DNA from: Scytonematopsis contorta HA4267-MV1
Lineage (GTDB): Bacteria > Cyanobacteriota > Cyanobacteriia > Cyanobacteriales > Nostocaceae
Assembly: GCA_019359035.1 (NCBI GenBank)
Contig: JAHHIC010000067.1
Span: 78,078-110,077, forward strand
Direction of reading: 5' to 3'
DNA length: 32,000 bases
The notes beneath the pieces were generated by a model. The model made no database searches and was not told the origin of the DNA. It was given only the letters and a program-made list of their open reading frames with translations. Below are positions 1 through 32,000 of the stretch, piece after piece (positions within the stretch are counted from its first letter, which is position 1; each line of letters starts with the position of its first letter). The translations under genes were made by a program, and so were the position numbers.

Positions 1-60
1 TTTCAGAGTTATGTTTTTTTAATTTTAGTTATATTTTAATAACCATCAATAAGTAAAATT

Positions 61-308
61 GTAGTGCGGGCATCTTGCCCGCCTCAAGTAGCAAGCAAGA
101 TGCCGCCTCAAGTAGCAAGCAAGATGCCGCCTCAAGTAGCAAGCAAGATGCCGCCTCAAGTAGCAAGCAAGATGCCGCCTCAAGTAGCAAGCAAGATGCC
201 GCCTCAAGTAGCAAGCAAGATGCCTGCCTCAAGTAGCAAGCAAGATGCCTGCCTCAAGCAGCAAGCTGTCCGGCCCGCCTCAAGTAGCAAGCAAGATGCT
301 TGCACTAC
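61..308. repeat. Tandem array of about 9 copies of a 24-25 bp unit (GCCTCAAGTAGCAAGCAAGATGCC), bounded by inverted hairpin motifs
   Basis: Units start at 81, 105, 129, 153, 177, 201, 226, 251 and 277. The left end is GTAGT-GCGGGCA-TCT-TGCCCGC (61-82). The right end, GCAAGCA-AGA-TGCTTGC-ACTAC (287-308), is the inverted counterpart. The array abuts the ABC gene stop codon (309-311). Confidence 0.9.
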
Positions 309-2159
309 CTATAGTTTTCGTAAATCCTTTAAAGTAGGCGAACTTACATAAGATTCTGCTTGCATGTTGTATAACTTTGCATATGTACCTTGATTATTTA
401 TAAGCGCCTCATGTGTACCGTATTCTATAATTCGTCCATCTTGTAAAACAGCAATCGTATCAGCCATTCGCACAGTGCTAAAGCGATGTGAAATTAAAAC
501 ACCAGTACGTTCTAGCATGAGTTGAGCAAAATGACTATAAAGTTCATATTCAGCCTGAGCATCCAACGCTGCAGTTGGTTCATCTAAAATAAGTAAATCC
601 GCAGAACGGGAAAACATGCGAGCAGTTGCCACCCTTTGCCATTGACCCCCTGACAAATCAATACCCTGCTCTTCCTCAGCAAACATCCGGCTTAACTCGG
701 TCTCATAACCTTGGGGTAAACGCATAATATCATCATGAATGCTTGCTTGTTGTGCCGCTTGCTGTATGCAAGTAATATCATCAATTTTAGCTAAATTCCC
801 TAAACCTATATTCTCGCGCACTGTCAAATCATATCGCATAAAGTCCTGGAAAATAGTACCAATTCTTTGACGATATTCACTCGGTTGAAATTCGCGAATA
901 TCAATTCCATCCCACAAAATCTGTCCTTCAGATGGGTCATATAACCGAGTTAGTAACTTAACTAAGGTGGTTTTCCCAGCACCATTAAGTCCCACCAAAG
1001 CCAAACAACTACCAGCAGGAATCTTTAAATTGACATCGCGTAATATCCAGGGTTGCTGTTCGCTATAACGAAAAGAAACATGACGCAATTCTAACCCAGA
1101 TGAGAGTTTTGGCACCAACTGTGTAACCGATTGAACAGGTAATGCAGGTGGTAATGCTAATAAGTCTTGGTAATAGGAATGGAAAAGTATACTCTCATTA
1201 ATACCAGCAACTCCAGAAATAAATTGACTTAAAGCATCTTGAACCGAACTAACCGCACTTACATATAAGGTAATATCACCTAACGTAAGCTTTCTACTAA
1301 ATGCAGCAAGCACTACCATAATAAAGGCTATACTCGCTACAACACTAGAAAAAATACTTAAGCCCAACTCCCAACGTAACTCCCGTTGTTGTTGTTTTCG
1401 CTCTGCTTGATGAACCTGTTTATATAATTTAAGCAGTTTATGGAGAAAATATTGTCCCAGTCCGAAAAGGCGTACTTCCTTTGCAGCTTGTACACCAGCA
1501 AGTAAAAAGCTGTAATAAAACTTACGACGTTCCACGGGGCTAAGTTCAAAAGCAAGTCCAAACCGTTGCTGTCCTAATTTCAACTGCACAAGTAGTTGAG
1601 GGAAAGCCGCAAACAAAACGAGGTTAGCCAAAAAGAGATTGAACGAGAACAAGACACCAACAAAACTCAATAAAGTCACTAGACTTTGAATTAACTCTGT
1701 GAGAACATGCAGTGTCTGCTTAGAACTTTGCTCAGCACCTTCTTGAGCAAGACGAATCGTATCATAAACTTTAGGATTTTCAAAATGTGCGATTCCCTCA
1801 AAACGATTTATTTTTTGGTAAACAGTTGACTGAATTAGCACCGTCAGTCGTCGTCCGAGTTCGGCATTTAGGTAATTGCTCAGGTTGGGTAGCATTGCCG
1901 TAGCAACCATTAACATTGCCTGTACAACAAGCAACCAAATTAATTGCTCTTTCGACATTCTCCCACCAACCAGTAATTTTGCTAATCCATCAAATAACAC
2001 TTTAGTTACCCAAGCATTTGCTAGAGGGATTAGTCCTTGAAAAATTGTAATAATAAAAGTCCCTATACAAGCGGTCGGATATGCTTGCCATACCAGCTTA
2101 AGCATGTGGAATATAGATAGGAGAAATCGCGGTCTATGTTTAAGCTCGTCTAACATCAC
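309..2159 (-). CDS. ABC exporter, fused permease + ATPase (MsbA/MdlB-like half transporter) without a C39 peptidase domain
   Basis: 616-aa ORF. The N-terminal about 300 aa are hydrophobic (6-TM type). Motifs: Walker A GLNGAGKTT, signature LSGGQWQR, Walker B LLILDEPT, H-loop ISHR. Its start overlaps the upstream S26 gene by 20 nt. Confidence 0.9.
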   Translation of the reverse strand: MMLDELKHRPRFLLSIFHMLKLVWQAYPTACIGTFIITIFQGLIPLANAWVTKVLFDGLAKLLVGGRMSKEQLIWLLVVQAMLMVATAMLPNLSNYLNAELGRRLTVLIQSTVYQKINRFEGIAHFENPKVYDTIRLAQEGAEQSSKQTLHVLTELIQSLVTLLSFVGVLFSFNLFLANLVLFAAFPQLLVQLKLGQQRFGLAFELSPVERRKFYYSFLLAGVQAAKEVRLFGLGQYFLHKLLKLYKQVHQAERKQQQRELRWELGLSIFSSVVASIAFIMVVLAAFSRKLTLGDITLYVSAVSSVQDALSQFISGVAGINESILFHSYYQDLLALPPALPVQSVTQLVPKLSSGLELRHVSFRYSEQQPWILRDVNLKIPAGSCLALVGLNGAGKTTLVKLLTRLYDPSEGQILWDGIDIREFQPSEYRQRIGTIFQDFMRYDLTVRENIGLGNLAKIDDITCIQQAAQQASIHDDIMRLPQGYETELSRMFAEEEQGIDLSGGQWQRVATARMFSRSADLLILDEPTAALDAQAEYELYSHFAQLMLERTGVLISHRFSTVRMADTIAVLQDGRIIEYGTHEALINNQGTYAKLYNMQAESYVSSPTLKDLRKL

Positions 2160-2736
2160 TAGTTCCCCTCAGTTGCTGTAGGCTATCCAAATCAGAGTGA
2201 GGTAATAATTTCAATACAGCTATACCTGTTATAGCAGACAGAGGTATTGGTCCCACTGCTAAAGAATCCATACTAATTAGTCCATCTCCACGCAAAAAGC
2301 AATGGTTTTCTGGCACTTTCCAAACTAAATTTCCTTCTTCGTCGCAGTGCGATCGCAATTTTGTTTGCATAAACTCATGCAAGCTGGATATGGGAATACA
2401 CACCGTATCCCCAGGTAAACCAACGATGCGTTTAATAAATTTGGGACAGCTTGACTCAAATGGTATGTTTTCTCGGTCTAACTCGCTTATAGTATCAATA
2501 TCTAAAAATTCGTCTCCAGAAGACGGTACTTCTAACTCATTGATATTACCAATTACAATTTGCCCTTTACGTAACCAAAGATGTGGTAAGAGATTAAAGC
2601 TGAGTAAACGGTCAGCTTCCACAAGCGTTGGGAACATACTGTCACCATGTACTGTAGTGATAGTGAAATTCAATCTCACAAAAGCAATTATCACCAAACA
2701 TACAATAACTAAAATAGTCACTAGTTGTATCGACAT
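2140..2736 (-). CDS. S26-family signal peptidase I-like protease with a single N-terminal TM anchor
   Basis: 198-aa ORF with TM segment IQLVTILVIVCLVIIAFV. Box B GDSMFPTL carries the Ser nucleophile, box D KRIVGLPGD the general-base Lys, and box E is GDGLISMDS. AGGAAAC lies upstream of the ATG. Confidence 0.85.
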   Translation of the reverse strand: MSIQLVTILVIVCLVIIAFVRLNFTITTVHGDSMFPTLVEADRLLSFNLLPHLWLRKGQIVIGNINELEVPSSGDEFLDIDTISELDRENIPFESSCPKFIKRIVGLPGDTVCIPISSLHEFMQTKLRSHCDEEGNLVWKVPENHCFLRGDGLISMDSLAVGPIPLSAITGIAVLKLLPHSDLDSLQQLRGTSDVRRA

Positions 2737-2762
2737 GAGAATAGTTTCCTGTTTTTGAGAAA

Positions 2763-2794
2763 GACCTCTGGAGGCTCTGCAAACCTCAGAGGTC
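2763..2794 (-). promoter_or_regulatory. Stem-loop between the precursor peptide gene and the peptidase gene (possible attenuator or processing site)
   Basis: GACCTCTG (2763-2770) pairs with CAGAGGTC (2787-2794), and the stem extends through GAGG/CCTC with one bulge. On the minus strand it starts about 31 nt after the peptide stop. Only a short TTTCTC follows, so it is not a canonical intrinsic terminator. Confidence 0.4.
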
Positions 2795-2825
2795 AGTAGG
2801 TTGGGTTAAAGATTTTTACAGGTCT

Positions 2826-3017
2826 CTAGCAGGATACATAGAATGATGATGTTCTACAACCAAGCCAACCGCAACATCTTTCCTTACAGAATTTTCGACG
2901 ACGTATGCATGAAAAGCAGGTTCTCCAACAAAATGCAGCAGCATTCTCGGATGGTAAAAAGTAGCCCAGTAGTTTGTCAGCTACATTCGTGAAAAAATTG
3001 TTCGTTAGGTTATTCAT
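2826..3017 (-). CDS. 63-aa cysteine-rich cationic precursor peptide (putative 28-aa leader + 35-aa core with 8 Cys)
   Basis: A strong SD precedes the start (AGGAGAAAATC-ATG). The sequence is MNNLTNNFFTNVADKLLGYFLPSENAAA / FCWRTCFSCIRRRKFCKERCCGWLGCRTSSFYVSC. All 8 Cys lie in the last 35 aa. The gene sits inside an operon of redox, protease and export genes. Confidence 0.7.
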   Translation of the reverse strand: MNNLTNNFFTNVADKLLGYFLPSENAAAFCWRTCFSCIRRRKFCKERCCGWLGCRTSSFYVSC

Positions 3018-3130
3018 GATTTTCTCCTGTTTGACTTTGTTTTATGATTCTTGTTTTGGTACATTACATTCTGGTCATTTCTTCAAAACATTCATTAAGC
3101 ATCACCTCCTTTACTGAATTCAGCTTCATA

Positions 3131-3703
3131 TTAAACTATTGCCAATACTTGCATCAGTTGCTCCTCCCATCCAGGTTTAAACACACCAGCGGCTGCTACA
3201 TGACTATCATGGTTAATTATGCAGTAAGAGGGAGTAGCAAGAGCTTTGTAGTCACTAGCGAATGAATTACTTTCGTTGGGAGCAATCAGAACAGGTAGTG
3301 CCACATTATGCTTTTTCACAAATGTTTCCGTTTCCGCTTTATCCCCATCGGTATTCACTAGCAACATTTCTACACCAGCTTGCTTAGCTTTAGCAGCAAG
3401 AGCATTAAGCTTTGGTATTTTCTCCAAACATGGACTACAGTGAGGTGAAACAAAGATAAACGAAACTACTTTATGAGCATAGTCAGCAAGCGTCACAGTT
3501 TCACCAGTTAATTTTTGTGCTTGAAAATCAGGTGCTGAAATACCTTTTTCTAACCCCACATCCATGTCAGCAAAAGCAGACAAGTTTGTTGACATATCAT
3601 TGAATCTACGAATAAGAGCAATAGTTAACAACAGATTCAATAACACAACAATCCATAATAAAACTGAATTAGCAACCCAAATTCGTAACATAAATTCGTA
3701 CAC
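3131..3703 (-). CDS. Membrane-anchored TlpA/ResA-family thioredoxin-like thiol-disulfide oxidoreductase (MauD-like)
   Basis: N-terminal TM VANSVLLWIVVLLNLLLTIALI. The thioredoxin fold carries the CxxC motif in VSPHCSPC, preceded by APDFQAQKLTGETVTL, which is typical of the TlpA/AhpC-TSA family. The real start is probably the ATG at 3691 (MLRIWV...) behind AAGAGGTG, rather than the GTG at 3703. Confidence 0.85.
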   Translation of the reverse strand: MYEFMLRIWVANSVLLWIVVLLNLLLTIALIRRFNDMSTNLSAFADMDVGLEKGISAPDFQAQKLTGETVTLADYAHKVVSFIFVSPHCSPCLEKIPKLNALAAKAKQAGVEMLLVNTDGDKAETETFVKKHNVALPVLIAPNESNSFASDYKALATPSYCIINHDSHVAAAGVFKPGWEEQLMQVLAIV

Positions 3704-3706
3704 CTC

Positions 3707-3754
3707 TTGGTAATTTGATTGATTATTTAGTTGGTAATTTGATTGATTATTTAG
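3707..3754. repeat. Perfect 24-bp tandem duplication spanning the MauE-like stop codon
   Basis: TTGGTAATTTGATTGATTATTTAG occurs at 3707-3730 and again at 3731-3754, followed by a partial third copy (TTGG). Confidence 0.9.
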
Positions 3755-4269
3755 TTGGGTTGAAATAAACGGTAAATTTCACCTAATTGCGCCCAAATGA
3801 TAAAAAATGCTAGAGATACAAATCCTGTAATTCCGAAAGTTAAAGGCGTAATTGGATATGTTAATTCTGGCTTTGTAGCTAAGCAAGCACCACCACAAGA
3901 ACATAATAAAAAACCAAAGTTACGTAATAAATCTGCTTGTGAAACAGTATGTTGACTTGCTCCAAAACAATTGCAATTGACTTGAATATTACGAAACAAA
4001 ACCGAAGCTAGAGCAACTGAGAAAATAACTAACAAAACCGAAGCTAATGAAAAAGCAATTACCTGCCATCTAAACAAAAAGAGTACAACAAGTAATTCAC
4101 TGATTAAGACAATTGTGGCTACTAACGGTGTGAATAACTTGGGTAAGAGCTGAAATTCGCGTACCGAATTTGCGTATTGTGGAAAACTTTTTATTTTAGA
4201 AAGAGAAGATATCAAAAATAAAAAGCCCACTACAAGTTTACAAAAGACTAACAGACATGTGTACTGCAT
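3751..4269 (-). CDS. MauE/DoxX-family redox-associated integral membrane protein
   Basis: 172-aa polytopic hydrophobic ORF with Cys clusters VNCNCFG and LLCSCGGAC. As I recall it, the CxCFG motif is characteristic of the MauE family. It is the first gene of the minus-strand operon. Confidence 0.7.
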   Translation of the reverse strand: MQYTCLLVFCKLVVGFLFLISSLSKIKSFPQYANSVREFQLLPKLFTPLVATIVLISELLVVLFLFRWQVIAFSLASVLLVIFSVALASVLFRNIQVNCNCFGASQHTVSQADLLRNFGFLLCSCGGACLATKPELTYPITPLTFGITGFVSLAFFIIWAQLGEIYRLFQPN

Positions 4270-4490
4270 TTGGATTTTCTCTATGTTAAAAATCTCCTAT
4301 TTCTTAATTCAATTTCAATTTATTCACAATTGAATTATCTTGATATTCTCTTATATATATAATGTGACATCTAATCTAAAATTTCAAGTAGTTGCAATTT
4401 GTTTTTTACGCATAACTAAAGGAGTTATGTTTTCATTATTTCAATTTTTTATTAGTATCAATTTCTTCGTGTCCTTTGTGCCCTTCGTGG

Positions 4491-7400
4491 TTAATTTATT
4501 CTCCTACAAGATACAGGAGTCAACAAAGGGCTATAAGAACTAGTGTCAGAATTTGCGATTAAAACAACTTCCCCTTTATTGTCCAACACCCAACCAGTGG
4601 CTTCTATGATAGGTTCTACGGTCGGAACAGTTATTTTACTGATATCAGATGAACTATTGCGGTTTACAGTGCTTGGATAAAGAGTAATTAAATCTACCTC
4701 TACAGCATCAGTATTAAGAGCTTCACCTGGATTAGGAGGCAAACCACCGCGTCCGGTAATAATAAATTCGCTCTTTGCAGTAGTTCCACCAGTAGTACAG
4801 CCCTGCGCCACCTTAGTATCAACTGGTACAGTTGGCAACTCAATTAAGCCACTATTGGGGTCAACTTCAGGTGCATTGAGTTCTGTAGTACCACTTAATT
4901 CAGGACTAGCCCCAGTAACGGTGATGTCACTTGTTTTATCAGATTCCACATTTCGGAATTTGATGCCAAACAGACCTTCCGTGTTGATTCTTATTTTTCC
5001 TCCCCGAAAGTCGGTAGAATCAGCCCTAATATCGCTATTTTCAATTGCCGTTAATAGGTCTGTATTAATATTGATGTTTCCACCGATAACATTTTCACCT
5101 CTTGCGTTGGTAACAATATTACTATTACGGCTCATTATCAAATCTTGTGAATTAATATTAATTGTCGCCTGCAGCCTATTAGACTCAACTTTAGCACTGC
5201 CTGTGCTAGCGTTAAGTAAACCATTGTTGTTTAAACGGATAGAACGAGCATTTAATGCCATATTGCCAGCGGTTCCTGTTCCGGAACTCTGCACCGTCAC
5301 TGTAGCTCCATCTCGCACAAGTAAGGTATCAGTTTTAATCATCAAATCTCCTGCATCCCCTGTTGAGTTTGACTCTGTGGAAGCAAACAAGCCACTGGCA
5401 GACTGATTATTGGAACTTCTACCAATCAGTTGTACATCCTGGGCATCAATAGTTAAATTTCCCCCCTTGCCCGTAGCAAGTGTACCGTTACCCACCTGTG
5501 CCCCATTTTTGACTAACAAGGTATTAGTTTTAATCGTTAAATCTCCCGCATCCCCTGTTGAGTTTGGCTCTGCAGAAGAAAACAAGCCACTGGGAAACTG
5601 ATTATCAACGCTTTTACCAATAAGTTGCACGTCAATAGCATCAACGATTAAATTTCCCCCCTTACCCGCACCAGCTGTACCGTTACCCACCTGTGCTCCA
5701 TCTTTGATTAATAAGGTATTAGTTTTAATCGTTAAATCTCCTGCATTACCTATTGAGTTTGGCTCTGCTGAAGTGAGCAAGGCACTGGCAACCTGATTAT
5801 TGGAACTTCTACCAATCAGTTGTACATCTTGGGCATCAACCGTTAGAAAACCTCCCTTGCCCGTACCAAATGTACTAGCAATCACCTGTGCCCCATCTCT
5901 GACTAACAAAGTATTAGTTTTAATCGTCAAATCTCCGGCATCACCTGTTAAGTTTAATCCGGAAGCAGCAAACAAGCCAGTAGCGAGAACCTGACCATCG
6001 ACGGTTTTACCAGTCAGTTCAATGTTTTGGGCATTAACGCTTAAATTTCCCCCCTTGCCCGCATCACTAGTACTAACGCTCACCTGTGCCCCATCCTTAA
6101 CTAGCAAAGTATTAGTTTTAATCGTCAAATCTCCTGCATTCCCTGTTGAGTTTGACTGTGCGGAAGCAAGCGAGCCACTAATAAGTTGCATGTTTTGGGC
6201 ATCAACGGTTAAATTTCCCCCCTTGCCCGCACCACTAGTACTAGCACTTACCTGTGCCCCATCTTGAACTAACAAGGTATTAGTTCTAATCGTCAAATCT
6301 CCCGCGTCCCCTGTTGAGCCTTGCACAGTTCGAGCAAACAAGCCACTGGGCAAACCATCAGTATTTCTACCAATCAGTTGCACGTTTTGGGCATCAACGG
6401 TTAAATTACCCCCTTTACCCGTAGCAAAGGTAGCAGCAATTACAGCCCCATCATCAACAAGCAAAGTGTTTGCACTGATATTGACATCGCCCCCCTGTCC
6501 ATTTGCTTCTGTTACGTTAAAAATGACACTCCCATTGTTCAGAGTAATTCCTCCCGTTGCATTAACCTGAATATTTCCTGCCTTATTATTATTAGAAGCC
6601 AGTCCAGTCTCTATGCCTGCAAAAAGAAAACTTCTTTCTGTCATCTCTAAATTCCGGGCATTAACAGCGATACTACCACCATTACTAGCTGTAACTTTTA
6701 CGGACGCACCATTACTAAGGGAAATATTACTTCTTTCGGCGCTATCAGGAAAACTCAAGCTCAGATTATTTCCATCATTATTTAAGCCAACTATTCCCGC
6801 ACTTGTTAACCCACCTAACTCAATTCGTCCACCAAAAGCATACAAACCTCCAGCATTCATATTGATATCACCCCCAACCAACAGCAAACTCTTGCCATCT
6901 AGTACGCGCAAACCCCTTGCTATGGAATCAGAAGATTGATTCCAACCAGAGTCTGTAACTGAGTTATTTTCGATAGATGCTGCACGAACTTGGTTAAATA
7001 GCAAAGCAGAAGGATTAATTGTCAACAGTGGAGGAGTATTCGGATTTGTTGCACTGAAAAAATTGCCCTTACCAAACTCAATGGCATTAGCTGTACTCGC
7101 AACAAAAGAACCACCAATATTTAAAGAAGCATTACCACCAAAAACAATACCCGACGGATTAATTAGAAACAAGTTAGCTGTTCCGTTGGCTTTAATTATT
7201 CCATTAATGTTAGAGACAGACCCACCCGTGACTCGACTAAGAATGTTCTGAATATCTGTAGCATTATTAAATATTGCAGCACCACCCCTTGGGACAGAAA
7301 ATTCCCCAAAACTATGGAACAGGTTGCTTCCTGCTTGGGTTCCCCCAGTGATATTAAAGATGTTTCCCTCTCTCCGCACATTGGAGTTATTAGGTAAAGT

Positions 7401-7511
7401 ACCATCCGGTGTAATTTGAGCGTTCGCACAATTATTACTCCACAGGTTTGCACTACATATTGCAATACCTATAAACAAGCCCCAACGATTACTTATCTGG
7501 AACATTTGCAT
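4491..7511 (-). CDS. Filamentous haemagglutinin N-terminal (TPS) domain exoprotein, TpsA-like, with a beta-helical repeat body
   Basis: Signal peptide ...NCANA-QITPDG. TPS-domain motifs are NITGGTQAGSNLFHSFGEFSV and LFLINPSGIVFGG. The Gly/Asn/Thr-rich body contains repeated GDAGDLTIKTNTLLVxDGAQV...GKGGNLTVDAQ units. Confidence 0.9.
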   Translation of the reverse strand: MQMFQISNRWGLFIGIAICSANLWSNNCANAQITPDGTLPNNSNVRREGNIFNITGGTQAGSNLFHSFGEFSVPRGGAAIFNNATDIQNILSRVTGGSVSNINGIIKANGTANLFLINPSGIVFGGNASLNIGGSFVASTANAIEFGKGNFFSATNPNTPPLLTINPSALLFNQVRAASIENNSVTDSGWNQSSDSIARGLRVLDGKSLLLVGGDINMNAGGLYAFGGRIELGGLTSAGIVGLNNDGNNLSLSFPDSAERSNISLSNGASVKVTASNGGSIAVNARNLEMTERSFLFAGIETGLASNNNKAGNIQVNATGGITLNNGSVIFNVTEANGQGGDVNISANTLLVDDGAVIAATFATGKGGNLTVDAQNVQLIGRNTDGLPSGLFARTVQGSTGDAGDLTIRTNTLLVQDGAQVSASTSGAGKGGNLTVDAQNMQLISGSLASAQSNSTGNAGDLTIKTNTLLVKDGAQVSVSTSDAGKGGNLSVNAQNIELTGKTVDGQVLATGLFAASGLNLTGDAGDLTIKTNTLLVRDGAQVIASTFGTGKGGFLTVDAQDVQLIGRSSNNQVASALLTSAEPNSIGNAGDLTIKTNTLLIKDGAQVGNGTAGAGKGGNLIVDAIDVQLIGKSVDNQFPSGLFSSAEPNSTGDAGDLTIKTNTLLVKNGAQVGNGTLATGKGGNLTIDAQDVQLIGRSSNNQSASGLFASTESNSTGDAGDLMIKTDTLLVRDGATVTVQSSGTGTAGNMALNARSIRLNNNGLLNASTGSAKVESNRLQATININSQDLIMSRNSNIVTNARGENVIGGNININTDLLTAIENSDIRADSTDFRGGKIRINTEGLFGIKFRNVESDKTSDITVTGASPELSGTTELNAPEVDPNSGLIELPTVPVDTKVAQGCTTGGTTAKSEFIITGRGGLPPNPGEALNTDAVEVDLITLYPSTVNRNSSSDISKITVPTVEPIIEATGWVLDNKGEVVLIANSDTSSYSPLLTPVSCRRIN
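5230..6500. repeat. Intragenic tandem repeats of about 168-198 bp in the TpsA-like gene
   Basis: The marker G(T/A)(C/T)AAATCTCC recurs at 5341, 5536, 5731, 5926, 6124 and 6292, giving spacings of 195, 195, 195, 198 and 168 bp. Confidence 0.8.
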
Positions 7512-7518
7512 AATTCAA

Positions 7519-7581
7519 GTTGGCTGTTGGCTGTTGACTGTTGACTGTTGACTGTTGACTGTTGGCTGTTGACTGTTGACT
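7519..7581. repeat. STRR-type heptamer array, 9 x GTTG(A/G)CT (CAACAGT/CAGCCAA on the minus strand)
   Basis: Nine exact 7-bp periods from 7519 to 7581, starting 8 nt upstream of the TpsA-like ATG. On the mRNA-sense strand the unit reads AGTCAAC/CAACAGT, which matches the STRR3 heptamer described for heterocystous cyanobacteria. Confidence 0.85.
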
Positions 7582-7830
7582 CTATTTTTCAGATAGGATT
7601 GCTATATTAGGGCTTGAAGTTTAGTTAATGCTTTTGCTAATCTTTGTTTATTACTTCTCGGTTCAAAACATTAGAGGTTCTGCTATTTTTTACAAAGCTT
7701 AACGATAAAATATTAATCCGAAAACGAGTACTTTTGATACACAAACTCAACATTCAACTACTTACGTATAAAAAACTAATTTTTAAATATAATAGTCTCA
7801 AAATTGACAATTCTAATAAAACCTATTTCT

Positions 7831-7878
7831 AGTCCTCTTTAGAGGACTTTAGCTTTTAGACAGGGAATTTATTCCCTG
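7831..7878. repeat. Twin short hairpins in the divergent TpsA/CHAT intergenic region
   Basis: AGTCCTCT-TT-AGAGGACT lies at 7831-7848 and CAGGGAAT-TT-ATTCCCTG at 7861-7878. Function unknown. Confidence 0.5.
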
Positions 7879-7977
7879 GCTATCGTGGGAAGGGGTGGTA
7901 GTATTTAAGTAAATATAGTTATGATTATGACATGAATTTTTAGTGGTGCAATATGTCAGTTAAGAAGATTAAATGCA

Positions 7978-10635
7978 TTGGGCGTTGAGGTTGCAATCGA
8001 AAGCGAGGACAAGCATATGCACAAAAAACGTTTAGTAACCTTAATGCTACTATTAGCTTTGTTTTTGGGAACAGCGATATTACCAAGTTTCGCCCATTTA
8101 CCTGAGCAAAAGACTATTGTGCAGAATATAAAAGTACCTCAGCAACTAGACCAACAAGGCAGGAAACTCTACGCAACCGGATATTTTTCCGAAGCTATTA
8201 CTGTTTGGCAACAGGCTGCTGCTAATTTCCAAGCCGTCGGTGATAAATTACAGCAAGCGATGGTGTTAAGTAATTTATCATTGGCTTATCAGCAATTGAG
8301 TCAATGGAAAGAAGCCAAGAGTGCGATTTCTCAAAGTCTAAATTTATTAGAAAATTTGGATAATCCATTGGATAATTCAAAGCAGCGTTCGCAAATTTTC
8401 GCTCAAATTTTGGATGTACAGGGACGTTTGCAACTCTCATTATCACAACCGGAAGCAGCGCTAAATACTTGGAAACAAGCGACTAATATATATAGTCAAC
8501 TAAATGACAAAGCTTCCGTTAATCGCAGTCGCATTAACCAAGCGCAAGCTTTGCAAAATTTAGGGCTTTACCGACAAGCTGAAAAAATATTAGCTGAGAC
8601 AGGACAAGCCCTTCAAAAAGAACCAGACTCTTCTTTGAAAATTACCGGACTGCGTAGCTTGGGTAATGTTCTTCGTGTCATTGGTGATTTAGAAACATCC
8701 CAGCAAGTTTTGCAGCAAAGTTTACAAGTAGCACAAGCATTGTCTGATTCCGAAGCTATGGGTGATGTGCTTTTGAGTTTAGGCAACACAGCCCACGCAC
8801 AAGGAAACATATCAGCCGCTATCAAATATTACCAGCAAGCAGTTAGTATTTCACCAACCGTACGTCTTCCAGCACAGCTAAAGCAACTGAGTTTATTGCT
8901 GGAAAATAAGCAAATAAGTGCTGCTCAAGCGTTAGTACCAAATATTCAATCTCAAATTAATAATTTACCCACCAACCGTATAGGGGTTTATGCTCGGATT
9001 AACTTAGCAGAAAGTTTGCTAAAGTTATCAGCAATTAATAGTAGTCAACAAAATAATAATCAACAAAATAACAATCAACAACCAATAACAGATATTGGAA
9101 AGCTACTAGCAAAAGCTGTTCAACAAGCAAAAACCCTTGGTGATAAACGCGCTGAATCTCAAGCCTTGGGGTGGTTGGGGAAAGTTTACGAACAAAATCA
9201 GCAGTTTTCTAATGCAAAAGACTTGACTCAACAAGCTTTACTTATAGCTCAGAGTATAAGAGCGTTAGATATTACCTACCAGTGGCAATGGCAGCTAGGA
9301 CGCTTACTAAAGCAACAAGGAAATAACCAAGAAGCAATTGCAAGTTACACTGAAGCCGTTAATTCTCTCCAATCTCTCCGTAGTGATTTAGTAGCCATTA
9401 GTTCAGAAGTTCAGTTTAATTTTAGGGAAGAAGTAGAGCCAGCATATCGTCAATTGGTCGATTTACTTTTAACAACATCCGTAAACACTGGCAATACAAA
9501 TAATAGTAATAGTCAAAAATATATCCTCAAAGCTCGTGAGGTAATTGAGTTACTTCAGTTAGCGGAACTGGATAACTTTTTTCGTGAAGCTTGTTTACAA
9601 CCACAACGTCCAATTGACCAAGTTATTGATACTGAAGACCCAACAGCAGCAGCCATTTATCCAATTATTTTGCCAGACCGACTGGAAGTTATCCTAAAGT
9701 TACCTGGCAAAGCTCTGCGCCATTACACCACTATGGTTAGCCAGAGCAAAGTCGAAAGTACACTGAACGAACTGCGTCAAAATCTTACCACACCTCATAC
9801 TTTGCGAGTTGCTCAGTCTTTATCTAAACAAGTGTATGATTGGCTGATTCGACCTACAGAAGACGAATTGACTAAAAATCAGGTGAAAACCTTAGTATTT
9901 GTACTCGATGGTGTTTTACGCAATATCCCAATGGCAGCTTTGTATAATGGTAAACAGTACTTAGTGGAAAACTACAGCATTGCTTTAACCCCAGGTCTAA
10001 AGTTAATTAACCCCCAAAGATTGCAAAAGCAACAATTAAAGGCGATAACTGCTGGAGTCAGTGAACCACGTGGAGGATTTTCGGCACTACCTAACGTCAA
10101 GCTGGAATTAGCAGAAATTAAGTCTCAATTGCCTAGCGAAACACTTCTTAATCAAGAGTTTACCGCTCAAGCTTTGCAAAACAGCGTCGGTTCACAGCCT
10201 TTTCCCGTAGTACATTTGGCAACTCATGGTCAGTTTAGCTCCGAGGCAAAGAAAACATTTATTGTCGCTTGGGATAAACGCATTTATGTCGATGAACTGG
10301 ATAACTTACTCAGAACTAGAGACATCAGTCAACCTGAAGCAATTGAACTACTTGTTTTGAGTGCTTGTCAAACAGCTGCTGGAGACAACAGAGCGGCTTT
10401 AGGTATTGCTGGTGTCGCTATACGAGCTGGGGCACGCAGTACTTTGGCTTCTTTGTGGAATTTAGATGATGAGTCTACTGCTTTGTTAATGAGCCAATTC
10501 TACCGAGAATTAGCTACCAAGAAAATACCTAAAGCTGAAGCGCTCCGTCGTGCTCAATTAACTTTGTTAAAGAATCCTCAATATAGACGTCCGTTGTTTT
10601 GGGCACCTTATGTTTTATTGGGTAATTGGCTCTGA
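7978..10635 (+). CDS. Secreted TPR-repeat + C-terminal CHAT (caspase-fold) protease domain protein
   Basis: The likely true start is the ATG at 8017 (GAGGA upstream), giving MHKKRLVTLMLLLALFLGTAILPSFA as a signal peptide. A long TPR-like region contains an N/Q low-complexity tract. The CHAT dyad context is VVHLATHGQF (His) and LVLSACQTAAG (Cys). Confidence 0.9.
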   Translation: MGVEVAIESEDKHMHKKRLVTLMLLLALFLGTAILPSFAHLPEQKTIVQNIKVPQQLDQQGRKLYATGYFSEAITVWQQAAANFQAVGDKLQQAMVLSNLSLAYQQLSQWKEAKSAISQSLNLLENLDNPLDNSKQRSQIFAQILDVQGRLQLSLSQPEAALNTWKQATNIYSQLNDKASVNRSRINQAQALQNLGLYRQAEKILAETGQALQKEPDSSLKITGLRSLGNVLRVIGDLETSQQVLQQSLQVAQALSDSEAMGDVLLSLGNTAHAQGNISAAIKYYQQAVSISPTVRLPAQLKQLSLLLENKQISAAQALVPNIQSQINNLPTNRIGVYARINLAESLLKLSAINSSQQNNNQQNNNQQPITDIGKLLAKAVQQAKTLGDKRAESQALGWLGKVYEQNQQFSNAKDLTQQALLIAQSIRALDITYQWQWQLGRLLKQQGNNQEAIASYTEAVNSLQSLRSDLVAISSEVQFNFREEVEPAYRQLVDLLLTTSVNTGNTNNSNSQKYILKAREVIELLQLAELDNFFREACLQPQRPIDQVIDTEDPTAAAIYPIILPDRLEVILKLPGKALRHYTTMVSQSKVESTLNELRQNLTTPHTLRVAQSLSKQVYDWLIRPTEDELTKNQVKTLVFVLDGVLRNIPMAALYNGKQYLVENYSIALTPGLKLINPQRLQKQQLKAITAGVSEPRGGFSALPNVKLELAEIKSQLPSETLLNQEFTAQALQNSVGSQPFPVVHLATHGQFSSEAKKTFIVAWDKRIYVDELDNLLRTRDISQPEAIELLVLSACQTAAGDNRAALGIAGVAIRAGARSTLASLWNLDDESTALLMSQFYRELATKKIPKAEALRRAQLTLLKNPQYRRPLFWAPYVLLGNWL

Positions 10636-10817
10636 AGCAAGATTTTCTAAGCTATAGCGGTTCCCGCTCTGGTGAAGTACACAAGGGCGGTTCGGGATGC
10701 CCACCCCACAATGCTTTACTAATGTAATATGTATCTCACTCGACTGAGAAGCGCTATAATAGATTGCAACAAAGCATGGAAATCTTCGACCTTGGCTTGG
10801 TATTTAGCTTTCAACAG
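10615..10817 (-). pseudogene. 3'-terminal relic of a DUF928-type gene, interrupted by a 102-bp insertion
   Basis: The minus strand reads ...AKVEDFHALLQSI [insertion] YSLENLASEPITQ*. The intact DUF928 protein at 27922-28647 ends ...LKADWTSLLQSIGLENLASEPITQ*. 28 nt are identical between 10611-10638 and 27918-27945. Upstream it is truncated by the Uma2 gene stop at 10818. Confidence 0.7.
10657..10758. mobile_element. MITE-like 102-bp insertion carrying a CGGGATGCCCACCCCACAA-type small repeat
   Basis: It is absent from the paralogous junction at 27946-27970 (...AAGCCTATAGATTGCAACA...). GCTATA direct repeats flank it at 10651-10656 and 10753-10758. The termini are weakly inverted (GCGGTTCCC... 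/ ...GAGAAGCGC). Confidence 0.6.
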
Positions 10818-11435
10818 TTATAAAGTCGCATTAAAAATTTGTTGTGCGGTCAGGTTTAGCTCTGGGAATACAGTAGAAATAATGCGCTCGGACTCCCTAA
10901 ATTGAGAAACCTGATATTCGTCATCAACTAAGTTATAAATTGATAAAGTTGGTTGTTTTGGGCTACCGATATATTTAACACCACCCAACCCAAGATAATC
11001 TACAATCCAATACTCAAGTATTTTTAGTTCCTCATACTCACCCATCTTTTTATAATAGTCATCGCGCCAATTTGTACTAACTACTTCAACCACTAAGGGG
11101 ATAGAAGCACCACTCTGAACAGTAGAATATTTTGCCCAAAGTTCTTCTGTTTTTAAAGCCGGTTTATTAAGTACTAATACATCTGGAGAGTAAGCGGAAT
11201 CACTAGTGGCAGATTGGACTAATGCAGTTTTGGGAATTGAGTAAGGTAATTTTAAACGTTTGATTTCCGAGGAAATTTCAATATTTAAAAATCCTGCAAC
11301 ATCTTCATGGTCTCCAGTTGGCTGTGACATCTCAACTATTGCCCCATTATGTAGTTCGTAACGTTTATCTGAATTTTCTGGAATCCACTCCAAAAATTCT
11401 CGAACTGTTATTGGTTTGAATAATGCTTGAGTCAT
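10818..11435 (-). CDS. Uma2-family (DUF820) PD-(D/E)xK-like endonuclease
   Basis: 205 aa. Motifs: FLEWIPENSDKRYELHNGAIVEMSQPTGDHE, SPDVLVL, PLVVEVVSTNWRDDYYKKMGEYEELKILEYWIVD. This is the typical Uma2 pattern, which is very abundant in cyanobacteria. Confidence 0.85.
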   Translation of the reverse strand: MTQALFKPITVREFLEWIPENSDKRYELHNGAIVEMSQPTGDHEDVAGFLNIEISSEIKRLKLPYSIPKTALVQSATSDSAYSPDVLVLNKPALKTEELWAKYSTVQSGASIPLVVEVVSTNWRDDYYKKMGEYEELKILEYWIVDYLGLGGVKYIGSPKQPTLSIYNLVDDEYQVSQFRESERIISTVFPELNLTAQQIFNATL

Positions 11436-11665
11436 ATTACTCCTTTATATATTCACCATCTTAGCAATCCCCGCATCCGTCACATGTAAAGGAAGATGAA
11501 CGCGGCTAGCAATTACGACAACGTTTTCAGGAGTTAATTAGAGTCTCGTATTAGTTGCATCAAAAGCACAGTGGATGAGTCACGGTATTAACAGCATAAA
11601 AACCGTAGCTTAATCCATTTAATTGGTTCAGAAAAGGCAGAGGGCATATATTTCCCCGATTATTC

Positions 11666-12052
11666 CTAGTTCCGTCCTAGATTTCTCAGTGCATTTCCAC
11701 GACCATCCCAAGCATCCTGATAATCGGGTTTAATTTCTATAGCTTTATCGTAGGATGCAACAGCTTCTTCGTATCGTCCTAAATTGCTCAGCGCATCTCC
11801 CCGATTATACCAAGCTTCCTCATCATTGGGTTTAATTTCTATAGCTTTATCGTAGGATGCAACAGCTTCTTCGTATCGTCCTAAATTGCTCAGCGCATCT
11901 CCCCGATTATACCAAGCTTCCTCATCATTGGGTTTAATTTCTACAGCTTTATCGTAGGATGCAACAGCTTCTTCGTATCGTCCTAAATTGCTCAGCGCAT
12001 TTCCCCGATTATTCCAAACAAATCCCGCATATGTCCACCACTCATTAAGCAA
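11666..12052 (-). CDS. TPR-repeat segment, probably the displaced C-terminal sensor part of the upstream P-loop ATPase
   Basis: The 34-aa TPR units read WYNRGDALSNLGRYEEAVASYDKAIEIKPNDEEA. The ORF has only a TTG start and overlaps the ATPase ORF by 61 nt. Its reading frame stays open upstream of the TTG. Confidence 0.7.
   Translation of the reverse strand: MLNEWWTYAGFVWNNRGNALSNLGRYEEAVASYDKAVEIKPNDEEAWYNRGDALSNLGRYEEAVASYDKAIEIKPNDEEAWYNRGDALSNLGRYEEAVASYDKAIEIKPDYQDAWDGRGNALRNLGRN
11710..12010. repeat. About 3 near-perfect 102-bp tandem DNA repeats encoding the TPR units
   Basis: CCAAGCTTCCTCATCATTGGGTTTAATTTCTA... recurs at 11810 and 11912 (period 102), with almost no substitutions. Confidence 0.85.
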
Positions 12053-13056
12053 AGATGATTTAGAGTTTCTGGACTATCAAACACTGATGGTAAATCTAAT
12101 CCATTTACTTTATTATCTAATGTTTGTTCTAATTTTGGCTCGATTAATCTCACTCGCTGACAAATCAGTTCTCGCAATTTATTAAGTCCAACTTCGTTAA
12201 CGCTACCATCACGATTTCGTACCATCATCATCGGTACTACGTCAAGTTTATGATAGCTAGCTTCAATATTATTCACCACATCTGAGTATACAATATCAAT
12301 GGGTACAGTGTAGATAACATGACATTTTAATCCCCGTAACATCTCGCTACGGTTTAGATAGATTTCTTCATAGTTGCTTCGTTTCCCTTCTTCTTGAACT
12401 TCAACAATTCTGTCTAAATTATCAGCAATTACGACTAACCCTTTATTTCCCCCTTTTAGTAAAGATTTTTGAGCTTGCTGAATAAAATTATTTAGCGCTT
12501 CAACCAACGAAGGTGTGTTAGCATTTATTTTTTGACGCAGTTCCCGTCGCTTATCGGGAATAGCTTTGATTGTGGCTGTAATCTTAGAAAATTGGGAAAT
12601 TTGCTGTTCTAGACTTAACCCTTCAAATGATATTGGCGTAAGCATCAAATCTTTGAAAGATTCCCAGCGTGACTCCATCCATTCTAATAGCGGGTTATGA
12701 TTTTCTATTTTAACTGCTTCTATCAAATGCCGAGTACAAGCCATTACTATATCAGCATACTCCACATCCTCTGGTTCAATATCTTGGTCATCTACCGCAA
12801 AGTAAACAACAAAGTATCCTTTTTGTTCCAGGTATTCTTTCAAACGCAATAACTCTGTGGATTTACCAGTTCCCCTATGTCCTGAACAAAGCTGACAAGT
12901 AGGCTGATTAGAAAGTATTATTTTCTTCCCCAACTCTTGAAATACTTCCCAATTACCCCTAACCTCTCGACAATCGACATACGCTTCTTTCGATGCTGTC
13001 TCGAAAGGATTGAAGGAATTGTAGATTTCTGCAAGCAAATCTAATTTCACAAGCAA
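11992..13056 (-). CDS. STAND/AAA-like P-loop NTPase (frame-shifted relative to its TPR tail)
   Basis: 354 aa with Walker A SGHRGTGKSTELL and Walker B GLVVIADNLDRI. It ends ...MSGGHMRDLFGIIGEMR* inside the region where the TPR frame (…AGFVWNNRGNAL…) is already open. Confidence 0.75.
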   Translation of the reverse strand: MLVKLDLLAEIYNSFNPFETASKEAYVDCREVRGNWEVFQELGKKIILSNQPTCQLCSGHRGTGKSTELLRLKEYLEQKGYFVVYFAVDDQDIEPEDVEYADIVMACTRHLIEAVKIENHNPLLEWMESRWESFKDLMLTPISFEGLSLEQQISQFSKITATIKAIPDKRRELRQKINANTPSLVEALNNFIQQAQKSLLKGGNKGLVVIADNLDRIVEVQEEGKRSNYEEIYLNRSEMLRGLKCHVIYTVPIDIVYSDVVNNIEASYHKLDVVPMMMVRNRDGSVNEVGLNKLRELICQRVRLIEPKLEQTLDNKVNGLDLPSVFDSPETLNHLCLMSGGHMRDLFGIIGEMR

Positions 13057-13141
13057 CCTCAGTCAATATGGTTATCGAGTGTATGCTAGCAAATTTATTG
13101 CGTACAATAAAATGATTTTTACAATCTGTGTAGTTTTACTT

Positions 13142-13324
13142 AGAGACTTCCAAAATATAATTTATCCAATGAAAGTAGTGCGAGCATCTTGCTCGCTTGT
13201 TGTCGATAGTGAGCATCTTGCTCGCTTGTTGTTGATAGTGAGCATCTTGCTCGCTTGTTGTCGATTGCGAGCAAGATGCTCGCACTACAGTTGGTGATTG
13301 GATATTTTTTATTTGTAAGTCTCT
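13142..13324. mobile_element. MITE-like element with about 40-nt terminal inverted repeats and an internally amplified 29-bp hairpin unit
   Basis: Left end: AGAGACTTCCAAAATATAATTTATCCAATGAAAGTAGTG-GCGAGCA-TCT-TGCTCGC. The right end is inverted: GCGAGCA-AGA-TGCTCGC-ACTACAGTTGGTGATTGGATATTTTTTATTTGTAAGTCTCT. GAGCATCTTGCTCGC recurs at 13182, 13211 and 13240. It belongs to the same family as 22486-22872. Confidence 0.7.
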
Positions 13325-13376
13325 TGGATAAATTAGGCTTACTCTCCAACTAGAGGTTGAGCCGAGATAAAGGCGC

Positions 13377-13526
13377 TTAACGGAAATAGAGGCTGTTAGC
13401 GGAGCGTGCAGTTAAAAATTCATCGATTCTGACTTTGCGTAAATCAATACAATTCGCTGTTTGAGGGAGTTTGTCTGCTTTGTTAACTGCTTCTACTATT
13501 ACAACGTCTGGTATAGGTTTTAACAT
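13377..13526 (-). CDS. Hypothetical 49-aa ORF downstream of the RHH-like ORF (very tentative)
   Basis: Hand-translated: MLKPIPDVVIVEAVNKADKLPQTANCIDLRKVRIDEFLTARSANSLYFR*. It is below the ORF-track cutoff and has no recognisable motif. Confidence 0.2.
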   Translation of the reverse strand: MLKPIPDVVIVEAVNKADKLPQTANCIDLRKVRIDEFLTARSANSLYFR

Positions 13527-13568
13527 AAAAAGCTGATGGAATTTATAACAACTATATCTGTAAACTAT

Positions 13569-13745
13569 CTATTTCTCTAAATTGTGCTTTTTGATTATTT
13601 CATGGTTTTCAGGCTTTTTTAGCCAATCACAAACTGCTTCAGTAAGTGCATCACTGAGGTTTATATCTTTTAATACGGCTACTGCTCTGAATAACTTGCT
13701 TATATTGCCAGGAACATATCCCCGCAATTCTTTTTTATCACTCAT
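13569..13745 (-). CDS. 58-aa ribbon-helix-helix (CopG/antitoxin-like) DNA-binding protein candidate
   Basis: Hand-translated: MSDKKELRGYVPGNISKLFRAVAVLKDINLSDALTEAVCDWLKKPENHEIIKKHNLEK*. It shows a beta-strand (LRGYVP) then helix-turn-helix pattern, with AAGG about 10 nt upstream of the ATG. It is divergent from the GNAT gene and below the ORF-track cutoff. Confidence 0.45.
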   Translation of the reverse strand: MSDKKELRGYVPGNISKLFRAVAVLKDINLSDALTEAVCDWLKKPENHEIIKKHNLEK

Positions 13746-13857
13746 TATTTACCTTATACGCTATGGCTATCAGTATTGTGACACAGTTAGAGAATAATTA
13801 TGCTTTTATGCTTTTGCGCGTTTACGCATAAAATAGTATAATTACAATATTGCTCGT

Positions 13858-14472
13858 TTGGTACTGGTAAATGTACCAATATCGAAATTAATCAGGGGAG
13901 CTTCCGTGCAAAGAAATATTTATTTGACCAAGGGTTCTGATAATTCAACTGTAGAGGCTACCATCGTCAATTTGGCTACCAAGCATGTTAATGATTTTGA
14001 AAATCAATGGGTTGAATTACTTAAACAATACGAACAACAAGATAAATTTTGGGATTTGGAGATAAAGCTTAGAATGATTTCTAGGAACGACAATTACGAA
14101 GGGTATGCAGTTGAGTGTGAAAACCAAACTGAAGGTTTACTAGTTCTTGAAACTCAAATGCATGGTTCTCAAATGACACCCAGACAACGCCTAATTTATA
14201 TTTATTACATAGCTACGGCACCGTGGAACAGAGAAGATGTGCAACGTCCACCTAGACTGAGAGGGGTTGGAACGTCATTGTTGTTATTTACAAGAGAAAG
14301 AAGTTTAGAATTAGGTTACTCTGGTAGAGTTGGATTACATTCGTTACCAGGATATGAAAAGTTTTATGATAATCGTGGAATGTATGATTTAGGCTCCGAT
14401 GAAGATGTAGATGAGTTAGTATATTTTGAGTACGGTTTGTGGCGTCAACGGTTACAAGGGAATGATAATTAA
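13858..14472 (+). CDS. GNAT-fold N-acetyltransferase with an unassigned about 90-aa N-terminal region
   Basis: The acetyl-CoA motif A-like segment is RLRGVGTSLLLFTRERSLELGYSGRVGLHSLPGYEKFY. The more likely start is the GTG at 13906, behind AGGGGAG. Confidence 0.65.
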   Translation: MVLVNVPISKLIRGASVQRNIYLTKGSDNSTVEATIVNLATKHVNDFENQWVELLKQYEQQDKFWDLEIKLRMISRNDNYEGYAVECENQTEGLLVLETQMHGSQMTPRQRLIYIYYIATAPWNREDVQRPPRLRGVGTSLLLFTRERSLELGYSGRVGLHSLPGYEKFYDNRGMYDLGSDEDVDELVYFEYGLWRQRLQGNDN

Positions 14473-14473
14473 A

Positions 14474-14995
14474 ATGGATAATCAAAAAGAACAGCACTAT
14501 TCAGTTTCTAATCCCCTTGATTTGCTCCTTGACTCTGAGTATATGAAACAAGCCATTGCAGACGAGACTTCTGTTGGAGGTAGTATTGGTGCGGGATTAG
14601 ATTGGGGTCCGAACATTGGTAAACTATTGTTTGATGTTACATTATTAGGACGCCTGACGACTTTGCGTATATCACTTAACAAGGAAGCCCGTCTAACAAT
14701 CGAAGCTTTAAATTTAGGAGAAAAAACTAAACTCATTTCACGTGCAGCAAGAGAGCGTATTAAAGAAAAATTACTTTTCCCCACACCAACAGCAATTCCT
14801 CATATAAAATCTGTTTTAGAGCGGGATAATTTATACGACGCTCAATATATCTCTGACCGGGAAATTTTAAAATTTTTACTCAAAGTAATTCTTACCGACC
14901 ATGATAGAGAAATTATTGCAGAGGGTGGTAGTAACTCTGAACGTTTTCAAATTATAGCTGAGCTTTGCTTTGATGAAGTCGTCTCACAATTATGA
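14474..14995 (+). CDS. Hypothetical 173-aa soluble protein, translationally coupled to the upstream GNAT gene
   Basis: The ATG at 14474 lies 1 nt after the GNAT stop (14470-14472), giving MDNQKEQHYSVSNPLDLLLD.... No TM segment and no motif I recognise. Confidence 0.55.
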   Translation: MDNQKEQHYSVSNPLDLLLDSEYMKQAIADETSVGGSIGAGLDWGPNIGKLLFDVTLLGRLTTLRISLNKEARLTIEALNLGEKTKLISRAARERIKEKLLFPTPTAIPHIKSVLERDNLYDAQYISDREILKFLLKVILTDHDREIIAEGGSNSERFQIIAELCFDEVVSQL

Positions 14996-15185
14996 ATTCG
15001 CGTTCAAAGCAACTTAAACAATGACTCTCCCAATACCTAATTGTTTTCATCGTCAGGTTCCGGCATAATTTTATCCAGCCTATCATTAGCATCCTTCGCA
15101 AGATGGATACAGCGAACGCTGGAAACCAAACCACCAGCAGCAATTACACTCCCGGACGGGATTTTGTTGAACCAGGGAAATCATT

Positions 15186-15671
15186 GTGAATACCGAAAAT
15201 GTGAGCATTCGTTCTATTTCTTGGTCAGAATATTGTTCTATTCGTCCACAGTTGTACACCAAAGAAGCTATACTATTTGACCCTGATAAGCCAATTCTTA
15301 CAGAAGAACAAGAAAAAGAGTGGTGGGATAATTCAGTTTGTAAGGGAAAGCATTTCGTCTGGGGTATATTTGTGGATAACTCAGTTTTATGTGGAATACA
15401 ATGTGCTTTTTCGTTTTCAGAAGACATGTCTGAATGTGAAACTGGACTTACCATTTTCCCATCAACAAATTGGAATAAAGGAATTGGAAGAAAATCGACT
15501 AAGCTATTGATGAATGAGTTGTTTAAGATTACCTCTTTGAAGGCTATTAGGGCTGAAACGAATATCTTAAATATTGGAGCAATTAAAATATATGAGACAC
15601 TGGGTTTTACAATAAAGGAGAAAAAGAAAGAAGATTCTGTGGAATGGGTTATCCTGATATACAGTATTTAG
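15186..15671 (+). CDS. GNAT-family N-acetyltransferase (RimJ/RimL-like)
   Basis: 161 aa with a GTG start. Motif A is NWNKGIGRKSTKLLMNELF and the C-terminal motif is NIGAIKIYETLGFTI. Confidence 0.75.
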   Translation: MNTENVSIRSISWSEYCSIRPQLYTKEAILFDPDKPILTEEQEKEWWDNSVCKGKHFVWGIFVDNSVLCGIQCAFSFSEDMSECETGLTIFPSTNWNKGIGRKSTKLLMNELFKITSLKAIRAETNILNIGAIKIYETLGFTIKEKKKEDSVEWVILIYSI

Positions 15672-15699
15672 GGATAAGGAATAATAAGGTATTGAGCCG

Positions 15700-15993
15700 A
15701 TTCCGGAAATGATTATACTTTTTTTAAATATTATTTCGGAGAAAAGGGGTCAACAAGTAATTTGCGAAATAAATGCGTCGCTACGTTAAAAATTATCCTC
15801 TGTTTTTTTTTGCTGTTGCGTACATAAATATTCTATAAGCATCAAAGGTTATTCCTCCCCCAACACCTAAAATTGTAACCACCCGACAAACACTTATTTT
15901 ATACAACAAAATAAAATCTGATTGCTGCCCATGTATCCCAAACCGCGACTACCTTACCGAATAAACGGAAAATATTGTAATCATTTCCGGAAT
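15700..15993. repeat. 294-bp segment bounded by a perfect 16-bp inverted repeat (MITE-like or relic)
   Basis: ATTCCGGAAATGATTA at 15700-15715 is the reverse complement of TAATCATTTCCGGAAT at 15978-15993. The interior is non-coding and includes a T10 run. Confidence 0.5.
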
Positions 15994-16207
15994 ATGCTGC
16001 ACTCAGTAAGTATTATATGGTTGTACTCGCTTGGTGTATACTATGGAATCATTAACCATTGGTGCTATTGTTTTCCTGACCTAGTTTGGTAATAAGCTAA
16101 TTGATTGGGGTATTGAAAAAGCCTATTACACTAGCAAGATTGCTAAAAACTACAAATAATTCACAAGTAAATTTAATAGTAATAATACCACTACCCAGGA
16201 GCGCTCA

Positions 16208-16729
16208 ATGCCTTTTAATCTTTTTAACCGCAACAAAGATAATAACTCACAGCCACAAGAAGAAAATACCGTTGCTGACTCACAGTTACAAGCAAAAAAC
16301 ACCGTTACTGGTTTGATTGGATTACCTGGTTATAATAATCCTAGCCGTCGAGCTGATATAATTTTTGTTCACGGACTAGGAGGTCATGCTTTTAACACTT
16401 GGCATCCCAAAGAAATTTTAAATCCCCTAATATCTCAGCAAGATTTAGATAACGAATCTTGGCTGTATTGGTTGGGAAAAGACATAAAAGATGTCGGAGT
16501 TTGGACTTTTGGGTATGAGGCAAATTTCTCTAAGCTAAATGGTGGAGCTATGTCACAGTTTGACCTGGCTAAATATTTCCTTGAATGCCTAAATAATAAA
16601 CGCATTGGCAAGGAAAGACCAGTATTCTTTATTACTCATAGCTTAGGCGGTATTTTAGTCAAGAAAGCTCTTTTATACGCTCAGGAATATTCTGATATAA
16701 AACCTTACTTGAAAACAGTAAGGGTATAG
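16208..16729 (+). pseudogene. N-terminal part of a lipase-like alpha/beta-hydrolase effector domain (segment 1 of a disrupted hydrolase-NB-ARC-TPR gene)
   Basis: IIFVHGLGGHAFNTW forms the oxyanion-hole region and FFITHSLGGILVKKAL contains the GxSxG nucleophile elbow. The ORF stops at the TAG at 16727-16729, while the domain continues in the -1 frame. Confidence 0.8.
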
Positions 16730-17292
16730 TGTTTTTAGCAACACCACATAATGGTTCTCATCTAGCAAATTTAGTGAAAGCTTTTGATGTAATTTTACGC
16801 ACCACAATTAATGTTACAGAACTACAAGCTAATAATTCTTGGTTGCGAGAGTTAAATTCTACTTATAAGCAAAGAGTTGGTAACGAAAGCATAAAAATTG
16901 CCGCAAAAGTTTATTATGAGGGACGGGATACACTAGGCTATAAAGTTGTGGATGAATGTAGCGCAGACCCTGGACTTTATAATGTAATGTCAGTTCCAGT
17001 ACCTTATGCTGACCATATCCAAATTGCAAAACCTAAATGTCCGGAGGATGTCGTTTATGAAGGTGTGAGAAATTTTATTGAAGACAACTTACCACCTCAA
17101 AAATTCCTACCCCCTGCTGATAGTAACCCAATTCCAGAGCTAAATTCTCAGCAGAAAATTGCTCCGGAAACAGTGGAAGCTCAACCTGATAACACCCAAA
17201 ATACTGGAGCTATCGCTAATCATATTGAGAAAATAGGTGTTGTGAACAGCGACACGAAAATTGAAAATCAAAATATCACCCAAAACTTCTGA
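16696..17292 (+). pseudogene. C-terminal part of the alpha/beta-hydrolase domain plus linker (segment 2)
   Basis: This frame is open from 16696 and reads YKTLLENSKGIVFLATPHNGSHLANL..., the expected continuation of the hydrolase fold. It ends at the in-frame TGA at 17290-17292. Confidence 0.8.
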
Positions 17293-20241
17293 CTGCAGTC
17301 GTCCGACCGGGAGCGGATAAAGATAAATCCCCCTAACTTCATACCTTATAAAGGAACTGACCATTTCGTTGGACGGTTAGAAGAACTGGCCGCAATTCAC
17401 GAAAAATTTAACCAGCAAAAAAACGCGGTCGCAATTTCTGCGGTCGCTGGGATGGGAGGTGTGGGTAAAACAGAGCTAGCGTTAAAATATGCACGCTCCC
17501 ATGAAGATAATTATCCTGGGGGGATTTGCTGGTTTAGCGTCCGCTCTAGTAATATCGCAACTGAAATTCTCAACTTTGCTAAAAATGACCTGAAATTAGA
17601 AATACCACAGAAAGACGACTATCAAGAACAACCCCTGACACTTAAAGAACAAGTACAATGGTGTTGGCGAAATTGGCAACCACCTGAAGGGTTCGTTTTG
17701 GTAGTATTTGATGATGTAACTGATGTAGAAAACTTTGCTGATTATTTACCAACAAATCAGCGCTTTCGGGTCTTGATAACAACCAGATTGCGAAATATTG
17801 ATACTGAAATTGAAGAAATATCTTTAGATGTACTATCACCTGAAGAAGCTTTAAAATTATTAAAAAGCTTGATTGGCGAAAACAAGGTAAATAAAGAGCT
17901 AGAAAAGGCTAAAGAGTTATGTGAATGGTTGGGATATTTACCATTAGGTATAGAATTAGTAGGAAGACATGTATCTAAAAAGCCTCCTCACTTTACTTTA
18001 GCTAAAATGCTGGAGCAGTTGAAACAACAGCGACTGTATCAAGAAGCAATAAATCCCAAGCAAAAGACTTTAAGTACAGCACAGCTTGGTGTACAAGCAG
18101 CGTTTGAATTAAGCTGGTTGGAGCTAGACGAACAAACACAAAAAGTTGCTGCATTGTTAAGTTTATTTGCAGCAGAAATTTTTGCATGGGAGTGGGTAGA
18201 GTCTATAACTAATTCCCTTTATTGGGATGAAGATGTTGTTAACACAGCGATTGAGCAACTTTACCAAAGACACTTAGTTAATGGCTTAGAAGAGTCGGAT
18301 ACATATTACTATAAAATCCATACCTTAATTCGCGAATTTTTACAAGAAAAGCTAGCAGCGTTACCAGAAGCTGAGGAGTTTAAAAGAGTGTTAGCGCATT
18401 ATTTTATAGAAATTGCTCAGTCAATTCCTTATTCAGCAACCCTAGAGATAATCGCGGGAGTAAAAAGTGCAATTCCCCACTTAGCTGTTGTTGCAGAAAA
18501 TTTGATAGATTCGGTTAGCGATGAAAATTTAATTTGGGCTTTTGTTGGTAATGCTAGATTTTACTCCTCACAGGGTTTGTATGTGCTAGCAGAACCTTGG
18601 TATAAGCAATGTGTATTGGTCGTAAAATCTCACTTAGGAGAAAATCATCCCTACTATGCTGGTAGCTTGAACAATTTAGCTGGACTCTACTGCTCTCAAG
18701 GAAAATATGAAGAAGCTGAACCGCTTTATATCGAAGCATTGGAGTTAACAAAACGCAACCCTGGAGAAAATCACCCCAACTATGCTACCAGCTTGAACAA
18801 TTTAGCTGGACTATACGAGTCTCGAGGAAAATATGAAGAAGCAGAACCGCTTTGTATCCAAGCATTGTCTTTAATAAAACGCATACTTGGAGAAAATCAT
18901 CCGGACTATGCTGGTAGCTTAAACAATTTAGCTGAACTCTATCGTTCCCAGGGAAAATATGAAGAAGCAGAACCACTTTATATCGAAGCATTGGAGTTAA
19001 CAAAACGCAACTCTGGAGAAAATCATCCGGACTATGCTAACAGTTTGAACAATTTAGCCGTACTCTACTACTCTCAAGGAAAATATGAAGAAACAGAACC
19101 ACTTCTTATCGAAGCATTGTCTTTAACAAAACGCATACTGGGAGAAAATCATCCGGACTATGCTAACAGCTTGAACAATTTAGCTGAACTCTATCGTTCC
19201 CAGGGAAAATATGAAGAAGCTGAACCGCTTTATATCGAAGCATTGTCTTTAACAAAACGCATAACAGGAGAAAATCATCCGGACTATGCTAGGAGCTTGA
19301 ACAATTTAGCTGGACTCTATCGTTCCCAGGGAAAATATGAAGAAGCTGAACCGCTTTATATCGAAGCATTGTCTTTAACAAAACGCATAACAGGAGAAAA
19401 TCATCCGGACTATGCTACCAGCTTGAACAATTTAGCTGTACTCTACAAGTTTCAAGGAAAATATGAAGAAGCTGAACCGCTTTATATCGAAGCATTGGAG
19501 TTAACAAAACGCAACCCTGGAGAAAATCACCCCAACTATGCTACCAGCTTGAACAATTTAGCTGTACTCTACAAGTCTCAAGGAAAATATGAAGAAGCTG
19601 AACCGCTTTATATCGAAGCATTGTCTTTAAGAAAACGCATAACAGGAGAAAATCATCCCGACTATGCTCAAAGCTTGAACAATTTAGCCCTACTCTACGA
19701 CTCTCAAGGAAAATATGAAGAAACAGAACCATTTCTTATCGAAGCATTGTCTTTAAGAAAACGTATAACAGGAGAAAATCATCCCGACTATGCTCAAAGT
19801 TTGAACAATTTAGCCCTACTCTACGACTCTCAAGGAAAATATGAAGAAGCTGAACCGCTTTATATCGAAGCATTGTCTTTAACAAAACGTATTTTAGGAG
19901 AAAATCATCCCGACTATGCTAGCAGCTTAAACAATTTAGCTGCACTCTACGACTCTCAAGGAAAATATGAAGAAGCTGAACCGCTTTACACGCAAGCATT
20001 GGAGTTAAGAAAACGCATTTTAGGAGAAAATCATCCCGACTATGCTCAAAGCTTAAACAATTTAGGTGGACTCTACGACTCCCAAGGAAAATATGAAGAA
20101 GCAGAACCACTTTACCAGCAAGCTCTAATTGTTTGCGAACAGAAGTTAGGTGTTGGTCATCCAAATACAATTACAGTTAGAGCTAATTATGCTGAGTGTT
20201 TAAAGTTGATGTCCTATAGAGGATTTGCAAACAATCTTTAG
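17293..20241 (+). pseudogene. NB-ARC STAND NTPase + 12 TPR (42-aa, kinesin-light-chain-like) repeats (segment 3, same frame as segment 2)
   Basis: The frame is open directly after the TGA: LQSSDRERIKINPPNFIPYKGTDHFVGRLEELAAIHEKFNQQKNAVAISAVAGMGGVGKTELA. The first ATG (17452) lies inside the Walker A loop, and there is no ATG, GTG or TTG between 17293 and 17451. Other motifs: Walker B LVVFDDV, RVLITTR, and GLPL-like GYLPLGIEL. Confidence 0.85.
18637..20148. repeat. 12 x 126-bp near-identical tandem repeats encoding the TPR sensor array
   Basis: GGAGAAAATCATCC(G/C)GACTATGCT recurs with an exact 126-bp period, and 12 x 126 = 1512 bp. A degenerate 13th unit starts at 20149 (GVGHP). Confidence 0.9.
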
Positions 20242-20438
20242 CAAAATAGTTAATGTCTAATTCAGCGAGCACGCTCAAAAAAACCAAAAGTAAAAAGCCA
20301 AAAGGTAAAAGAAAACCAAAAGGTTTTAACCCCCAAATTAACTCCTAAAAATTAACCTTTCCCTCCTCCAACCCGGAGCAAATCCCGTGGGTCAATCCAA
20401 GTAGTAAACTTTATGCTTATTGTTGTTATGGTTTCCAT

Positions 20439-20666
20439 CTATGTGATGTAAATGTACTTTTCTTGAAGAATCTTCAAAATAAAATTTGCCAAGTCAGCTC
20501 GAAAATCCTCTATACAACTAACTCTTGCTCTGAAGGCTTCGTTGAGAAAAGTGTACAGTTCTGCATGATTTTGTGGCAGGTTGTTATCATGACTTTGGGC
20601 ATAGCTTGAAATTAAAGCTGCCGTAAAAGGGTTTCTTGCGATTGGAACAATTTTATGCACGCACAA
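20439..20666 (-). CDS. Hypothetical 75-aa ORF overlapping the 3' end of the AAA/PD-(D/E)xK gene by 14 nt
   Basis: Supported by the ORF track only. No motif recognised; it could be a gene relic. Confidence 0.25.
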   Translation of the reverse strand: MCVHKIVPIARNPFTAALISSYAQSHDNNLPQNHAELYTFLNEAFRARVSCIEDFRADLANFILKILQEKYIYIT

Positions 20667-22203
20667 CTATAATATTGCGTCCGTTTTTTGTGGTAACAGT
20701 TTTAGTTGATAATCGTTCTTGAATTGGTAACGCCTTGGAGCGTCGGTCGAAGATAATCAACCAGCCAAAATTTTCTTCTATTCTAGCTAAATAAGAGTCA
20801 ATTTGTTCTAAACCAACTTCAACTGGGTCGCCTTTTTTATCTCGCCAAACTTTTAATTCTATTCCTAATGTCGTACTTCCATATCTTAAACATAAGTCCA
20901 TGCGGTCATTTCCAATTGCATACTCGCGTTCTAGGGTTCCACCTCCATTAACGACGCGATGTAGAAATGCCATTAATACTAAATGAGGCGCTACTTCATG
21001 ATACCCAGTAGTTCCTAATAAAGGCTCACCATGCTGACACCAAAATTTTATAAATGCTTGTAGCAAACTTTCGGTGTTTAATTCTCCTTTTTCTGTTAGC
21101 CAAGTTGGCGATATGTGAGGCAGTGAAGCCATTGGTGTTATTGTTAGTACTCGCGGTAAGATTTCGCGATAAATTGGATTAGCGATTCTTAATCCTCCTT
21201 GTGGGTCAATTGTGCATAAACCTAAATCTATAACAAATTGAATATCATCTGGAGGTACATTTCCTAATTCCAAACCAGCTAACATTGGTTCAATAATTGT
21301 CTGTACCCTTGACTCTTGAAGCCTTTCTGCAAGTGAGTCTAAATGTGTATCTTTACGAGCAATCAATATTTCCTTGGCTTTTAAAATATGTTCGTGTGTA
21401 ATTGCGATGCTTCTATCCTCAACCATCTTTTCGACAATTTCTTTTGCTAAAGCATTTACTAACCAAGGTTGACCTTGAGTTAAATCAAATGCCAATGCTG
21501 ATGCGGATTCAGTAAAAATTTGCCCCGTGTCATCAGTATGTTGCTGGTAAAGCTCTGCTACTTCGGCAGCATTAAAATTTCTTAATGTGAAGGAACCGAC
21601 TTTAATATTAAATGGACTCGATGTGTTTAATCTCTCACTTCCCCCAGATGCATATTTATAATCACGTACATCTCGTAAACCAATTAATCCTATAGATTGC
21701 GGAAAGTTTTTAGGACGACCTCGATACCCTTCACGTAATTGTCGTAAAAATGATATTAATGTTTCATTTTCTAAAGAATCAATTTCATCTATTAGTAATA
21801 CCACAGGAAGCTTACAATTTTGCGCCCAAGCTCTTAAACTTGCTCTTATCCTTTGTCCAGGCTCTGGGTAGTTCCAAGTGGGAGGTTGCAAATCTTGCGG
21901 TAGATTGTCCTCAATTGTATCACGCCAAGTTGGAAGAATTGCGATTTCGGCAGCACCTGGGTCATCTTTATAAGCACTTCCAACTTCTACAGATACCATT
22001 ACTGCTGCATAATTTCCGCTCGAAGTTAGCTCTTCTGCTAAAGATATCATTGCTGTAGTTTTACCCGTTTGTCGGGGTGCATGAATCACAAAATAGTTAC
22101 GTTGTTCTATTAGCTGTTTCAAATCTGGCAATCTGTTGCTTGATGCCAGCATGTAGTGAATATCAGCTTGGCAATGACCTGCAGTGTTGAACCAACGAGG
22201 CAT
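20653..22203 (-). CDS. Predicted AAA-type ATPase fused to a C-terminal PD-(D/E)xK nuclease-like domain
   Basis: The N-terminus is MPRWFNTAGHCQADIHYML. Motifs: Walker A HAPRQTGKTTAM, Walker B VVLLIDEIDSL. The C-terminal segment GNDRMDLCLRY...LGIELKVWRD shows the D...ExK pattern. Confidence 0.75.
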   Translation of the reverse strand: MPRWFNTAGHCQADIHYMLASSNRLPDLKQLIEQRNYFVIHAPRQTGKTTAMISLAEELTSSGNYAAVMVSVEVGSAYKDDPGAAEIAILPTWRDTIEDNLPQDLQPPTWNYPEPGQRIRASLRAWAQNCKLPVVLLIDEIDSLENETLISFLRQLREGYRGRPKNFPQSIGLIGLRDVRDYKYASGGSERLNTSSPFNIKVGSFTLRNFNAAEVAELYQQHTDDTGQIFTESASALAFDLTQGQPWLVNALAKEIVEKMVEDRSIAITHEHILKAKEILIARKDTHLDSLAERLQESRVQTIIEPMLAGLELGNVPPDDIQFVIDLGLCTIDPQGGLRIANPIYREILPRVLTITPMASLPHISPTWLTEKGELNTESLLQAFIKFWCQHGEPLLGTTGYHEVAPHLVLMAFLHRVVNGGGTLEREYAIGNDRMDLCLRYGSTTLGIELKVWRDKKGDPVEVGLEQIDSYLARIEENFGWLIIFDRRSKALPIQERLSTKTVTTKNGRNIIVVRA

Positions 22204-22485
22204 AACAATGGAGCCTAAATTTGCTGTAACACTGCCCAGTTTAGCGCATATAGTTCGCCGTTCGCAGTAAGTGCTCCTCCCTAGTCGTGAACGCAGTTAA
22301 ATAACTGGTACTAAATTATTATTCCCCTCAACTCTTCAACTGAATAACTGCTTAAACCCAACTGCGAACCGCGAAATGCACGTGCTGCAAACCCTTTACG
22401 TAGAGGTAGAGTAGGCGGTCGTCGAGGAAAAAACATTTGACTAAACAAAGTAAATATTTGTAAAAATTTACTCTCAATATAAATA

Positions 22486-22872
22486 AGAGTATTCCAAGAA
22501 ATAAATTATCCAATTGCAGTGCGGGCATCTTGCCCGCTATATGCAGTAAGGGAGCGAGACGCTCCCACTACATTGAGCATTTTTTTATGCAGTAAGGGAG
22601 CGAGACGCTCCCACTACATTGGGCATTTTTTTATGCAGTAAGGGAGCGAGACGCTCCCACTACATTGGGCATTTTTTTATGCAGTAAGGGAGCGAGACGC
22701 TCCCACTACATTGGGCATTTTTTATGCAGTAAGGGAGCGAGACGCTCCCACTACATTGGGCATTTTTTATGCAGTAAGGGAGCGAGACGCTCCCACTACA
22801 TTGGGCATTTTTTATGCAGTAAGGGAGCGAGACGCTCCAACTACATTGGGCATTTTTTATTTGGAAGTCTCC
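22486..22872. mobile_element. MITE-like element of the same family as 13142-13324, containing 7 tandem 45-46-bp units
   Basis: Left end: AGAGTATTCCAAGAAATAAATTATCCAATTGCAGTG-GCGGGCA-TCT-TGCCCGC. The units ATGCAGTAA-GGGAGCG-AGA-CGCTCCC-ACTACATTGGGCATTTTTT(T) start at 22541, 22587, 22633, 22679, 22724, 22769 and 22814. The right end, ...ATTTTTTATTTGGAAGTCTCC, is the inverted counterpart of the left end. Confidence 0.75.
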
Positions 22873-22890
22873 TAAAATTTTGTCTATACT
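22861..22890 (+). promoter_or_regulatory. Candidate sigma70-type promoter for the NACHT gene, with the -35 box contributed by the MITE terminus
   Basis: TTGGAA at 22861-22866, an 18-nt spacer, then TATACT at 22885-22890. The ATG is at 22924. Pattern match only. Confidence 0.3.
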
Positions 22891-22923
22891 GTTAACCAGT
22901 ACAACAAAGCGGACGCGAGTATC

Positions 22924-25900
22924 ATGGTAGATTGGTTAGTCGTTTGGGGAGCTACCAAAGCATTTGGGGTTTTAGTGACTCCATTCCTCCAGGATTTAGC
23001 GAAAGATGGAGCAAAAGACCTCGCTGTAGGTTTTTTTAAAGACACTCTCACCCATCAATTCCGCGAAAAAGACCCGCGTCAGGTTGCGACTGGTCAAGCA
23101 ATTAAGATACTTTTACAGCGCATACAGCAAGAGTTAAAAATTCGTCATAAAATTCCTGACCCGGAAATTCAGCATTGCGTCTCGGATGTGAAAAAATTTC
23201 TTGCTCAAAAGCAGGTACAGGAATTTCTCGGACAACCATTTGATTTAAGCTGCGATTCTTTAGATAGCAACACCCTCAAAAAATACTGGGACGATTTAAA
23301 GTTAATATCCCTACCACCTAATTTTAACTGGTCGGGTGTCACGGAAGATTATTTCTTTCAAGTCAAAACAATTCTCGATGACCCCGAATCAAAGGATTTA
23401 AGGGATATCCTTCAGTGTCAAAAGCTCGCAGATATTGATAAAGCTACCCAAGATATTAGAAAAAACACTCAAGAAATCGCCGGAATTATTCCAGAGTTTG
23501 ATTTAATCACATATCAAGAAGCTATTTTAGAAACTTACGAAAAATTAAAGTTAGATAGCTTAGACACGAGCGGATATGCTTACAACGAACTAAAACTGTG
23601 GCGCATTTTTACAGAGCAAGATGCACGCGCTGTACATCAATATTTACCCCGCGTTTACGAACTACCTAAAGAGCATTTCCAAAAACTCAAATCCAGCGAC
23701 CAAATTGAAGCACGCGATTTTAACGAAGAAGAAATCGCCAATCTCAAACGCGGTTATCTGGAACAACCAATTACCCCTGTCCTAGAAATTGTTCGTCAAA
23801 AGTCTACTTATAAATATACCGTTATTTTAGGCGACCCTGGCTCTGGTAAATCTACTTTATTACAACATTTAGCGGTAACTTGGGCAAAATTATCACCCCA
23901 AGAAGCAGCAAAACAAGATATTCCTTTATTAATTGAACTGCGTACTTATGTTCGCAAGCGCGAAAATCAAGAATGTAAAAATTTTCTTGATTTCTTCCAT
24001 AACTGTAGCGGTGTTATTCACCATCTTAACCAGCATCTATTACACGAAGAATTAAAAGCTGGTCGCGGTTTGGTTATGTTTGACGGGTTAGATGAAATTT
24101 TCGACCCAGCAATCCGCGAAGATATTATTACCGACATTCACCGCTTTACCAATACTTATCCCAACGTCCAAGTAATTGTTACTTCTCGCGTTATTGGTTA
24201 TAAAGCAGATAAGTTAAAGAACGCGAGATTTTCTCACTTTATGTTACAAGATTTGTCAGCAGCACAAATTCAATATTTTATCCAGCGCTGGCATAATTTA
24301 ACATATGATAACCAAGAGGAACGACAAAGAAAAAGCGAGCGCTTATCAAGAGGTATTCATAATTCATTCGCAATTCAAGAACTAGCTGGAAATCCGCTAT
24401 TGTTAACAATGATGGCGATTTTAAACCGCAACCAAGAGTTACCCAGAGATAGAGCAGAGCTATACAATCAAGCATCGCGAGTGTTATTGCATCAATGGGA
24501 TGTCGAGCGCGTTTTAATTGAAGATAAACGTATTGACCCGAAAACAATTGACGATAAAGATAAGCAATCAATGCTGCGCGAAGTTGCTTATAAAATGCAA
24601 ACTAGCGCTAAAGGTTTAGCGGGTAATTTAATTGAAGAAGCAGATTTAAAGAAGATTTTAAGCGAATATCTCAGAAATAACAATATTTATCCCGCAGAAT
24701 CAAGAGAAGTTGCAGTATTGATGATAAACCAACTGCGCGCTCGTAATTTCATGTTATGTTTCGTTGGTGCGGAATATTATGCTTTTGTTCATCGCACTTT
24801 CTTAGAATATTTCTGCGCGACTAAATTTGTAATAACGTTCGAGAAAGAGCAAAGTCTTTCTAAAGAACAATTAAAAACAGAAATTTTCGGTCAACATTGG
24901 CAAGATGAAACCTGGCATGAAGTGTTACGCTTAATAGCGGGGATGATTGATGCTAAGTTTGTCGGTGAGATTATTGATTACCTCATGAAGCAAAAGGGGG
25001 AACGAGAGAATTTTAGCAATATTTTTCTTGCAGCTAAGTGTTTGCAAGAGGTAAGAAATAGGACTGTAATTGCTGAGGTGAGCGAAAAATTATTAAATGA
25101 GCTAAAAGGCTTGATTCGTTATGTTATCATTAGGGCTTCGAGCAGTACAATAAACGAAACAGTTAATCAAATTCGTAAAGATGCAATCTCTGCTATTGCT
25201 ATTACATTTATTGATGACCCTGATACCCTCCCTTGGGTAAAACAACTTGCTACAAAGGATAAAGATAGGTTTGTGCGAAGTACTGCTGTATGGGGATTAG
25301 CACATAATTATAAAGACGACCCCGATACCCTCCCAATCCTAAAACAACGCGCTACACAGGATGAAGATATGTTTGTGCGAATTACTGCTGTCAGCGAATT
25401 AGCAGGTAATTATAAAGACGACCCCGATACCCTCCCAATCCTAAAACAACGTGCTACACAGGATGAAGTCAGCTTTGTGCGAAGTACTGCTGTAAGGGAA
25501 TTAGCAGGTAATTATAAAGATCACCTCGATACCCTCCCCTGGCTAAAGCAACACGCTACACAGGATGAATCTAGCGATGTGCGAAGTACTGCTGTAAGGG
25601 AATTAACACGTAATTATAAGGATGACCCCGATACCCTCCCAATGCTAAAACAACGCGCTACACAGGATGAATCTAGGGACGTGCGAAGAACTGCTGTCAG
25701 CGAATTAGCACGTAATTATAAGGATGACCCCGATACCCTCCCAATGCTAAAACAACGTGCTACACAGGATGAATCTAGCTCTGTGCGAAGTACTGCTGTC
25801 AGCGAATTAGCAGATAATTATAAAGACGACCCCGATACCCTCCCCTGGCTAAAACAACTCGCTACACAGGATGAATCTAGCTCTGTGCGAAGTACTGCTG

Positions 25901-26979
25901 TCAGCGAATTAACACGTAATTATAAGGATGACCCCGATACCCTCCCCTGGCTAAAACAACTCGCTACGCAGGATGAATATAGCCTTGTCCGAACTGCTGT
26001 AAGGGAATTAGCACGTAATTATAAGGATGACCCCGATACCCTCCCAATGCTAAAACAGCGCGCTACACAGGATGAAGATAGCCTTGTCCGAAGAACTGCT
26101 GTAGAGGAATTAGCATATAATTATAAAGACGACTCCGATACCCTCCCAATGCTAAAACAACGCGCTACACAGGATGAAGATAGCCTTGTCCGAACAATTG
26201 CTGTATGGGGATTAGCACATAATTATAAAGATGACCCCGATACCCTCCCAATCCTAAAAATACGCGCTACACAGGATGAATCTAGTGATGTGCGAAGAAC
26301 TGCTGTCAGCGAATTAGCACGTAATTATAAAGACGACCCCGATACCCTCCACTGGCTAAAACTACGCGCTACACAGGATGAATCTAGCGATGTGCGAAAA
26401 ATTGCTGTCAGCGAATTAGCTCTTAATTATAAAGATGACCCCGATACCCTCCCAATCCTAAAAATACGCGCTACACAGGATGAATCTAGTGATGTGCGAA
26501 ATACTGCTGTCAGGGAATTAGCAGGTAATTATAAAGAAGACCCCGATACCCTCCCAATGCTAAAACGCGCTACACAGGATGAATCTAGCGACGTGCGAAG
26601 TACTGCTGTCAGCGAATTAGCACGTAATTATAAAGACGACCCCGATACCCTCCCAATGCTAAAACGCGCTACACAGGATGAATCTAGCATAGTGCGAAGT
26701 ATTGCTGTCAGCAAATTAGCACGTAATTATAAAGACGACCCACTTCTGTTAGAACTTTTAAGCGAGCGTGCTATCAATGACCCCTGTGTGCGCGAGTATG
26801 ATTTTGAAAGCAACCCCCGCGAAACAGCACTAAAAGCCATCACCCAACTATACCCCAACCACCCCCAAACTTTACCCTTACTACGCGACAGAGCAAAAAA
26901 TGACCCGGACGAGCAAGTACGCGAATTTGCTCGAAAAGCTATCCGCACAATAGAAAATACCAACCAAAACTTAACTTAA
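22924..26979 (+). CDS. NACHT-family STAND NTPase with an unassigned about 290-aa N-terminal region and a C-terminal HEAT-like repeat array
   Basis: 1351 aa. Motifs: Walker A ILGDPGSGKSTLL, Walker B LVMFDGLDEI, VIVTSRV. Fifteen 34-aa units (DDPDTLPxLKQRATQDESSDVRSTAVSELARNYK) resemble PBS-lyase/HEAT repeats. Confidence 0.9.
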   Translation: MVDWLVVWGATKAFGVLVTPFLQDLAKDGAKDLAVGFFKDTLTHQFREKDPRQVATGQAIKILLQRIQQELKIRHKIPDPEIQHCVSDVKKFLAQKQVQEFLGQPFDLSCDSLDSNTLKKYWDDLKLISLPPNFNWSGVTEDYFFQVKTILDDPESKDLRDILQCQKLADIDKATQDIRKNTQEIAGIIPEFDLITYQEAILETYEKLKLDSLDTSGYAYNELKLWRIFTEQDARAVHQYLPRVYELPKEHFQKLKSSDQIEARDFNEEEIANLKRGYLEQPITPVLEIVRQKSTYKYTVILGDPGSGKSTLLQHLAVTWAKLSPQEAAKQDIPLLIELRTYVRKRENQECKNFLDFFHNCSGVIHHLNQHLLHEELKAGRGLVMFDGLDEIFDPAIREDIITDIHRFTNTYPNVQVIVTSRVIGYKADKLKNARFSHFMLQDLSAAQIQYFIQRWHNLTYDNQEERQRKSERLSRGIHNSFAIQELAGNPLLLTMMAILNRNQELPRDRAELYNQASRVLLHQWDVERVLIEDKRIDPKTIDDKDKQSMLREVAYKMQTSAKGLAGNLIEEADLKKILSEYLRNNNIYPAESREVAVLMINQLRARNFMLCFVGAEYYAFVHRTFLEYFCATKFVITFEKEQSLSKEQLKTEIFGQHWQDETWHEVLRLIAGMIDAKFVGEIIDYLMKQKGERENFSNIFLAAKCLQEVRNRTVIAEVSEKLLNELKGLIRYVIIRASSSTINETVNQIRKDAISAIAITFIDDPDTLPWVKQLATKDKDRFVRSTAVWGLAHNYKDDPDTLPILKQRATQDEDMFVRITAVSELAGNYKDDPDTLPILKQRATQDEVSFVRSTAVRELAGNYKDHLDTLPWLKQHATQDESSDVRSTAVRELTRNYKDDPDTLPMLKQRATQDESRDVRRTAVSELARNYKDDPDTLPMLKQRATQDESSSVRSTAVSELADNYKDDPDTLPWLKQLATQDESSSVRSTAVSELTRNYKDDPDTLPWLKQLATQDEYSLVRTAVRELARNYKDDPDTLPMLKQRATQDEDSLVRRTAVEELAYNYKDDSDTLPMLKQRATQDEDSLVRTIAVWGLAHNYKDDPDTLPILKIRATQDESSDVRRTAVSELARNYKDDPDTLHWLKLRATQDESSDVRKIAVSELALNYKDDPDTLPILKIRATQDESSDVRNTAVRELAGNYKEDPDTLPMLKRATQDESSDVRSTAVSELARNYKDDPDTLPMLKRATQDESSIVRSIAVSKLARNYKDDPLLLELLSERAINDPCVREYDFESNPRETALKAITQLYPNHPQTLPLLRDRAKNDPDEQVREFARKAIRTIENTNQNLT
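25213..26733. repeat. 15 tandem 102-bp repeats (three of them 99 bp) encoding the HEAT-like array
   Basis: The span is 1521 bp, which equals 15 x 102 - 9. Units 8, 14 and 15 each lack exactly one codon (SLVRTAV; LKRATQ twice), so the frame is preserved. Confidence 0.9.
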
Positions 26980-27109
26980 ATTCCCTAGCGATAATGTACA
27001 TTATTCTCACTACCAAAATCATAACCATTCTTATCACTTAAAACCCCGAAAATCCCCACACCACAAACCGCACCATCACCTAACCGCAATCCTACCAAAC
27101 CTCACAAAC

Positions 27110-27252
27110 CCAGGTCAGCTTGGGGATATTGACGATTATGAGGAGTTTTTGCAGGAACTGGATAGGGTCTGGGAACAGGTAATTAGGGTGTTGGTTCCTG
27201 GTGGACGGTTAGTGATTGTGGTGGGAGATGTGTGTGTTGCCCGCAGGCAAAT
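27110..27252 (+). pseudogene. Internal fragment of an N4/N6 DNA methyltransferase
   Basis: It translates to PGQLGDIDDYEEFLQELDRVWEQVIRVLVPGGRLVIVVGDVCVARRQ. This resembles the conserved segment that follows the catalytic (D/S)PPY motif in N4/N6 (PF01555-type) methylases. There is no start, no SAM-binding or catalytic motifs, and the similarity is lost after about 27252. Confidence 0.55.
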
Positions 27253-27342
27253 ACCAATCAGAATCAAAAGTAACATCTTTACCTTGCAATTTAAATAAAA
27301 ATAATTTGTCTGATGTACCTCGCTTACTTGCGGAGTGACGTA

Positions 27343-27867
27343 TTATACTTTGCTTGCAGCATTTGCCTTTTCTTTATCCCACTTTTCAATAACTTTCTTA
27401 GCATGTTCTATTTCTTCAAAGTCTACACGTACAGTAGCGTTTTCAAATTCTATACCTAACACAGTAATGACTTCGAGGATTTCGACAAAGCTAGCACATT
27501 GGTAGTCACTATCCTCGTACTCTTTAACCTTTTGTACCTCGATACCTAATAAGTCTGCTAGTTGTTGATGTGAGAGTGAAGCAGCTATCCTAGCTTTTAC
27601 TAATGCATCTGGTAGCTTATGAAATGATTCGACTTTTATTTTAATAGACTTACTTTTATCACAATTAATCAATCTTTCATACTCTGCTATTTCTTGCTTG
27701 AATTCGTCAACTTGGCTTTGGTATGCATCACGATATAACTGCCATTTTACTGGGTCAGCTTTTAAGCTCTCATTATTATCAATTTCGGCTACTGATTGCT
27801 CAAACTTTTGTAACCATTGTTTAGTTGTATTGTATTGCTGCTCGTTTTTTATTATCATGGTGTCCAC
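27343..27867 (-). CDS. XRE-family helix-turn-helix protein (HigA-like antitoxin or transcriptional regulator)
   Basis: 174 aa. The HTH segment is ARIAASLSHQQLADLLGIEVQKVKEYEDSDY, preceded by a coiled N-terminal extension. No adjacent toxin ORF was found. Confidence 0.7.
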   Translation of the reverse strand: MDTMIIKNEQQYNTTKQWLQKFEQSVAEIDNNESLKADPVKWQLYRDAYQSQVDEFKQEIAEYERLINCDKSKSIKIKVESFHKLPDALVKARIAASLSHQQLADLLGIEVQKVKEYEDSDYQCASFVEILEVITVLGIEFENATVRVDFEEIEHAKKVIEKWDKEKANAASKV

Positions 27868-27921
27868 CGAGTTAAATCTATAGCTATAATGCCTTTGCGG
27901 GTATCATTTCTAGTATCTGTT

Positions 27922-28647
27922 TTATTGGGTAATTGGCTCTGAAGCTAAATTCTCTAAGCCTATAGATTGCAACAGGCTAGTCCAATCAGCTTTTAAAGTA
28001 CTCCTTTGTTGAACTAGTTGTTGGGCTAGGATAGTTATTGCTTCGTGCCAAATGCCATTAGAGGCATAAATTGCTACTTTCTGTCGTGCTGTGGCTTTCT
28101 CTAACTGAGTTTTGATAGTGGGGCTGAGTGACTTTCGTTGCACATTACCTTCTACGTAGCCTAAAATTCCATTATTCTCCTTGCAATAAATATTGAAATA
28201 CCAACGATACTGTTTATCAACTACGAGGGGTGTGCTTGTGTCTGGTAATTTAAAATTAACTACTCCTGGGGTGTTTTTGAAAGGAATTTTATACTTAGTT
28301 TGATTCTCGCTTGAATCTTCTAGCACAAACTCTGCATAGGTAGCGGTTGCGGAATAGGGGATATAGAACCAGAAAGTTGGATGCTCGGAGGTAGTTAATC
28401 CCCAGACTACTGGTGGTTTGGTAGAAGTAGAAATTGGGACTATTGCTGTGAGGGGTTTTTGGGCAGTTTTAACCTCTTGGTTGTTATCTCCACAGGGACG
28501 ACGGCTTCCTGCTTCCCCACGTCTACCTGGCTCTCCTATGTCTGGTGGTGGTGGGGGTGCGGCAAATATTATCGGAGATTGCGCTTTTACTGCTGTGCAG
28601 TTAAGAAGTACAGTGCTAATTAGTAAAAAAAGTTTTATTGTTTTCAT
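27922..28647 (-). CDS. Secreted DUF928-like protein
   Basis: Signal peptide MKTIKLFLLISTVLLNCTAVKAQ, followed by PPPPPDIGEPGRRGEAGSRRPCG and LTAIVP...GLTTSEHPTFWFYIPY. As I recall it, this is the DUF928 pattern found next to CHAT/CHASE2 genes in cyanobacteria. Confidence 0.65.
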   Translation of the reverse strand: MKTIKLFLLISTVLLNCTAVKAQSPIIFAAPPPPPDIGEPGRRGEAGSRRPCGDNNQEVKTAQKPLTAIVPISTSTKPPVVWGLTTSEHPTFWFYIPYSATATYAEFVLEDSSENQTKYKIPFKNTPGVVNFKLPDTSTPLVVDKQYRWYFNIYCKENNGILGYVEGNVQRKSLSPTIKTQLEKATARQKVAIYASNGIWHEAITILAQQLVQQRSTLKADWTSLLQSIGLENLASEPITQ

Positions 28648-28670
28648 GGTTATAAACTAAAGGAATATAA

Positions 28671-28760
28671 CGAACCGCCAAGGAGCCAAGGAAGCCAAGT
28701 TTAAGCAGTTTAAAAGAGAGATTTCTCTTCCCTTGGCGCTCTTGGCTTCTTGGCGGTTCG
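28671..28760. repeat. Long imperfect inverted repeat of GCCAAG(G/A)-type heptamers bridging the CHASE2 gene stop codon
   Basis: The arms 28671-28699 and 28732-28760 are reverse complements at 25 of 29 positions, with a 32-nt loop. The right arm encodes the C-terminal tail ...AKKPRAPREE of the upstream ORF. Confidence 0.8.
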
Positions 28761-31094
28761 ATTAATGCTACCTGTAATGACTATTGCTAAAACGGAAGGT
28801 ACAAAGGGTATCCAAATTCCTTGAATTAGTAAGCCTAAGCAAGAAATGTATAAAATTCCTAGTAAACAGGCTCCCTTAAATAGTAAATATAGGGGCTTTT
28901 TACATCGCCAAACCAGTACACCAGACACCGCAGCCCAACCCCACACCCAGAAGACTTCACCCCAAATACCCCAAGCTCTGATTATTGGACGCTCATCTTT
29001 TACTGCACTCAGAATTTGGCTGACCATTTGTGCTTGTAAAATTACTCCTGGCATTTCTTCGTAGAATCCCTGAACGCTACTGTAAGGAGTGGGTATCAGG
29101 TCGTGTGTACTTTGAGCAGTAACACCAATAAGGACAATACGATTTTTGATATCTTCTGCTTTGATTGTTCCTTTAAGAACTTCTGACAAGGTTACACTAG
29201 GCACAATCTCTAGGGGGGAATGATAGGAGCGATAGTTGAGCAAGATTTGATACCCCCAAGTATCTGTTGCTTGATAGCCACCAGTATGAGGTTGCAAGCG
29301 TGGAAAAACTATATTTCCCAGTTGTAAATTTCCTTGTTTGTTGTAAGCAGCTGAAATTCCTTCTGCTTCCAAATAATGAAATGCTAAAGTAGCACTTAAT
29401 GCATAAGGTGTAGTACAAGGTGATGCAGGATTGGGTTTCATTGCTAAAAGATGACGACGCACAACACCATCTGAGTCTTTGACAACATCACTAAAGCCTT
29501 GACGCTCTATGGGTACACCGTCTGGGGGAGATATACCAGGATGATTGCTTTGTGAATCGCGAACTTTACAAATCGCGAAAAAATTCTTTTGCGTTCTCAT
29601 CCTTTTCTCTAAATCCGTTTGTTTTGCATCAGGTGGATAATCTCGGTAAATATCTAAGCCAATAGCTCGTGGTTGATACTGGGAAAGTTTTTCTAAAAGT
29701 TGAGCTAGAGCTAAATCCGAGAGTGAACCTTTCCTCTGCTGTTGAATAGGTAGTTGAAAATCTTCTTCCGTAATCTTTACAATTAATAATCGCTGGTCTT
29801 GCTTTTCGTTGGGACGTAATCGCATTAGTTGGTCATAAACCTTTAACTCCCATCCTTGGAAAATTCCTAAACGACGTACCCCCATAATGCCAAATGTAAT
29901 AGCTAAACTTAAAACTAGTATGGTTGACAAGCAATTTCTGGTTTGTGCTTCAAATTTACCTTGTTTAGCATTAAACCAATCTTGCCAGGTAGTTGGCTCA
30001 ACAGCCGGATTTTGGCAAATAACAGGTAACCAAGTTGCACAGGGAAATTCTTTTTCTAATCCTTGTAACCTTTCCCTTGCTGAGCGTACAGCTATATGTA
30101 AAGAAGCTCCACTATAAAATTCTCTGAGAAAATGTCTTAAAAATTCTTGTGCGACTCGGTTTGCAACGGGTTCACGCATAACAATCACTTGAGAAATCTG
30201 TAAAGAAGCCAGTGACTCCGCTAATCCCAAACCGTCACAAGAATTAAATATTGCTAATTTTAAACCACGTTCGATAGCTTTGTTTAAAGCAAATTTTAAT
30301 TGGTCAAGATTTAAACTATCTGTTTTATTTATTTGCAGTACTCCTTTTTCTTTGCTAGAACTATGACCAGCGAAAAATAAAATATCCCAATCTTGCCATA
30401 ACTGGTCATTTAATTTTTCTAATGATGGCTCAACTAAAAACTCTGTTACTGCTTGTGCTGATAATTGCTCTAAAAAAATCTTATCTAGCTGAATATCAAT
30501 TCCTTGACTATTACCAAAAATGGCTAATATTTTAACTTTATCGCTTGTTTTTTTGGGAATTCTTTGCTTTGGTTTTTGATACTCCAATCCACTTAATGCT
30601 AGTTCTGCGTTGGGATAATCTGTAAAAAATTTCCACAAATGCCAAGGAATCCTTCGCAGTAGGTTATCGTTCGTTTCAATAATAAAACGAATTTCTTGTG
30701 AGTAGTTTAATTGCGTCCTTAGTTGTTGGTCAATGTTGCGAAATCCTGGAGAATTTAACCAAATATTGATGTAAGATGACATTTCTCGACATATTTCGCT
30801 AAACTCTACAGCCGAAACATTAGTCACGTCCGCTGCTTCTATTTCAATACGAGGATGCCAATCTAAACATTGGTATAATGCTGAATACAAAAGTCGCCAA
30901 TGTCTGTATAATTCGGCAATTTCTGGAGAAGCAGGTAAACTACCTGTAAATTTCATTGGCTGAGGGTTATTATATTCCCAAAGCTGTGCGGTGACACAGT
31001 TAAAGCCATTAAGTAAATCACCATGACCTAAGCTTAATACTACTGTGCGAGCTAAGGATTGGGTTCTTAAGAAAAATGATTGTTCCCGAAGCAT
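28710..31094 (-). CDS. CHAT-like (caspase-fold) N-terminal domain + CHASE2 extracytoplasmic sensor domain membrane protein
   Basis: 794 aa. The His/Cys dyad context is LFFAGHSSS and AIFNSCDGLG, followed by a TM segment. CHASE2-type motifs are LLIVKITEEDF...AIGLDIYRD and RIVLIGVTAQSTHDLIPTP. Three C-terminal TM helices follow. Confidence 0.8.
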   Translation of the reverse strand: MLREQSFFLRTQSLARTVVLSLGHGDLLNGFNCVTAQLWEYNNPQPMKFTGSLPASPEIAELYRHWRLLYSALYQCLDWHPRIEIEAADVTNVSAVEFSEICREMSSYINIWLNSPGFRNIDQQLRTQLNYSQEIRFIIETNDNLLRRIPWHLWKFFTDYPNAELALSGLEYQKPKQRIPKKTSDKVKILAIFGNSQGIDIQLDKIFLEQLSAQAVTEFLVEPSLEKLNDQLWQDWDILFFAGHSSSKEKGVLQINKTDSLNLDQLKFALNKAIERGLKLAIFNSCDGLGLAESLASLQISQVIVMREPVANRVAQEFLRHFLREFYSGASLHIAVRSARERLQGLEKEFPCATWLPVICQNPAVEPTTWQDWFNAKQGKFEAQTRNCLSTILVLSLAITFGIMGVRRLGIFQGWELKVYDQLMRLRPNEKQDQRLLIVKITEEDFQLPIQQQRKGSLSDLALAQLLEKLSQYQPRAIGLDIYRDYPPDAKQTDLEKRMRTQKNFFAICKVRDSQSNHPGISPPDGVPIERQGFSDVVKDSDGVVRRHLLAMKPNPASPCTTPYALSATLAFHYLEAEGISAAYNKQGNLQLGNIVFPRLQPHTGGYQATDTWGYQILLNYRSYHSPLEIVPSVTLSEVLKGTIKAEDIKNRIVLIGVTAQSTHDLIPTPYSSVQGFYEEMPGVILQAQMVSQILSAVKDERPIIRAWGIWGEVFWVWGWAAVSGVLVWRCKKPLYLLFKGACLLGILYISCLGLLIQGIWIPFVPSVLAIVITGSINRTAKKPRAPREEKSLF

Positions 31095-31125
31095 CAGTAT
31101 CTAAATTTTAACTTTTAGATGTAAA

Positions 31126-32000
31126 TTAGATGAAAAAATGTTCTTTTATTGTGCTATCCCCATAATTTATTTCTAGTTGAAAATTCTCTCCTTGTTTACC
31201 CCTAAAACGTTTCAATTGAATGTAATTATCTTGACTCCGTGCAAGCACTGTCTGGAGAATTTCTTCTGATTCCGACAGTAAACTTATTTTCAGATTAGCT
31301 GGTAGGCAAGATTCGCTCTTAACTGGATGCACCTGTACCATAATAGTAACAGTTTGTTCATTTTCTGGAGCAATCGCAACAAGCAATACTACAGATTTAG
31401 TATCCAGTTGCAACCCTAAATTAATCAGTTTTGCTCGTTTAACTTGTGATTCATCTATATACGAAGAATTTCTGAAACTAAAGGCTAAATTCTGTTGCTC
31501 AAAACCTAGAACATCTGACAATGATAACCAATCAGTTTCAAATATATTCTTTAACCATTGGCTTAAGTTGACTGCTTGAGGTTGAGAAGAAACATTTCTA
31601 ATATGATTGAGGTGTAGGAGCAAATCTGGAAGAGAACGTAACTCATTTAAAGCTACCTCACCATTAAGGGGAACAGTTTCTGTAAATCCCAGTATTATTG
31701 CTGTTAAAAGTGATTCATCAAGCTGTACGGCTACATAACCAATTCGTTCTGTTGCAACTTCTAAGGGGATTTGCATTACAGATGCTTTAGGTAGCACTGG
31801 ACGACACTCTAGGGAACCAAGATGAGGAATTTTTAATTCTGCAACATTCATAAGAGCTTGCATTGCTGGGTTACAAATTTGACTGTTTTCCCAGTCAGTT
31901 TCTATACCCATACAACGTAAATAAAAATCGACTGTAGATGCTGCTAATGTGTTGAGATATATTTGTTTTAACTTTTGATGGCTTCTGTGCTTTTGGCAAA
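31126..32000 (-). CDS. DUF1822-like protein, 5'-partial (the frame stays open to the window edge)
   Basis: The ORF track starts at the Met at 31911, but the frame reads on upstream as ...QKLKQIYLNTLAASTVDFYLRCMGIETDW.... It lies 31 nt upstream of and co-directional with the CHASE2 gene. The family assignment is from memory of the typical DUF1822 size and context. Confidence 0.55.
   Translation of the reverse strand, partial: CQKHRSHQKLKQIYLNTLAASTVDFYLRCMGIETDWENSQICNPAMQALMNVAELKIPHLGSLECRPVLPKASVMQIPLEVATERIGYVAVQLDESLLTAIILGFTETVPLNGEVALNELRSLPDLLLHLNHIRNVSSQPQAVNLSQWLKNIFETDWLSLSDVLGFEQQNLAFSFRNSSYIDESQVKRAKLINLGLQLDTKSVVLLVAIAPENEQTVTIMVQVHPVKSESCLPANLKISLLSESEEILQTVLARSQDNYIQLKRFRGKQGENFQLEINYGDSTIKEHFFI

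Follow-up and report, generated by a model that had tools for sequence, protein, structure and literature searches.

Gene content of the locus

The window, by which we mean the whole 32,000-nt stretch of the Scytonematopsis contorta HA4267-MV1 genome that was analysed, carries five co-directional open reading frames on the minus strand at positions 309-4269, and re-derived coordinates match those of the initial annotation. These encode a MauE-family membrane protein of 172 aa (3751..4269), a membrane-anchored thioredoxin-fold protein resembling MauD, TlpA and ResA (3131..3703), a 63-aa precursor peptide with 8 Cys (2826-3017), a 198-aa S26 peptidase of the signal peptidase I family (2140..2736) and a 616-aa ABC exporter half-transporter (309..2159). 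The intergenic gaps of 47, 113 and 89 nt and the 20-nt overlap of the S26 and ABC genes are exactly as first annotated, with two starts being uncertain: relatives favour an ATG at 3691 for the thioredoxin gene (giving 186 aa and a gap of 59 nt), and an ATG at 2156 is possible for the ABC gene (reducing the overlap to 17 nt). An AGGAG lies 8 nt 5' of the precursor ATG. Between the precursor and S26 genes sits a 14-bp hairpin (2763..2794, minus strand; -23.3 kcal/mol, z -2.0), possibly an attenuator or an mRNA-stabilising element; strong hairpins also occupy the equivalent position in loci L081, L084, L093 and L097. No HlyD- or TolC-type gene occurs in the window, as the initial annotation had noted, with the window reaching only 308 nt past the ABC stop codon; neither an immunity gene nor an outer-membrane route is evident within it.

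Profile searches upheld all the domain calls that had been made from the letters alone. The MauE protein matches PF07291 (E 8.6e-23; 81.5 bits against a gathering threshold of 27) and has a CXC motif, C99-N-C101, between helices 3 and 4, with C99, C101, K25 and E58 unchanged across 9 homologues from cassettes. In E. coli, MauE homologues can take over the function of DsbB with the CXC as active site, and the two that were tested, both distant from the window protein, complement a dsbB deletion and have their CXC placed in the periplasm by TOPCONS (bioRxiv 10.64898/2026.03.05.709764). The window MauE is probably a DsbB-like, quinone-linked CXC oxidase.

Its neighbour matches AhpC-TSA/Redoxin (E about 1e-18 to 3e-18) and carries the active site C89-S-P-C92, the CxxC and the cis-Pro being invariant in 10 homologues. 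The best subfamily match is ResA at 67 bits, which is below cut-off; the match to MauD (TIGR02661) spans the anchor and CxxC region at 35.7 bits against a cut-off of 188.6, and among solved structures ResA and DsbE-like proteins come nearest. Because TlpA/ResA-type proteins are usually reductants, the MauE/thioredoxin pair could isomerise or reduce instead of oxidise.

The peptidase matches PF10502 (Peptidase_S26; E 4e-16) and exceeds the TIGR02227 cut-off (55.1 bits against 47). Its catalytic Ser33 (codon 2638-2640) and Lys102 (codon 2431-2433) are both invariant in 21 homologues, and its hydrophobic N-terminal anchor begins at residue 1. The ABC exporter consists of a 6-TM domain (ABC_membrane) and a nucleotide-binding domain (ABC_tran), with the membrane domain directly at the N-terminus and no C39 domain according to Pfam. 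It reaches the cut-off of no NCBIfam equivalog, those for C39 exporters included (177-237 bits against cut-offs of 524-853; for TIGR01193, 177 against 524).

A leader-core precursor family and its recurring cassette

The precursor, for which a Pfam search matched no family, divides into a 28-aa leader (MNNLTNNFFTNVADKLLGYFLPSENAAA; 2934..3017) and a 35-aa core with 8 Cys and a net charge of +7 (FCWRTCFSCIRRRKFCKERCCGWLGCRTSSFYVSC; 2826..2933, stop codon included). The leader is amphipathic, ends in Ala-Ala-Ala and lacks Sec character (its hydropathy over 10 aa peaks at 1.1, where controls reach 1.9-2.8). Orthologues share the core framework C-x3-C-x2-C-x6-C-x4-CC-x4-C-x8-C. An AlphaFold2 model of the core (pLDDT ~90) has three beta strands, and a Foldseek search matched no known disulfide-rich fold.

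Searching 1.84 billion proteins revealed at least 79 representatives of this family at E<=1e-3, and among 87 members no Pfam or NCBIfam model matched apart from one spurious viral-family match. Leaders are conserved in these members, with Ala at position -1 in 83 of the 87 and at position -3 either Ala (72) or Ala or Val (82); a motif-guided script contributed to these counts, and alignments independently give -1 Ala as invariant or nearly so. None ends in a double-glycine junction (GG, GA or GS), and the Ala-x-Ala found in the window precursor and in 72/87 members is the motif cut by S26 enzymes, which supports the S26 protein as the one serving the peptide. The number of core cysteines is even in every one of the 87, with a single Cys across all leaders combined, and mean identity, with shared Cys left out of the core comparison, drops from 36% in leaders to 10% in cores, such that the core is hypervariable. 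A conserved leader and variable core adjoining processing genes is a RiPP-type arrangement; for any modification other than leader cutting and disulfide bonding, no enzyme is conserved among the cassettes of the window and related loci. By the usual convention, such a product would be classed as an unmodified, disulfide-containing bacteriocin-like peptide.

Related loci were reached in three ways, through homologues of the S26 protein, of the precursor and of the ABC exporter (for the last, 464 protein clusters at E<=1e-150), and loci from all three routes hold MauE, thioredoxin, precursor(s), S26 and ABC wherever the contig allows. Those with enough sequence have the same parts with 1-4 small Cys-rich precursor genes in at least four gene orders (in high-GC metagenome loci, Pre-Trx-ABC-MauE-S26), and they come from Nostocales, Chloroflexota and actinobacterial-like high-GC contigs; full-length identity between cassette ABCs is 49% or more. 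Among metagenome loci spanning 7 kb or more, S26, MauE and thioredoxin genes occur together in all 6 with at least 40% ABC-TMD identity, each of which also has a precursor, in 9 of 21 at 28-34% and in 2 of 15 at 27% or less. The exceptions were locus L084, where no MauE is adjacent, and locus L086/L087, where the only candidate is a leader-length ORF that stops just past Ala-His-Ala. Because every related locus with sufficient flank shows this gene set again, the five-gene arrangement is not a chance one. The expectation that such clusters would carry a small Cys-rich ORF was thus borne out at related loci with enough sequence, and with it the proposal that the 8-Cys peptide is the dedicated client of a MauE/MauD-like pair, an S26 peptidase and an ABC exporter devoid of C39, in favour of which the homologous ORFs, the Ala-x-Ala leader and the gene fusions described below all speak.

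Proposed function and membrane side

We consider it likely that the operon encodes everything needed to produce and export a small cationic four-disulfide peptide, a bacteriocin-like or signalling mini-protein, with leader removal by S26, export by the ABC protein and disulfide handling by MauE and the thioredoxin-fold protein. In such a scheme the Ser/Lys peptidase, translationally coupled to the exporter, would cut the 63-aa precursor after the Ala-x-Ala that closes its non-Sec leader; the half-transporter would move the core across the cytoplasmic membrane; and MauE and the CxxC protein would form or shuffle the four core disulfides. By being coupled or fused to the exporter and cutting the leader, S26 would take the role that the C39 domain has in double-glycine bacteriocin exporters.

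Two readings dispense with a disulfide-bonded product of this kind, and both fare poorly. That the genes serve housekeeping redox or cytochrome maturation (CydDC-, CcdA/ResA- or Ccm-type) with the small ORF being incidental, an alternative already raised in the initial annotation, might draw on the partial ABC matches to CydC/CydD and on ResA as the best match of the thioredoxin protein. Yet the exporter reaches only 175-189 bits against CydC/CydD cut-offs of 329-630 (MsbA, HlyB and HepA score higher), cytochrome-maturation genes are absent nearby, and a homologous Cys-rich precursor travels with the S26 gene and the rest of the set across phyla, which leaves this reading with hardly any probability; the specific candidate of a CydDC thiol-reductant exporter was rejected on those sub-cut-off scores and on the single ABC gene where a CydD/CydC pair would be needed. 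It is also improbable, if less extremely so, that the product binds metal or is otherwise modified (metallothionein- or bufferin-like), its cysteines being ligands or converted. The peptide is small and Cys-dense, and other Cys-rich ribosomal peptides reportedly bind copper, but MNIO/DUF692, radical-SAM, cyclodehydratase and other modifying enzymes are missing from the cassette, the thiol-disulfide pair is the sole accessory chemistry encoded, Cys counts are always even, and the predicted structure is a compact beta-sheet.

On which side of the membrane these steps would take place is a question for the fusions and anchors. Five protein clusters, with 66-72% identity to the window ABC, join S26 and exporter in one chain: one N-terminal helix, the S26 domain, a polar linker of 90-140 aa and the ABC membrane domain; in two loci S26 is fused to a thioredoxin domain with no membrane helix between the parts. 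Both kinds of fusion tie parts of the cassette together, and since the S26-ABC linker has no membrane helix, S26 would share a membrane side with the ABC N-terminus, where C39 domains also sit. Anchor charges are biased in reverse: S26 anchors have K+R values of 0.02 in the N-flank and 1.20 in the C-flank (C above N in 51/56, the reverse never), where housekeeping signal peptidases have 2.62 and 1.14, and thioredoxin anchors have 0 against 2.22 (9/9). K+R residues in MauE loops number 65 on the side that bears the CXC and 11 on the far side, a bias pointing opposite to the periplasmic CXC of the two distant homologues mentioned above. The fusions and the reversed anchor charge bias suggest, from sequence, that S26 takes the place C39 has in bacteriocin exporters and that it may act on the cytoplasmic face, unlike SipW. 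The dedicated S26 peptidase of the initial annotation stands, and its SipW-like periplasmic release and cutting have become doubtful. Going further, and tentatively, the whole machinery might face the cytoplasm, with N-out anchored S26 and thioredoxin proteins and the MauE CXC loop inside, such that leader-guided disulfide formation on the cytoplasmic side would be followed by the S26 cut and then by ABC export of a folded, disulfide-locked mini-protein. An extracytoplasmic route is likewise conceivable, though short of probable: the ABC protein would deliver the precursor, uncut and reduced, to the periplasm, where an outward-facing, SipW-like S26 would cut it and an outward-facing MauE/TlpA pair would oxidise the core. 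Such a route agrees with disulfide formation being normally extracytoplasmic and with the extracytoplasmic action of every characterised signal peptidase I, of ResA/TlpA and of the tested, dsbB-complementing MauE homologues, but it conflicts with the five helix-free-linker fusions and with the charge distributions of S26, the thioredoxin-fold protein and MauE.

Relation to known systems

Like PCATs (C39-ABC proteins, e.g., TIGR01193 and NHLM_micro_ABC1), the cassette couples a dedicated leader peptidase to a type IV ABC half-transporter, fused at its N-terminus in some species and encoded by genes overlapping by 20 nt in the window, and the exporter adjoins multi-copy precursor genes with conserved non-Sec leaders and hypervariable cores. 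It differs from them in using an S26 Ser/Lys peptidase instead of a C39 Cys protease, in an Ala-x-Ala instead of a Gly-Gly cut site, and in the extra N-terminal membrane helix of the S26-ABC fusions. The sublancin/glycocin operon sunA-sunT-bdbA-sunS-bdbB of Bacillus subtilis SPbeta similarly encodes a thiol-disulfide oxidoreductase pair (thioredoxin-like protein and membrane oxidase) and an ABC exporter for its disulfide-containing bacteriocin, but there the membrane partner BdbB is a DsbB homologue and not MauE, the exporter has a C39 domain, the peptide is S-glycosylated, and an S26 peptidase is missing. The mau cluster of methylamine dehydrogenase also has MauE- and MauD-family genes side by side for a small disulfide-dense client, the MADH small subunit with its six disulfides; however, mauA, mauB and mauG are absent from the window and related loci, and the client here is a leader-bearing 63-aa peptide to be cut and exported by dedicated genes. 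An S26 enzyme devoted to one adjacent client is likewise found in SipW (tapA-sipW-tasA) and in SodX (NiSOD maturation). SipW differs in that its substrates carry genuine Sec signal peptides, which it cuts outside the cell; SodX, which shows that S26 enzymes are able to remove a leader in the cytoplasm, works without ABC or redox partners, and the window S26 matches its model TIGR02754 weakly (E 8.5e-4).

Class I lasso peptide clusters such as that of sviceucin pair a DoxX/MauE-clan protein (SviE) with a CxxC thioredoxin-fold protein (SviF) and yield a disulfide-bearing product, but they need a lasso cyclase and B protease, their SviF is dispensable for the disulfides, and they have no S26 (PMC9266682). 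Also related are the Streptomyces MauE clusters, one with MauD, that the 2020 decRiPPter genome-mining study flagged as a candidate RiPP class with predicted precursors of at least 8 Cys (PMC7794033). Their precursors share the leader motif of the window family: leaders such as ...GRAFARVLPQETAAA|AC... score 18-21 bits against our precursor-family HMM, significant as a targeted test and not database-wide, where unrelated Cys-rich peptides stay under 4 bits. They differ in having shorter leaders and another gene order, and neither an S26 peptidase nor Ala-x-Ala leader logic nor fusions are mentioned in the passages and supplementary files searched (PMC7794033). The initial view that no characterised class has this gene set holds, our literature search having found no experimental characterisation of any cassette member, but the set had not gone wholly unnoticed.

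The cassette belongs to a widespread, uncharacterised family that combines signal-peptidase-type leader removal with a dedicated ABC pump. What was already known of it are related Streptomyces MauE clusters flagged computationally only (PMC7794033); what is new are the S26-ABC and S26-thioredoxin fusions and the reversed charge bias of the S26 and thioredoxin anchors. If the cytoplasm-facing reading is true, the cassette would represent a natural membrane-linked pathway for disulfide formation in the cytoplasm and an S26-based counterpart of PCAT exporters.

Gene content of the cassette and its surroundings

Evaluating the minus strand of the window at 309-4269 revealed five ORFs where the initial annotation had placed them, namely genes for a MauE protein (3751-4269), a thioredoxin-fold protein (3131-3703), a 63-aa precursor with eight cysteines (2826-3017), an S26 peptidase (2140-2736), and an ABC exporter (309-2159), and reproduced the gaps of 47, 113 and 89 nt and the 20-nt S26/ABC overlap. 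Pfam agrees on all four enzyme and transporter families proposed for an HMM check, matches the small ORF to none, and finds no C39 domain on the ABC protein, just as had been claimed. The S26 peptidase is the sole cassette protein passing an NCBIfam model (generic signal peptidase I, with a score of 55 bits where 47 is the cut-off); the thioredoxin-fold protein matches ResA and MauD, both far under their cut-offs, and the top scores of the ABC exporter are MsbA, HlyB, and HepA. An AGGAG motif lies 8 nt 5' of the small ORF's ATG. Judged from sequence, the thioredoxin gene most likely starts at ATG 3691 rather than GTG 3703; this start has an AGAGG motif upstream, yields 186 aa as in the related loci L081 and L088, and gives a gap to MauE of 59 nt, not 47. 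The ABC gene possibly starts at ATG 2156, when judged against its relatives.

The Ser33/Lys102 dyad of S26 is kept in 21/21 homologues, MauE keeps a CXC motif (C99, C101) together with K25 and E58, and the thioredoxin-fold protein keeps CxxC and its cis-Pro. In E. coli, two MauE homologues can stand in for DsbB with CXC as active site, a model of a MauE homologue has the quinone held by conserved Glu and Lys, and MauD is the likely DsbA-like partner of MauE (bioRxiv 10.64898/2026.03.05.709764). Full-length identity among the ABC proteins of the cassettes does not fall under 49%, also where the S26 proteins share just 33-37%, and these ABC proteins therefore represent a dedicated orthologous group. 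At 90% identity, at least 464 clusters of them were recovered. A housekeeping identity, with the ABC, thioredoxin, and MauE genes as orthologues of CydDC or cytochrome maturation genes, had been named in advance as the reading that would overturn the cassette; it was rejected on ABC scores well under the CydC and CydD cut-offs and by gene context.

Directly 3' of the ABC stop codon, a 24-nt unit (CCGCCTCAAGTAGCAAGCAAGATG, 91% matches) recurs in tandem at window 79-299, with nine copies in all, and because of these repeats there are spurious repeat-encoded ORFs on both strands. Window 4491-10635 and 27922-31911 hold genes for a TPS-domain filamentous-haemagglutinin-like protein and for CHAT-TPR, DUF928, CHAT-CHASE2, and DUF1822 proteins, gene types typical of filamentous cyanobacteria; DUF1822 and CHAT-CHASE2 genes also flank the L081 cassette (8830-12621), and TPS and CHAT genes that of L088 (1-4996). 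The TPS and CHAT neighbours were rejected as parts of the system, as they are not kept beyond close Nostocales relatives. The window also encodes two large STAND-type NTPases (17452-20241 and 22924-26979), one with NB-ARC and many TPR repeats and one with NACHT and HEAT repeats, and a Uma2-family endonuclease (10818-11435).

The precursor peptide family

Searched exhaustively with an HMM, a set of 1.84 billion representative proteins yielded 79 precursor members at E<=1e-3, nearly always 45-125 aa long; a chance match of 816 aa and two further matches of unusual size are the exceptions. Word-indexed searches (55 proteins with S26, 20 with the precursor alignment) both understate the family, whose greater size is evident from this HMM search and from the search with the ABC protein. 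No NCBIfam model matches any of 87 aligned members, and Pfam gave only one match among them, a spurious one to a viral family.

Members possess a leader of about 24-51 aa following the pattern M-N-x-L-T-N-x-L-L-T-K-V...A-D-K-L-L-x-x-x-L-P-x-x-x-A-x-A and a core that is hypervariable outside its cysteines, such that mean pairwise identity is 36% for leaders and 10% for cores with the shared cysteines left out. Ala occupies position -1 of the junction in 83/87 members (and is invariant or nearly so there in unguided alignments too), while position -3 holds Ala (72/87) or Val (10/87), a predicted Ala-x-Ala site that matches the specificity of classical S26 enzymes. Cores hold 4, 6, 8, 10 or 12 cysteines, never an odd number (0/87), and the 87 leaders combined hold only one, which is the signature expected of fully paired cysteines. 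A Sec-type signal peptide was ruled out by hydropathy and charge: median values for leaders against Sec or anchor controls were 1.21 versus 1.9-4.1 for maximal 10-aa hydropathy, 6 versus 10-18 for the longest run without D, E, K, R, N, Q, or H, and about 2.0 versus about 1.0 for the helical hydrophobic moment.

The window's own core is 35 aa with a net charge of +7, and its AlphaFold2 model, built with the family alignment, has three beta strands at a pLDDT of about 90, the leader being of low confidence. Searching this model against the PDB with Foldseek returned no match under E 0.3, and with no similar solved fold a knottin or defensin identity is not justified. Hairpins after the precursor gene are common in bacteriocin operons; a 14-bp hairpin occupies this position in the window (2763-2794), and strong hairpins occur at the equivalent position in 4/7 related loci, where the precursor-S26 intergenic region was compared.

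Conservation of the module

The initial annotation had read the operon as a dedicated cassette with the Cys-rich peptide as client, a reading that related clusters lacking such an ORF would count against. It is upheld in its main point, with related cassettes carrying homologous Cys-rich ORFs. Contigs with S26 homologues at 94%, 70%, 55%, 37%, and 33% identity all possess the cassette gene set, and from one to four small ORFs separate thioredoxin from S26 in them. These ORFs combine the leader seen in the window peptide with 8 or 12 cysteines, and some of them are missing from the source annotation. MauE, thioredoxin, precursor, S26, and ABC were again present at loci reached from distant precursor homologues. 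Starting from the ABC protein, we found a Caldilineaceae locus (thioredoxin, 85-aa precursor, S26-ABC fusion, MauE) and the complete genome of Thermocoleostomius sinensis (MauE, thioredoxin, unannotated 83-aa precursor, S26, ABC). At the marine Chloroflexota-type locus L084 (4440-4892), thioredoxin, precursor, S26, and ABC are present and MauE is not adjacent.

A metagenome scan using the family-specific transmembrane half of the ABC protein as query, with matches annotated by our own HMMs, revealed that gene co-occurrence drops with dropping ABC similarity among loci of at least 7 kb. S26, MauE, and thioredoxin occurred together in 6/6 loci at >=40% identity (all 6 with a precursor), in 9/21 at 28-34%, and in 2/15 at <=27%; loci of the middle tier, at a median GC of 0.70, show the order precursor-thioredoxin-ABC-MauE-S26. 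At least four gene orders hold the same five parts, which favours a functional module over synteny kept by descent. Named hosts include Scytonematopsis, Halotia, Nostoc, Cyanomargarita, Thermocoleostomius, and several Chloroflexota MAGs. The peptide family is widespread in cyanobacteria and Chloroflexota and probably in Actinobacteria too.

Individual loci add variations. Protein accession numbers of Chloroflexota MAG GCA_039178835.1 (L097; MEM8532669/70, MEM8534968, MEM8535436) suggest at least three separate cassettes. At L086 (5475-5615), the ORF in precursor position has a recognisable leader and stops three residues past Ala-His-Ala (...ATAHACHG*), with no Cys-rich continuation in any frame; it is identical in L087, an independent sample, and therefore not a read error, and may represent either a precursor in decay or a product of an unusual kind. 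At L091 (2109-4679), the 12-Cys precursor gene and S26 are separated by an inserted gene for an 856-aa protein that has two SBP_bac_1 domains. In L088, the closest relative, ABC is followed by a gene for a 344-aa protein that has a weak C-terminal match to Asn_synthase (10608-11642); a lasso-type cyclase role for it was rejected, the gene not being present at other loci, and the corresponding stretch 3' of ABC falls outside the window. An MFP and a MacB_PCD/FtsX permease follow ABC co-directionally in Thermocoleostomius sinensis (CP113797, L100 7958-10673), an FtsX permease lies 5' of S26 in L090 (1-606), and an MFP lies near the L081 cassette (1-583); where present, MFP and MacB-type permease may provide passage through the outer membrane. 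Several related cassettes, unlike the window's, are flanked by genes for LuxR-type regulators or two-component systems.

Membrane topology and relation to known systems

In five protein clusters, S26 is fused to the N-terminus of a cassette-type ABC protein, each fusion consisting of one hydrophobic helix (residues 1-25), the S26 domain, a polar linker of 90-140 aa that has no membrane-spanning segment, and the ABC transmembrane domain. The N-terminus of this ABC exporter class is cytoplasmic, and because the linker does not cross the membrane the fused S26 domain would be cytoplasmic as well, at the position that C39 takes in the C39-ABC exporters (PCATs). Two further loci have a thioredoxin-fold domain with CxxC after S26 and no helix between. 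Anchor charges, for which housekeeping signal peptidases from loci L001-L080, recovered through the generic KRIVGLPGD motif, served as control set, point the same way: K+R averaged 0.02 on the N-flank and 1.20 on the C-flank of cassette-family S26 (n=56; C>N in 51/56, the reverse never), against 2.62 and 1.14 in the housekeeping enzymes (n=56; N>C in 38/56), and 0 and 2.22 in cassette-family thioredoxin proteins (C>N in 9/9). The ResA, TlpA, and SipS control anchors carry 3-5 K+R on the N-flank. MauE loops, summed over nine homologues, have 65 K+R on the CXC side versus 11 on the other. Because of these charges, the positive-inside rule of thumb would have the catalytic parts of S26, thioredoxin, and MauE all face the cytoplasm. 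An inward-facing CXC is at odds with the characterised MauE homologues, whose CXC is reported to be periplasmic; for S26, a cytoplasmic location is likely. The S26-ABC and S26-thioredoxin fusions and the anchor bias are new additions to the initial annotation.

The system is best classed, from sequence, as a leader-dependent bacteriocin-like cassette with predicted dedicated processing, oxidation, and export. By analogy, it is closest in logic to double-glycine C39-ABC bacteriocin systems and the sublancin operon, whose own BdbA/BdbB pair is the counterpart of the cassette's redox pair, although other protein families fill each role there. The mau cluster has the MauE/MauD pairing mirrored here, whereas the cassette has no methylamine dehydrogenase genes, and class I lasso peptide clusters likewise have DoxX-family and thioredoxin-like proteins (PMC9266682). 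A candidate RiPP class flagged by decRiPPter (PMC7794033) comprises three MauE families from Streptomyces; MauD accompanies one of them, and the precursor in every family has at least 8 Cys. These precursors have the same leader (...LL-x-R-x-V-P-x-x-x-A-x-A) and score 18-21 bits against our precursor-family HMM, versus <4 bits for unrelated Cys-rich peptides. Related Streptomyces clusters having been flagged before, the system has been partly noticed already; our literature search found no paper characterising any family member and none describing what S26 does here, the Ala-x-Ala leader, or the fusions.

These observations define a family of disulfide-rich bacterial peptides that lacked annotation and in which a conserved Cys scaffold carries hypervariable cores; the family represents a natural library of stable mini-proteins open to mining or engineering. 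They also point to a second evolutionary way to couple leader removal with ABC export, S26 and Ala-x-Ala replacing C39 and Gly-Gly, and provide the MauE disulfide pathway, itself recognised only recently, with a probable dedicated client peptide besides methylamine dehydrogenase. The inward-facing topology, if true, would be a natural disulfide-forming route on the cytoplasmic membrane face, of interest to cell biologists and protein producers.

Follow-up and report, generated by a model that had tools for sequence, protein, structure and literature searches.

Leader removal in double-glycine bacteriocins is coupled to export through a peptidase-containing ABC transporter. Enzymes of the S26 family normally cleave membrane-embedded signal peptides on the outer face, and S26-type enzymes that trim the N-terminal extension of a specific substrate include SipW, which acts on TasA in Bacillus, and SodX, the Ni-SOD maturation protease. 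Proteins of the TlpA/ResA family are typically reductants. Among disulfide-rich peptides of animals, the conotoxin superfamilies, alpha/beta-defensins and hepcidin join a conserved pre-region to a core that varies around a fixed Cys framework, and are cationic, beta-rich and 30-45 aa long with a vicinal CC.

Redox proteins accompany several described peptide systems. In the sublancin 168 system, with SunT and BdbA/BdbB, the cluster-encoded thiol-disulfide oxidoreductases are needed for the disulfide product, as cited in PMC9266682 (reference 11 there), and class I lasso clusters (sviceucin SviE/SviF, siamycin-type) place a DoxX/MauE-type protein and a CxxC thioredoxin-fold protein beside an ABC exporter (PMC9266682). 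MauE and MauD have been implicated in maturation of the disulfide-rich small subunit of methylamine dehydrogenase, as cited in PMC7794033 (reference 66 there), and the A-x-A leader ends of the cinnamycin type have been attributed to type I signal peptidase (PMC12837462). The decRiPPter study (Kloosterman et al., 2020; PMC7794033) lists Streptomyces "MauE" candidate RiPP families, which are computational candidates; these clusters encode a mauE homologue, one of them also mauD, and precursors with at least 8 Cys. That candidate list is the only relevant literature precedent for the family described below: our literature search found no paper on this cyanobacterial family and none on S26 proteases as bacteriocin or RiPP leader peptidases, and in PMC7794033 and its stored supplements we found no mention of a signal peptidase or S26 enzyme for the MauE clusters. 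The TMcin system (PMC13252029), which pairs an S2P-type protease and DsbA with a TM-helix peptide, was set aside as a precedent.

Here we describe a short minus-strand ORF in a 32,000-nucleotide stretch of Scytonematopsis contorta HA4267-MV1 DNA (the window). Its product is probably a precursor that matures to a cationic, disulfide-stapled mini-protein for secretion, and a self-contained five-gene cassette would make this protein (Table 1). The original prediction had read the ORF, without giving its strand, as a dedicated leader followed by a secreted Cys-rich peptide, and this part stands; its likening of the peptide to defensins and knottins is not supported. No member of the precursor family or of the cassette has been experimentally characterised so far.

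Table 1. Cassette features in the window, in cassette order
Feature	Coordinates	Strand	Details
MauE-like integral membrane protein	3751..4269	minus	172 aa; Pfam PF07291 MauE, E 8.6e-23; first cassette gene
Membrane-anchored thioredoxin-fold redoxin (TlpA/ResA/MauD-like)	3131..3703	minus	190 aa from GTG; Pfam AhpC-TSA/Redoxin, E 1e-18
Shine-Dalgarno AGGAGA	3023-3028	minus	read in sequence; 5 nt 5' of precursor ATG
Precursor ORF	2826-3017	minus	63 codons; leader followed by core
Leader	2934..3017	minus	residues 1-28, MNNLTNNFFTNVADKLLGYFLPSENAAA; conserved family leader; ends in A-x-A motif
Core	2829..2933	minus	residues 29-63, FCWRTCFSCIRRRKFCKERCCGWLGCRTSSFYVSC; 35 aa, 8 Cys, net +7; stop codon 2826-2828
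Stem-loop	2763..2794	minus	14 pairs + one bulge, ~-20 kcal/mol; begins 32 nt 3' of precursor stop
S26 (signal peptidase I-like) Ser/Lys protease	2140..2736	minus	198 aa; PF10502 E 4e-16, TIGR02227
ABC exporter, half-transporter	309..2159	minus	616 aa; 6-TM domain + NBD; Pfam ABC_membrane + ABC_tran

The cassette runs in the order MauE-like protein, redoxin, precursor, S26 peptidase and ABC exporter, an order repeated in 13 distinct loci from Nostocales, Chloroflexota and other contigs. Nostoc sp. B(2019) and Halotia wernerae UHCC 0503 are among the carriers of the cassette. The order of the four flanking genes and their intact catalytic motifs are retained in all loci examined, the S26 and ABC genes invariably overlap (by 20 nt in the window) or abut, and the precursors occupy a constant cassette position in ~75 homologues. 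The 13 cassettes share no further conserved enzyme gene for tailoring beyond proteolysis and disulfides; an Asn-synthase-like gene (weak match, 344 aa) follows the ABC gene only in L003 and L004. Judged from these gene products, a precursor of leader and core is joined to predicted cluster-encoded processing enzymes, which is one mark of a RiPP in the strict sense; the other, tailoring chemistry beyond those two steps, is not seen in the cassettes. The original prediction had passed over the cassette context, including the S26 peptidase and ABC exporter genes.

The MauE-like protein, presumed to be a membrane redox partner, has at least four hydrophobic segments and a CxCFG motif (C99, C101) that is invariant in 7 cassettes of different lineages. 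The redoxin may in fact begin at the ATG at 3691, the counterpart of the start in its L003 orthologue; it has one N-terminal TM segment (13-31) followed by conserved R32 and R33, an invariant C89-x-P-C92 motif and an invariant cis-Pro (T157-P158); its weak NCBIfam matches to ResA, StoA, TlpA and MauD all fall under the cut-off (for MauD, 35.7 bits against 188.6). The S26 protease, presumed from its sequence and position to be the dedicated leader peptidase, exceeds the cut-offs of both PF10502 (59.8 bits; cut-off 22.9) and TIGR02227 (55 bits; cut-off 47), matches the SodX family of NCBIfam weakly (E 8.5e-4), and has a dyad, Ser33 (SMxPT) and Lys102 (KRxxGLPGD), that is invariant in 16 diverse cassette homologues. 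The ABC exporter, the best conserved cassette protein (84-96% identity in Nostocales, 47-70% elsewhere), lacks an N-terminal C39 peptidase domain and begins at its TM domain; its matches to bacteriocin, NHLP and HlyB models, all below curated cut-offs, start at model positions 144-180, past the peptidase domain.

Like the double-glycine bacteriocins (pediocin-like class II) and sublancin 168, the cassette combines a ribosomal precursor, a dedicated non-Sec leader and an operon ABC exporter. Unlike the double-glycine systems, its leaders end in A-x-A (AAA in the window) rather than Gly-Gly, and a separate S26 Ser/Lys protease stands in place of the C39 Cys-protease that its exporter lacks; where sublancin has DsbB-like BdbB plus BdbA, the cassette has a redox pair of MauE-like and TlpA-like proteins, and the predicted product differs from those of both in carrying four disulfides in 35 residues. 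The pairing of a DoxX/MauE-type protein and a thioredoxin-fold protein beside an ABC exporter recalls the class I lasso clusters, but the core is not lasso-like, and a lasso peptide was rejected since B and C genes were found neither in the window's cassette (the window's edge truncates what lies beyond the ABC gene) nor in 11 of the 12 other loci. As in methylamine dehydrogenase maturation, proteins of the MauE/MauD families would serve a small disulfide-rich exported polypeptide, but the cassette has no other mau genes, and its substrate is a 35-aa peptide rather than a quinone-cofactor enzyme subunit. SipW, SodX and the cinnamycin-type leaders (PMC12837462) likewise show an S26 enzyme or A-x-A specificity trimming a specific substrate; in contrast to these, the cassette S26 is translationally coupled to an ABC gene, would serve a non-Sec leader and has no positively charged N-tail like that of ordinary signal peptidases.

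The three Streptomyces precursors in the decRiPPter list show the same leader design, among them leaders ending in ...LLGLFVPKVEAAA and in ...ARVLPQETAAA (the latter followed by AC...), and against the cyanobacterial family profile they score 12.0, 20.5 and 15.2 bits, modest values that nevertheless lie 5-8 SD above their own shuffles (shuffle maxima 3.4-7.0). With its PF07291 protein and redoxin, 8-Cys core and apparently homologous leader, the cassette has the sequence features by which MauE-associated Cys-rich candidate RiPPs are recognised. The decRiPPter families differ in being actinobacterial, in their shorter leaders and in their other cores, and the role of product, protease and exporter is undescribed there. 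With the cassette, the MauE/MauD proteins gain a concrete setting beyond methylamine metabolism, and clusters of this kind could be mined from genomes by the joint presence of a leader ending in A-x-A, a C39-less ABC exporter gene with an S26 gene coupled to it, and a MauE/redoxin pair.

In the pathway that we propose, the amphipathic leader, which is not a Sec signal, would be recognised by the dedicated ABC exporter, and the S26 Ser/Lys protease would cleave after Ala28 (between AAA and F), taking over the role of the C39 domain in double-glycine bacteriocin exporters. The cassette leader is not hydrophobic, and its recognition by the S26 enzyme must therefore differ from the classical mode. 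The CxPC redoxin and the CxC MauE-like membrane protein would form or shuffle four disulfides, and the 35-aa product would fold into a rigid three-stranded beta-sheet. It would work extracellularly, an antimicrobial or toxin-like activity being the most probable one; this is the weakest step. Reduction being the usual activity of TlpA/ResA-type redoxins, the pair might not oxidise thiols but keep them reduced, or it might isomerise disulfides. The dispensability of the analogous DoxX/thioredoxin genes in class I lasso peptides (PMC9266682) also counts against this account.

The side of the membrane on which the leader is cut allows a different account of the same cassette and product. The catalytic domain of the S26 protease, and perhaps the redoxin domain, may face the cytoplasm and be docked on the ABC exporter. 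The leader would then be removed ahead of translocation or in its course, in the manner of peptidase-containing ABC transporters, with export of the peptide following; we regard this as a serious, if minority, possibility. In L012, on contig JALHQH010000046.1 of assembly GCA_022842065.1, the S26 protease is fused in frame to the ABC N-terminus through a linker of ~100 aa without a TM segment; that exporter shows six TM segments, the usual number, which requires its N-terminus to lie in the cytoplasm. In L095 (protein P0130) the S26 protease is fused directly to a redoxin-like domain, again with no TM segment between them. As predicted proteins, these two fusions physically tie parts of the cassette together. 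The classical topology signal of S26 enzymes, a positively charged cytoplasmic N-tail before the anchor, is also missing in the cassette S26, with an N-tail of median 2 residues that is free of Lys/Arg in 96%, compared with 22 residues and 4 Lys/Arg in ordinary signal peptidases I, only 2% of which lack Lys/Arg. The conserved positive charges of the redoxin (R32, R33) lie after its TM segment; the classical signal peptidases, which face outward, however keep an Arg after the TM segment as well (the cKR median is 1 for either set), and the charge argument is therefore weak. On the other side, the S26-ABC fusion is single, with no relatives in a metagenome scan and none among 54 S26 clusters, where P0130 was the only further fusion, and it could reflect a lost stop codon or an assembly error; the redoxin-like domain of L095 has lost its CxxC motif, and four disulfides would be unusual in the reducing cytoplasm. 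A wider proposal is put forward tentatively: a new export machine in which an S26 enzyme, as functional counterpart of the C39 domain, has come to serve an ABC exporter as leader peptidase from its cytoplasmic side, with a MauE/redoxin pair acting on that side too. Such a machine would make four-disulfide libraries in Cyanobacteriota, Chloroflexota and Actinomycetota, in which a fixed Cys scaffold is diversified in the manner of conotoxins. The cassette raises the question whether an enzyme of the signal-peptidase family can be the dedicated peptidase that removes a non-Sec leader, possibly from the cytoplasmic side.

The preferred reading, an exported and probably antagonistic peptide, draws on the variation within the family. 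In the proposed search for homologues, a word-indexed run recovered 21 relatives and an exhaustive profile run 59; leader and Cys scaffold are common to all of them, and some 75 relatives of the precursor have the leader in common. The shared design is a leader of ~28-41 aa ending in A-x-A, then a variable, aromatic-rich core (median net charge +5) on an even Cys number. L003, L005 and L006 each carry 4-6 different precursors in tandem, and among these paralogues pN/pS is 0.95 in the core and 0.28 in the leader. The window-type precursor is the one type found in 7/7 Nostocales loci, and its core is conserved there (pN/pS 0.1-0.4), which is as compatible with a fixed target or with signalling as it is with antagonism. 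The mature peptide could accordingly be a signal, a pheromone or developmental cue sensed by the producer's own population, rather than a weapon. Besides the purifying selection on this core, the GerE/LuxR-type response regulator that immediately precedes the cassette in L013 and L014 and the lack of any evident immunity gene in the cassette agree with such a role. We consider it unlikely, as tandem divergent paralogues with a core pN/pS near 1 and strongly cationic, aromatic-rich cores are typical of antagonistic peptides, and no receptor kinase is conserved beside the cassette in the loci examined. The family is a predicted new group of peptides of filamentous cyanobacteria that are ribosomally made, rich in disulfides and secreted. 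Relatives occur in Chloroflexota and Streptomyces, and its variable cores on a rigid Cys scaffold form natural sets that are plausible leads for antimicrobial or toxin-like activity.

The core itself has the composition first described for it: the spacing C-x3-C-x2-C-x6-C-x3-CC-x4-C-x8-C holds over its 35 aa, with eight basic residues (6 Arg, 2 Lys), a single Glu and 7 aromatics. All eight Cys are kept in the 8-Cys relatives, and in the 6-Cys subfamily Cys2 and Cys4 are lost together, which suggests a C34-C44 disulfide pair. Full disulfide pairing is supported by the even Cys counts of the relatives (69/71) and by the two upstream redox genes; the predicted mature product with four disulfides, starting at Phe29, has a monoisotopic mass of 4268.86 Da ([M+5H]5+ 854.78), compared with 7347 Da for the precursor. 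An AlphaFold model of the core, for which the alignment was shallow (19 sequences), shows a flat beta-meander of three strands (pLDDT 91.8; strands 2-10, 13-22 and 25-34), that is, an antiparallel sheet, and no defensin structure is found among its Foldseek matches. The defensin/knottin-like label proves to rest on composition: Pfam and NCBIfam scans of the precursor gave no match at E <= 0.01, PDB sequence searches with the precursor and core profiles returned nothing significant, and Foldseek against the PDB with the precursor and core-only models, a search of low power on 35-aa peptides, had all its matches above E 0.5, and neither a defensin nor a knottin or toxin was among the top 50. Similarity to solved knottins thus finds no support in these PDB profile and Foldseek comparisons, the latter read with the same low power at 35 aa, and the six-Cys framework of defensins does not fit the core, which has 8 Cys and a central CC pair and no profile match. 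The resemblance to the animal peptides is one of analogy only, with no sequence or fold match, other Cys spacing, bacterial origin and a proposed ABC-dependent export.

The same cysteines could instead remain reduced, with the exported peptide binding metal or buffering thiols in the periplasm and the TlpA-like redoxin acting as reductant, in keeping with the usual activity of the TlpA/ResA family and with the best NCBIfam similarity of the redoxin (ResA, StoA, TlpA). We hold this to be improbable: an even Cys number in 69/71 relatives is predicted by disulfide pairing and not by metal binding, metallothionein-type His or Cys-x-Cys clustering is absent from the core, the confident beta-sheet model would put Cys on adjacent strands, and no metal transporter or chaperone gene is conserved near the cassette.

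The leader was described originally as 28 aa, free of Cys and ending in Ala-Ala-Ala, and so it is; the -3/-1 rule that this end was said to satisfy holds through the family, where -1 is Ala in 71/71 and -3 is A55/V10/S5/G1 (AAA in the window). The A-x-A processing proposed at this site finds its strongest support in the S26 peptidase gene directly downstream, followed by the ABC exporter gene. Also borne out is the claim of a dedicated leader without the basic n-region and h-region of a Sec signal, with conservation in the family concentrated in the leader (pairwise identity 0.41 on average, against 0.13 at non-Cys core positions). Its top 11-residue Kyte-Doolittle mean is 0.86, compared with 1.5-3.0 (19-residue windows) for the TM segments of the neighbours, its sole basic residue is Lys15, its pI is 4.4, and AlphaFold gives a low-confidence helix at 9-20. 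On hydropathy and charge we rejected a Sec signal peptide. A small protein of the usual Sec-secreted kind, processed by the housekeeping signal peptidase and unrelated to the neighbouring genes, is very improbable as the product of the ORF: A-x-A agrees with the -3/-1 rule, but both the basic n-region and the hydrophobic h-region are missing, the cassette is kept in 13 loci across phyla, and precursors are missing near generic signal peptidase genes. In the latter control, 6,856 ORFs from 80 loci around ordinary signal peptidase I genes gave 0 precursor matches; these loci came from a metagenome scan with the S26 alignment, which had picked up the universal KRxxGLPGD motif and so returned ordinary signal peptidases.

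A spurious ORF, conceivable in view of its shortness and its overlap with an antisense 49-aa ORF (2843-2992) and a same-strand out-of-frame 42-aa ORF (2816-2944), is refuted by comparison and has a negligible chance of being the correct reading, given codon-position bias, pN/pS, a conserved Shine-Dalgarno sequence and ~75 homologues at the same cassette position. Differences from the closest orthologue number 1/3/14 at codon positions 1/2/3, pN/pS against orthologues is 0.11-0.21 with changes mostly at third positions, and the Cys density of the ORF ranks first among the 226 stop-to-stop segments of the window. On this codon-level evidence the precursor ORF is a genuine conserved gene under purifying selection, as first claimed from its consensus Shine-Dalgarno sequence; the context AAGGAGA(c/a)AA(c/a)AAT(C/T)-ATG precedes nearly all precursors in related loci. 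The warning that automated annotation can miss such ORFs was apt, since 2/4 precursors were missed in L003 and 2/6 in L005; the family is missing from Pfam and NCBIfam, gene callers often skip its members, and an identical protein is absent from a collection of 5.8 billion clusters.

Rfam matches were absent from the whole window, and a promoter scan found sigma-70-like sites to be fewer in the region than in shuffled versions; therefore no promoter is claimed. The stem-loop downstream of the precursor is a candidate attenuator or transcript-stabilising hairpin, with a z-score of only -1.9 for the whole 101-nt spacer that holds it. Strong hairpins likewise lie 3' of precursors in L005, L006, L010, L011 and L013.

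Sequence comparison shows that the Cys-rich ORF is a gene, and we rate its product as a putative leader-guided, ABC-exported, disulfide-containing ribosomal peptide whose pathway uses a MauE/redoxin pair together with an S26 protease. The 63-aa precursor (MNNLTNNFFTNVADKLLGYFLPSENAAA followed by FCWRTCFSCIRRRKFCKERCCGWLGCRTSSFYVSC) is preceded by AGGAGA at 3023-3028 with the ATG 5 nt further on, and its Cys spacing, charge (6 Arg and 2 Lys against 1 Glu) and aromatic content (seven residues) agree, like the Shine-Dalgarno motif, with the original prediction. An AAGGAGA-type ribosome-binding context recurs upstream of nearly all family members, and a 14-pair hairpin (~-20 kcal/mol, 2763-2794) lies 3' of the stop codon, as do similar hairpins at precursors in several further loci. 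The segment has the highest Cys density among the 226 stop-to-stop segments in the window. The closest orthologue belongs to locus L003, where it was left uncalled; the two are 92% identical and differ at 1, 3 and 14 sites in codon positions 1, 2 and 3, and pN/pS is lower in the core (0.11) than in the leader (0.21). The gene wholly contains a 49-aa antisense ORF, and a similar 47-aa ORF is found again in homologous loci; because substitutions track the sense-frame codon positions, the antisense frame is apparently a shadow of the conserved sense one.

Features of the window with their positions, strands and characteristics
Feature	Position	Strand	Characteristics
24-bp tandem repeat	79-299		9 copies of CCGCCTCAAGTAGCAAGCAAGATG, 91% matches
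ABC exporter	309-2159	-	without C39 peptidase domain
S26 signal-peptidase-like protease	2140-2736	-	SMFPT and KRIVGLPGD motifs
Precursor	2826-3017	-	leader and 8-Cys core
Antisense ORF	2843-2992	+	49 aa
TM-anchored thioredoxin-fold redoxin	3131-3703	-	CSPC motif
24-bp tandem repeat	3707-3758		perfect, 2.2 copies (TTGGTAATTTGATTGATTATTTAG)
MauE-like membrane protein	3751-4269	-	CxCFG motif
TPS-domain (filamentous haemagglutinin-like) protein	4491-7511	-	1006 aa
TPR-CHAT protein	7978-10635	+	
Uma2-family endonuclease-like gene	10818-11435	-	
STAND NTPase, NB-ARC-TPR	17452-20241	+	929 aa
STAND NTPase, NACHT-HEAT	22924-26979	+	1351 aa
DUF928, CHASE2-CHAT and DUF1822 genes	27922-31911	-	

It is the genomic context that decides how the precursor is interpreted. 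The order of the five cassette genes is identical in 13 distinct loci: the window, Nostoc sp. B(2019), Halotia wernerae, Cyanomargarita calcarea, Komarekiella atlantica, several metagenomic and assembly contigs and two Chloroflexota MAGs. Wherever S26 and ABC are encoded separately, the two genes overlap or abut, and the catalytic features are invariant across cassettes: Ser33 and Lys102 in the S26 proteases, CxPC and cis-Pro in the redoxins, and CxC in the MauE-like proteins. In control regions around ordinary signal peptidase I genes, no precursor-like ORF was found even at E <= 10 (80 loci, 0.5 Mb, 6,856 ORFs).

To retrieve precursor relatives, we queried 5.8 billion protein clusters with the single sequence, ran a profile search, and scanned 1.84 billion representatives exhaustively with an HMM (E <= 1e-3); these returned 3, 21 and 59 relatives, none with a name or Pfam domain. 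Gene callers left two of four precursors unannotated in L003 and two of six in L005. All family members have the leader pattern MNNLTNKLFTKV..LAQ....I..VADKLL...LP.E.A.A, of which the window precursor carries a short version with a ~13-residue internal deletion. Position -1 is Ala in 71/71 members, with 55 Ala, 10 Val, 5 Ser and 1 Gly at -3, and Cys number is even in 69 of the 71 (6 Cys, n=22; 8, n=42; 10, n=3; 12, n=2); core medians are 42 aa and a net charge of +5. Mean pairwise identity is 0.41 for leaders versus 0.13 for non-Cys core positions, and among tandem paralogues, which form arrays in several genomes (n=4, 6 and 5 in L003, L005 and L006), pN/pS is 0.95 for the core versus 0.28 for the leader. 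The window-type core (..CKERCCGWLGC..) is the sole type found in all seven Nostocales loci and is itself conserved. The leader is not a Sec signal, since its maximal 11-residue hydropathy mean is low (0.86, versus 1.5-3.0 for 19-residue windows of neighbouring TM segments) and it has a single basic residue and a pI of 4.4. Context and comparison give good support to a dedicated leader, processing at A-x-A and a disulfide-rich secreted core, all of which had been proposed.

Some members depart from the common form. Five relatives (P0035, P0045, P0052, P0054, P0063) have extraordinarily aromatic- and Arg-rich cores, e.g., AFCYGWVYYACWCWVWPRYRRYYRRLCWNWRWYYQYTCSTNRC, with 13-17 aromatics per ~42 residues and just 6 Cys. 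Another subfamily (P0010, P0014, P0016, P0018-P0020, P0024, P0029, P0039) is marked by CQRI(S/A)RYVGQ, an internal motif conserved among its members, and by a C-terminal CNPGV tail past the last Cys, which in most other members is exactly the C-terminus. In a distant cassette (L096, 5475-5615) the precursor ORF ends three residues past the A-x-A site (...PQATAHACHG*); this is a pseudogene, unless sequencing introduced a frameshift.

The best-supported pathway is bacteriocin-like: the precursor would be brought to the ABC exporter by its dedicated leader, which the S26 protease would cut off after A-x-A, and four disulfides would be put in or shuffled by the MauE/redoxin pair. The predicted product has 35 aa, a charge of +7 and, when oxidised, a monoisotopic mass of 4268.86 Da. 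AlphaFold confidently models the core (pLDDT 91.8, 19-sequence alignment) as a three-stranded antiparallel beta-meander (strands 2-10, 13-22, 25-34); its leader model is of low confidence and makes residues 9-20 helical. Cys2 and Cys4 are lost together in the six-Cys CQRI(S/A)RYVGQ subfamily, which hints at a C34-C44 disulfide. The mature peptide may act in antagonism, which its cationic and aromatic composition and the diversified paralogues favour; a signalling role is less likely, though conservation of the window-type core and the absence of an immunity gene from the cassette speak for it. MacB/FtsX-type pump and membrane-fusion protein genes adjoin the cassette in L001, L005 and L012, as does a pump without a listed membrane-fusion protein in L095, and may serve peptide transit across the outer membrane or producer protection; the window, which stops ~300 nt past the ABC gene, shows no such gene.

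The S26 protease, and perhaps the redoxin domain too, could instead face the cytoplasm docked on the exporter, which we consider rather unlikely. In L012 (GCA_022842065.1, JALHQH010000046.1; 7663-10353) an in-frame fusion of protease and exporter fills a single ORF of 896 aa; a hydrophilic linker of ~100 residues without a TM segment connects the two, and the usual six TM segments follow. No other fusion of this kind was seen. P0130 (L095, 2322-3302) is an S26 protein whose C-terminus continues into a redoxin-like domain (31% identity to the cassette redoxin, E 2e-21) in which the CxxC has been lost; that cassette also contains an intact redoxin gene, making this domain its second. Ordinary signal peptidases have a positively charged N-terminal tail, which cassette S26 proteins lack (no Lys/Arg there in 96% of them versus 2% of ordinary enzymes), although this charge argument is weak. 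At face value the fusions and the missing tail point to the cytoplasmic face; with a single S26-ABC fusion and weak charge evidence, the cytoplasmic arrangement stays a rival reading of the cassette.

In double-glycine systems a C39 domain removes the leader, whereas here an S26 protease would do so. Functional analogues are sublancin, with its thiol-disulfide oxidoreductases, SipW and SodX, which are dedicated S26 proteases, methylamine dehydrogenase maturation, which uses MauE/MauD, class I lasso peptide clusters, which encode DoxX/thioredoxin pairs (PMC9266682), and cinnamycin-type peptides, whose leaders carry A-x-A (PMC12837462). Three Streptomyces 'MauE' precursors, listed by the decRiPPter survey only as candidates with at least 8 Cys (PMC7794033), are the nearest described relatives; against the family profile, their leaders (...LLGLFVPKVEAAA..., ...ARVLPQETAAA...) reach 12-20 bits, which is 5-8 SD over shuffles. 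Peptides of this kind span three phyla. The literature covered, with few subscription-journal papers, contains neither a characterisation of this family nor one of an ABC exporter with a coupled S26 leader peptidase. The defensin/knottin assignment is not supported: the precursor matched no Pfam or NCBIfam family and no PDB sequence, and Foldseek comparison of the precursor and core models with PDB folds gave a best E > 0.5 and a top 50 that included no defensin, knottin or toxin, so that the label describes a compositional analogy, not membership.

Around the cassette, the imperfect repeat just downstream of the ABC exporter stop has several open frames and terminator-like hairpins inside, and the perfect repeat fills the junction of the MauE-like and redoxin genes. 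In L013 and L014 a gene for a response regulator with GerE/LuxR-type output lies immediately upstream of the MauE-like gene. The TPS-domain and TPR-CHAT proteins lie next to the cassette, both syntenic in L003, with the DUF928, CHASE2-CHAT and DUF1822 genes further along; in L005, DUF928 and CHASE2 genes directly follow the cassette ABC gene, so these modules may tend to occur beside the cassette. The large STAND NTPase genes and the Uma2-family gene are typical content of a filamentous cyanobacterial genome.

Follow-up and report, generated by a model that had tools for sequence, protein, structure and literature searches.

We analysed a window of 32,000 nucleotides from the filamentous cyanobacterium Scytonematopsis contorta HA4267-MV1 (Nostocales), in which an island of 17,266 nt (10653-27918) lies between TPR-CHAT on the plus strand and DUF928 on the minus strand. 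A 41-nt direct repeat on both island edges (10612-10652 and 27919-27959) carries the overlapping 3' ends of these two genes. The locus is composed as follows.

4491-7511, minus: TpsA-like gene, left flank, TPS secretion domain (Pfam PF05860, E 3.6e-60)
8017-10635, plus: TPR-CHAT, left flank, C-terminus ...WAPYVLLGNWL-stop (Pfam CHAT, E 2.4e-61)
10612-10652, no strand: left repeat copy, last 8 CHAT codons plus opposite-strand relic DUF928 3' end (..LENLASEPITQ-stop), by copy comparison
10657-10757, no strand: MITE-like insert, 101 nt, flanked by duplicated TAG/ATAG, from left versus right repeat copies
10758-10817, minus: putative far portion of the DUF928 3' relic; 10758-10766 equals the right copy, the remainder (..EDFHALLQS) is much more diverged
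10818-11435, minus: Uma2-family nuclease (Pfam PF05685, E 3.3e-33; PADLOC candidate PDC-S03, E 1.3e-96)
11666-13056, minus: P-loop (AAA_16 / Sll1717-like) + TPR STAND-type gene, overlapping-frame ORFs, frameshifted at 11992-12052
13569-13745, minus: 58-aa ORF without family hit, kept in L085 with the GNAT pair
13906-14995, plus: two-gene cassette, GNAT (13906-14472) and all-alpha 173-aa partner (14474-14995), by predicted structure
15186-15671, plus: second GNAT (Pfam Acetyltransf_3, E 1.3e-11)
16208-20241, plus: DUF676-like hydrolase - NB-ARC - TPR STAND pseudogene (Pfam)
20653-22203, minus: AAA-type ATPase (AAA_35/AAA_22, Pfam), 516 aa
22540-22858, no strand: tandem array, 46 nt x 7, hairpin core; L083 homology starts directly after it, at 22859
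22924-26979, plus: NNH2-NACHT-HEAT(x15) STAND NTPase, intact, 1351 aa (Pfam NNH2 1.3e-42, NACHT 1.7e-13, HEAT_2 1.9e-97)
27113-27262, plus: N4/N6 DNA-methyltransferase fragment (PF01555, E 2e-4, on ORF fragment 26981-27295)
27343-27867, minus: HTH (XRE-like) regulator, weak matches (Pfam E 0.006, PHROG 6.6e-6)
27919-27959, no strand: right repeat copy, beginning 3 nt past the DUF928 stop codon, by copy comparison
27922-28647, minus: DUF928, intact, right flank (Pfam, E 2.7e-56)
28710-31094, minus: CHAT + CHASE2, right flank (Pfam)
31126-32000, minus: DUF1822, right flank, continuing past the window end (Pfam)

The flanking genes named by a first-pass annotation of this DNA (TpsA-like, TPR-CHAT, DUF928, CHAT/CHASE2 and DUF1822) were all found by Pfam, and the locus that they form is widely conserved in cyanobacteria. 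The TPR-CHAT protein matches P0001 from S. contorta at 100%, its C-terminus is kept in 60 homologues, and the TpsA-like gene adjoins TPR-CHAT in the related contigs L083 and L084 too. The C-terminal tail of the intact DUF928 is shorter than in homologues, which terminate in ..EP(K/I)VECCxLE.., while the present lineage ends in ..EPITQ-stop. The flanks do not demonstrate the "envelope" function that had been ascribed to the locus; the right flank resembles the EACC2-caspase-CHASE2 + DUF1822 + ECF-sigma systems, for which Kaur et al. 2021 (PMC8195603) proposed a conflict or signalling role of their own. What these systems share with the right flank, and not with the island, is a caspase-like protein (CHAT) fused to CHASE2, the neighbouring DUF1822 gene and a sigma gene (an ECF sigma factor there, a downstream sigma-70 region-2 gene in L083); the passages of that paper considered here mention no link of these systems with TPR-CHAT, DUF928 and TpsA. 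Nothing points to a functional link between the STAND genes of the island and the flanking CHAT proteases.

The cargo anticipated by the first-pass annotation was likewise matched: three STAND NTPases, Uma2, an AAA ATPase, two GNATs (15186-15671 by Pfam and 13906-14472 by a predicted structure with pLDDT 91, whose best PDB matches are all GNATs), an HTH regulator and a piece of a DNA methylase. As annotated earlier, two large genes are disrupted: the P-loop/TPR gene by its frameshift, and the DUF676-NB-ARC-TPR gene by a shift of frame near 16729 together with a stop codon in frame at 17290-17292, leaving NNH2-NACHT-HEAT as the sole intact STAND NTPase. The RHH fold suggested for the 58-aa ORF was not confirmed by family searches, nor was the PD-(D/E)xK domain of the AAA ATPase, for which no PDB or further family match was found and a C-terminal D..ELK motif is visible by eye only.

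The island is not self-mobile: no integrase or transposase domain was detected in any ORF scanned, no tRNA or Rfam match was obtained, and the island matched no plasmid or virus. Its GC content (0.388 versus 0.395 and 0.383 in the flanks) is indistinguishable from its surroundings, so that the composition check proposed earlier revealed no contrast. PADLOC recognized only Uma2, as a candidate family, and gave weak matches of PDLC02918 to both hydrolase pieces of the DUF676-NB-ARC-TPR gene; it detected no known system, and neither its known-system models nor those of NCBIfam gave an Avs or bNACHT hit among the STAND genes. With no mobility gene, tRNA, compositional contrast or plasmid/viral match and only Uma2 seen by PADLOC, the "conflict island" label of the first-pass annotation thus derives from domain content. 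The cargo consists of self-contained genes of types that have been associated with conflict or immunity among multicellular bacteria; the island structure and the variability claimed along with the label were borne out.

The two repeat copies are identical at 38 of 41 bases, a match not reproduced in any of 100 shuffles. Within the left copy, the CHAT and DUF928-relic frames overlap by 21 nt (10615-10635), and the copy encodes DUF928-specific residues (TSLLQSIGLENLASEPITQ, then a stop). Read on the minus strand, the left relic runs ...ALLQSI / LENLASEPITQ-stop, with a 1-nt deletion and with the 101-nt insert dividing it, showing that the left DUF928 3' relic reported earlier is real. An 81% identical copy of the MITE-like insert is found elsewhere, at 4627-4738 of L086. 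From comparison with the DUF928 consensus (..DW.SLLQS.GL), positions 10767-10817 probably belong to the relic as well. The right-hand "CHAT relic", in turn, proved to be the 3' end of the intact DUF928 itself plus 3 nt, that is, one copy of the duplicated 21-nt gene overlap, and a leftover of a second CHAT gene at the right edge was therefore rejected.

In close relatives (flanks about 93-96% identical; every sequence compared is a contig from a metagenome or MAG), the repeat is retained along with both flanks, and the DNA between them differs: L083 harbors 4,371 nt with a NACHT gene lacking the HEAT sensor, L085 harbors 1,994 nt with the GNAT pair only, and L084 and L086 show other neighbours again. 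Since the cargo differs between the same flanks and repeats, the region is a strain-variable hotspot, a mosaic in which at least four haplotypes carry different sets of cassettes; the single 17-kb insertion originally envisaged is rejected. The shared cassettes are 91.8-97.1% identical, compared to 92.9-95.6% for the flanks, and are thus not recent arrivals. They comprise the NACHT gene (94.9% in L083, with an in-frame deletion of window positions 24636-26775), the methyltransferase-fragment region (L083), the TPR end of the P-loop/TPR gene (93.5% in L084) and the GNAT + partner pair (96.4% in L085, and also present in L087, a plasmid, L089 and L091). A 138-nt 3' fragment of Uma2, 97% identical, adjoins DUF928 in L083 and lies right of NACHT there, whereas Uma2 is far left in the window. 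The HTH regulator was seen only in the window haplotype, being absent from L083, L085 and L086. The cassette of L085 is bordered by 345 nt and 113 nt of unique sequence, indicating that the haplotypes are not related via plain deletions, and we could not derive a simple series of events converting the window arrangement into that of L083 or the reverse.

The repeat is found at both ends in each haplotype. Its right copy begins at the identical G in the window, L083, L085 and L086, although the DNA preceding this G is unrelated, while the left copy measures 41, 57 or 66 nt depending on the haplotype. The variants ..TAAATTCTC.. and ..AGATTTTC.. are on swapped sides in L085 compared to the window and L083, which may reflect exchange between the repeat copies. 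No repeat relics were found between cassettes by nhmmer, so that serial integration via the repeat would have left no internal footprints.

Loci in which TPR-CHAT and DUF928 directly converge, which the first-pass annotation had suggested seeking, were found in the nearest outgroups and among genomes. In L097 (CHAT 66% identical) and L098-L101 (63%), CHAT is followed after 37-40 nt by convergent DUF928, then by CHAT-CHASE2, DUF1822 and a 212-aa gene, showing that an empty site exists. Among 80 genome loci, 8 likewise place the two genes side by side, separated by 18-46 nt or overlapping by 6, 26, 26, 26 and 55 nt, and here too CHAT-CHASE2 and DUF1822 come next. No empty site turned up among close relatives from the same species or genus, and the outgroups at 63-66% identity in CHAT also differ in locus order (TpsA orientation). 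Elsewhere, the junction is filled by TA genes and other cargo (L024, L066 and L072). In Phormidium sp. R1S1 (L069), a perfect 25-26-nt CHAT/DUF928 overlap repeat surrounds a 964-nt methyltransferase insert, the left copy still ending like ancestral DUF928 (..TTNSRQE-stop); this is an independent replicate of the scar.

Taken together, these data make it likely that the island is a strain-variable accessory-gene island situated where the convergent TPR-CHAT and DUF928 meet, a genuine yet fairly ordinary variable genomic island whose insertion scar is unusually clean. Ancestrally, a spacer of about 40 nt like that of the outgroups would have separated the two genes, until a deletion at a short similarity (CHAT ..AATTGGCTC, encoding NWL, is antisense to the "EPI" codons conserved in DUF928) joined both 3' ends into the 21-nt overlap and removed the usual ..VECCxLE tail of DUF928. 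A segment of at least 66 nt across the overlap was then duplicated, as the scar shows, each gene keeping a complete 3' end and the gap between the copies presumably being selectively neutral. DNA in this gap has since been acquired, lost and rearranged: related populations have 2.0 to 17.3 kb of varied cassette combinations, with the right boundary fixed at one nucleotide and the left relic eroded to its differing lengths. Turnover may have proceeded via recombination at or between the repeat copies, ordinary deletions and MITE insertions, probably not involving an island-encoded recombinase.

An unlikely alternative is that one or more site-specific integrative elements decayed here, the CHAT/DUF928 3' overlap being the att site, the repeats attL and attR, and the integrase lost or acting in trans. 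Direct repeats of 41-66 nt from a target gene 3' end are the classic scar of an integrase island, and the meeting of four unrelated sequences with the same nucleotide at the right repeat, the swapped variants in L085 and the perfect 26-nt repeat that a second lineage has at these two genes fit this explanation. However, the islands of the window, L083 and L085 contain no integrase, excisionase, relaxase or phage gene, no internal att relics were found, composition is native, and the cassettes have diverged as much as the flanks; moreover, the repeat in L069 starts at another position than here, so that no common recognition site is evident. Somewhat less probable still is a large island in the common ancestor that underwent differential deletion only, without special site recombination. 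The window does hold the union of cassettes seen singly (L083 has NACHT, L085 the GNAT module and L084 the TPR end), with flank-like divergence and a clean internal deletion in the L083 NACHT, but this would require three independent deletions all ending at the same nucleotide by the right repeat, and L083 and L085 hold stretches of about 2 kb, 345 nt and 113 nt missing from the window; cassette order also differs between haplotypes. That the flanks are separate paralogous CHAT/DUF928 loci joined by rearrangement or MAG mis-assembly is highly improbable and largely refuted: CHAT and DUF928 are multi-copy in cyanobacteria (thousands of hits) and the distal left relic (10767-10817) has diverged far beyond what a recent duplicate should show, but four independent assemblies from other samples join the same orthologues within 2-4.4 kb or show the repeat, the genes are adjacent in outgroups, and 27282-32000 and 10682-11755 are matched letter for letter by Logan contigs of the source run. 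The varied DNA between the same flanks in close relatives and the adjacent-gene loci thus exclude a 17-kb segment conserved in synteny and speak strongly against paralogous loci.

Genomic islands integrated into the 3' end of a tRNA, tmRNA or protein-coding gene carry direct repeats of that gene's 3' terminus at their borders. The strain-variable island shares with them a target gene that stays intact on one side while a partial copy of its 3' end is displaced to the other, variable presence in relatives, accessory or defence-type cargo, and internal pseudogenes and MITEs. It differs in having no integrase, mobility gene or compositional contrast, in a repeat that restores two overlapping convergent genes together, and in a content that is a mosaic varying between close relatives and not a single element. 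Defence islands are hotspots of defence systems between conserved core genes; fixed flanks, interchangeable cargo, population-level diversity and the mixture of TA-like and nuclease genes with NTPase sensors are common to both, whereas here Uma2 is the only cargo gene matching a PADLOC model (a candidate family), the remaining cargo is putative, and only one of the three STAND genes is still intact. For hotspots of this kind, see the literature cited in PMC13581612. With the NTP-dependent conflict systems of multicellular bacteria (Kaur et al. 2020, PMC7159879) and the bacterial NLR-like/Avs proteins (bioRxiv 10.1101/2022.07.19.500537; PMC13581612), the island shares a core of STAND NTPases, long arrays of near-identical TPR or HEAT repeats, an effector-type domain at the N-terminus (here the DUF676-like hydrolase and NNH2) and a filamentous cyanobacterial host. 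It differs in having no vWA-MoxR, GTPase or other ternary partners, in matching no Avs or bNACHT model of PADLOC or NCBIfam, and in being known from sequence. By analogy with bacterial NLR-like proteins, the HEAT array of NNH2-NACHT-HEAT might bind an invader-derived ligand, upon which the NACHT module could oligomerise and the N-terminal helical domain act.

The first-pass annotation had described a 17-kb conflict-system island (10818-27917) apparently inserted into a CHAT/DUF928 locus. An ORF listing combined with Pfam scans upheld its gene map of the window:

4491-7511, minus strand, left flank: TpsA-like gene with a TPS domain
8017-10635, plus strand, left flank: TPR-CHAT gene
10818-11435, minus strand, island: Uma2 gene
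11666-13056, minus strand, island: P-loop ORF and TPR ORF in overlapping frames
from 13569, strand opposite to the GNAT pair, island: 58-aa ORF
13906-14995, plus strand, island: GNAT and its 173-aa partner
15186-15671, plus strand, island: second GNAT
16208-20241, plus strand, island: DUF676-like/NB-ARC/TPR gene, split into three consecutive ORFs
20653-22203, minus strand, island: AAA ATPase
22924-26979, plus strand, island: NNH2-NACHT-HEAT gene, intact
about 27113-27262, island: DNA-methylase fragment
27343-27867, minus strand, island: HTH regulator
27922-28647, minus strand, right flank: DUF928
28710-31094, minus strand, right flank: CHAT+CHASE2
31126 to the window end, minus strand, right flank: DUF1822

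The NB-ARC gene carries a frameshift near 16729 and an in-frame stop at 17290-17292, and its frame is open from 17293 into the P-loop. Family searches found no match supporting an RHH fold of the 58-aa ORF, and neither PDB sequences nor family scans gave a match to a PD-(D/E)xK nuclease domain in the AAA ATPase.

The island is bounded by a 41-nt direct repeat (10612-10652 and 27919-27959) in which 38 of 41 bases are identical, compared with 0 matches in 100 shuffles. On the plus strand, the repeat codes for the conserved CHAT C-terminus VLLGNWL* and on the minus strand for the DUF928 end LENLASEPITQ*. Since both stop codons lie within it, 21 nt apart, the repeat unit is the overlap of two convergent gene ends. 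The right copy is the functional DUF928 3' end plus 3 nt; nothing CHAT-like was found in the CHAT frame upstream of it, and the CHAT 3' relic previously proposed there is not left over from a second CHAT gene. The DUF928 relic proposed on the left was confirmed, as the left copy runs on into DUF928-specific codons (..ALLQSI..). This relic has a 1-nt deletion and is interrupted by a 101-nt insert (10657-10757), which is flanked by duplicated TAG/ATAG and has a related copy elsewhere in a relative's genome. Searching between the cassettes by nhmmer with a repeat profile revealed no relic copies above chance, the best match (16509-16538, E 0.02) lying inside an ORF.

The TPR-CHAT protein has an identical counterpart in the MAG of Scytonematopsis contorta HA4267-MV1 (Nostocales). 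Contigs of close relatives, all from other samples, were found via protein look-ups and have flanks 93 to 96% identical in DNA to those of the window. In the genome collection the closest CHAT is only about 60% identical, and an exact 24-mer scan of metagenome contigs for the repeat core gave 0 matches. The repeat is present in the window haplotype (WIN) and in the relatives L083, L084, L085 and L086, with the following content:

WIN, 17,266 nt between repeats: full island content
L083, 4,371 nt between repeats: unrelated small ORFs covering 2 kb, together with the NACHT gene, the methylase fragment and, adjoining DUF928, a Uma2 3' fragment of 138 nt
L085, 1,994 nt between repeats: nothing but the 58-aa ORF plus the GNAT pair (96.4% identical)
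L084, contig ends: aspartyl-protease ORF and TPR gene straight after CHAT, no Uma2
L086, contig ends: a different NB-ARC-like gene adjoining DUF928

At least four haplotypes thus combine fixed CHAT/DUF928 flanks with differing cargo, a pattern expected of a defence hotspot. The right copy starts at one and the same G in WIN, L083, L085 and L086, preceded by four unrelated sequences, while the left copy measures 41 nt in L085, 57 nt in WIN and 66 nt in L083 and L084. In the latter two, its minus strand reads TSLLQSIGLENLASEPITQ*, which proves that a DUF928 end formerly lay next to CHAT. Two sequence variants of the repeat have their sides swapped in L085 with respect to the other haplotypes, indicating exchange between the repeat copies. 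The cassettes held in common are as diverged as the flanks and are hence long-standing residents rather than recent imports. The NACHT gene of L083 is 94.9% identical to that of WIN, and an in-frame deletion (window 24636-26775, at L083 16412, between ..GLAGNL and NDPCV..) removes the whole HEAT sensor, leaving a 636-aa NNH2-NACHT protein. Deriving the L083 cassette order from WIN by deletion, tandem duplication or circular permutation was attempted and gave no simple path. On the left side of the locus, L085 has an HNH gene and a TnpB (Cas12f-like) gene (7062-9116) in place of TpsA upstream of TPR-CHAT, and TpsA is co-directional with CHAT, not divergent, in the outgroups, showing that this side has been rearranged too.

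The next-closest CHAT proteins are 66% (L097) and 63% (L098-L101) identical. In these outgroup contigs CHAT is followed, after 37 to 40 nt, by convergent DUF928, CHAT-CHASE2, DUF1822 and a 212-aa gene, which is the order of the window's right flank. The directly convergent arrangement anticipated for related genomes was thus seen, the empty sites coming from outgroups only and not from conspecific strains. The same adjacency was found at 8 of 80 loci in a one-genome-per-species scan, with gaps of 18 to 46 nt or overlaps of 6, 26, 26, 26 and 55 nt, so that overlapping ends are a recurrent state of the CHAT/DUF928 pair. Homologues of DUF928 usually end in ..EP(K/I)VECCxLE.., while the Scytonematopsis protein (window 27922-27960) stops at ..EPITQ* without the VECCxLE tail, and its end reads as the antisense of CHAT GNWL*. 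The antisense of 'NWL' is 'EPI', matching the conserved DUF928 motif. Together, the lost tail and this match suggest that a microhomology deletion joined both gene ends before the duplication.

Other genera also carry cargo between CHAT and DUF928. Phormidium sp. R1S1 (L069, CP143273.1) has, at 12619-12644 and 13609-13634, a perfect direct repeat of 25-26 nt, AATTGGTTGTAACATTGCCAGCAAT, which spans the CHAT and DUF928 ends and encloses a 964-nt insert whose only gene encodes a SAM-methyltransferase; the ancestral DUF928 terminus ..TTNSRQE* is retained in the left copy. This is an independent second case of the overlap being duplicated upon insertion. The junction holds PIN and YoeB/YefM toxin-antitoxin genes in a Xenococcaceae MAG (L024, 7462-10591), a RelE-like gene in a Phormidesmis MAG (L066, 12614-13600) and a Na/H exchanger in Cyanomargarita (L072, 12691-13884), with an FG-GAP protein also among the cargo of these loci and no flanking repeats detectable at any of the three junctions. 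Occupation across genera indicates that the meeting point of CHAT and DUF928 is a permissive, repeatedly used insertion site; where the genes overlap, surviving insertions bear the duplicated overlap.

We consider it probable that the island originated as an overlap-duplication scar which opened a neutral gap, now a variable cassette hotspot. Following the putative microhomology deletion, duplication of the convergent-gene overlap would have let both genes survive with a neutral gap between the copies, which would then have gathered and exchanged cargo, with turnover by recombination at the repeat copies, deletions and MITE insertions. A strain-variable island or hotspot is of a known kind; its formation scar is tidy here and seen twice independently. 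The locus offers a clean sequence-level example of how a variable island can arise without any mobility gene.

A more active role of the gene-end repeat, as a working recombinase-independent landing pad, is unlikely but deserves mention. Circles of one copy plus cargo would be excised between the copies and re-enter, by Campbell-type homologous recombination, any genome bearing the CHAT/DUF928 overlap, and selection would retain only events regenerating both overlapping gene ends. If so, NLR-like receptor genes and conflict cassettes would be shuffled population-wide beside a caspase-like signalling locus, and with the independent 26-nt case of Phormidium such behaviour would count as recurrent among overlapping convergent genes.

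One or more decayed elements of the integrase type would account for the direct repeats derived from a target gene 3' end at both borders and for the empty site, two hallmarks of integrase-mediated islands; the recombinase and the distinct composition or plasmid-phage similarity of such islands were not found, and we regard this origin as distinctly unlikely. The ORFs scanned with Pfam, NCBIfam and PHROGs contain no domain of an integrase, transposase, relaxase or phage, the L083 and L085 islands contained no tyrosine or serine recombinase either, and tRNA and Rfam scans returned nothing. The contrast in composition between island and flanks that had been put forward as a check did not materialize: GC is 0.388 in the island against 0.395 and 0.383 in the flanks, and a small excess in a tetranucleotide partition test (0.188 versus 0.163 ± 0.015) was discounted because the k-mer counts mainly reflect the TPR, HEAT and TpsA repeats. 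Megablast with the entire island gave no plasmid match, and a GNAT profile scan of viral contigs no relative of the GNAT cassette. Unlike an integron-like cassette array, the island has no IntI integrase and no recurring site at its cassette borders, and its cassettes lie on both strands, several being multi-gene. That a large ancestral island simply lost different parts in different lineages, for which the sensor deletion in L083 would speak, is very unlikely; unrelated sequences precede the right copy in the different haplotypes. Paralogous loci or mis-assembly can practically be dismissed, the repeat and flanks recurring in contigs from separate samples.

As for the cargo, the proposed defence or conflict island held with respect to domain architectures and variable content between fixed flanks, and failed with respect to validated families. 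In a protein-by-protein PADLOC HMM scan, which identified no known anti-phage system, only Uma2 matched strongly (candidate family PDC-S03, 1.3e-96); one model had a weak match to the hydrolase portions of the NB-ARC gene, and the remainder was generic TPR/AAA similarity. No PADLOC or NCBIfam model placed the STAND genes in Avs1-n or bNACHT. NNH2+NACHT+HEAT_2 (22924-26979) and, in the broken gene at 16208-20241, NB-ARC+TPR_12/TPR_10 with upstream DUF676-like pieces are STAND receptor architectures of the type reported from conflict systems in multicellular bacteria (Kaur 2020, PMC7159879) and from bacterial NLR-like proteins (10.1101/2022.07.19.500537, PMC13581612). The island adds no new conflict system. 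It does show how NLR-like STAND genes vary among the close relatives of one filamentous cyanobacterium: genes are present or absent, a sensor array has been lost and pseudogenes have formed. This standing variation fits the arms-race view put forward for conflict systems in multicellular bacteria.

The first GNAT of the 13906-14995 pair had no Pfam match. Its model from a 46-sequence alignment reached a pLDDT of 91, with GNAT acetyltransferases as the top 50 PDB matches, and the 13569-14995 locus is predicted to share a GNAT-fold toxin with GNAT-RHH type II toxin-antitoxin systems (TacAT/AtaRT-like). It differs from these in that no RHH antitoxin lies directly upstream in the same operon, the 58-aa ORF being on the opposite strand and without family match. 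The conserved partner is a downstream protein of 172 to 190 aa, the 173-aa version giving a pLDDT of 39 when modeled from its single sequence. The idea that the GNAT pair is a mobile unit always duplicating its target was rejected: flanking repeats occur at the window locus and in L089 (Scytonema sp. NUACC26) and are absent from L087 (Calothrix plasmid) and L091. In L089, the GNAT and 172-aa pair lies between ~600-nt direct repeats (4315-4950 and 6111-6745) duplicating a leader-peptide gene together with the start (114 codons, 97% identical) of the gene for a C39-peptidase ABC transporter.

The right flank matches EACC2-caspase systems, which Kaur 2021 (PMC8195603) presents as a caspase/CHAT with a variable C-terminal sensor, e.g., CHASE2, next to genes for DUF1822 and an ECF sigma factor: CHAT and CHASE2 are in one protein and DUF1822 adjoins. 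In L083, a Sigma70_r2 gene lies downstream of this flank. Residues 1 to 200 of the CHAT+CHASE2 protein (28710-31094), where an N-terminal EACC2 alpha+beta domain would be expected, had no Pfam match. As the outgroups have the flanking genes and no STAND gene among them, there is no sign of functional coupling between island and flanks.

Tandem arrays occupy 79-299 (24 nt x 9), 7519-7581 (heptamer GTTGACT x 9), 13182-13273 (29 nt x 3) and 22540-22858 (46 nt x 7, 98% identical, hairpin core GGGAGCG-AGA-CGCTCCC); the last ends exactly where L083 homology starts (22859). A small-ORF relic at 15043-15177 (minus strand) shares 47% protein identity with L083 13744-14031 (minus strand), which weakly matches a cyanobacterial TRADD-N-associated 2TM domain (E 0.018). 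Finally, a cluster at 309-4269 comprising an ABC exporter, an S26 signal peptidase, a redoxin, a MauE/DoxX membrane protein and a Cys-rich 63-aa peptide (2826-3017, minus strand) looks like a maturation/export set for a secreted disulfide-rich peptide, and in L083 and L084 an asparagine-synthase-like gene additionally lies upstream of it.

Follow-up and report, generated by a model that had tools for sequence, protein, structure and literature searches.

A conserved in-frame UGA with a downstream RNA hairpin lies between effector and sensor of cyanobacterial NLR-like genes and is a candidate site of programmed readthrough

The bacterial Bell/BASS effector-NLR pairs and the fungal HET-S/NWD2 and SesB/NLR pairs share one layout, in which a short effector with an amyloid-type motif is encoded immediately before an NB-ARC/NACHT and TPR gene and collinear with it. 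In Bell/BASS-like layouts the effector is a Bell-like helical protein, an alpha/beta-hydrolase, or a TIR or CHAT domain, and filamentous cyanobacteria serve as hosts. The bacterial pairs are made as two proteins (Dyrka et al. 2020, bioRxiv 10.1101/2020.01.06.895854). They hold two copies of the motif, and the NLR has a start codon of its own and may lie in any frame, often overlapping the effector gene. Stop codons and readthrough are unmentioned by Dyrka et al. (10.1101/2020.01.06.895854), whose pair search needed the motif on both proteins and would therefore have missed the class described here. A second kind of relative is given by all-in-one bacterial and fungal NLRs with an N-terminal lipase-like hydrolase; among our homologues, P0017, P0030, P0062, P0085, and P0088 are such fusions of hydrolase and NB-ARC/NACHT (and AAA_35). 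Our locus shares hosts and gene order with the pairs, but it has one motif copy, no NLR start, a strict in-frame TGA-C link and a conserved hairpin. From the all-in-one NLRs, which are uninterrupted ORFs, it differs in that a recoding-type stop and an amyloid-like motif separate its domains.

The window, by which we mean the whole analyzed stretch of 32,000 nucleotides of Scytonematopsis contorta HA4267-MV1 (contig JAHHIC010000067.1), contains three ORFs which a preliminary description had taken for a single broken hydrolase-NB-ARC-TPR gene. Coordinates and frames were rechecked and all hold; frames, motifs and Pfam matches agree that the three ORFs are one ancestral unit of effector-NB-ARC-TPR (NLR-like) order. 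Along this unit follow an alpha/beta-hydrolase (DUF676-like), a short C-terminal amyloid-like motif, the TGA, an NB-ARC domain and 12-13 TPRs:

16208..16729, forward strand: ORF1 (frame 2), N-terminal half of the alpha/beta-hydrolase effector, with the HGLGG oxyanion region and the nucleophile Ser in THSLGG; NCBI MBW4510457.1
16696..16702, forward strand: likeliest site of a 1-nt deletion leading from frame 2 to frame 1, from the frame-1 stop at 16693-16695 and the homologue alignment
16696..17202, forward strand: C-terminal half of the hydrolase and Pro/Gln-rich linker, with GIVFLATPHNGS, Asp in DECSADPG and His in ADHIQIAKP
17203..17289, forward strand: C-terminal amyloid-signalling-like motif TGAIANHIEKIGVVNSDTKIENQNITQNF, aligning with the C-terminal motifs of Bell-type effectors
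17281..17337, forward strand: full junction motif, UGA CUR NAG YCG, hairpin and AAAG ... UCCCCC, matched by a covariance model
17290..17292, forward strand: in-frame TGA, a conserved recoding-type stop by comparison with homologous junctions, followed by C (17293) in the codon CTG
17293..20241, forward strand: NB-ARC-TPR reading frame of 982 codons, open directly after the TGA (ORF and Pfam; homologues at 76% identity)
17301..17318, forward strand: RNA hairpin GUCCG-ACCGGGAG-CGGAU, 5 bp with an 8-nt loop (RNAalifold consensus)
about 17389-18063, forward strand: NB-ARC (Pfam)
17449-17472, forward strand: P-loop GMGGVGKT (Walker A), from the sequence
about 18580-20200, forward strand: TPR array (Pfam; tandem repeats)

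Once its frame is repaired, the hydrolase scores 26 bits on Pfam DUF676 (cut-off 20.3); this lipase-like effector appears to parallel the fungal SesB-type effectors, a likeness that had been suggested before. The NB-ARC domain scores 71.5 bits (cut-off 23.5), and 13 TPR_12 stretches are recognized (E 7e-198) in a region built of 11.7 tandem copies of a 126-nt unit at 87% identity. Frame 1 opens at 16696, behind a TGA (16693-16695), and gives YKTLLENSKGIVFLATPHNGS... until the TGA at 17290-17292; behind it the same frame continues as LQSSDRERIKINPPNFIPYKGTDHFVGRLEELAAIHE...AVAGMGGVGKT up to 20241. The effector is thus in frame with the NB-ARC-TPR part, but the TGA lies between them, and one polypeptide results only if this stop is read through. 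The earlier claim that the NTPase lacks its own start codon was borne out: 17293-17451 holds no ATG, GTG or TTG, the first ATG (17452) falls within the P-loop, and from 17293 to the P-loop there is no second copy of the motif either. Rfam gave no match in 16000-18000, a tRNA scan of the window found none, and exact-sequence look-ups returned no record of the 929-aa ORF3 product or of P0121.

Two disruptions had been proposed for this gene, and they turn out to be of different nature. In alignment with intact homologues, ORF1 stops at a TAG that arises from the frameshift, and the frame passes from EYSD to YKTLLENSKG in the window as against DYPQYKVLTTNIKG in P0001; the junction likewise reads EYSD/YKTLLENSKGIVF in the window and DYPQYKVLTTNIKGIVF in the homologue. 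Adding one base at either A4 run, 16699-16702 or 16712-16715, restores the frame as had been stated, but the alignment places the loss at 16696-16702 and not at the second run. The frameshift is private to this MAG, every homologue being uninterrupted at the site, and an independent Logan assembly of SRR12688486, 100% identical over 13208-18722, reproduces it. A real 1-nt deletion of recent date is the most likely cause, in line with the earlier reading of the frameshift as a genuine disruption. Since the deletion parts the catalytic Ser (ORF1) from Asp and His (ORF2), which hence do not stand on one polypeptide, the effector of this copy is probably dead. A programmed -1 frameshift or transcriptional slippage at 16696-16715 was considered and rejected: a slippery heptamer is lacking, the A runs measure only 4 nt, and the homologues are all in frame.

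The private frameshift through the catalytic triad, together with a MAG as source, would suit a plain pseudogene in which the TGA is a second inactivating lesion, or a pair of assembly errors. The agreement of the independent assembly argues against an artefact, and the 1,180 downstream codons contain no further stops or frameshifts. The TGA itself was assessed in a protein-seeded survey of genome contigs comprising 87 NB-ARC genes, namely 80 related genome loci, earlier loci and the window. In 31 of the 87 genes, the stop-containing class, an ORF measuring 124 codons or more runs up to an in-frame stop, which lies 48-61 codons ahead of the P-loop and has no canonical start beside it or close by; the remaining 56 served as controls. 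The first canonical start follows 4-54 codons downstream of the stop in the 31 loci, none of which has, ahead of the P-loop, a second motif copy or a start codon of the NLR's own. With related loci counted as if independent, TGA is the stop in 30/31 versus 13/56 controls (Fisher p = 5e-12), the single exception being a TAG in L085, and the +4 base is C in 31/31 versus 13/56 (p = 2e-13). CTN follows as the next codon in 30/31 (CTG 14, CTA 14, CTC 2; one CAG), while TTA and TTG, which make up 58% of the Leu codons in these genes, are never used there (p ~4e-12, on the same assumption of independence). Brasilonema, Scytonema, Nostoc plasmids and Acaryochloris plasmids all carry the order effector, TGA, CTN, NAG, YCG, hairpin, NB-ARC in one frame, with effectors that are unrelated. 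In Moorena producens P0017, GAG replaces the TGA, linker and hairpin being the same, and a constitutive hydrolase-NB-ARC fusion results.

Between stop and P-loop, dN/dS amounts to 0.12-0.6 in 11 of 13 pairs and to 0.78 and 1.35 in the other two, compared with 0.13-0.27 in the NB-ARC body, and in the window the Pfam NB-ARC match begins 21 codons upstream of the first ATG. Judged by these codon comparisons, purifying selection acts on both sides of the stop and the region downstream of it is translated. With the metagenomic junctions reported below, stop, context and hairpin prove conserved in over 100 loci that belong to several orders of cyanobacteria. Because stop context and hairpin are maintained across related genes, the TGA is neither a recent inactivation, one of the options raised at the outset, nor an artefact; position, codon, context and hairpin agree throughout, and decay or misassembly as an explanation of both disruptions is very improbable. 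Nor do the relatives encode separate genes with starts of their own: they keep the stop and likewise have no start. The window gene is most likely a normal recoded gene with one private lesion rather than a double-hit pseudogene.

Three further candidates were discarded on the way. P0314 seemed to be a sense variant with Trp at the stop position, but its DNA (L189) reads TGA and the W is an annotation artefact. The closest hydrolase homologues, P0001, P0005, and P0009 (about 300 aa), do not serve as a model of the window gene, as they are true stand-alone genes which end in TAG or TAA followed by a terminator hairpin and carry no amyloid motif. The 10-nt palindrome GACTGCAGTC at the stop is not conserved (L010, L012), and chance would account for its one occurrence in the window.

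The hairpin begins about 8-9 nt downstream of the stop codon. RNAalifold predicts it as a consensus, 95.5% of the cells are paired, and its stem shows compensatory changes (pair types CG16/UA12 and CG16/GC7/UA3/UG3) at a level of covariation reached by 0 of 500 shuffles. It is found at 28/31 stop-containing junctions versus 1/56 others (p = 2e-18, again with related loci counted as independent). As G-U pairs are frequent in the stem, the data point to an element acting as RNA rather than DNA. In the window the hairpin is weak (four Watson-Crick pairs and one G-U) and the junction folded alone is not significant (z = 0.5), so that the structure rests on the comparative evidence. Two genes without the stop, L185 and L186, also carry the hairpin, which may for this reason serve a role beyond recoding.

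A motif scan of metagenomes gave 93 matches, about 90 of them further loci, almost all of which show this architecture ahead of NB-ARC or NACHT; viral contigs scanned for the junction motif gave no matches. Stem positions left unconstrained by the scan are paired in 79/82 and 81/82 independent metagenomic sequences. A covariance model built from the metagenomic examples only recovers the window site at 59.6 bits (E 5e-12) as its sole significant match in the window, as well as 28 of the 30 other stop-containing junctions, and has no full-length match at any stop-less junction. The TGA had been described as a second break in the gene; its occurrence as TGA-C-T-N with a covarying hairpin in 31 of 87 NB-ARC genes and about 90 metagenomic loci speaks against this. 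The loop GGGA could pair with a downstream UCCC in about 90% of the cases, which makes a pseudoknot possible; it is not established, since the downstream partner is also a conserved Pro-Pro codon pair.

Selenoprotein genes are marked by a UGA and a hairpin a short way behind it, and one might read the codon as selenocysteine and the structure as a bacterial SECIS. The bSECIS model demands a G within the first two loop bases and 16-37 nt from UGA to loop (PMC13188914). The loops here start with AA, AC or GA at a spacing of 13 nt and fail both rules. The host phylum is also at odds with this reading: SelA, SelB and tRNA-Sec were undetected in Cyanobacteria (PMC1794560), and 61 cyanobacterial genomes revealed no tRNA with a UCA anticodon (PMC6933170). 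Moreover, L085 has TAG, the site is an inter-domain linker and not a redox centre, and the sole sense variant is Glu and not Cys. We regard selenocysteine insertion as scarcely credible.

The segment that ends at the stop resembles known signalling motifs. The C-terminal 29-34 aa of the window effector share 44-53% identity with the C-terminal Bell motifs of L112, L117, and L177, and in our own data the core A..EKIG.V is common to the window motif and to the motif on both partners of canonical Bell/NLR pairs; by this likeness it is a putative amyloid-signalling motif. In the canonical pairs of the same data set, an ATG and a second motif copy belong to the NLR itself, mostly in a different frame. 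A single copy is present at the stop-containing loci, at the position which the NLR's own copy takes in canonical pairs. The hydrolase-type upstream ORFs of L130, L145, and L166 end without an obvious amyloid motif, and so a logic of shared motifs cannot cover every case.

Programmed readthrough is well described in viruses. The gag-pol junction of MuLV is stimulated by a pseudoknot 8 nt after the stop, alpha-, tobra- and coltiviruses combine UGA-CUA/CGG with a stem-loop, and the Q-beta A1 protein is a readthrough product made in bacteria. The junctions studied here resemble such sites with 3' stimulators in the leaky UGA followed by C (UGA CUR), in the structure about 8-9 nt downstream, and in the short abundant and long rare products to be expected. 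They differ in that they form a cellular bacterial gene family and that the stimulator would be a simple 5-bp hairpin, for which we know of little precedent in bacterial cellular genes. The literature that we searched on readthrough together with NLR, Bell, STAND or cyanobacteria contained no description of such junctions. A leaky stop in weak context, a constrained downstream ORF without a start, and a 3' RNA structure at entry-channel distance occur together at these sites, and this argues for recoding, which had been one of several options listed for the TGA and is the one that the evidence favours.

We consider it probable, though by no means certain, that programmed UGA readthrough yields two products, the effector as a short form and an effector-NLR fusion as a long one; from the alignments we infer the readthrough as such, the residue inserted and the stoichiometry. 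Most ribosomes would stop at the UGA and release the effector with its motif, while a minority would decode it as sense, probably as Trp by a near-cognate tRNA, favoured by UGA-C being a weak context and by the position of the hairpin at the mRNA entry channel. The latter would complete an effector-motif-NB-ARC-TPR fusion. One gene could in this way supply many effectors and few sensors with an identical motif, which two-gene systems achieve with two motif copies, and a sensor oligomerised by its ligand would then serve as nucleus for the free effectors and activate them. The locus would then be a cyanobacterial NLR-type conflict gene (immune or cell-death) composed of effector, recoding stop and sensor.

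Two proteins could also arise by termination and reinitiation, if conserved sequence and hairpin hold the ribosome for a restart near the UGA without a canonical start, giving an NB-ARC-TPR protein devoid of effector and motif. The conserved stop and the hundreds of annotated Bell proteins of 124-132 aa that end here identify the short effector clearly as a product, PGAP already annotates the CTG as a start, and the canonical systems do work with two proteins (Dyrka et al., 10.1101/2020.01.06.895854). Against a restart, the codon after the stop is often CTA (14) or CTC (2), and no Shine-Dalgarno-like sequence precedes it. To our knowledge, neither CTA nor CTC acts as an initiation codon. The resulting NLR would moreover be left without any signalling motif or effector, and strict linkage in the same frame would be needless. 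We therefore hold reinitiation to be quite unlikely. Somewhat less unlikely, though still improbable, is a conditional switch, in which termination at the UGA is near complete and the sensor stays silent until termination fails under translational stress, for want of RF2 or through a suppressor tRNA brought in by a phage, so that the locus monitors decoding. The same sequence evidence as for readthrough applies to it, and UGA-C is the context used by the autoregulatory site of the RF2 gene itself. In Anabaena, a derepressed plasmid trn tRNA operon increases stop-codon readthrough (PMC10272220), which would fit such a switch. Constant low readthrough, as we prefer, accounts more simply for the same facts.

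Taken further, and only as a tentative proposal, the UGA-hairpin junction may be a dedicated bacterial recoding element that sets or conditionally gates the output of an NLR-type sensor; in its strongest form, the sensor would be made only when UGA termination fails under translational stress, RF2 depletion or phage suppressor tRNAs, which would wire the receptor to the decoding fidelity of the host. Programmed stop recoding in bacterial cellular genes is, as far as we know, very rare outside phages and selenoproteins. Should readthrough hold true, the junctions would constitute a large conserved family of it, with UGA CUR NAG YCG and the hairpin as cis signal. It would also explain a fixed effector-to-sensor ratio in amyloid-type effector/NLR systems, and motif copies that stay identical because both are made from one gene. 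Surveys of NLR-effector pairs which demand two motif copies miss the stop-containing class, and hundreds of cyanobacterial NB-ARC/NACHT genes are mis-annotated, with a CTG start, with an internal Met in the P-loop, or as 'partial'.

The preliminary description had read window 16208-20241 as one broken lipase-like hydrolase-NB-ARC-TPR gene. Its account of the sequence was borne out when coordinates, frames and motifs were rechecked, and the gene falls into three parts:

16208-16729, frame 2: ORF1, the N-terminal half of the alpha/beta-hydrolase, with motifs FVHGLGGH and ITHSLGG
16696 to the TGA at 17290-17292, frame 1: second hydrolase half, in which KGIVFLATPHNGS, DECSADPG and ADHIQIAKP continue the fold
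after the TGA to 20241, frame 1: NB-ARC-TPR frame, stop-free, with Pfam NB-ARC (71.5 bits) and 13 TPR_12 units

No ATG, GTG or TTG is present between the TGA and position 17452, where the first ATG lies within the P-loop GMGGVGKT. The window stems from the Scytonematopsis contorta HA4267-MV1 MAG, for which NCBI lists both hydrolase pieces as separate hypothetical proteins. The TPR array (18636-20114) is a 126-nt tandem repeat of 11.7 copies with 87% identity; because an independent short-read assembly ends inside it, at 18722, the number of copies given by the MAG may not be reliable.

The closest NB-ARC relatives (identity up to 76%) match the query from residue 1, i.e., the codon right after the TGA. 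Many of them have MGGVGKT as their annotated start, and a few "MQSSERER...", the "M" of which is a CTG in the DNA, directly after an in-frame TGA and a 146-codon ORF (loci L007 and L008). The same arrangement occurs on Nostoc plasmids (L009, L010) and on the Acaryochloris marina plasmids pREB4 and pREB8. In DNA alignments, an island of nucleotide identity begins at the TGA; the domains upstream are unrelated, and the NB-ARC regions downstream of the island share approximately 60% protein identity with that of the window. Public annotation of this gene class (proteins P0140, P0143, P0147, P0141, P0154 and others) is inconsistent: the CTG after the TGA, an internal Met or the P-loop Met is called as start, or the gene is tagged 'partial'.

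Scanning one genome per species from protein seeds brought up 80 NB-ARC loci which, together with earlier loci and the window, gave 87 P-loop-containing genes. The loci belong to Nostocales, Coleofasciculaceae, Microseira, Okeania and Acaryochloris. In 31 of the 87 genes, the frame of the P-loop holds a stop 48-61 codons further 5' and, before that stop, an ORF of 124-298 codons with its own start; a canonical start close behind the stop was found in none of these 31. Their stop is TGA in 30 cases and TAG in one, the following base is always C (31/31), and the following codon is CTG (14), CTA (14), CTC (2) or CAG (1). The first in-frame upstream stop of the other 56 genes is TAA (26), TAG (17) or TGA (13), followed by A (30), C (13), G (8) or T (5). 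Fisher tests, which ignore the relatedness of the loci, yield p = 5e-12 for the enrichment of TGA and p = 2e-13 for that of C at +4. CTN makes up only 42% of the Leu codons in these genes, such that 30 out of 30 CTN has p ~4e-12, relatedness again ignored.

Bell-domain effectors are known to end in a C-terminal amyloid signalling motif (BASS), with which the adjoining NLR also starts; the two genes are collinear and often overlap, and alpha/beta-hydrolase, TIR, CHAT and guanylate cyclase are further effectors in such pairs (Dyrka et al., 10.1101/2020.01.06.895854). Among the compared loci, L014, L017, L019, L020, L024, L028, L041, L043, L049, L088 and L186 are canonical pairs of this kind, in which the NLR comes with an ATG and a motif copy of its own, in most cases in another frame. 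In contrast, loci of the stop-containing class carry only one copy of the motif, directly 5' of the TGA and as far from FVGR as the NLR's own copy lies in canonical pairs. Both architectures coexist in one genome (L083, a single contig with one canonical pair and one stop-containing locus, at 3689 and 7405), and the L094 contig carries two stop-containing loci (4004, 9648).

The last 29-34 residues of the window hydrolase (…AIANHIEKIGVVNSDTKIENQNITQNF) show 44-53% identity to Bell C-terminal motifs of the stop-containing class, and an A..EKIG.V core is common to the window motif and the motif on both L024 partners. Judged from this alignment and the shared core, the window gene is a hydrolase-effector member of the class. 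Some hydrolase-type effectors have no recognisable motif ahead of the TGA. The comparison with fungal SesB is apt as an analogy. Stand-alone hydrolase homologues (L001, L002, L004) have a conserved GC-rich terminator-like hairpin (CCCCTCCGAA...TTCGGAGGGG plus a T run) just after their stop, and their neighbours vary (GUN4; a 96-aa ORF and a TPR protein; an upstream NACHT gene).

RNAalifold folds the 31 junctions into a single five-pair helix that has a purine-rich loop of 8 nt and sets in 9 nt past the stop. Paired cells amount to 95.5%, falling to 20-51% in slid registers. Pair 2 is CG (16) or UA (12), pair 4 is CG (16), GC (7), UA (3) or UG (3), and none of 500 shuffles matched the observed covariation. 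The peptide changes in concert with the compensatory changes (Ser...Thr/Ile vs Pro...Ala/Val; SERER vs SGGAP), the pattern expected if selection holds RNA pairing rather than peptide; the syntenic, near-identical orthologues L007 and L008 differ by exactly such a double compensatory change. Frequent G-U pairs point to a sense-strand RNA rather than a DNA element. The hairpin occurs in 28 of 31 stop-containing junctions versus 1 of 56 others (p = 2e-18, relatedness ignored). It is also kept in two stop-less genes, L185 and L186, and may thus have a further function besides stimulating recoding. L186 (1092-1620) is a canonical Bell-motif/motif-NLR pair with a TAA stop and its own ATG, in which the hairpin-coding linker sits right behind the NLR's own motif copy, showing that the link between hairpin and stop is not strict.

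As an independent set, 93 stretches matching a 19-base degenerate pattern were collected from metagenome contigs. Nearly all show an upstream ORF, a TGA and a long in-frame ORF, the latter NB-ARC or NACHT. The upstream ORFs are Bell-like (MEPLTAGAIA...), hydrolase in five loci (L101, L130, L145, L153, L166) and TIR once; a CHAT domain forms the upstream ORF of genome locus L015. Two stem positions left free by the pattern are paired in 79 and 81 of 82 distinct sequences (UA 43, CG 33; and CG 48, GC 18, UG 8, UA 7, respectively). A covariance model built from the metagenome set alone has its sole significant match within the 32 kb at the window junction (59.6 bits, E 5e-12), and finds 28 of the 30 other stop-containing loci in the genome and plasmid sets. 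Stop-less junctions give only two partial matches, L185 and L186, which omit the stop region. The model misses L038 and L060 (both 3959-4015), where a variant sequence past the stop, CCC GAA GGG GAA TCG ATA..., would fold a different small hairpin, CCC-GAA-GGG. A pseudoknot with downstream UCCC is possible, yet confounded by Pro-Pro codons.

The stretch from the stop to the first Met belongs to the NB-ARC domain according to Pfam, and its dN/dS is 0.12-0.6 for 11 pairs out of 13, the remaining two giving 0.78 and 1.35; both flanks are likewise under purifying selection. Domain membership and selection together argue for in-frame translation of this stretch. Initiation at the codon after the stop is an unlikely route, since CTA or CTC stands at this position in half of the loci. 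Selenocysteine insertion at the UGA is unlikely as well, because the Sec trait (PMC1794560) and UCA-anticodon tRNAs (PMC6933170) were not found in cyanobacteria, the junction element fails the bSECIS rules of a loop G and 16-37-nt spacing (PMC13188914), and one locus has TAG instead of TGA. With both judged unlikely, readthrough is the reading left. UGA-C is the weakest UGA context, as established for E. coli, and the UGA would be read through in this context with a structure at a distance typical of recoding stimulators. Such readthrough is probably constitutive and low-level; a conditional version is unlikely, reinitiation even less likely, and little remains for other readings.

In protein P0017 of Moorena producens JHB (L185:2320-2364), GAG stands in the position of the TGA, linker and hairpin are the same, and hydrolase-NB-ARC is uninterrupted. 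This only sense-codon variant seen shows that the fused polypeptide would be a viable product. P0314 (L189, ENA contig k141_596624) was rejected as a further variant: its protein has W at the junction where the DNA has TGA, its gene caller having applied a genetic code in which TGA means Trp. Gene calling of this type could mislead searches for sense variants.

No hydrolase homologue is interrupted at the frameshift point, be it stand-alone, fused to NB-ARC, NACHT or AAA_35, or of TGA-junction form. The missing base aligns to 16696-16702 (window EYSD/YKTLLENSKGIVF vs homologue P0001 DYPQYKVLTTNIKGIVF). Of the two A4 runs proposed for the deletion, the first (or the adjoining T) fits this alignment and the second does not. 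The shift cuts off the catalytic Asp and His from the nucleophile Ser, and neither a slippery heptamer nor a long homopolymer is present at the site. A sequencing error is possible; across 13208-18722, both frameshift and TGA included, the window and a Logan assembly of run SRR12688486 agree with 100% identity. Most likely, the frameshift is a real, recent and private 1-nt deletion, given that approximately 1,180 downstream codons are without other lesion, and this copy is probably crippled by it. At 16727-16731, the terminal TAG of ORF1 overlaps the GTG opening ORF2 (taGTG), and coupling there could therefore still yield the C-terminal half of the hydrolase together with anything downstream of it, the frameshift notwithstanding.

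In related loci, effector and NLR halves, divided by a junction at about 4000 in each locus, differ widely in dS: 0.11 vs 0.99 (L032/L061), 0.29 vs 1.16 (L048/L060) and 0.73 vs 0.25 (L030/L037). This suggests that recombination breakpoints fall at the junction as well, where effectors and sensors would be swapped. Window 4491-31094 is dense in conflict-system genes:

4491-7511, minus strand: TPS-domain protein
7978-10635: TPR-CHAT
10818-11435, minus strand: Uma2 nuclease
11992-13056, minus strand: AAA_16
20653-22203, minus strand: AAA_35-like ATPase
22924-26979: NNH2-NACHT-HEAT
28710-31094, minus strand: CHAT-CHASE2

Prokaryotes commonly have conserved in-frame stops according to a general survey, which does not give the junction signal (PMC7918605), and full-text searches turned up no account of stop codons, readthrough or recoding in cyanobacterial Bell/BASS/NLR or STAND genes. 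On these grounds we regard the junction as a new form of known kinds of system, programmed readthrough and effector/NLR signalling pairs.
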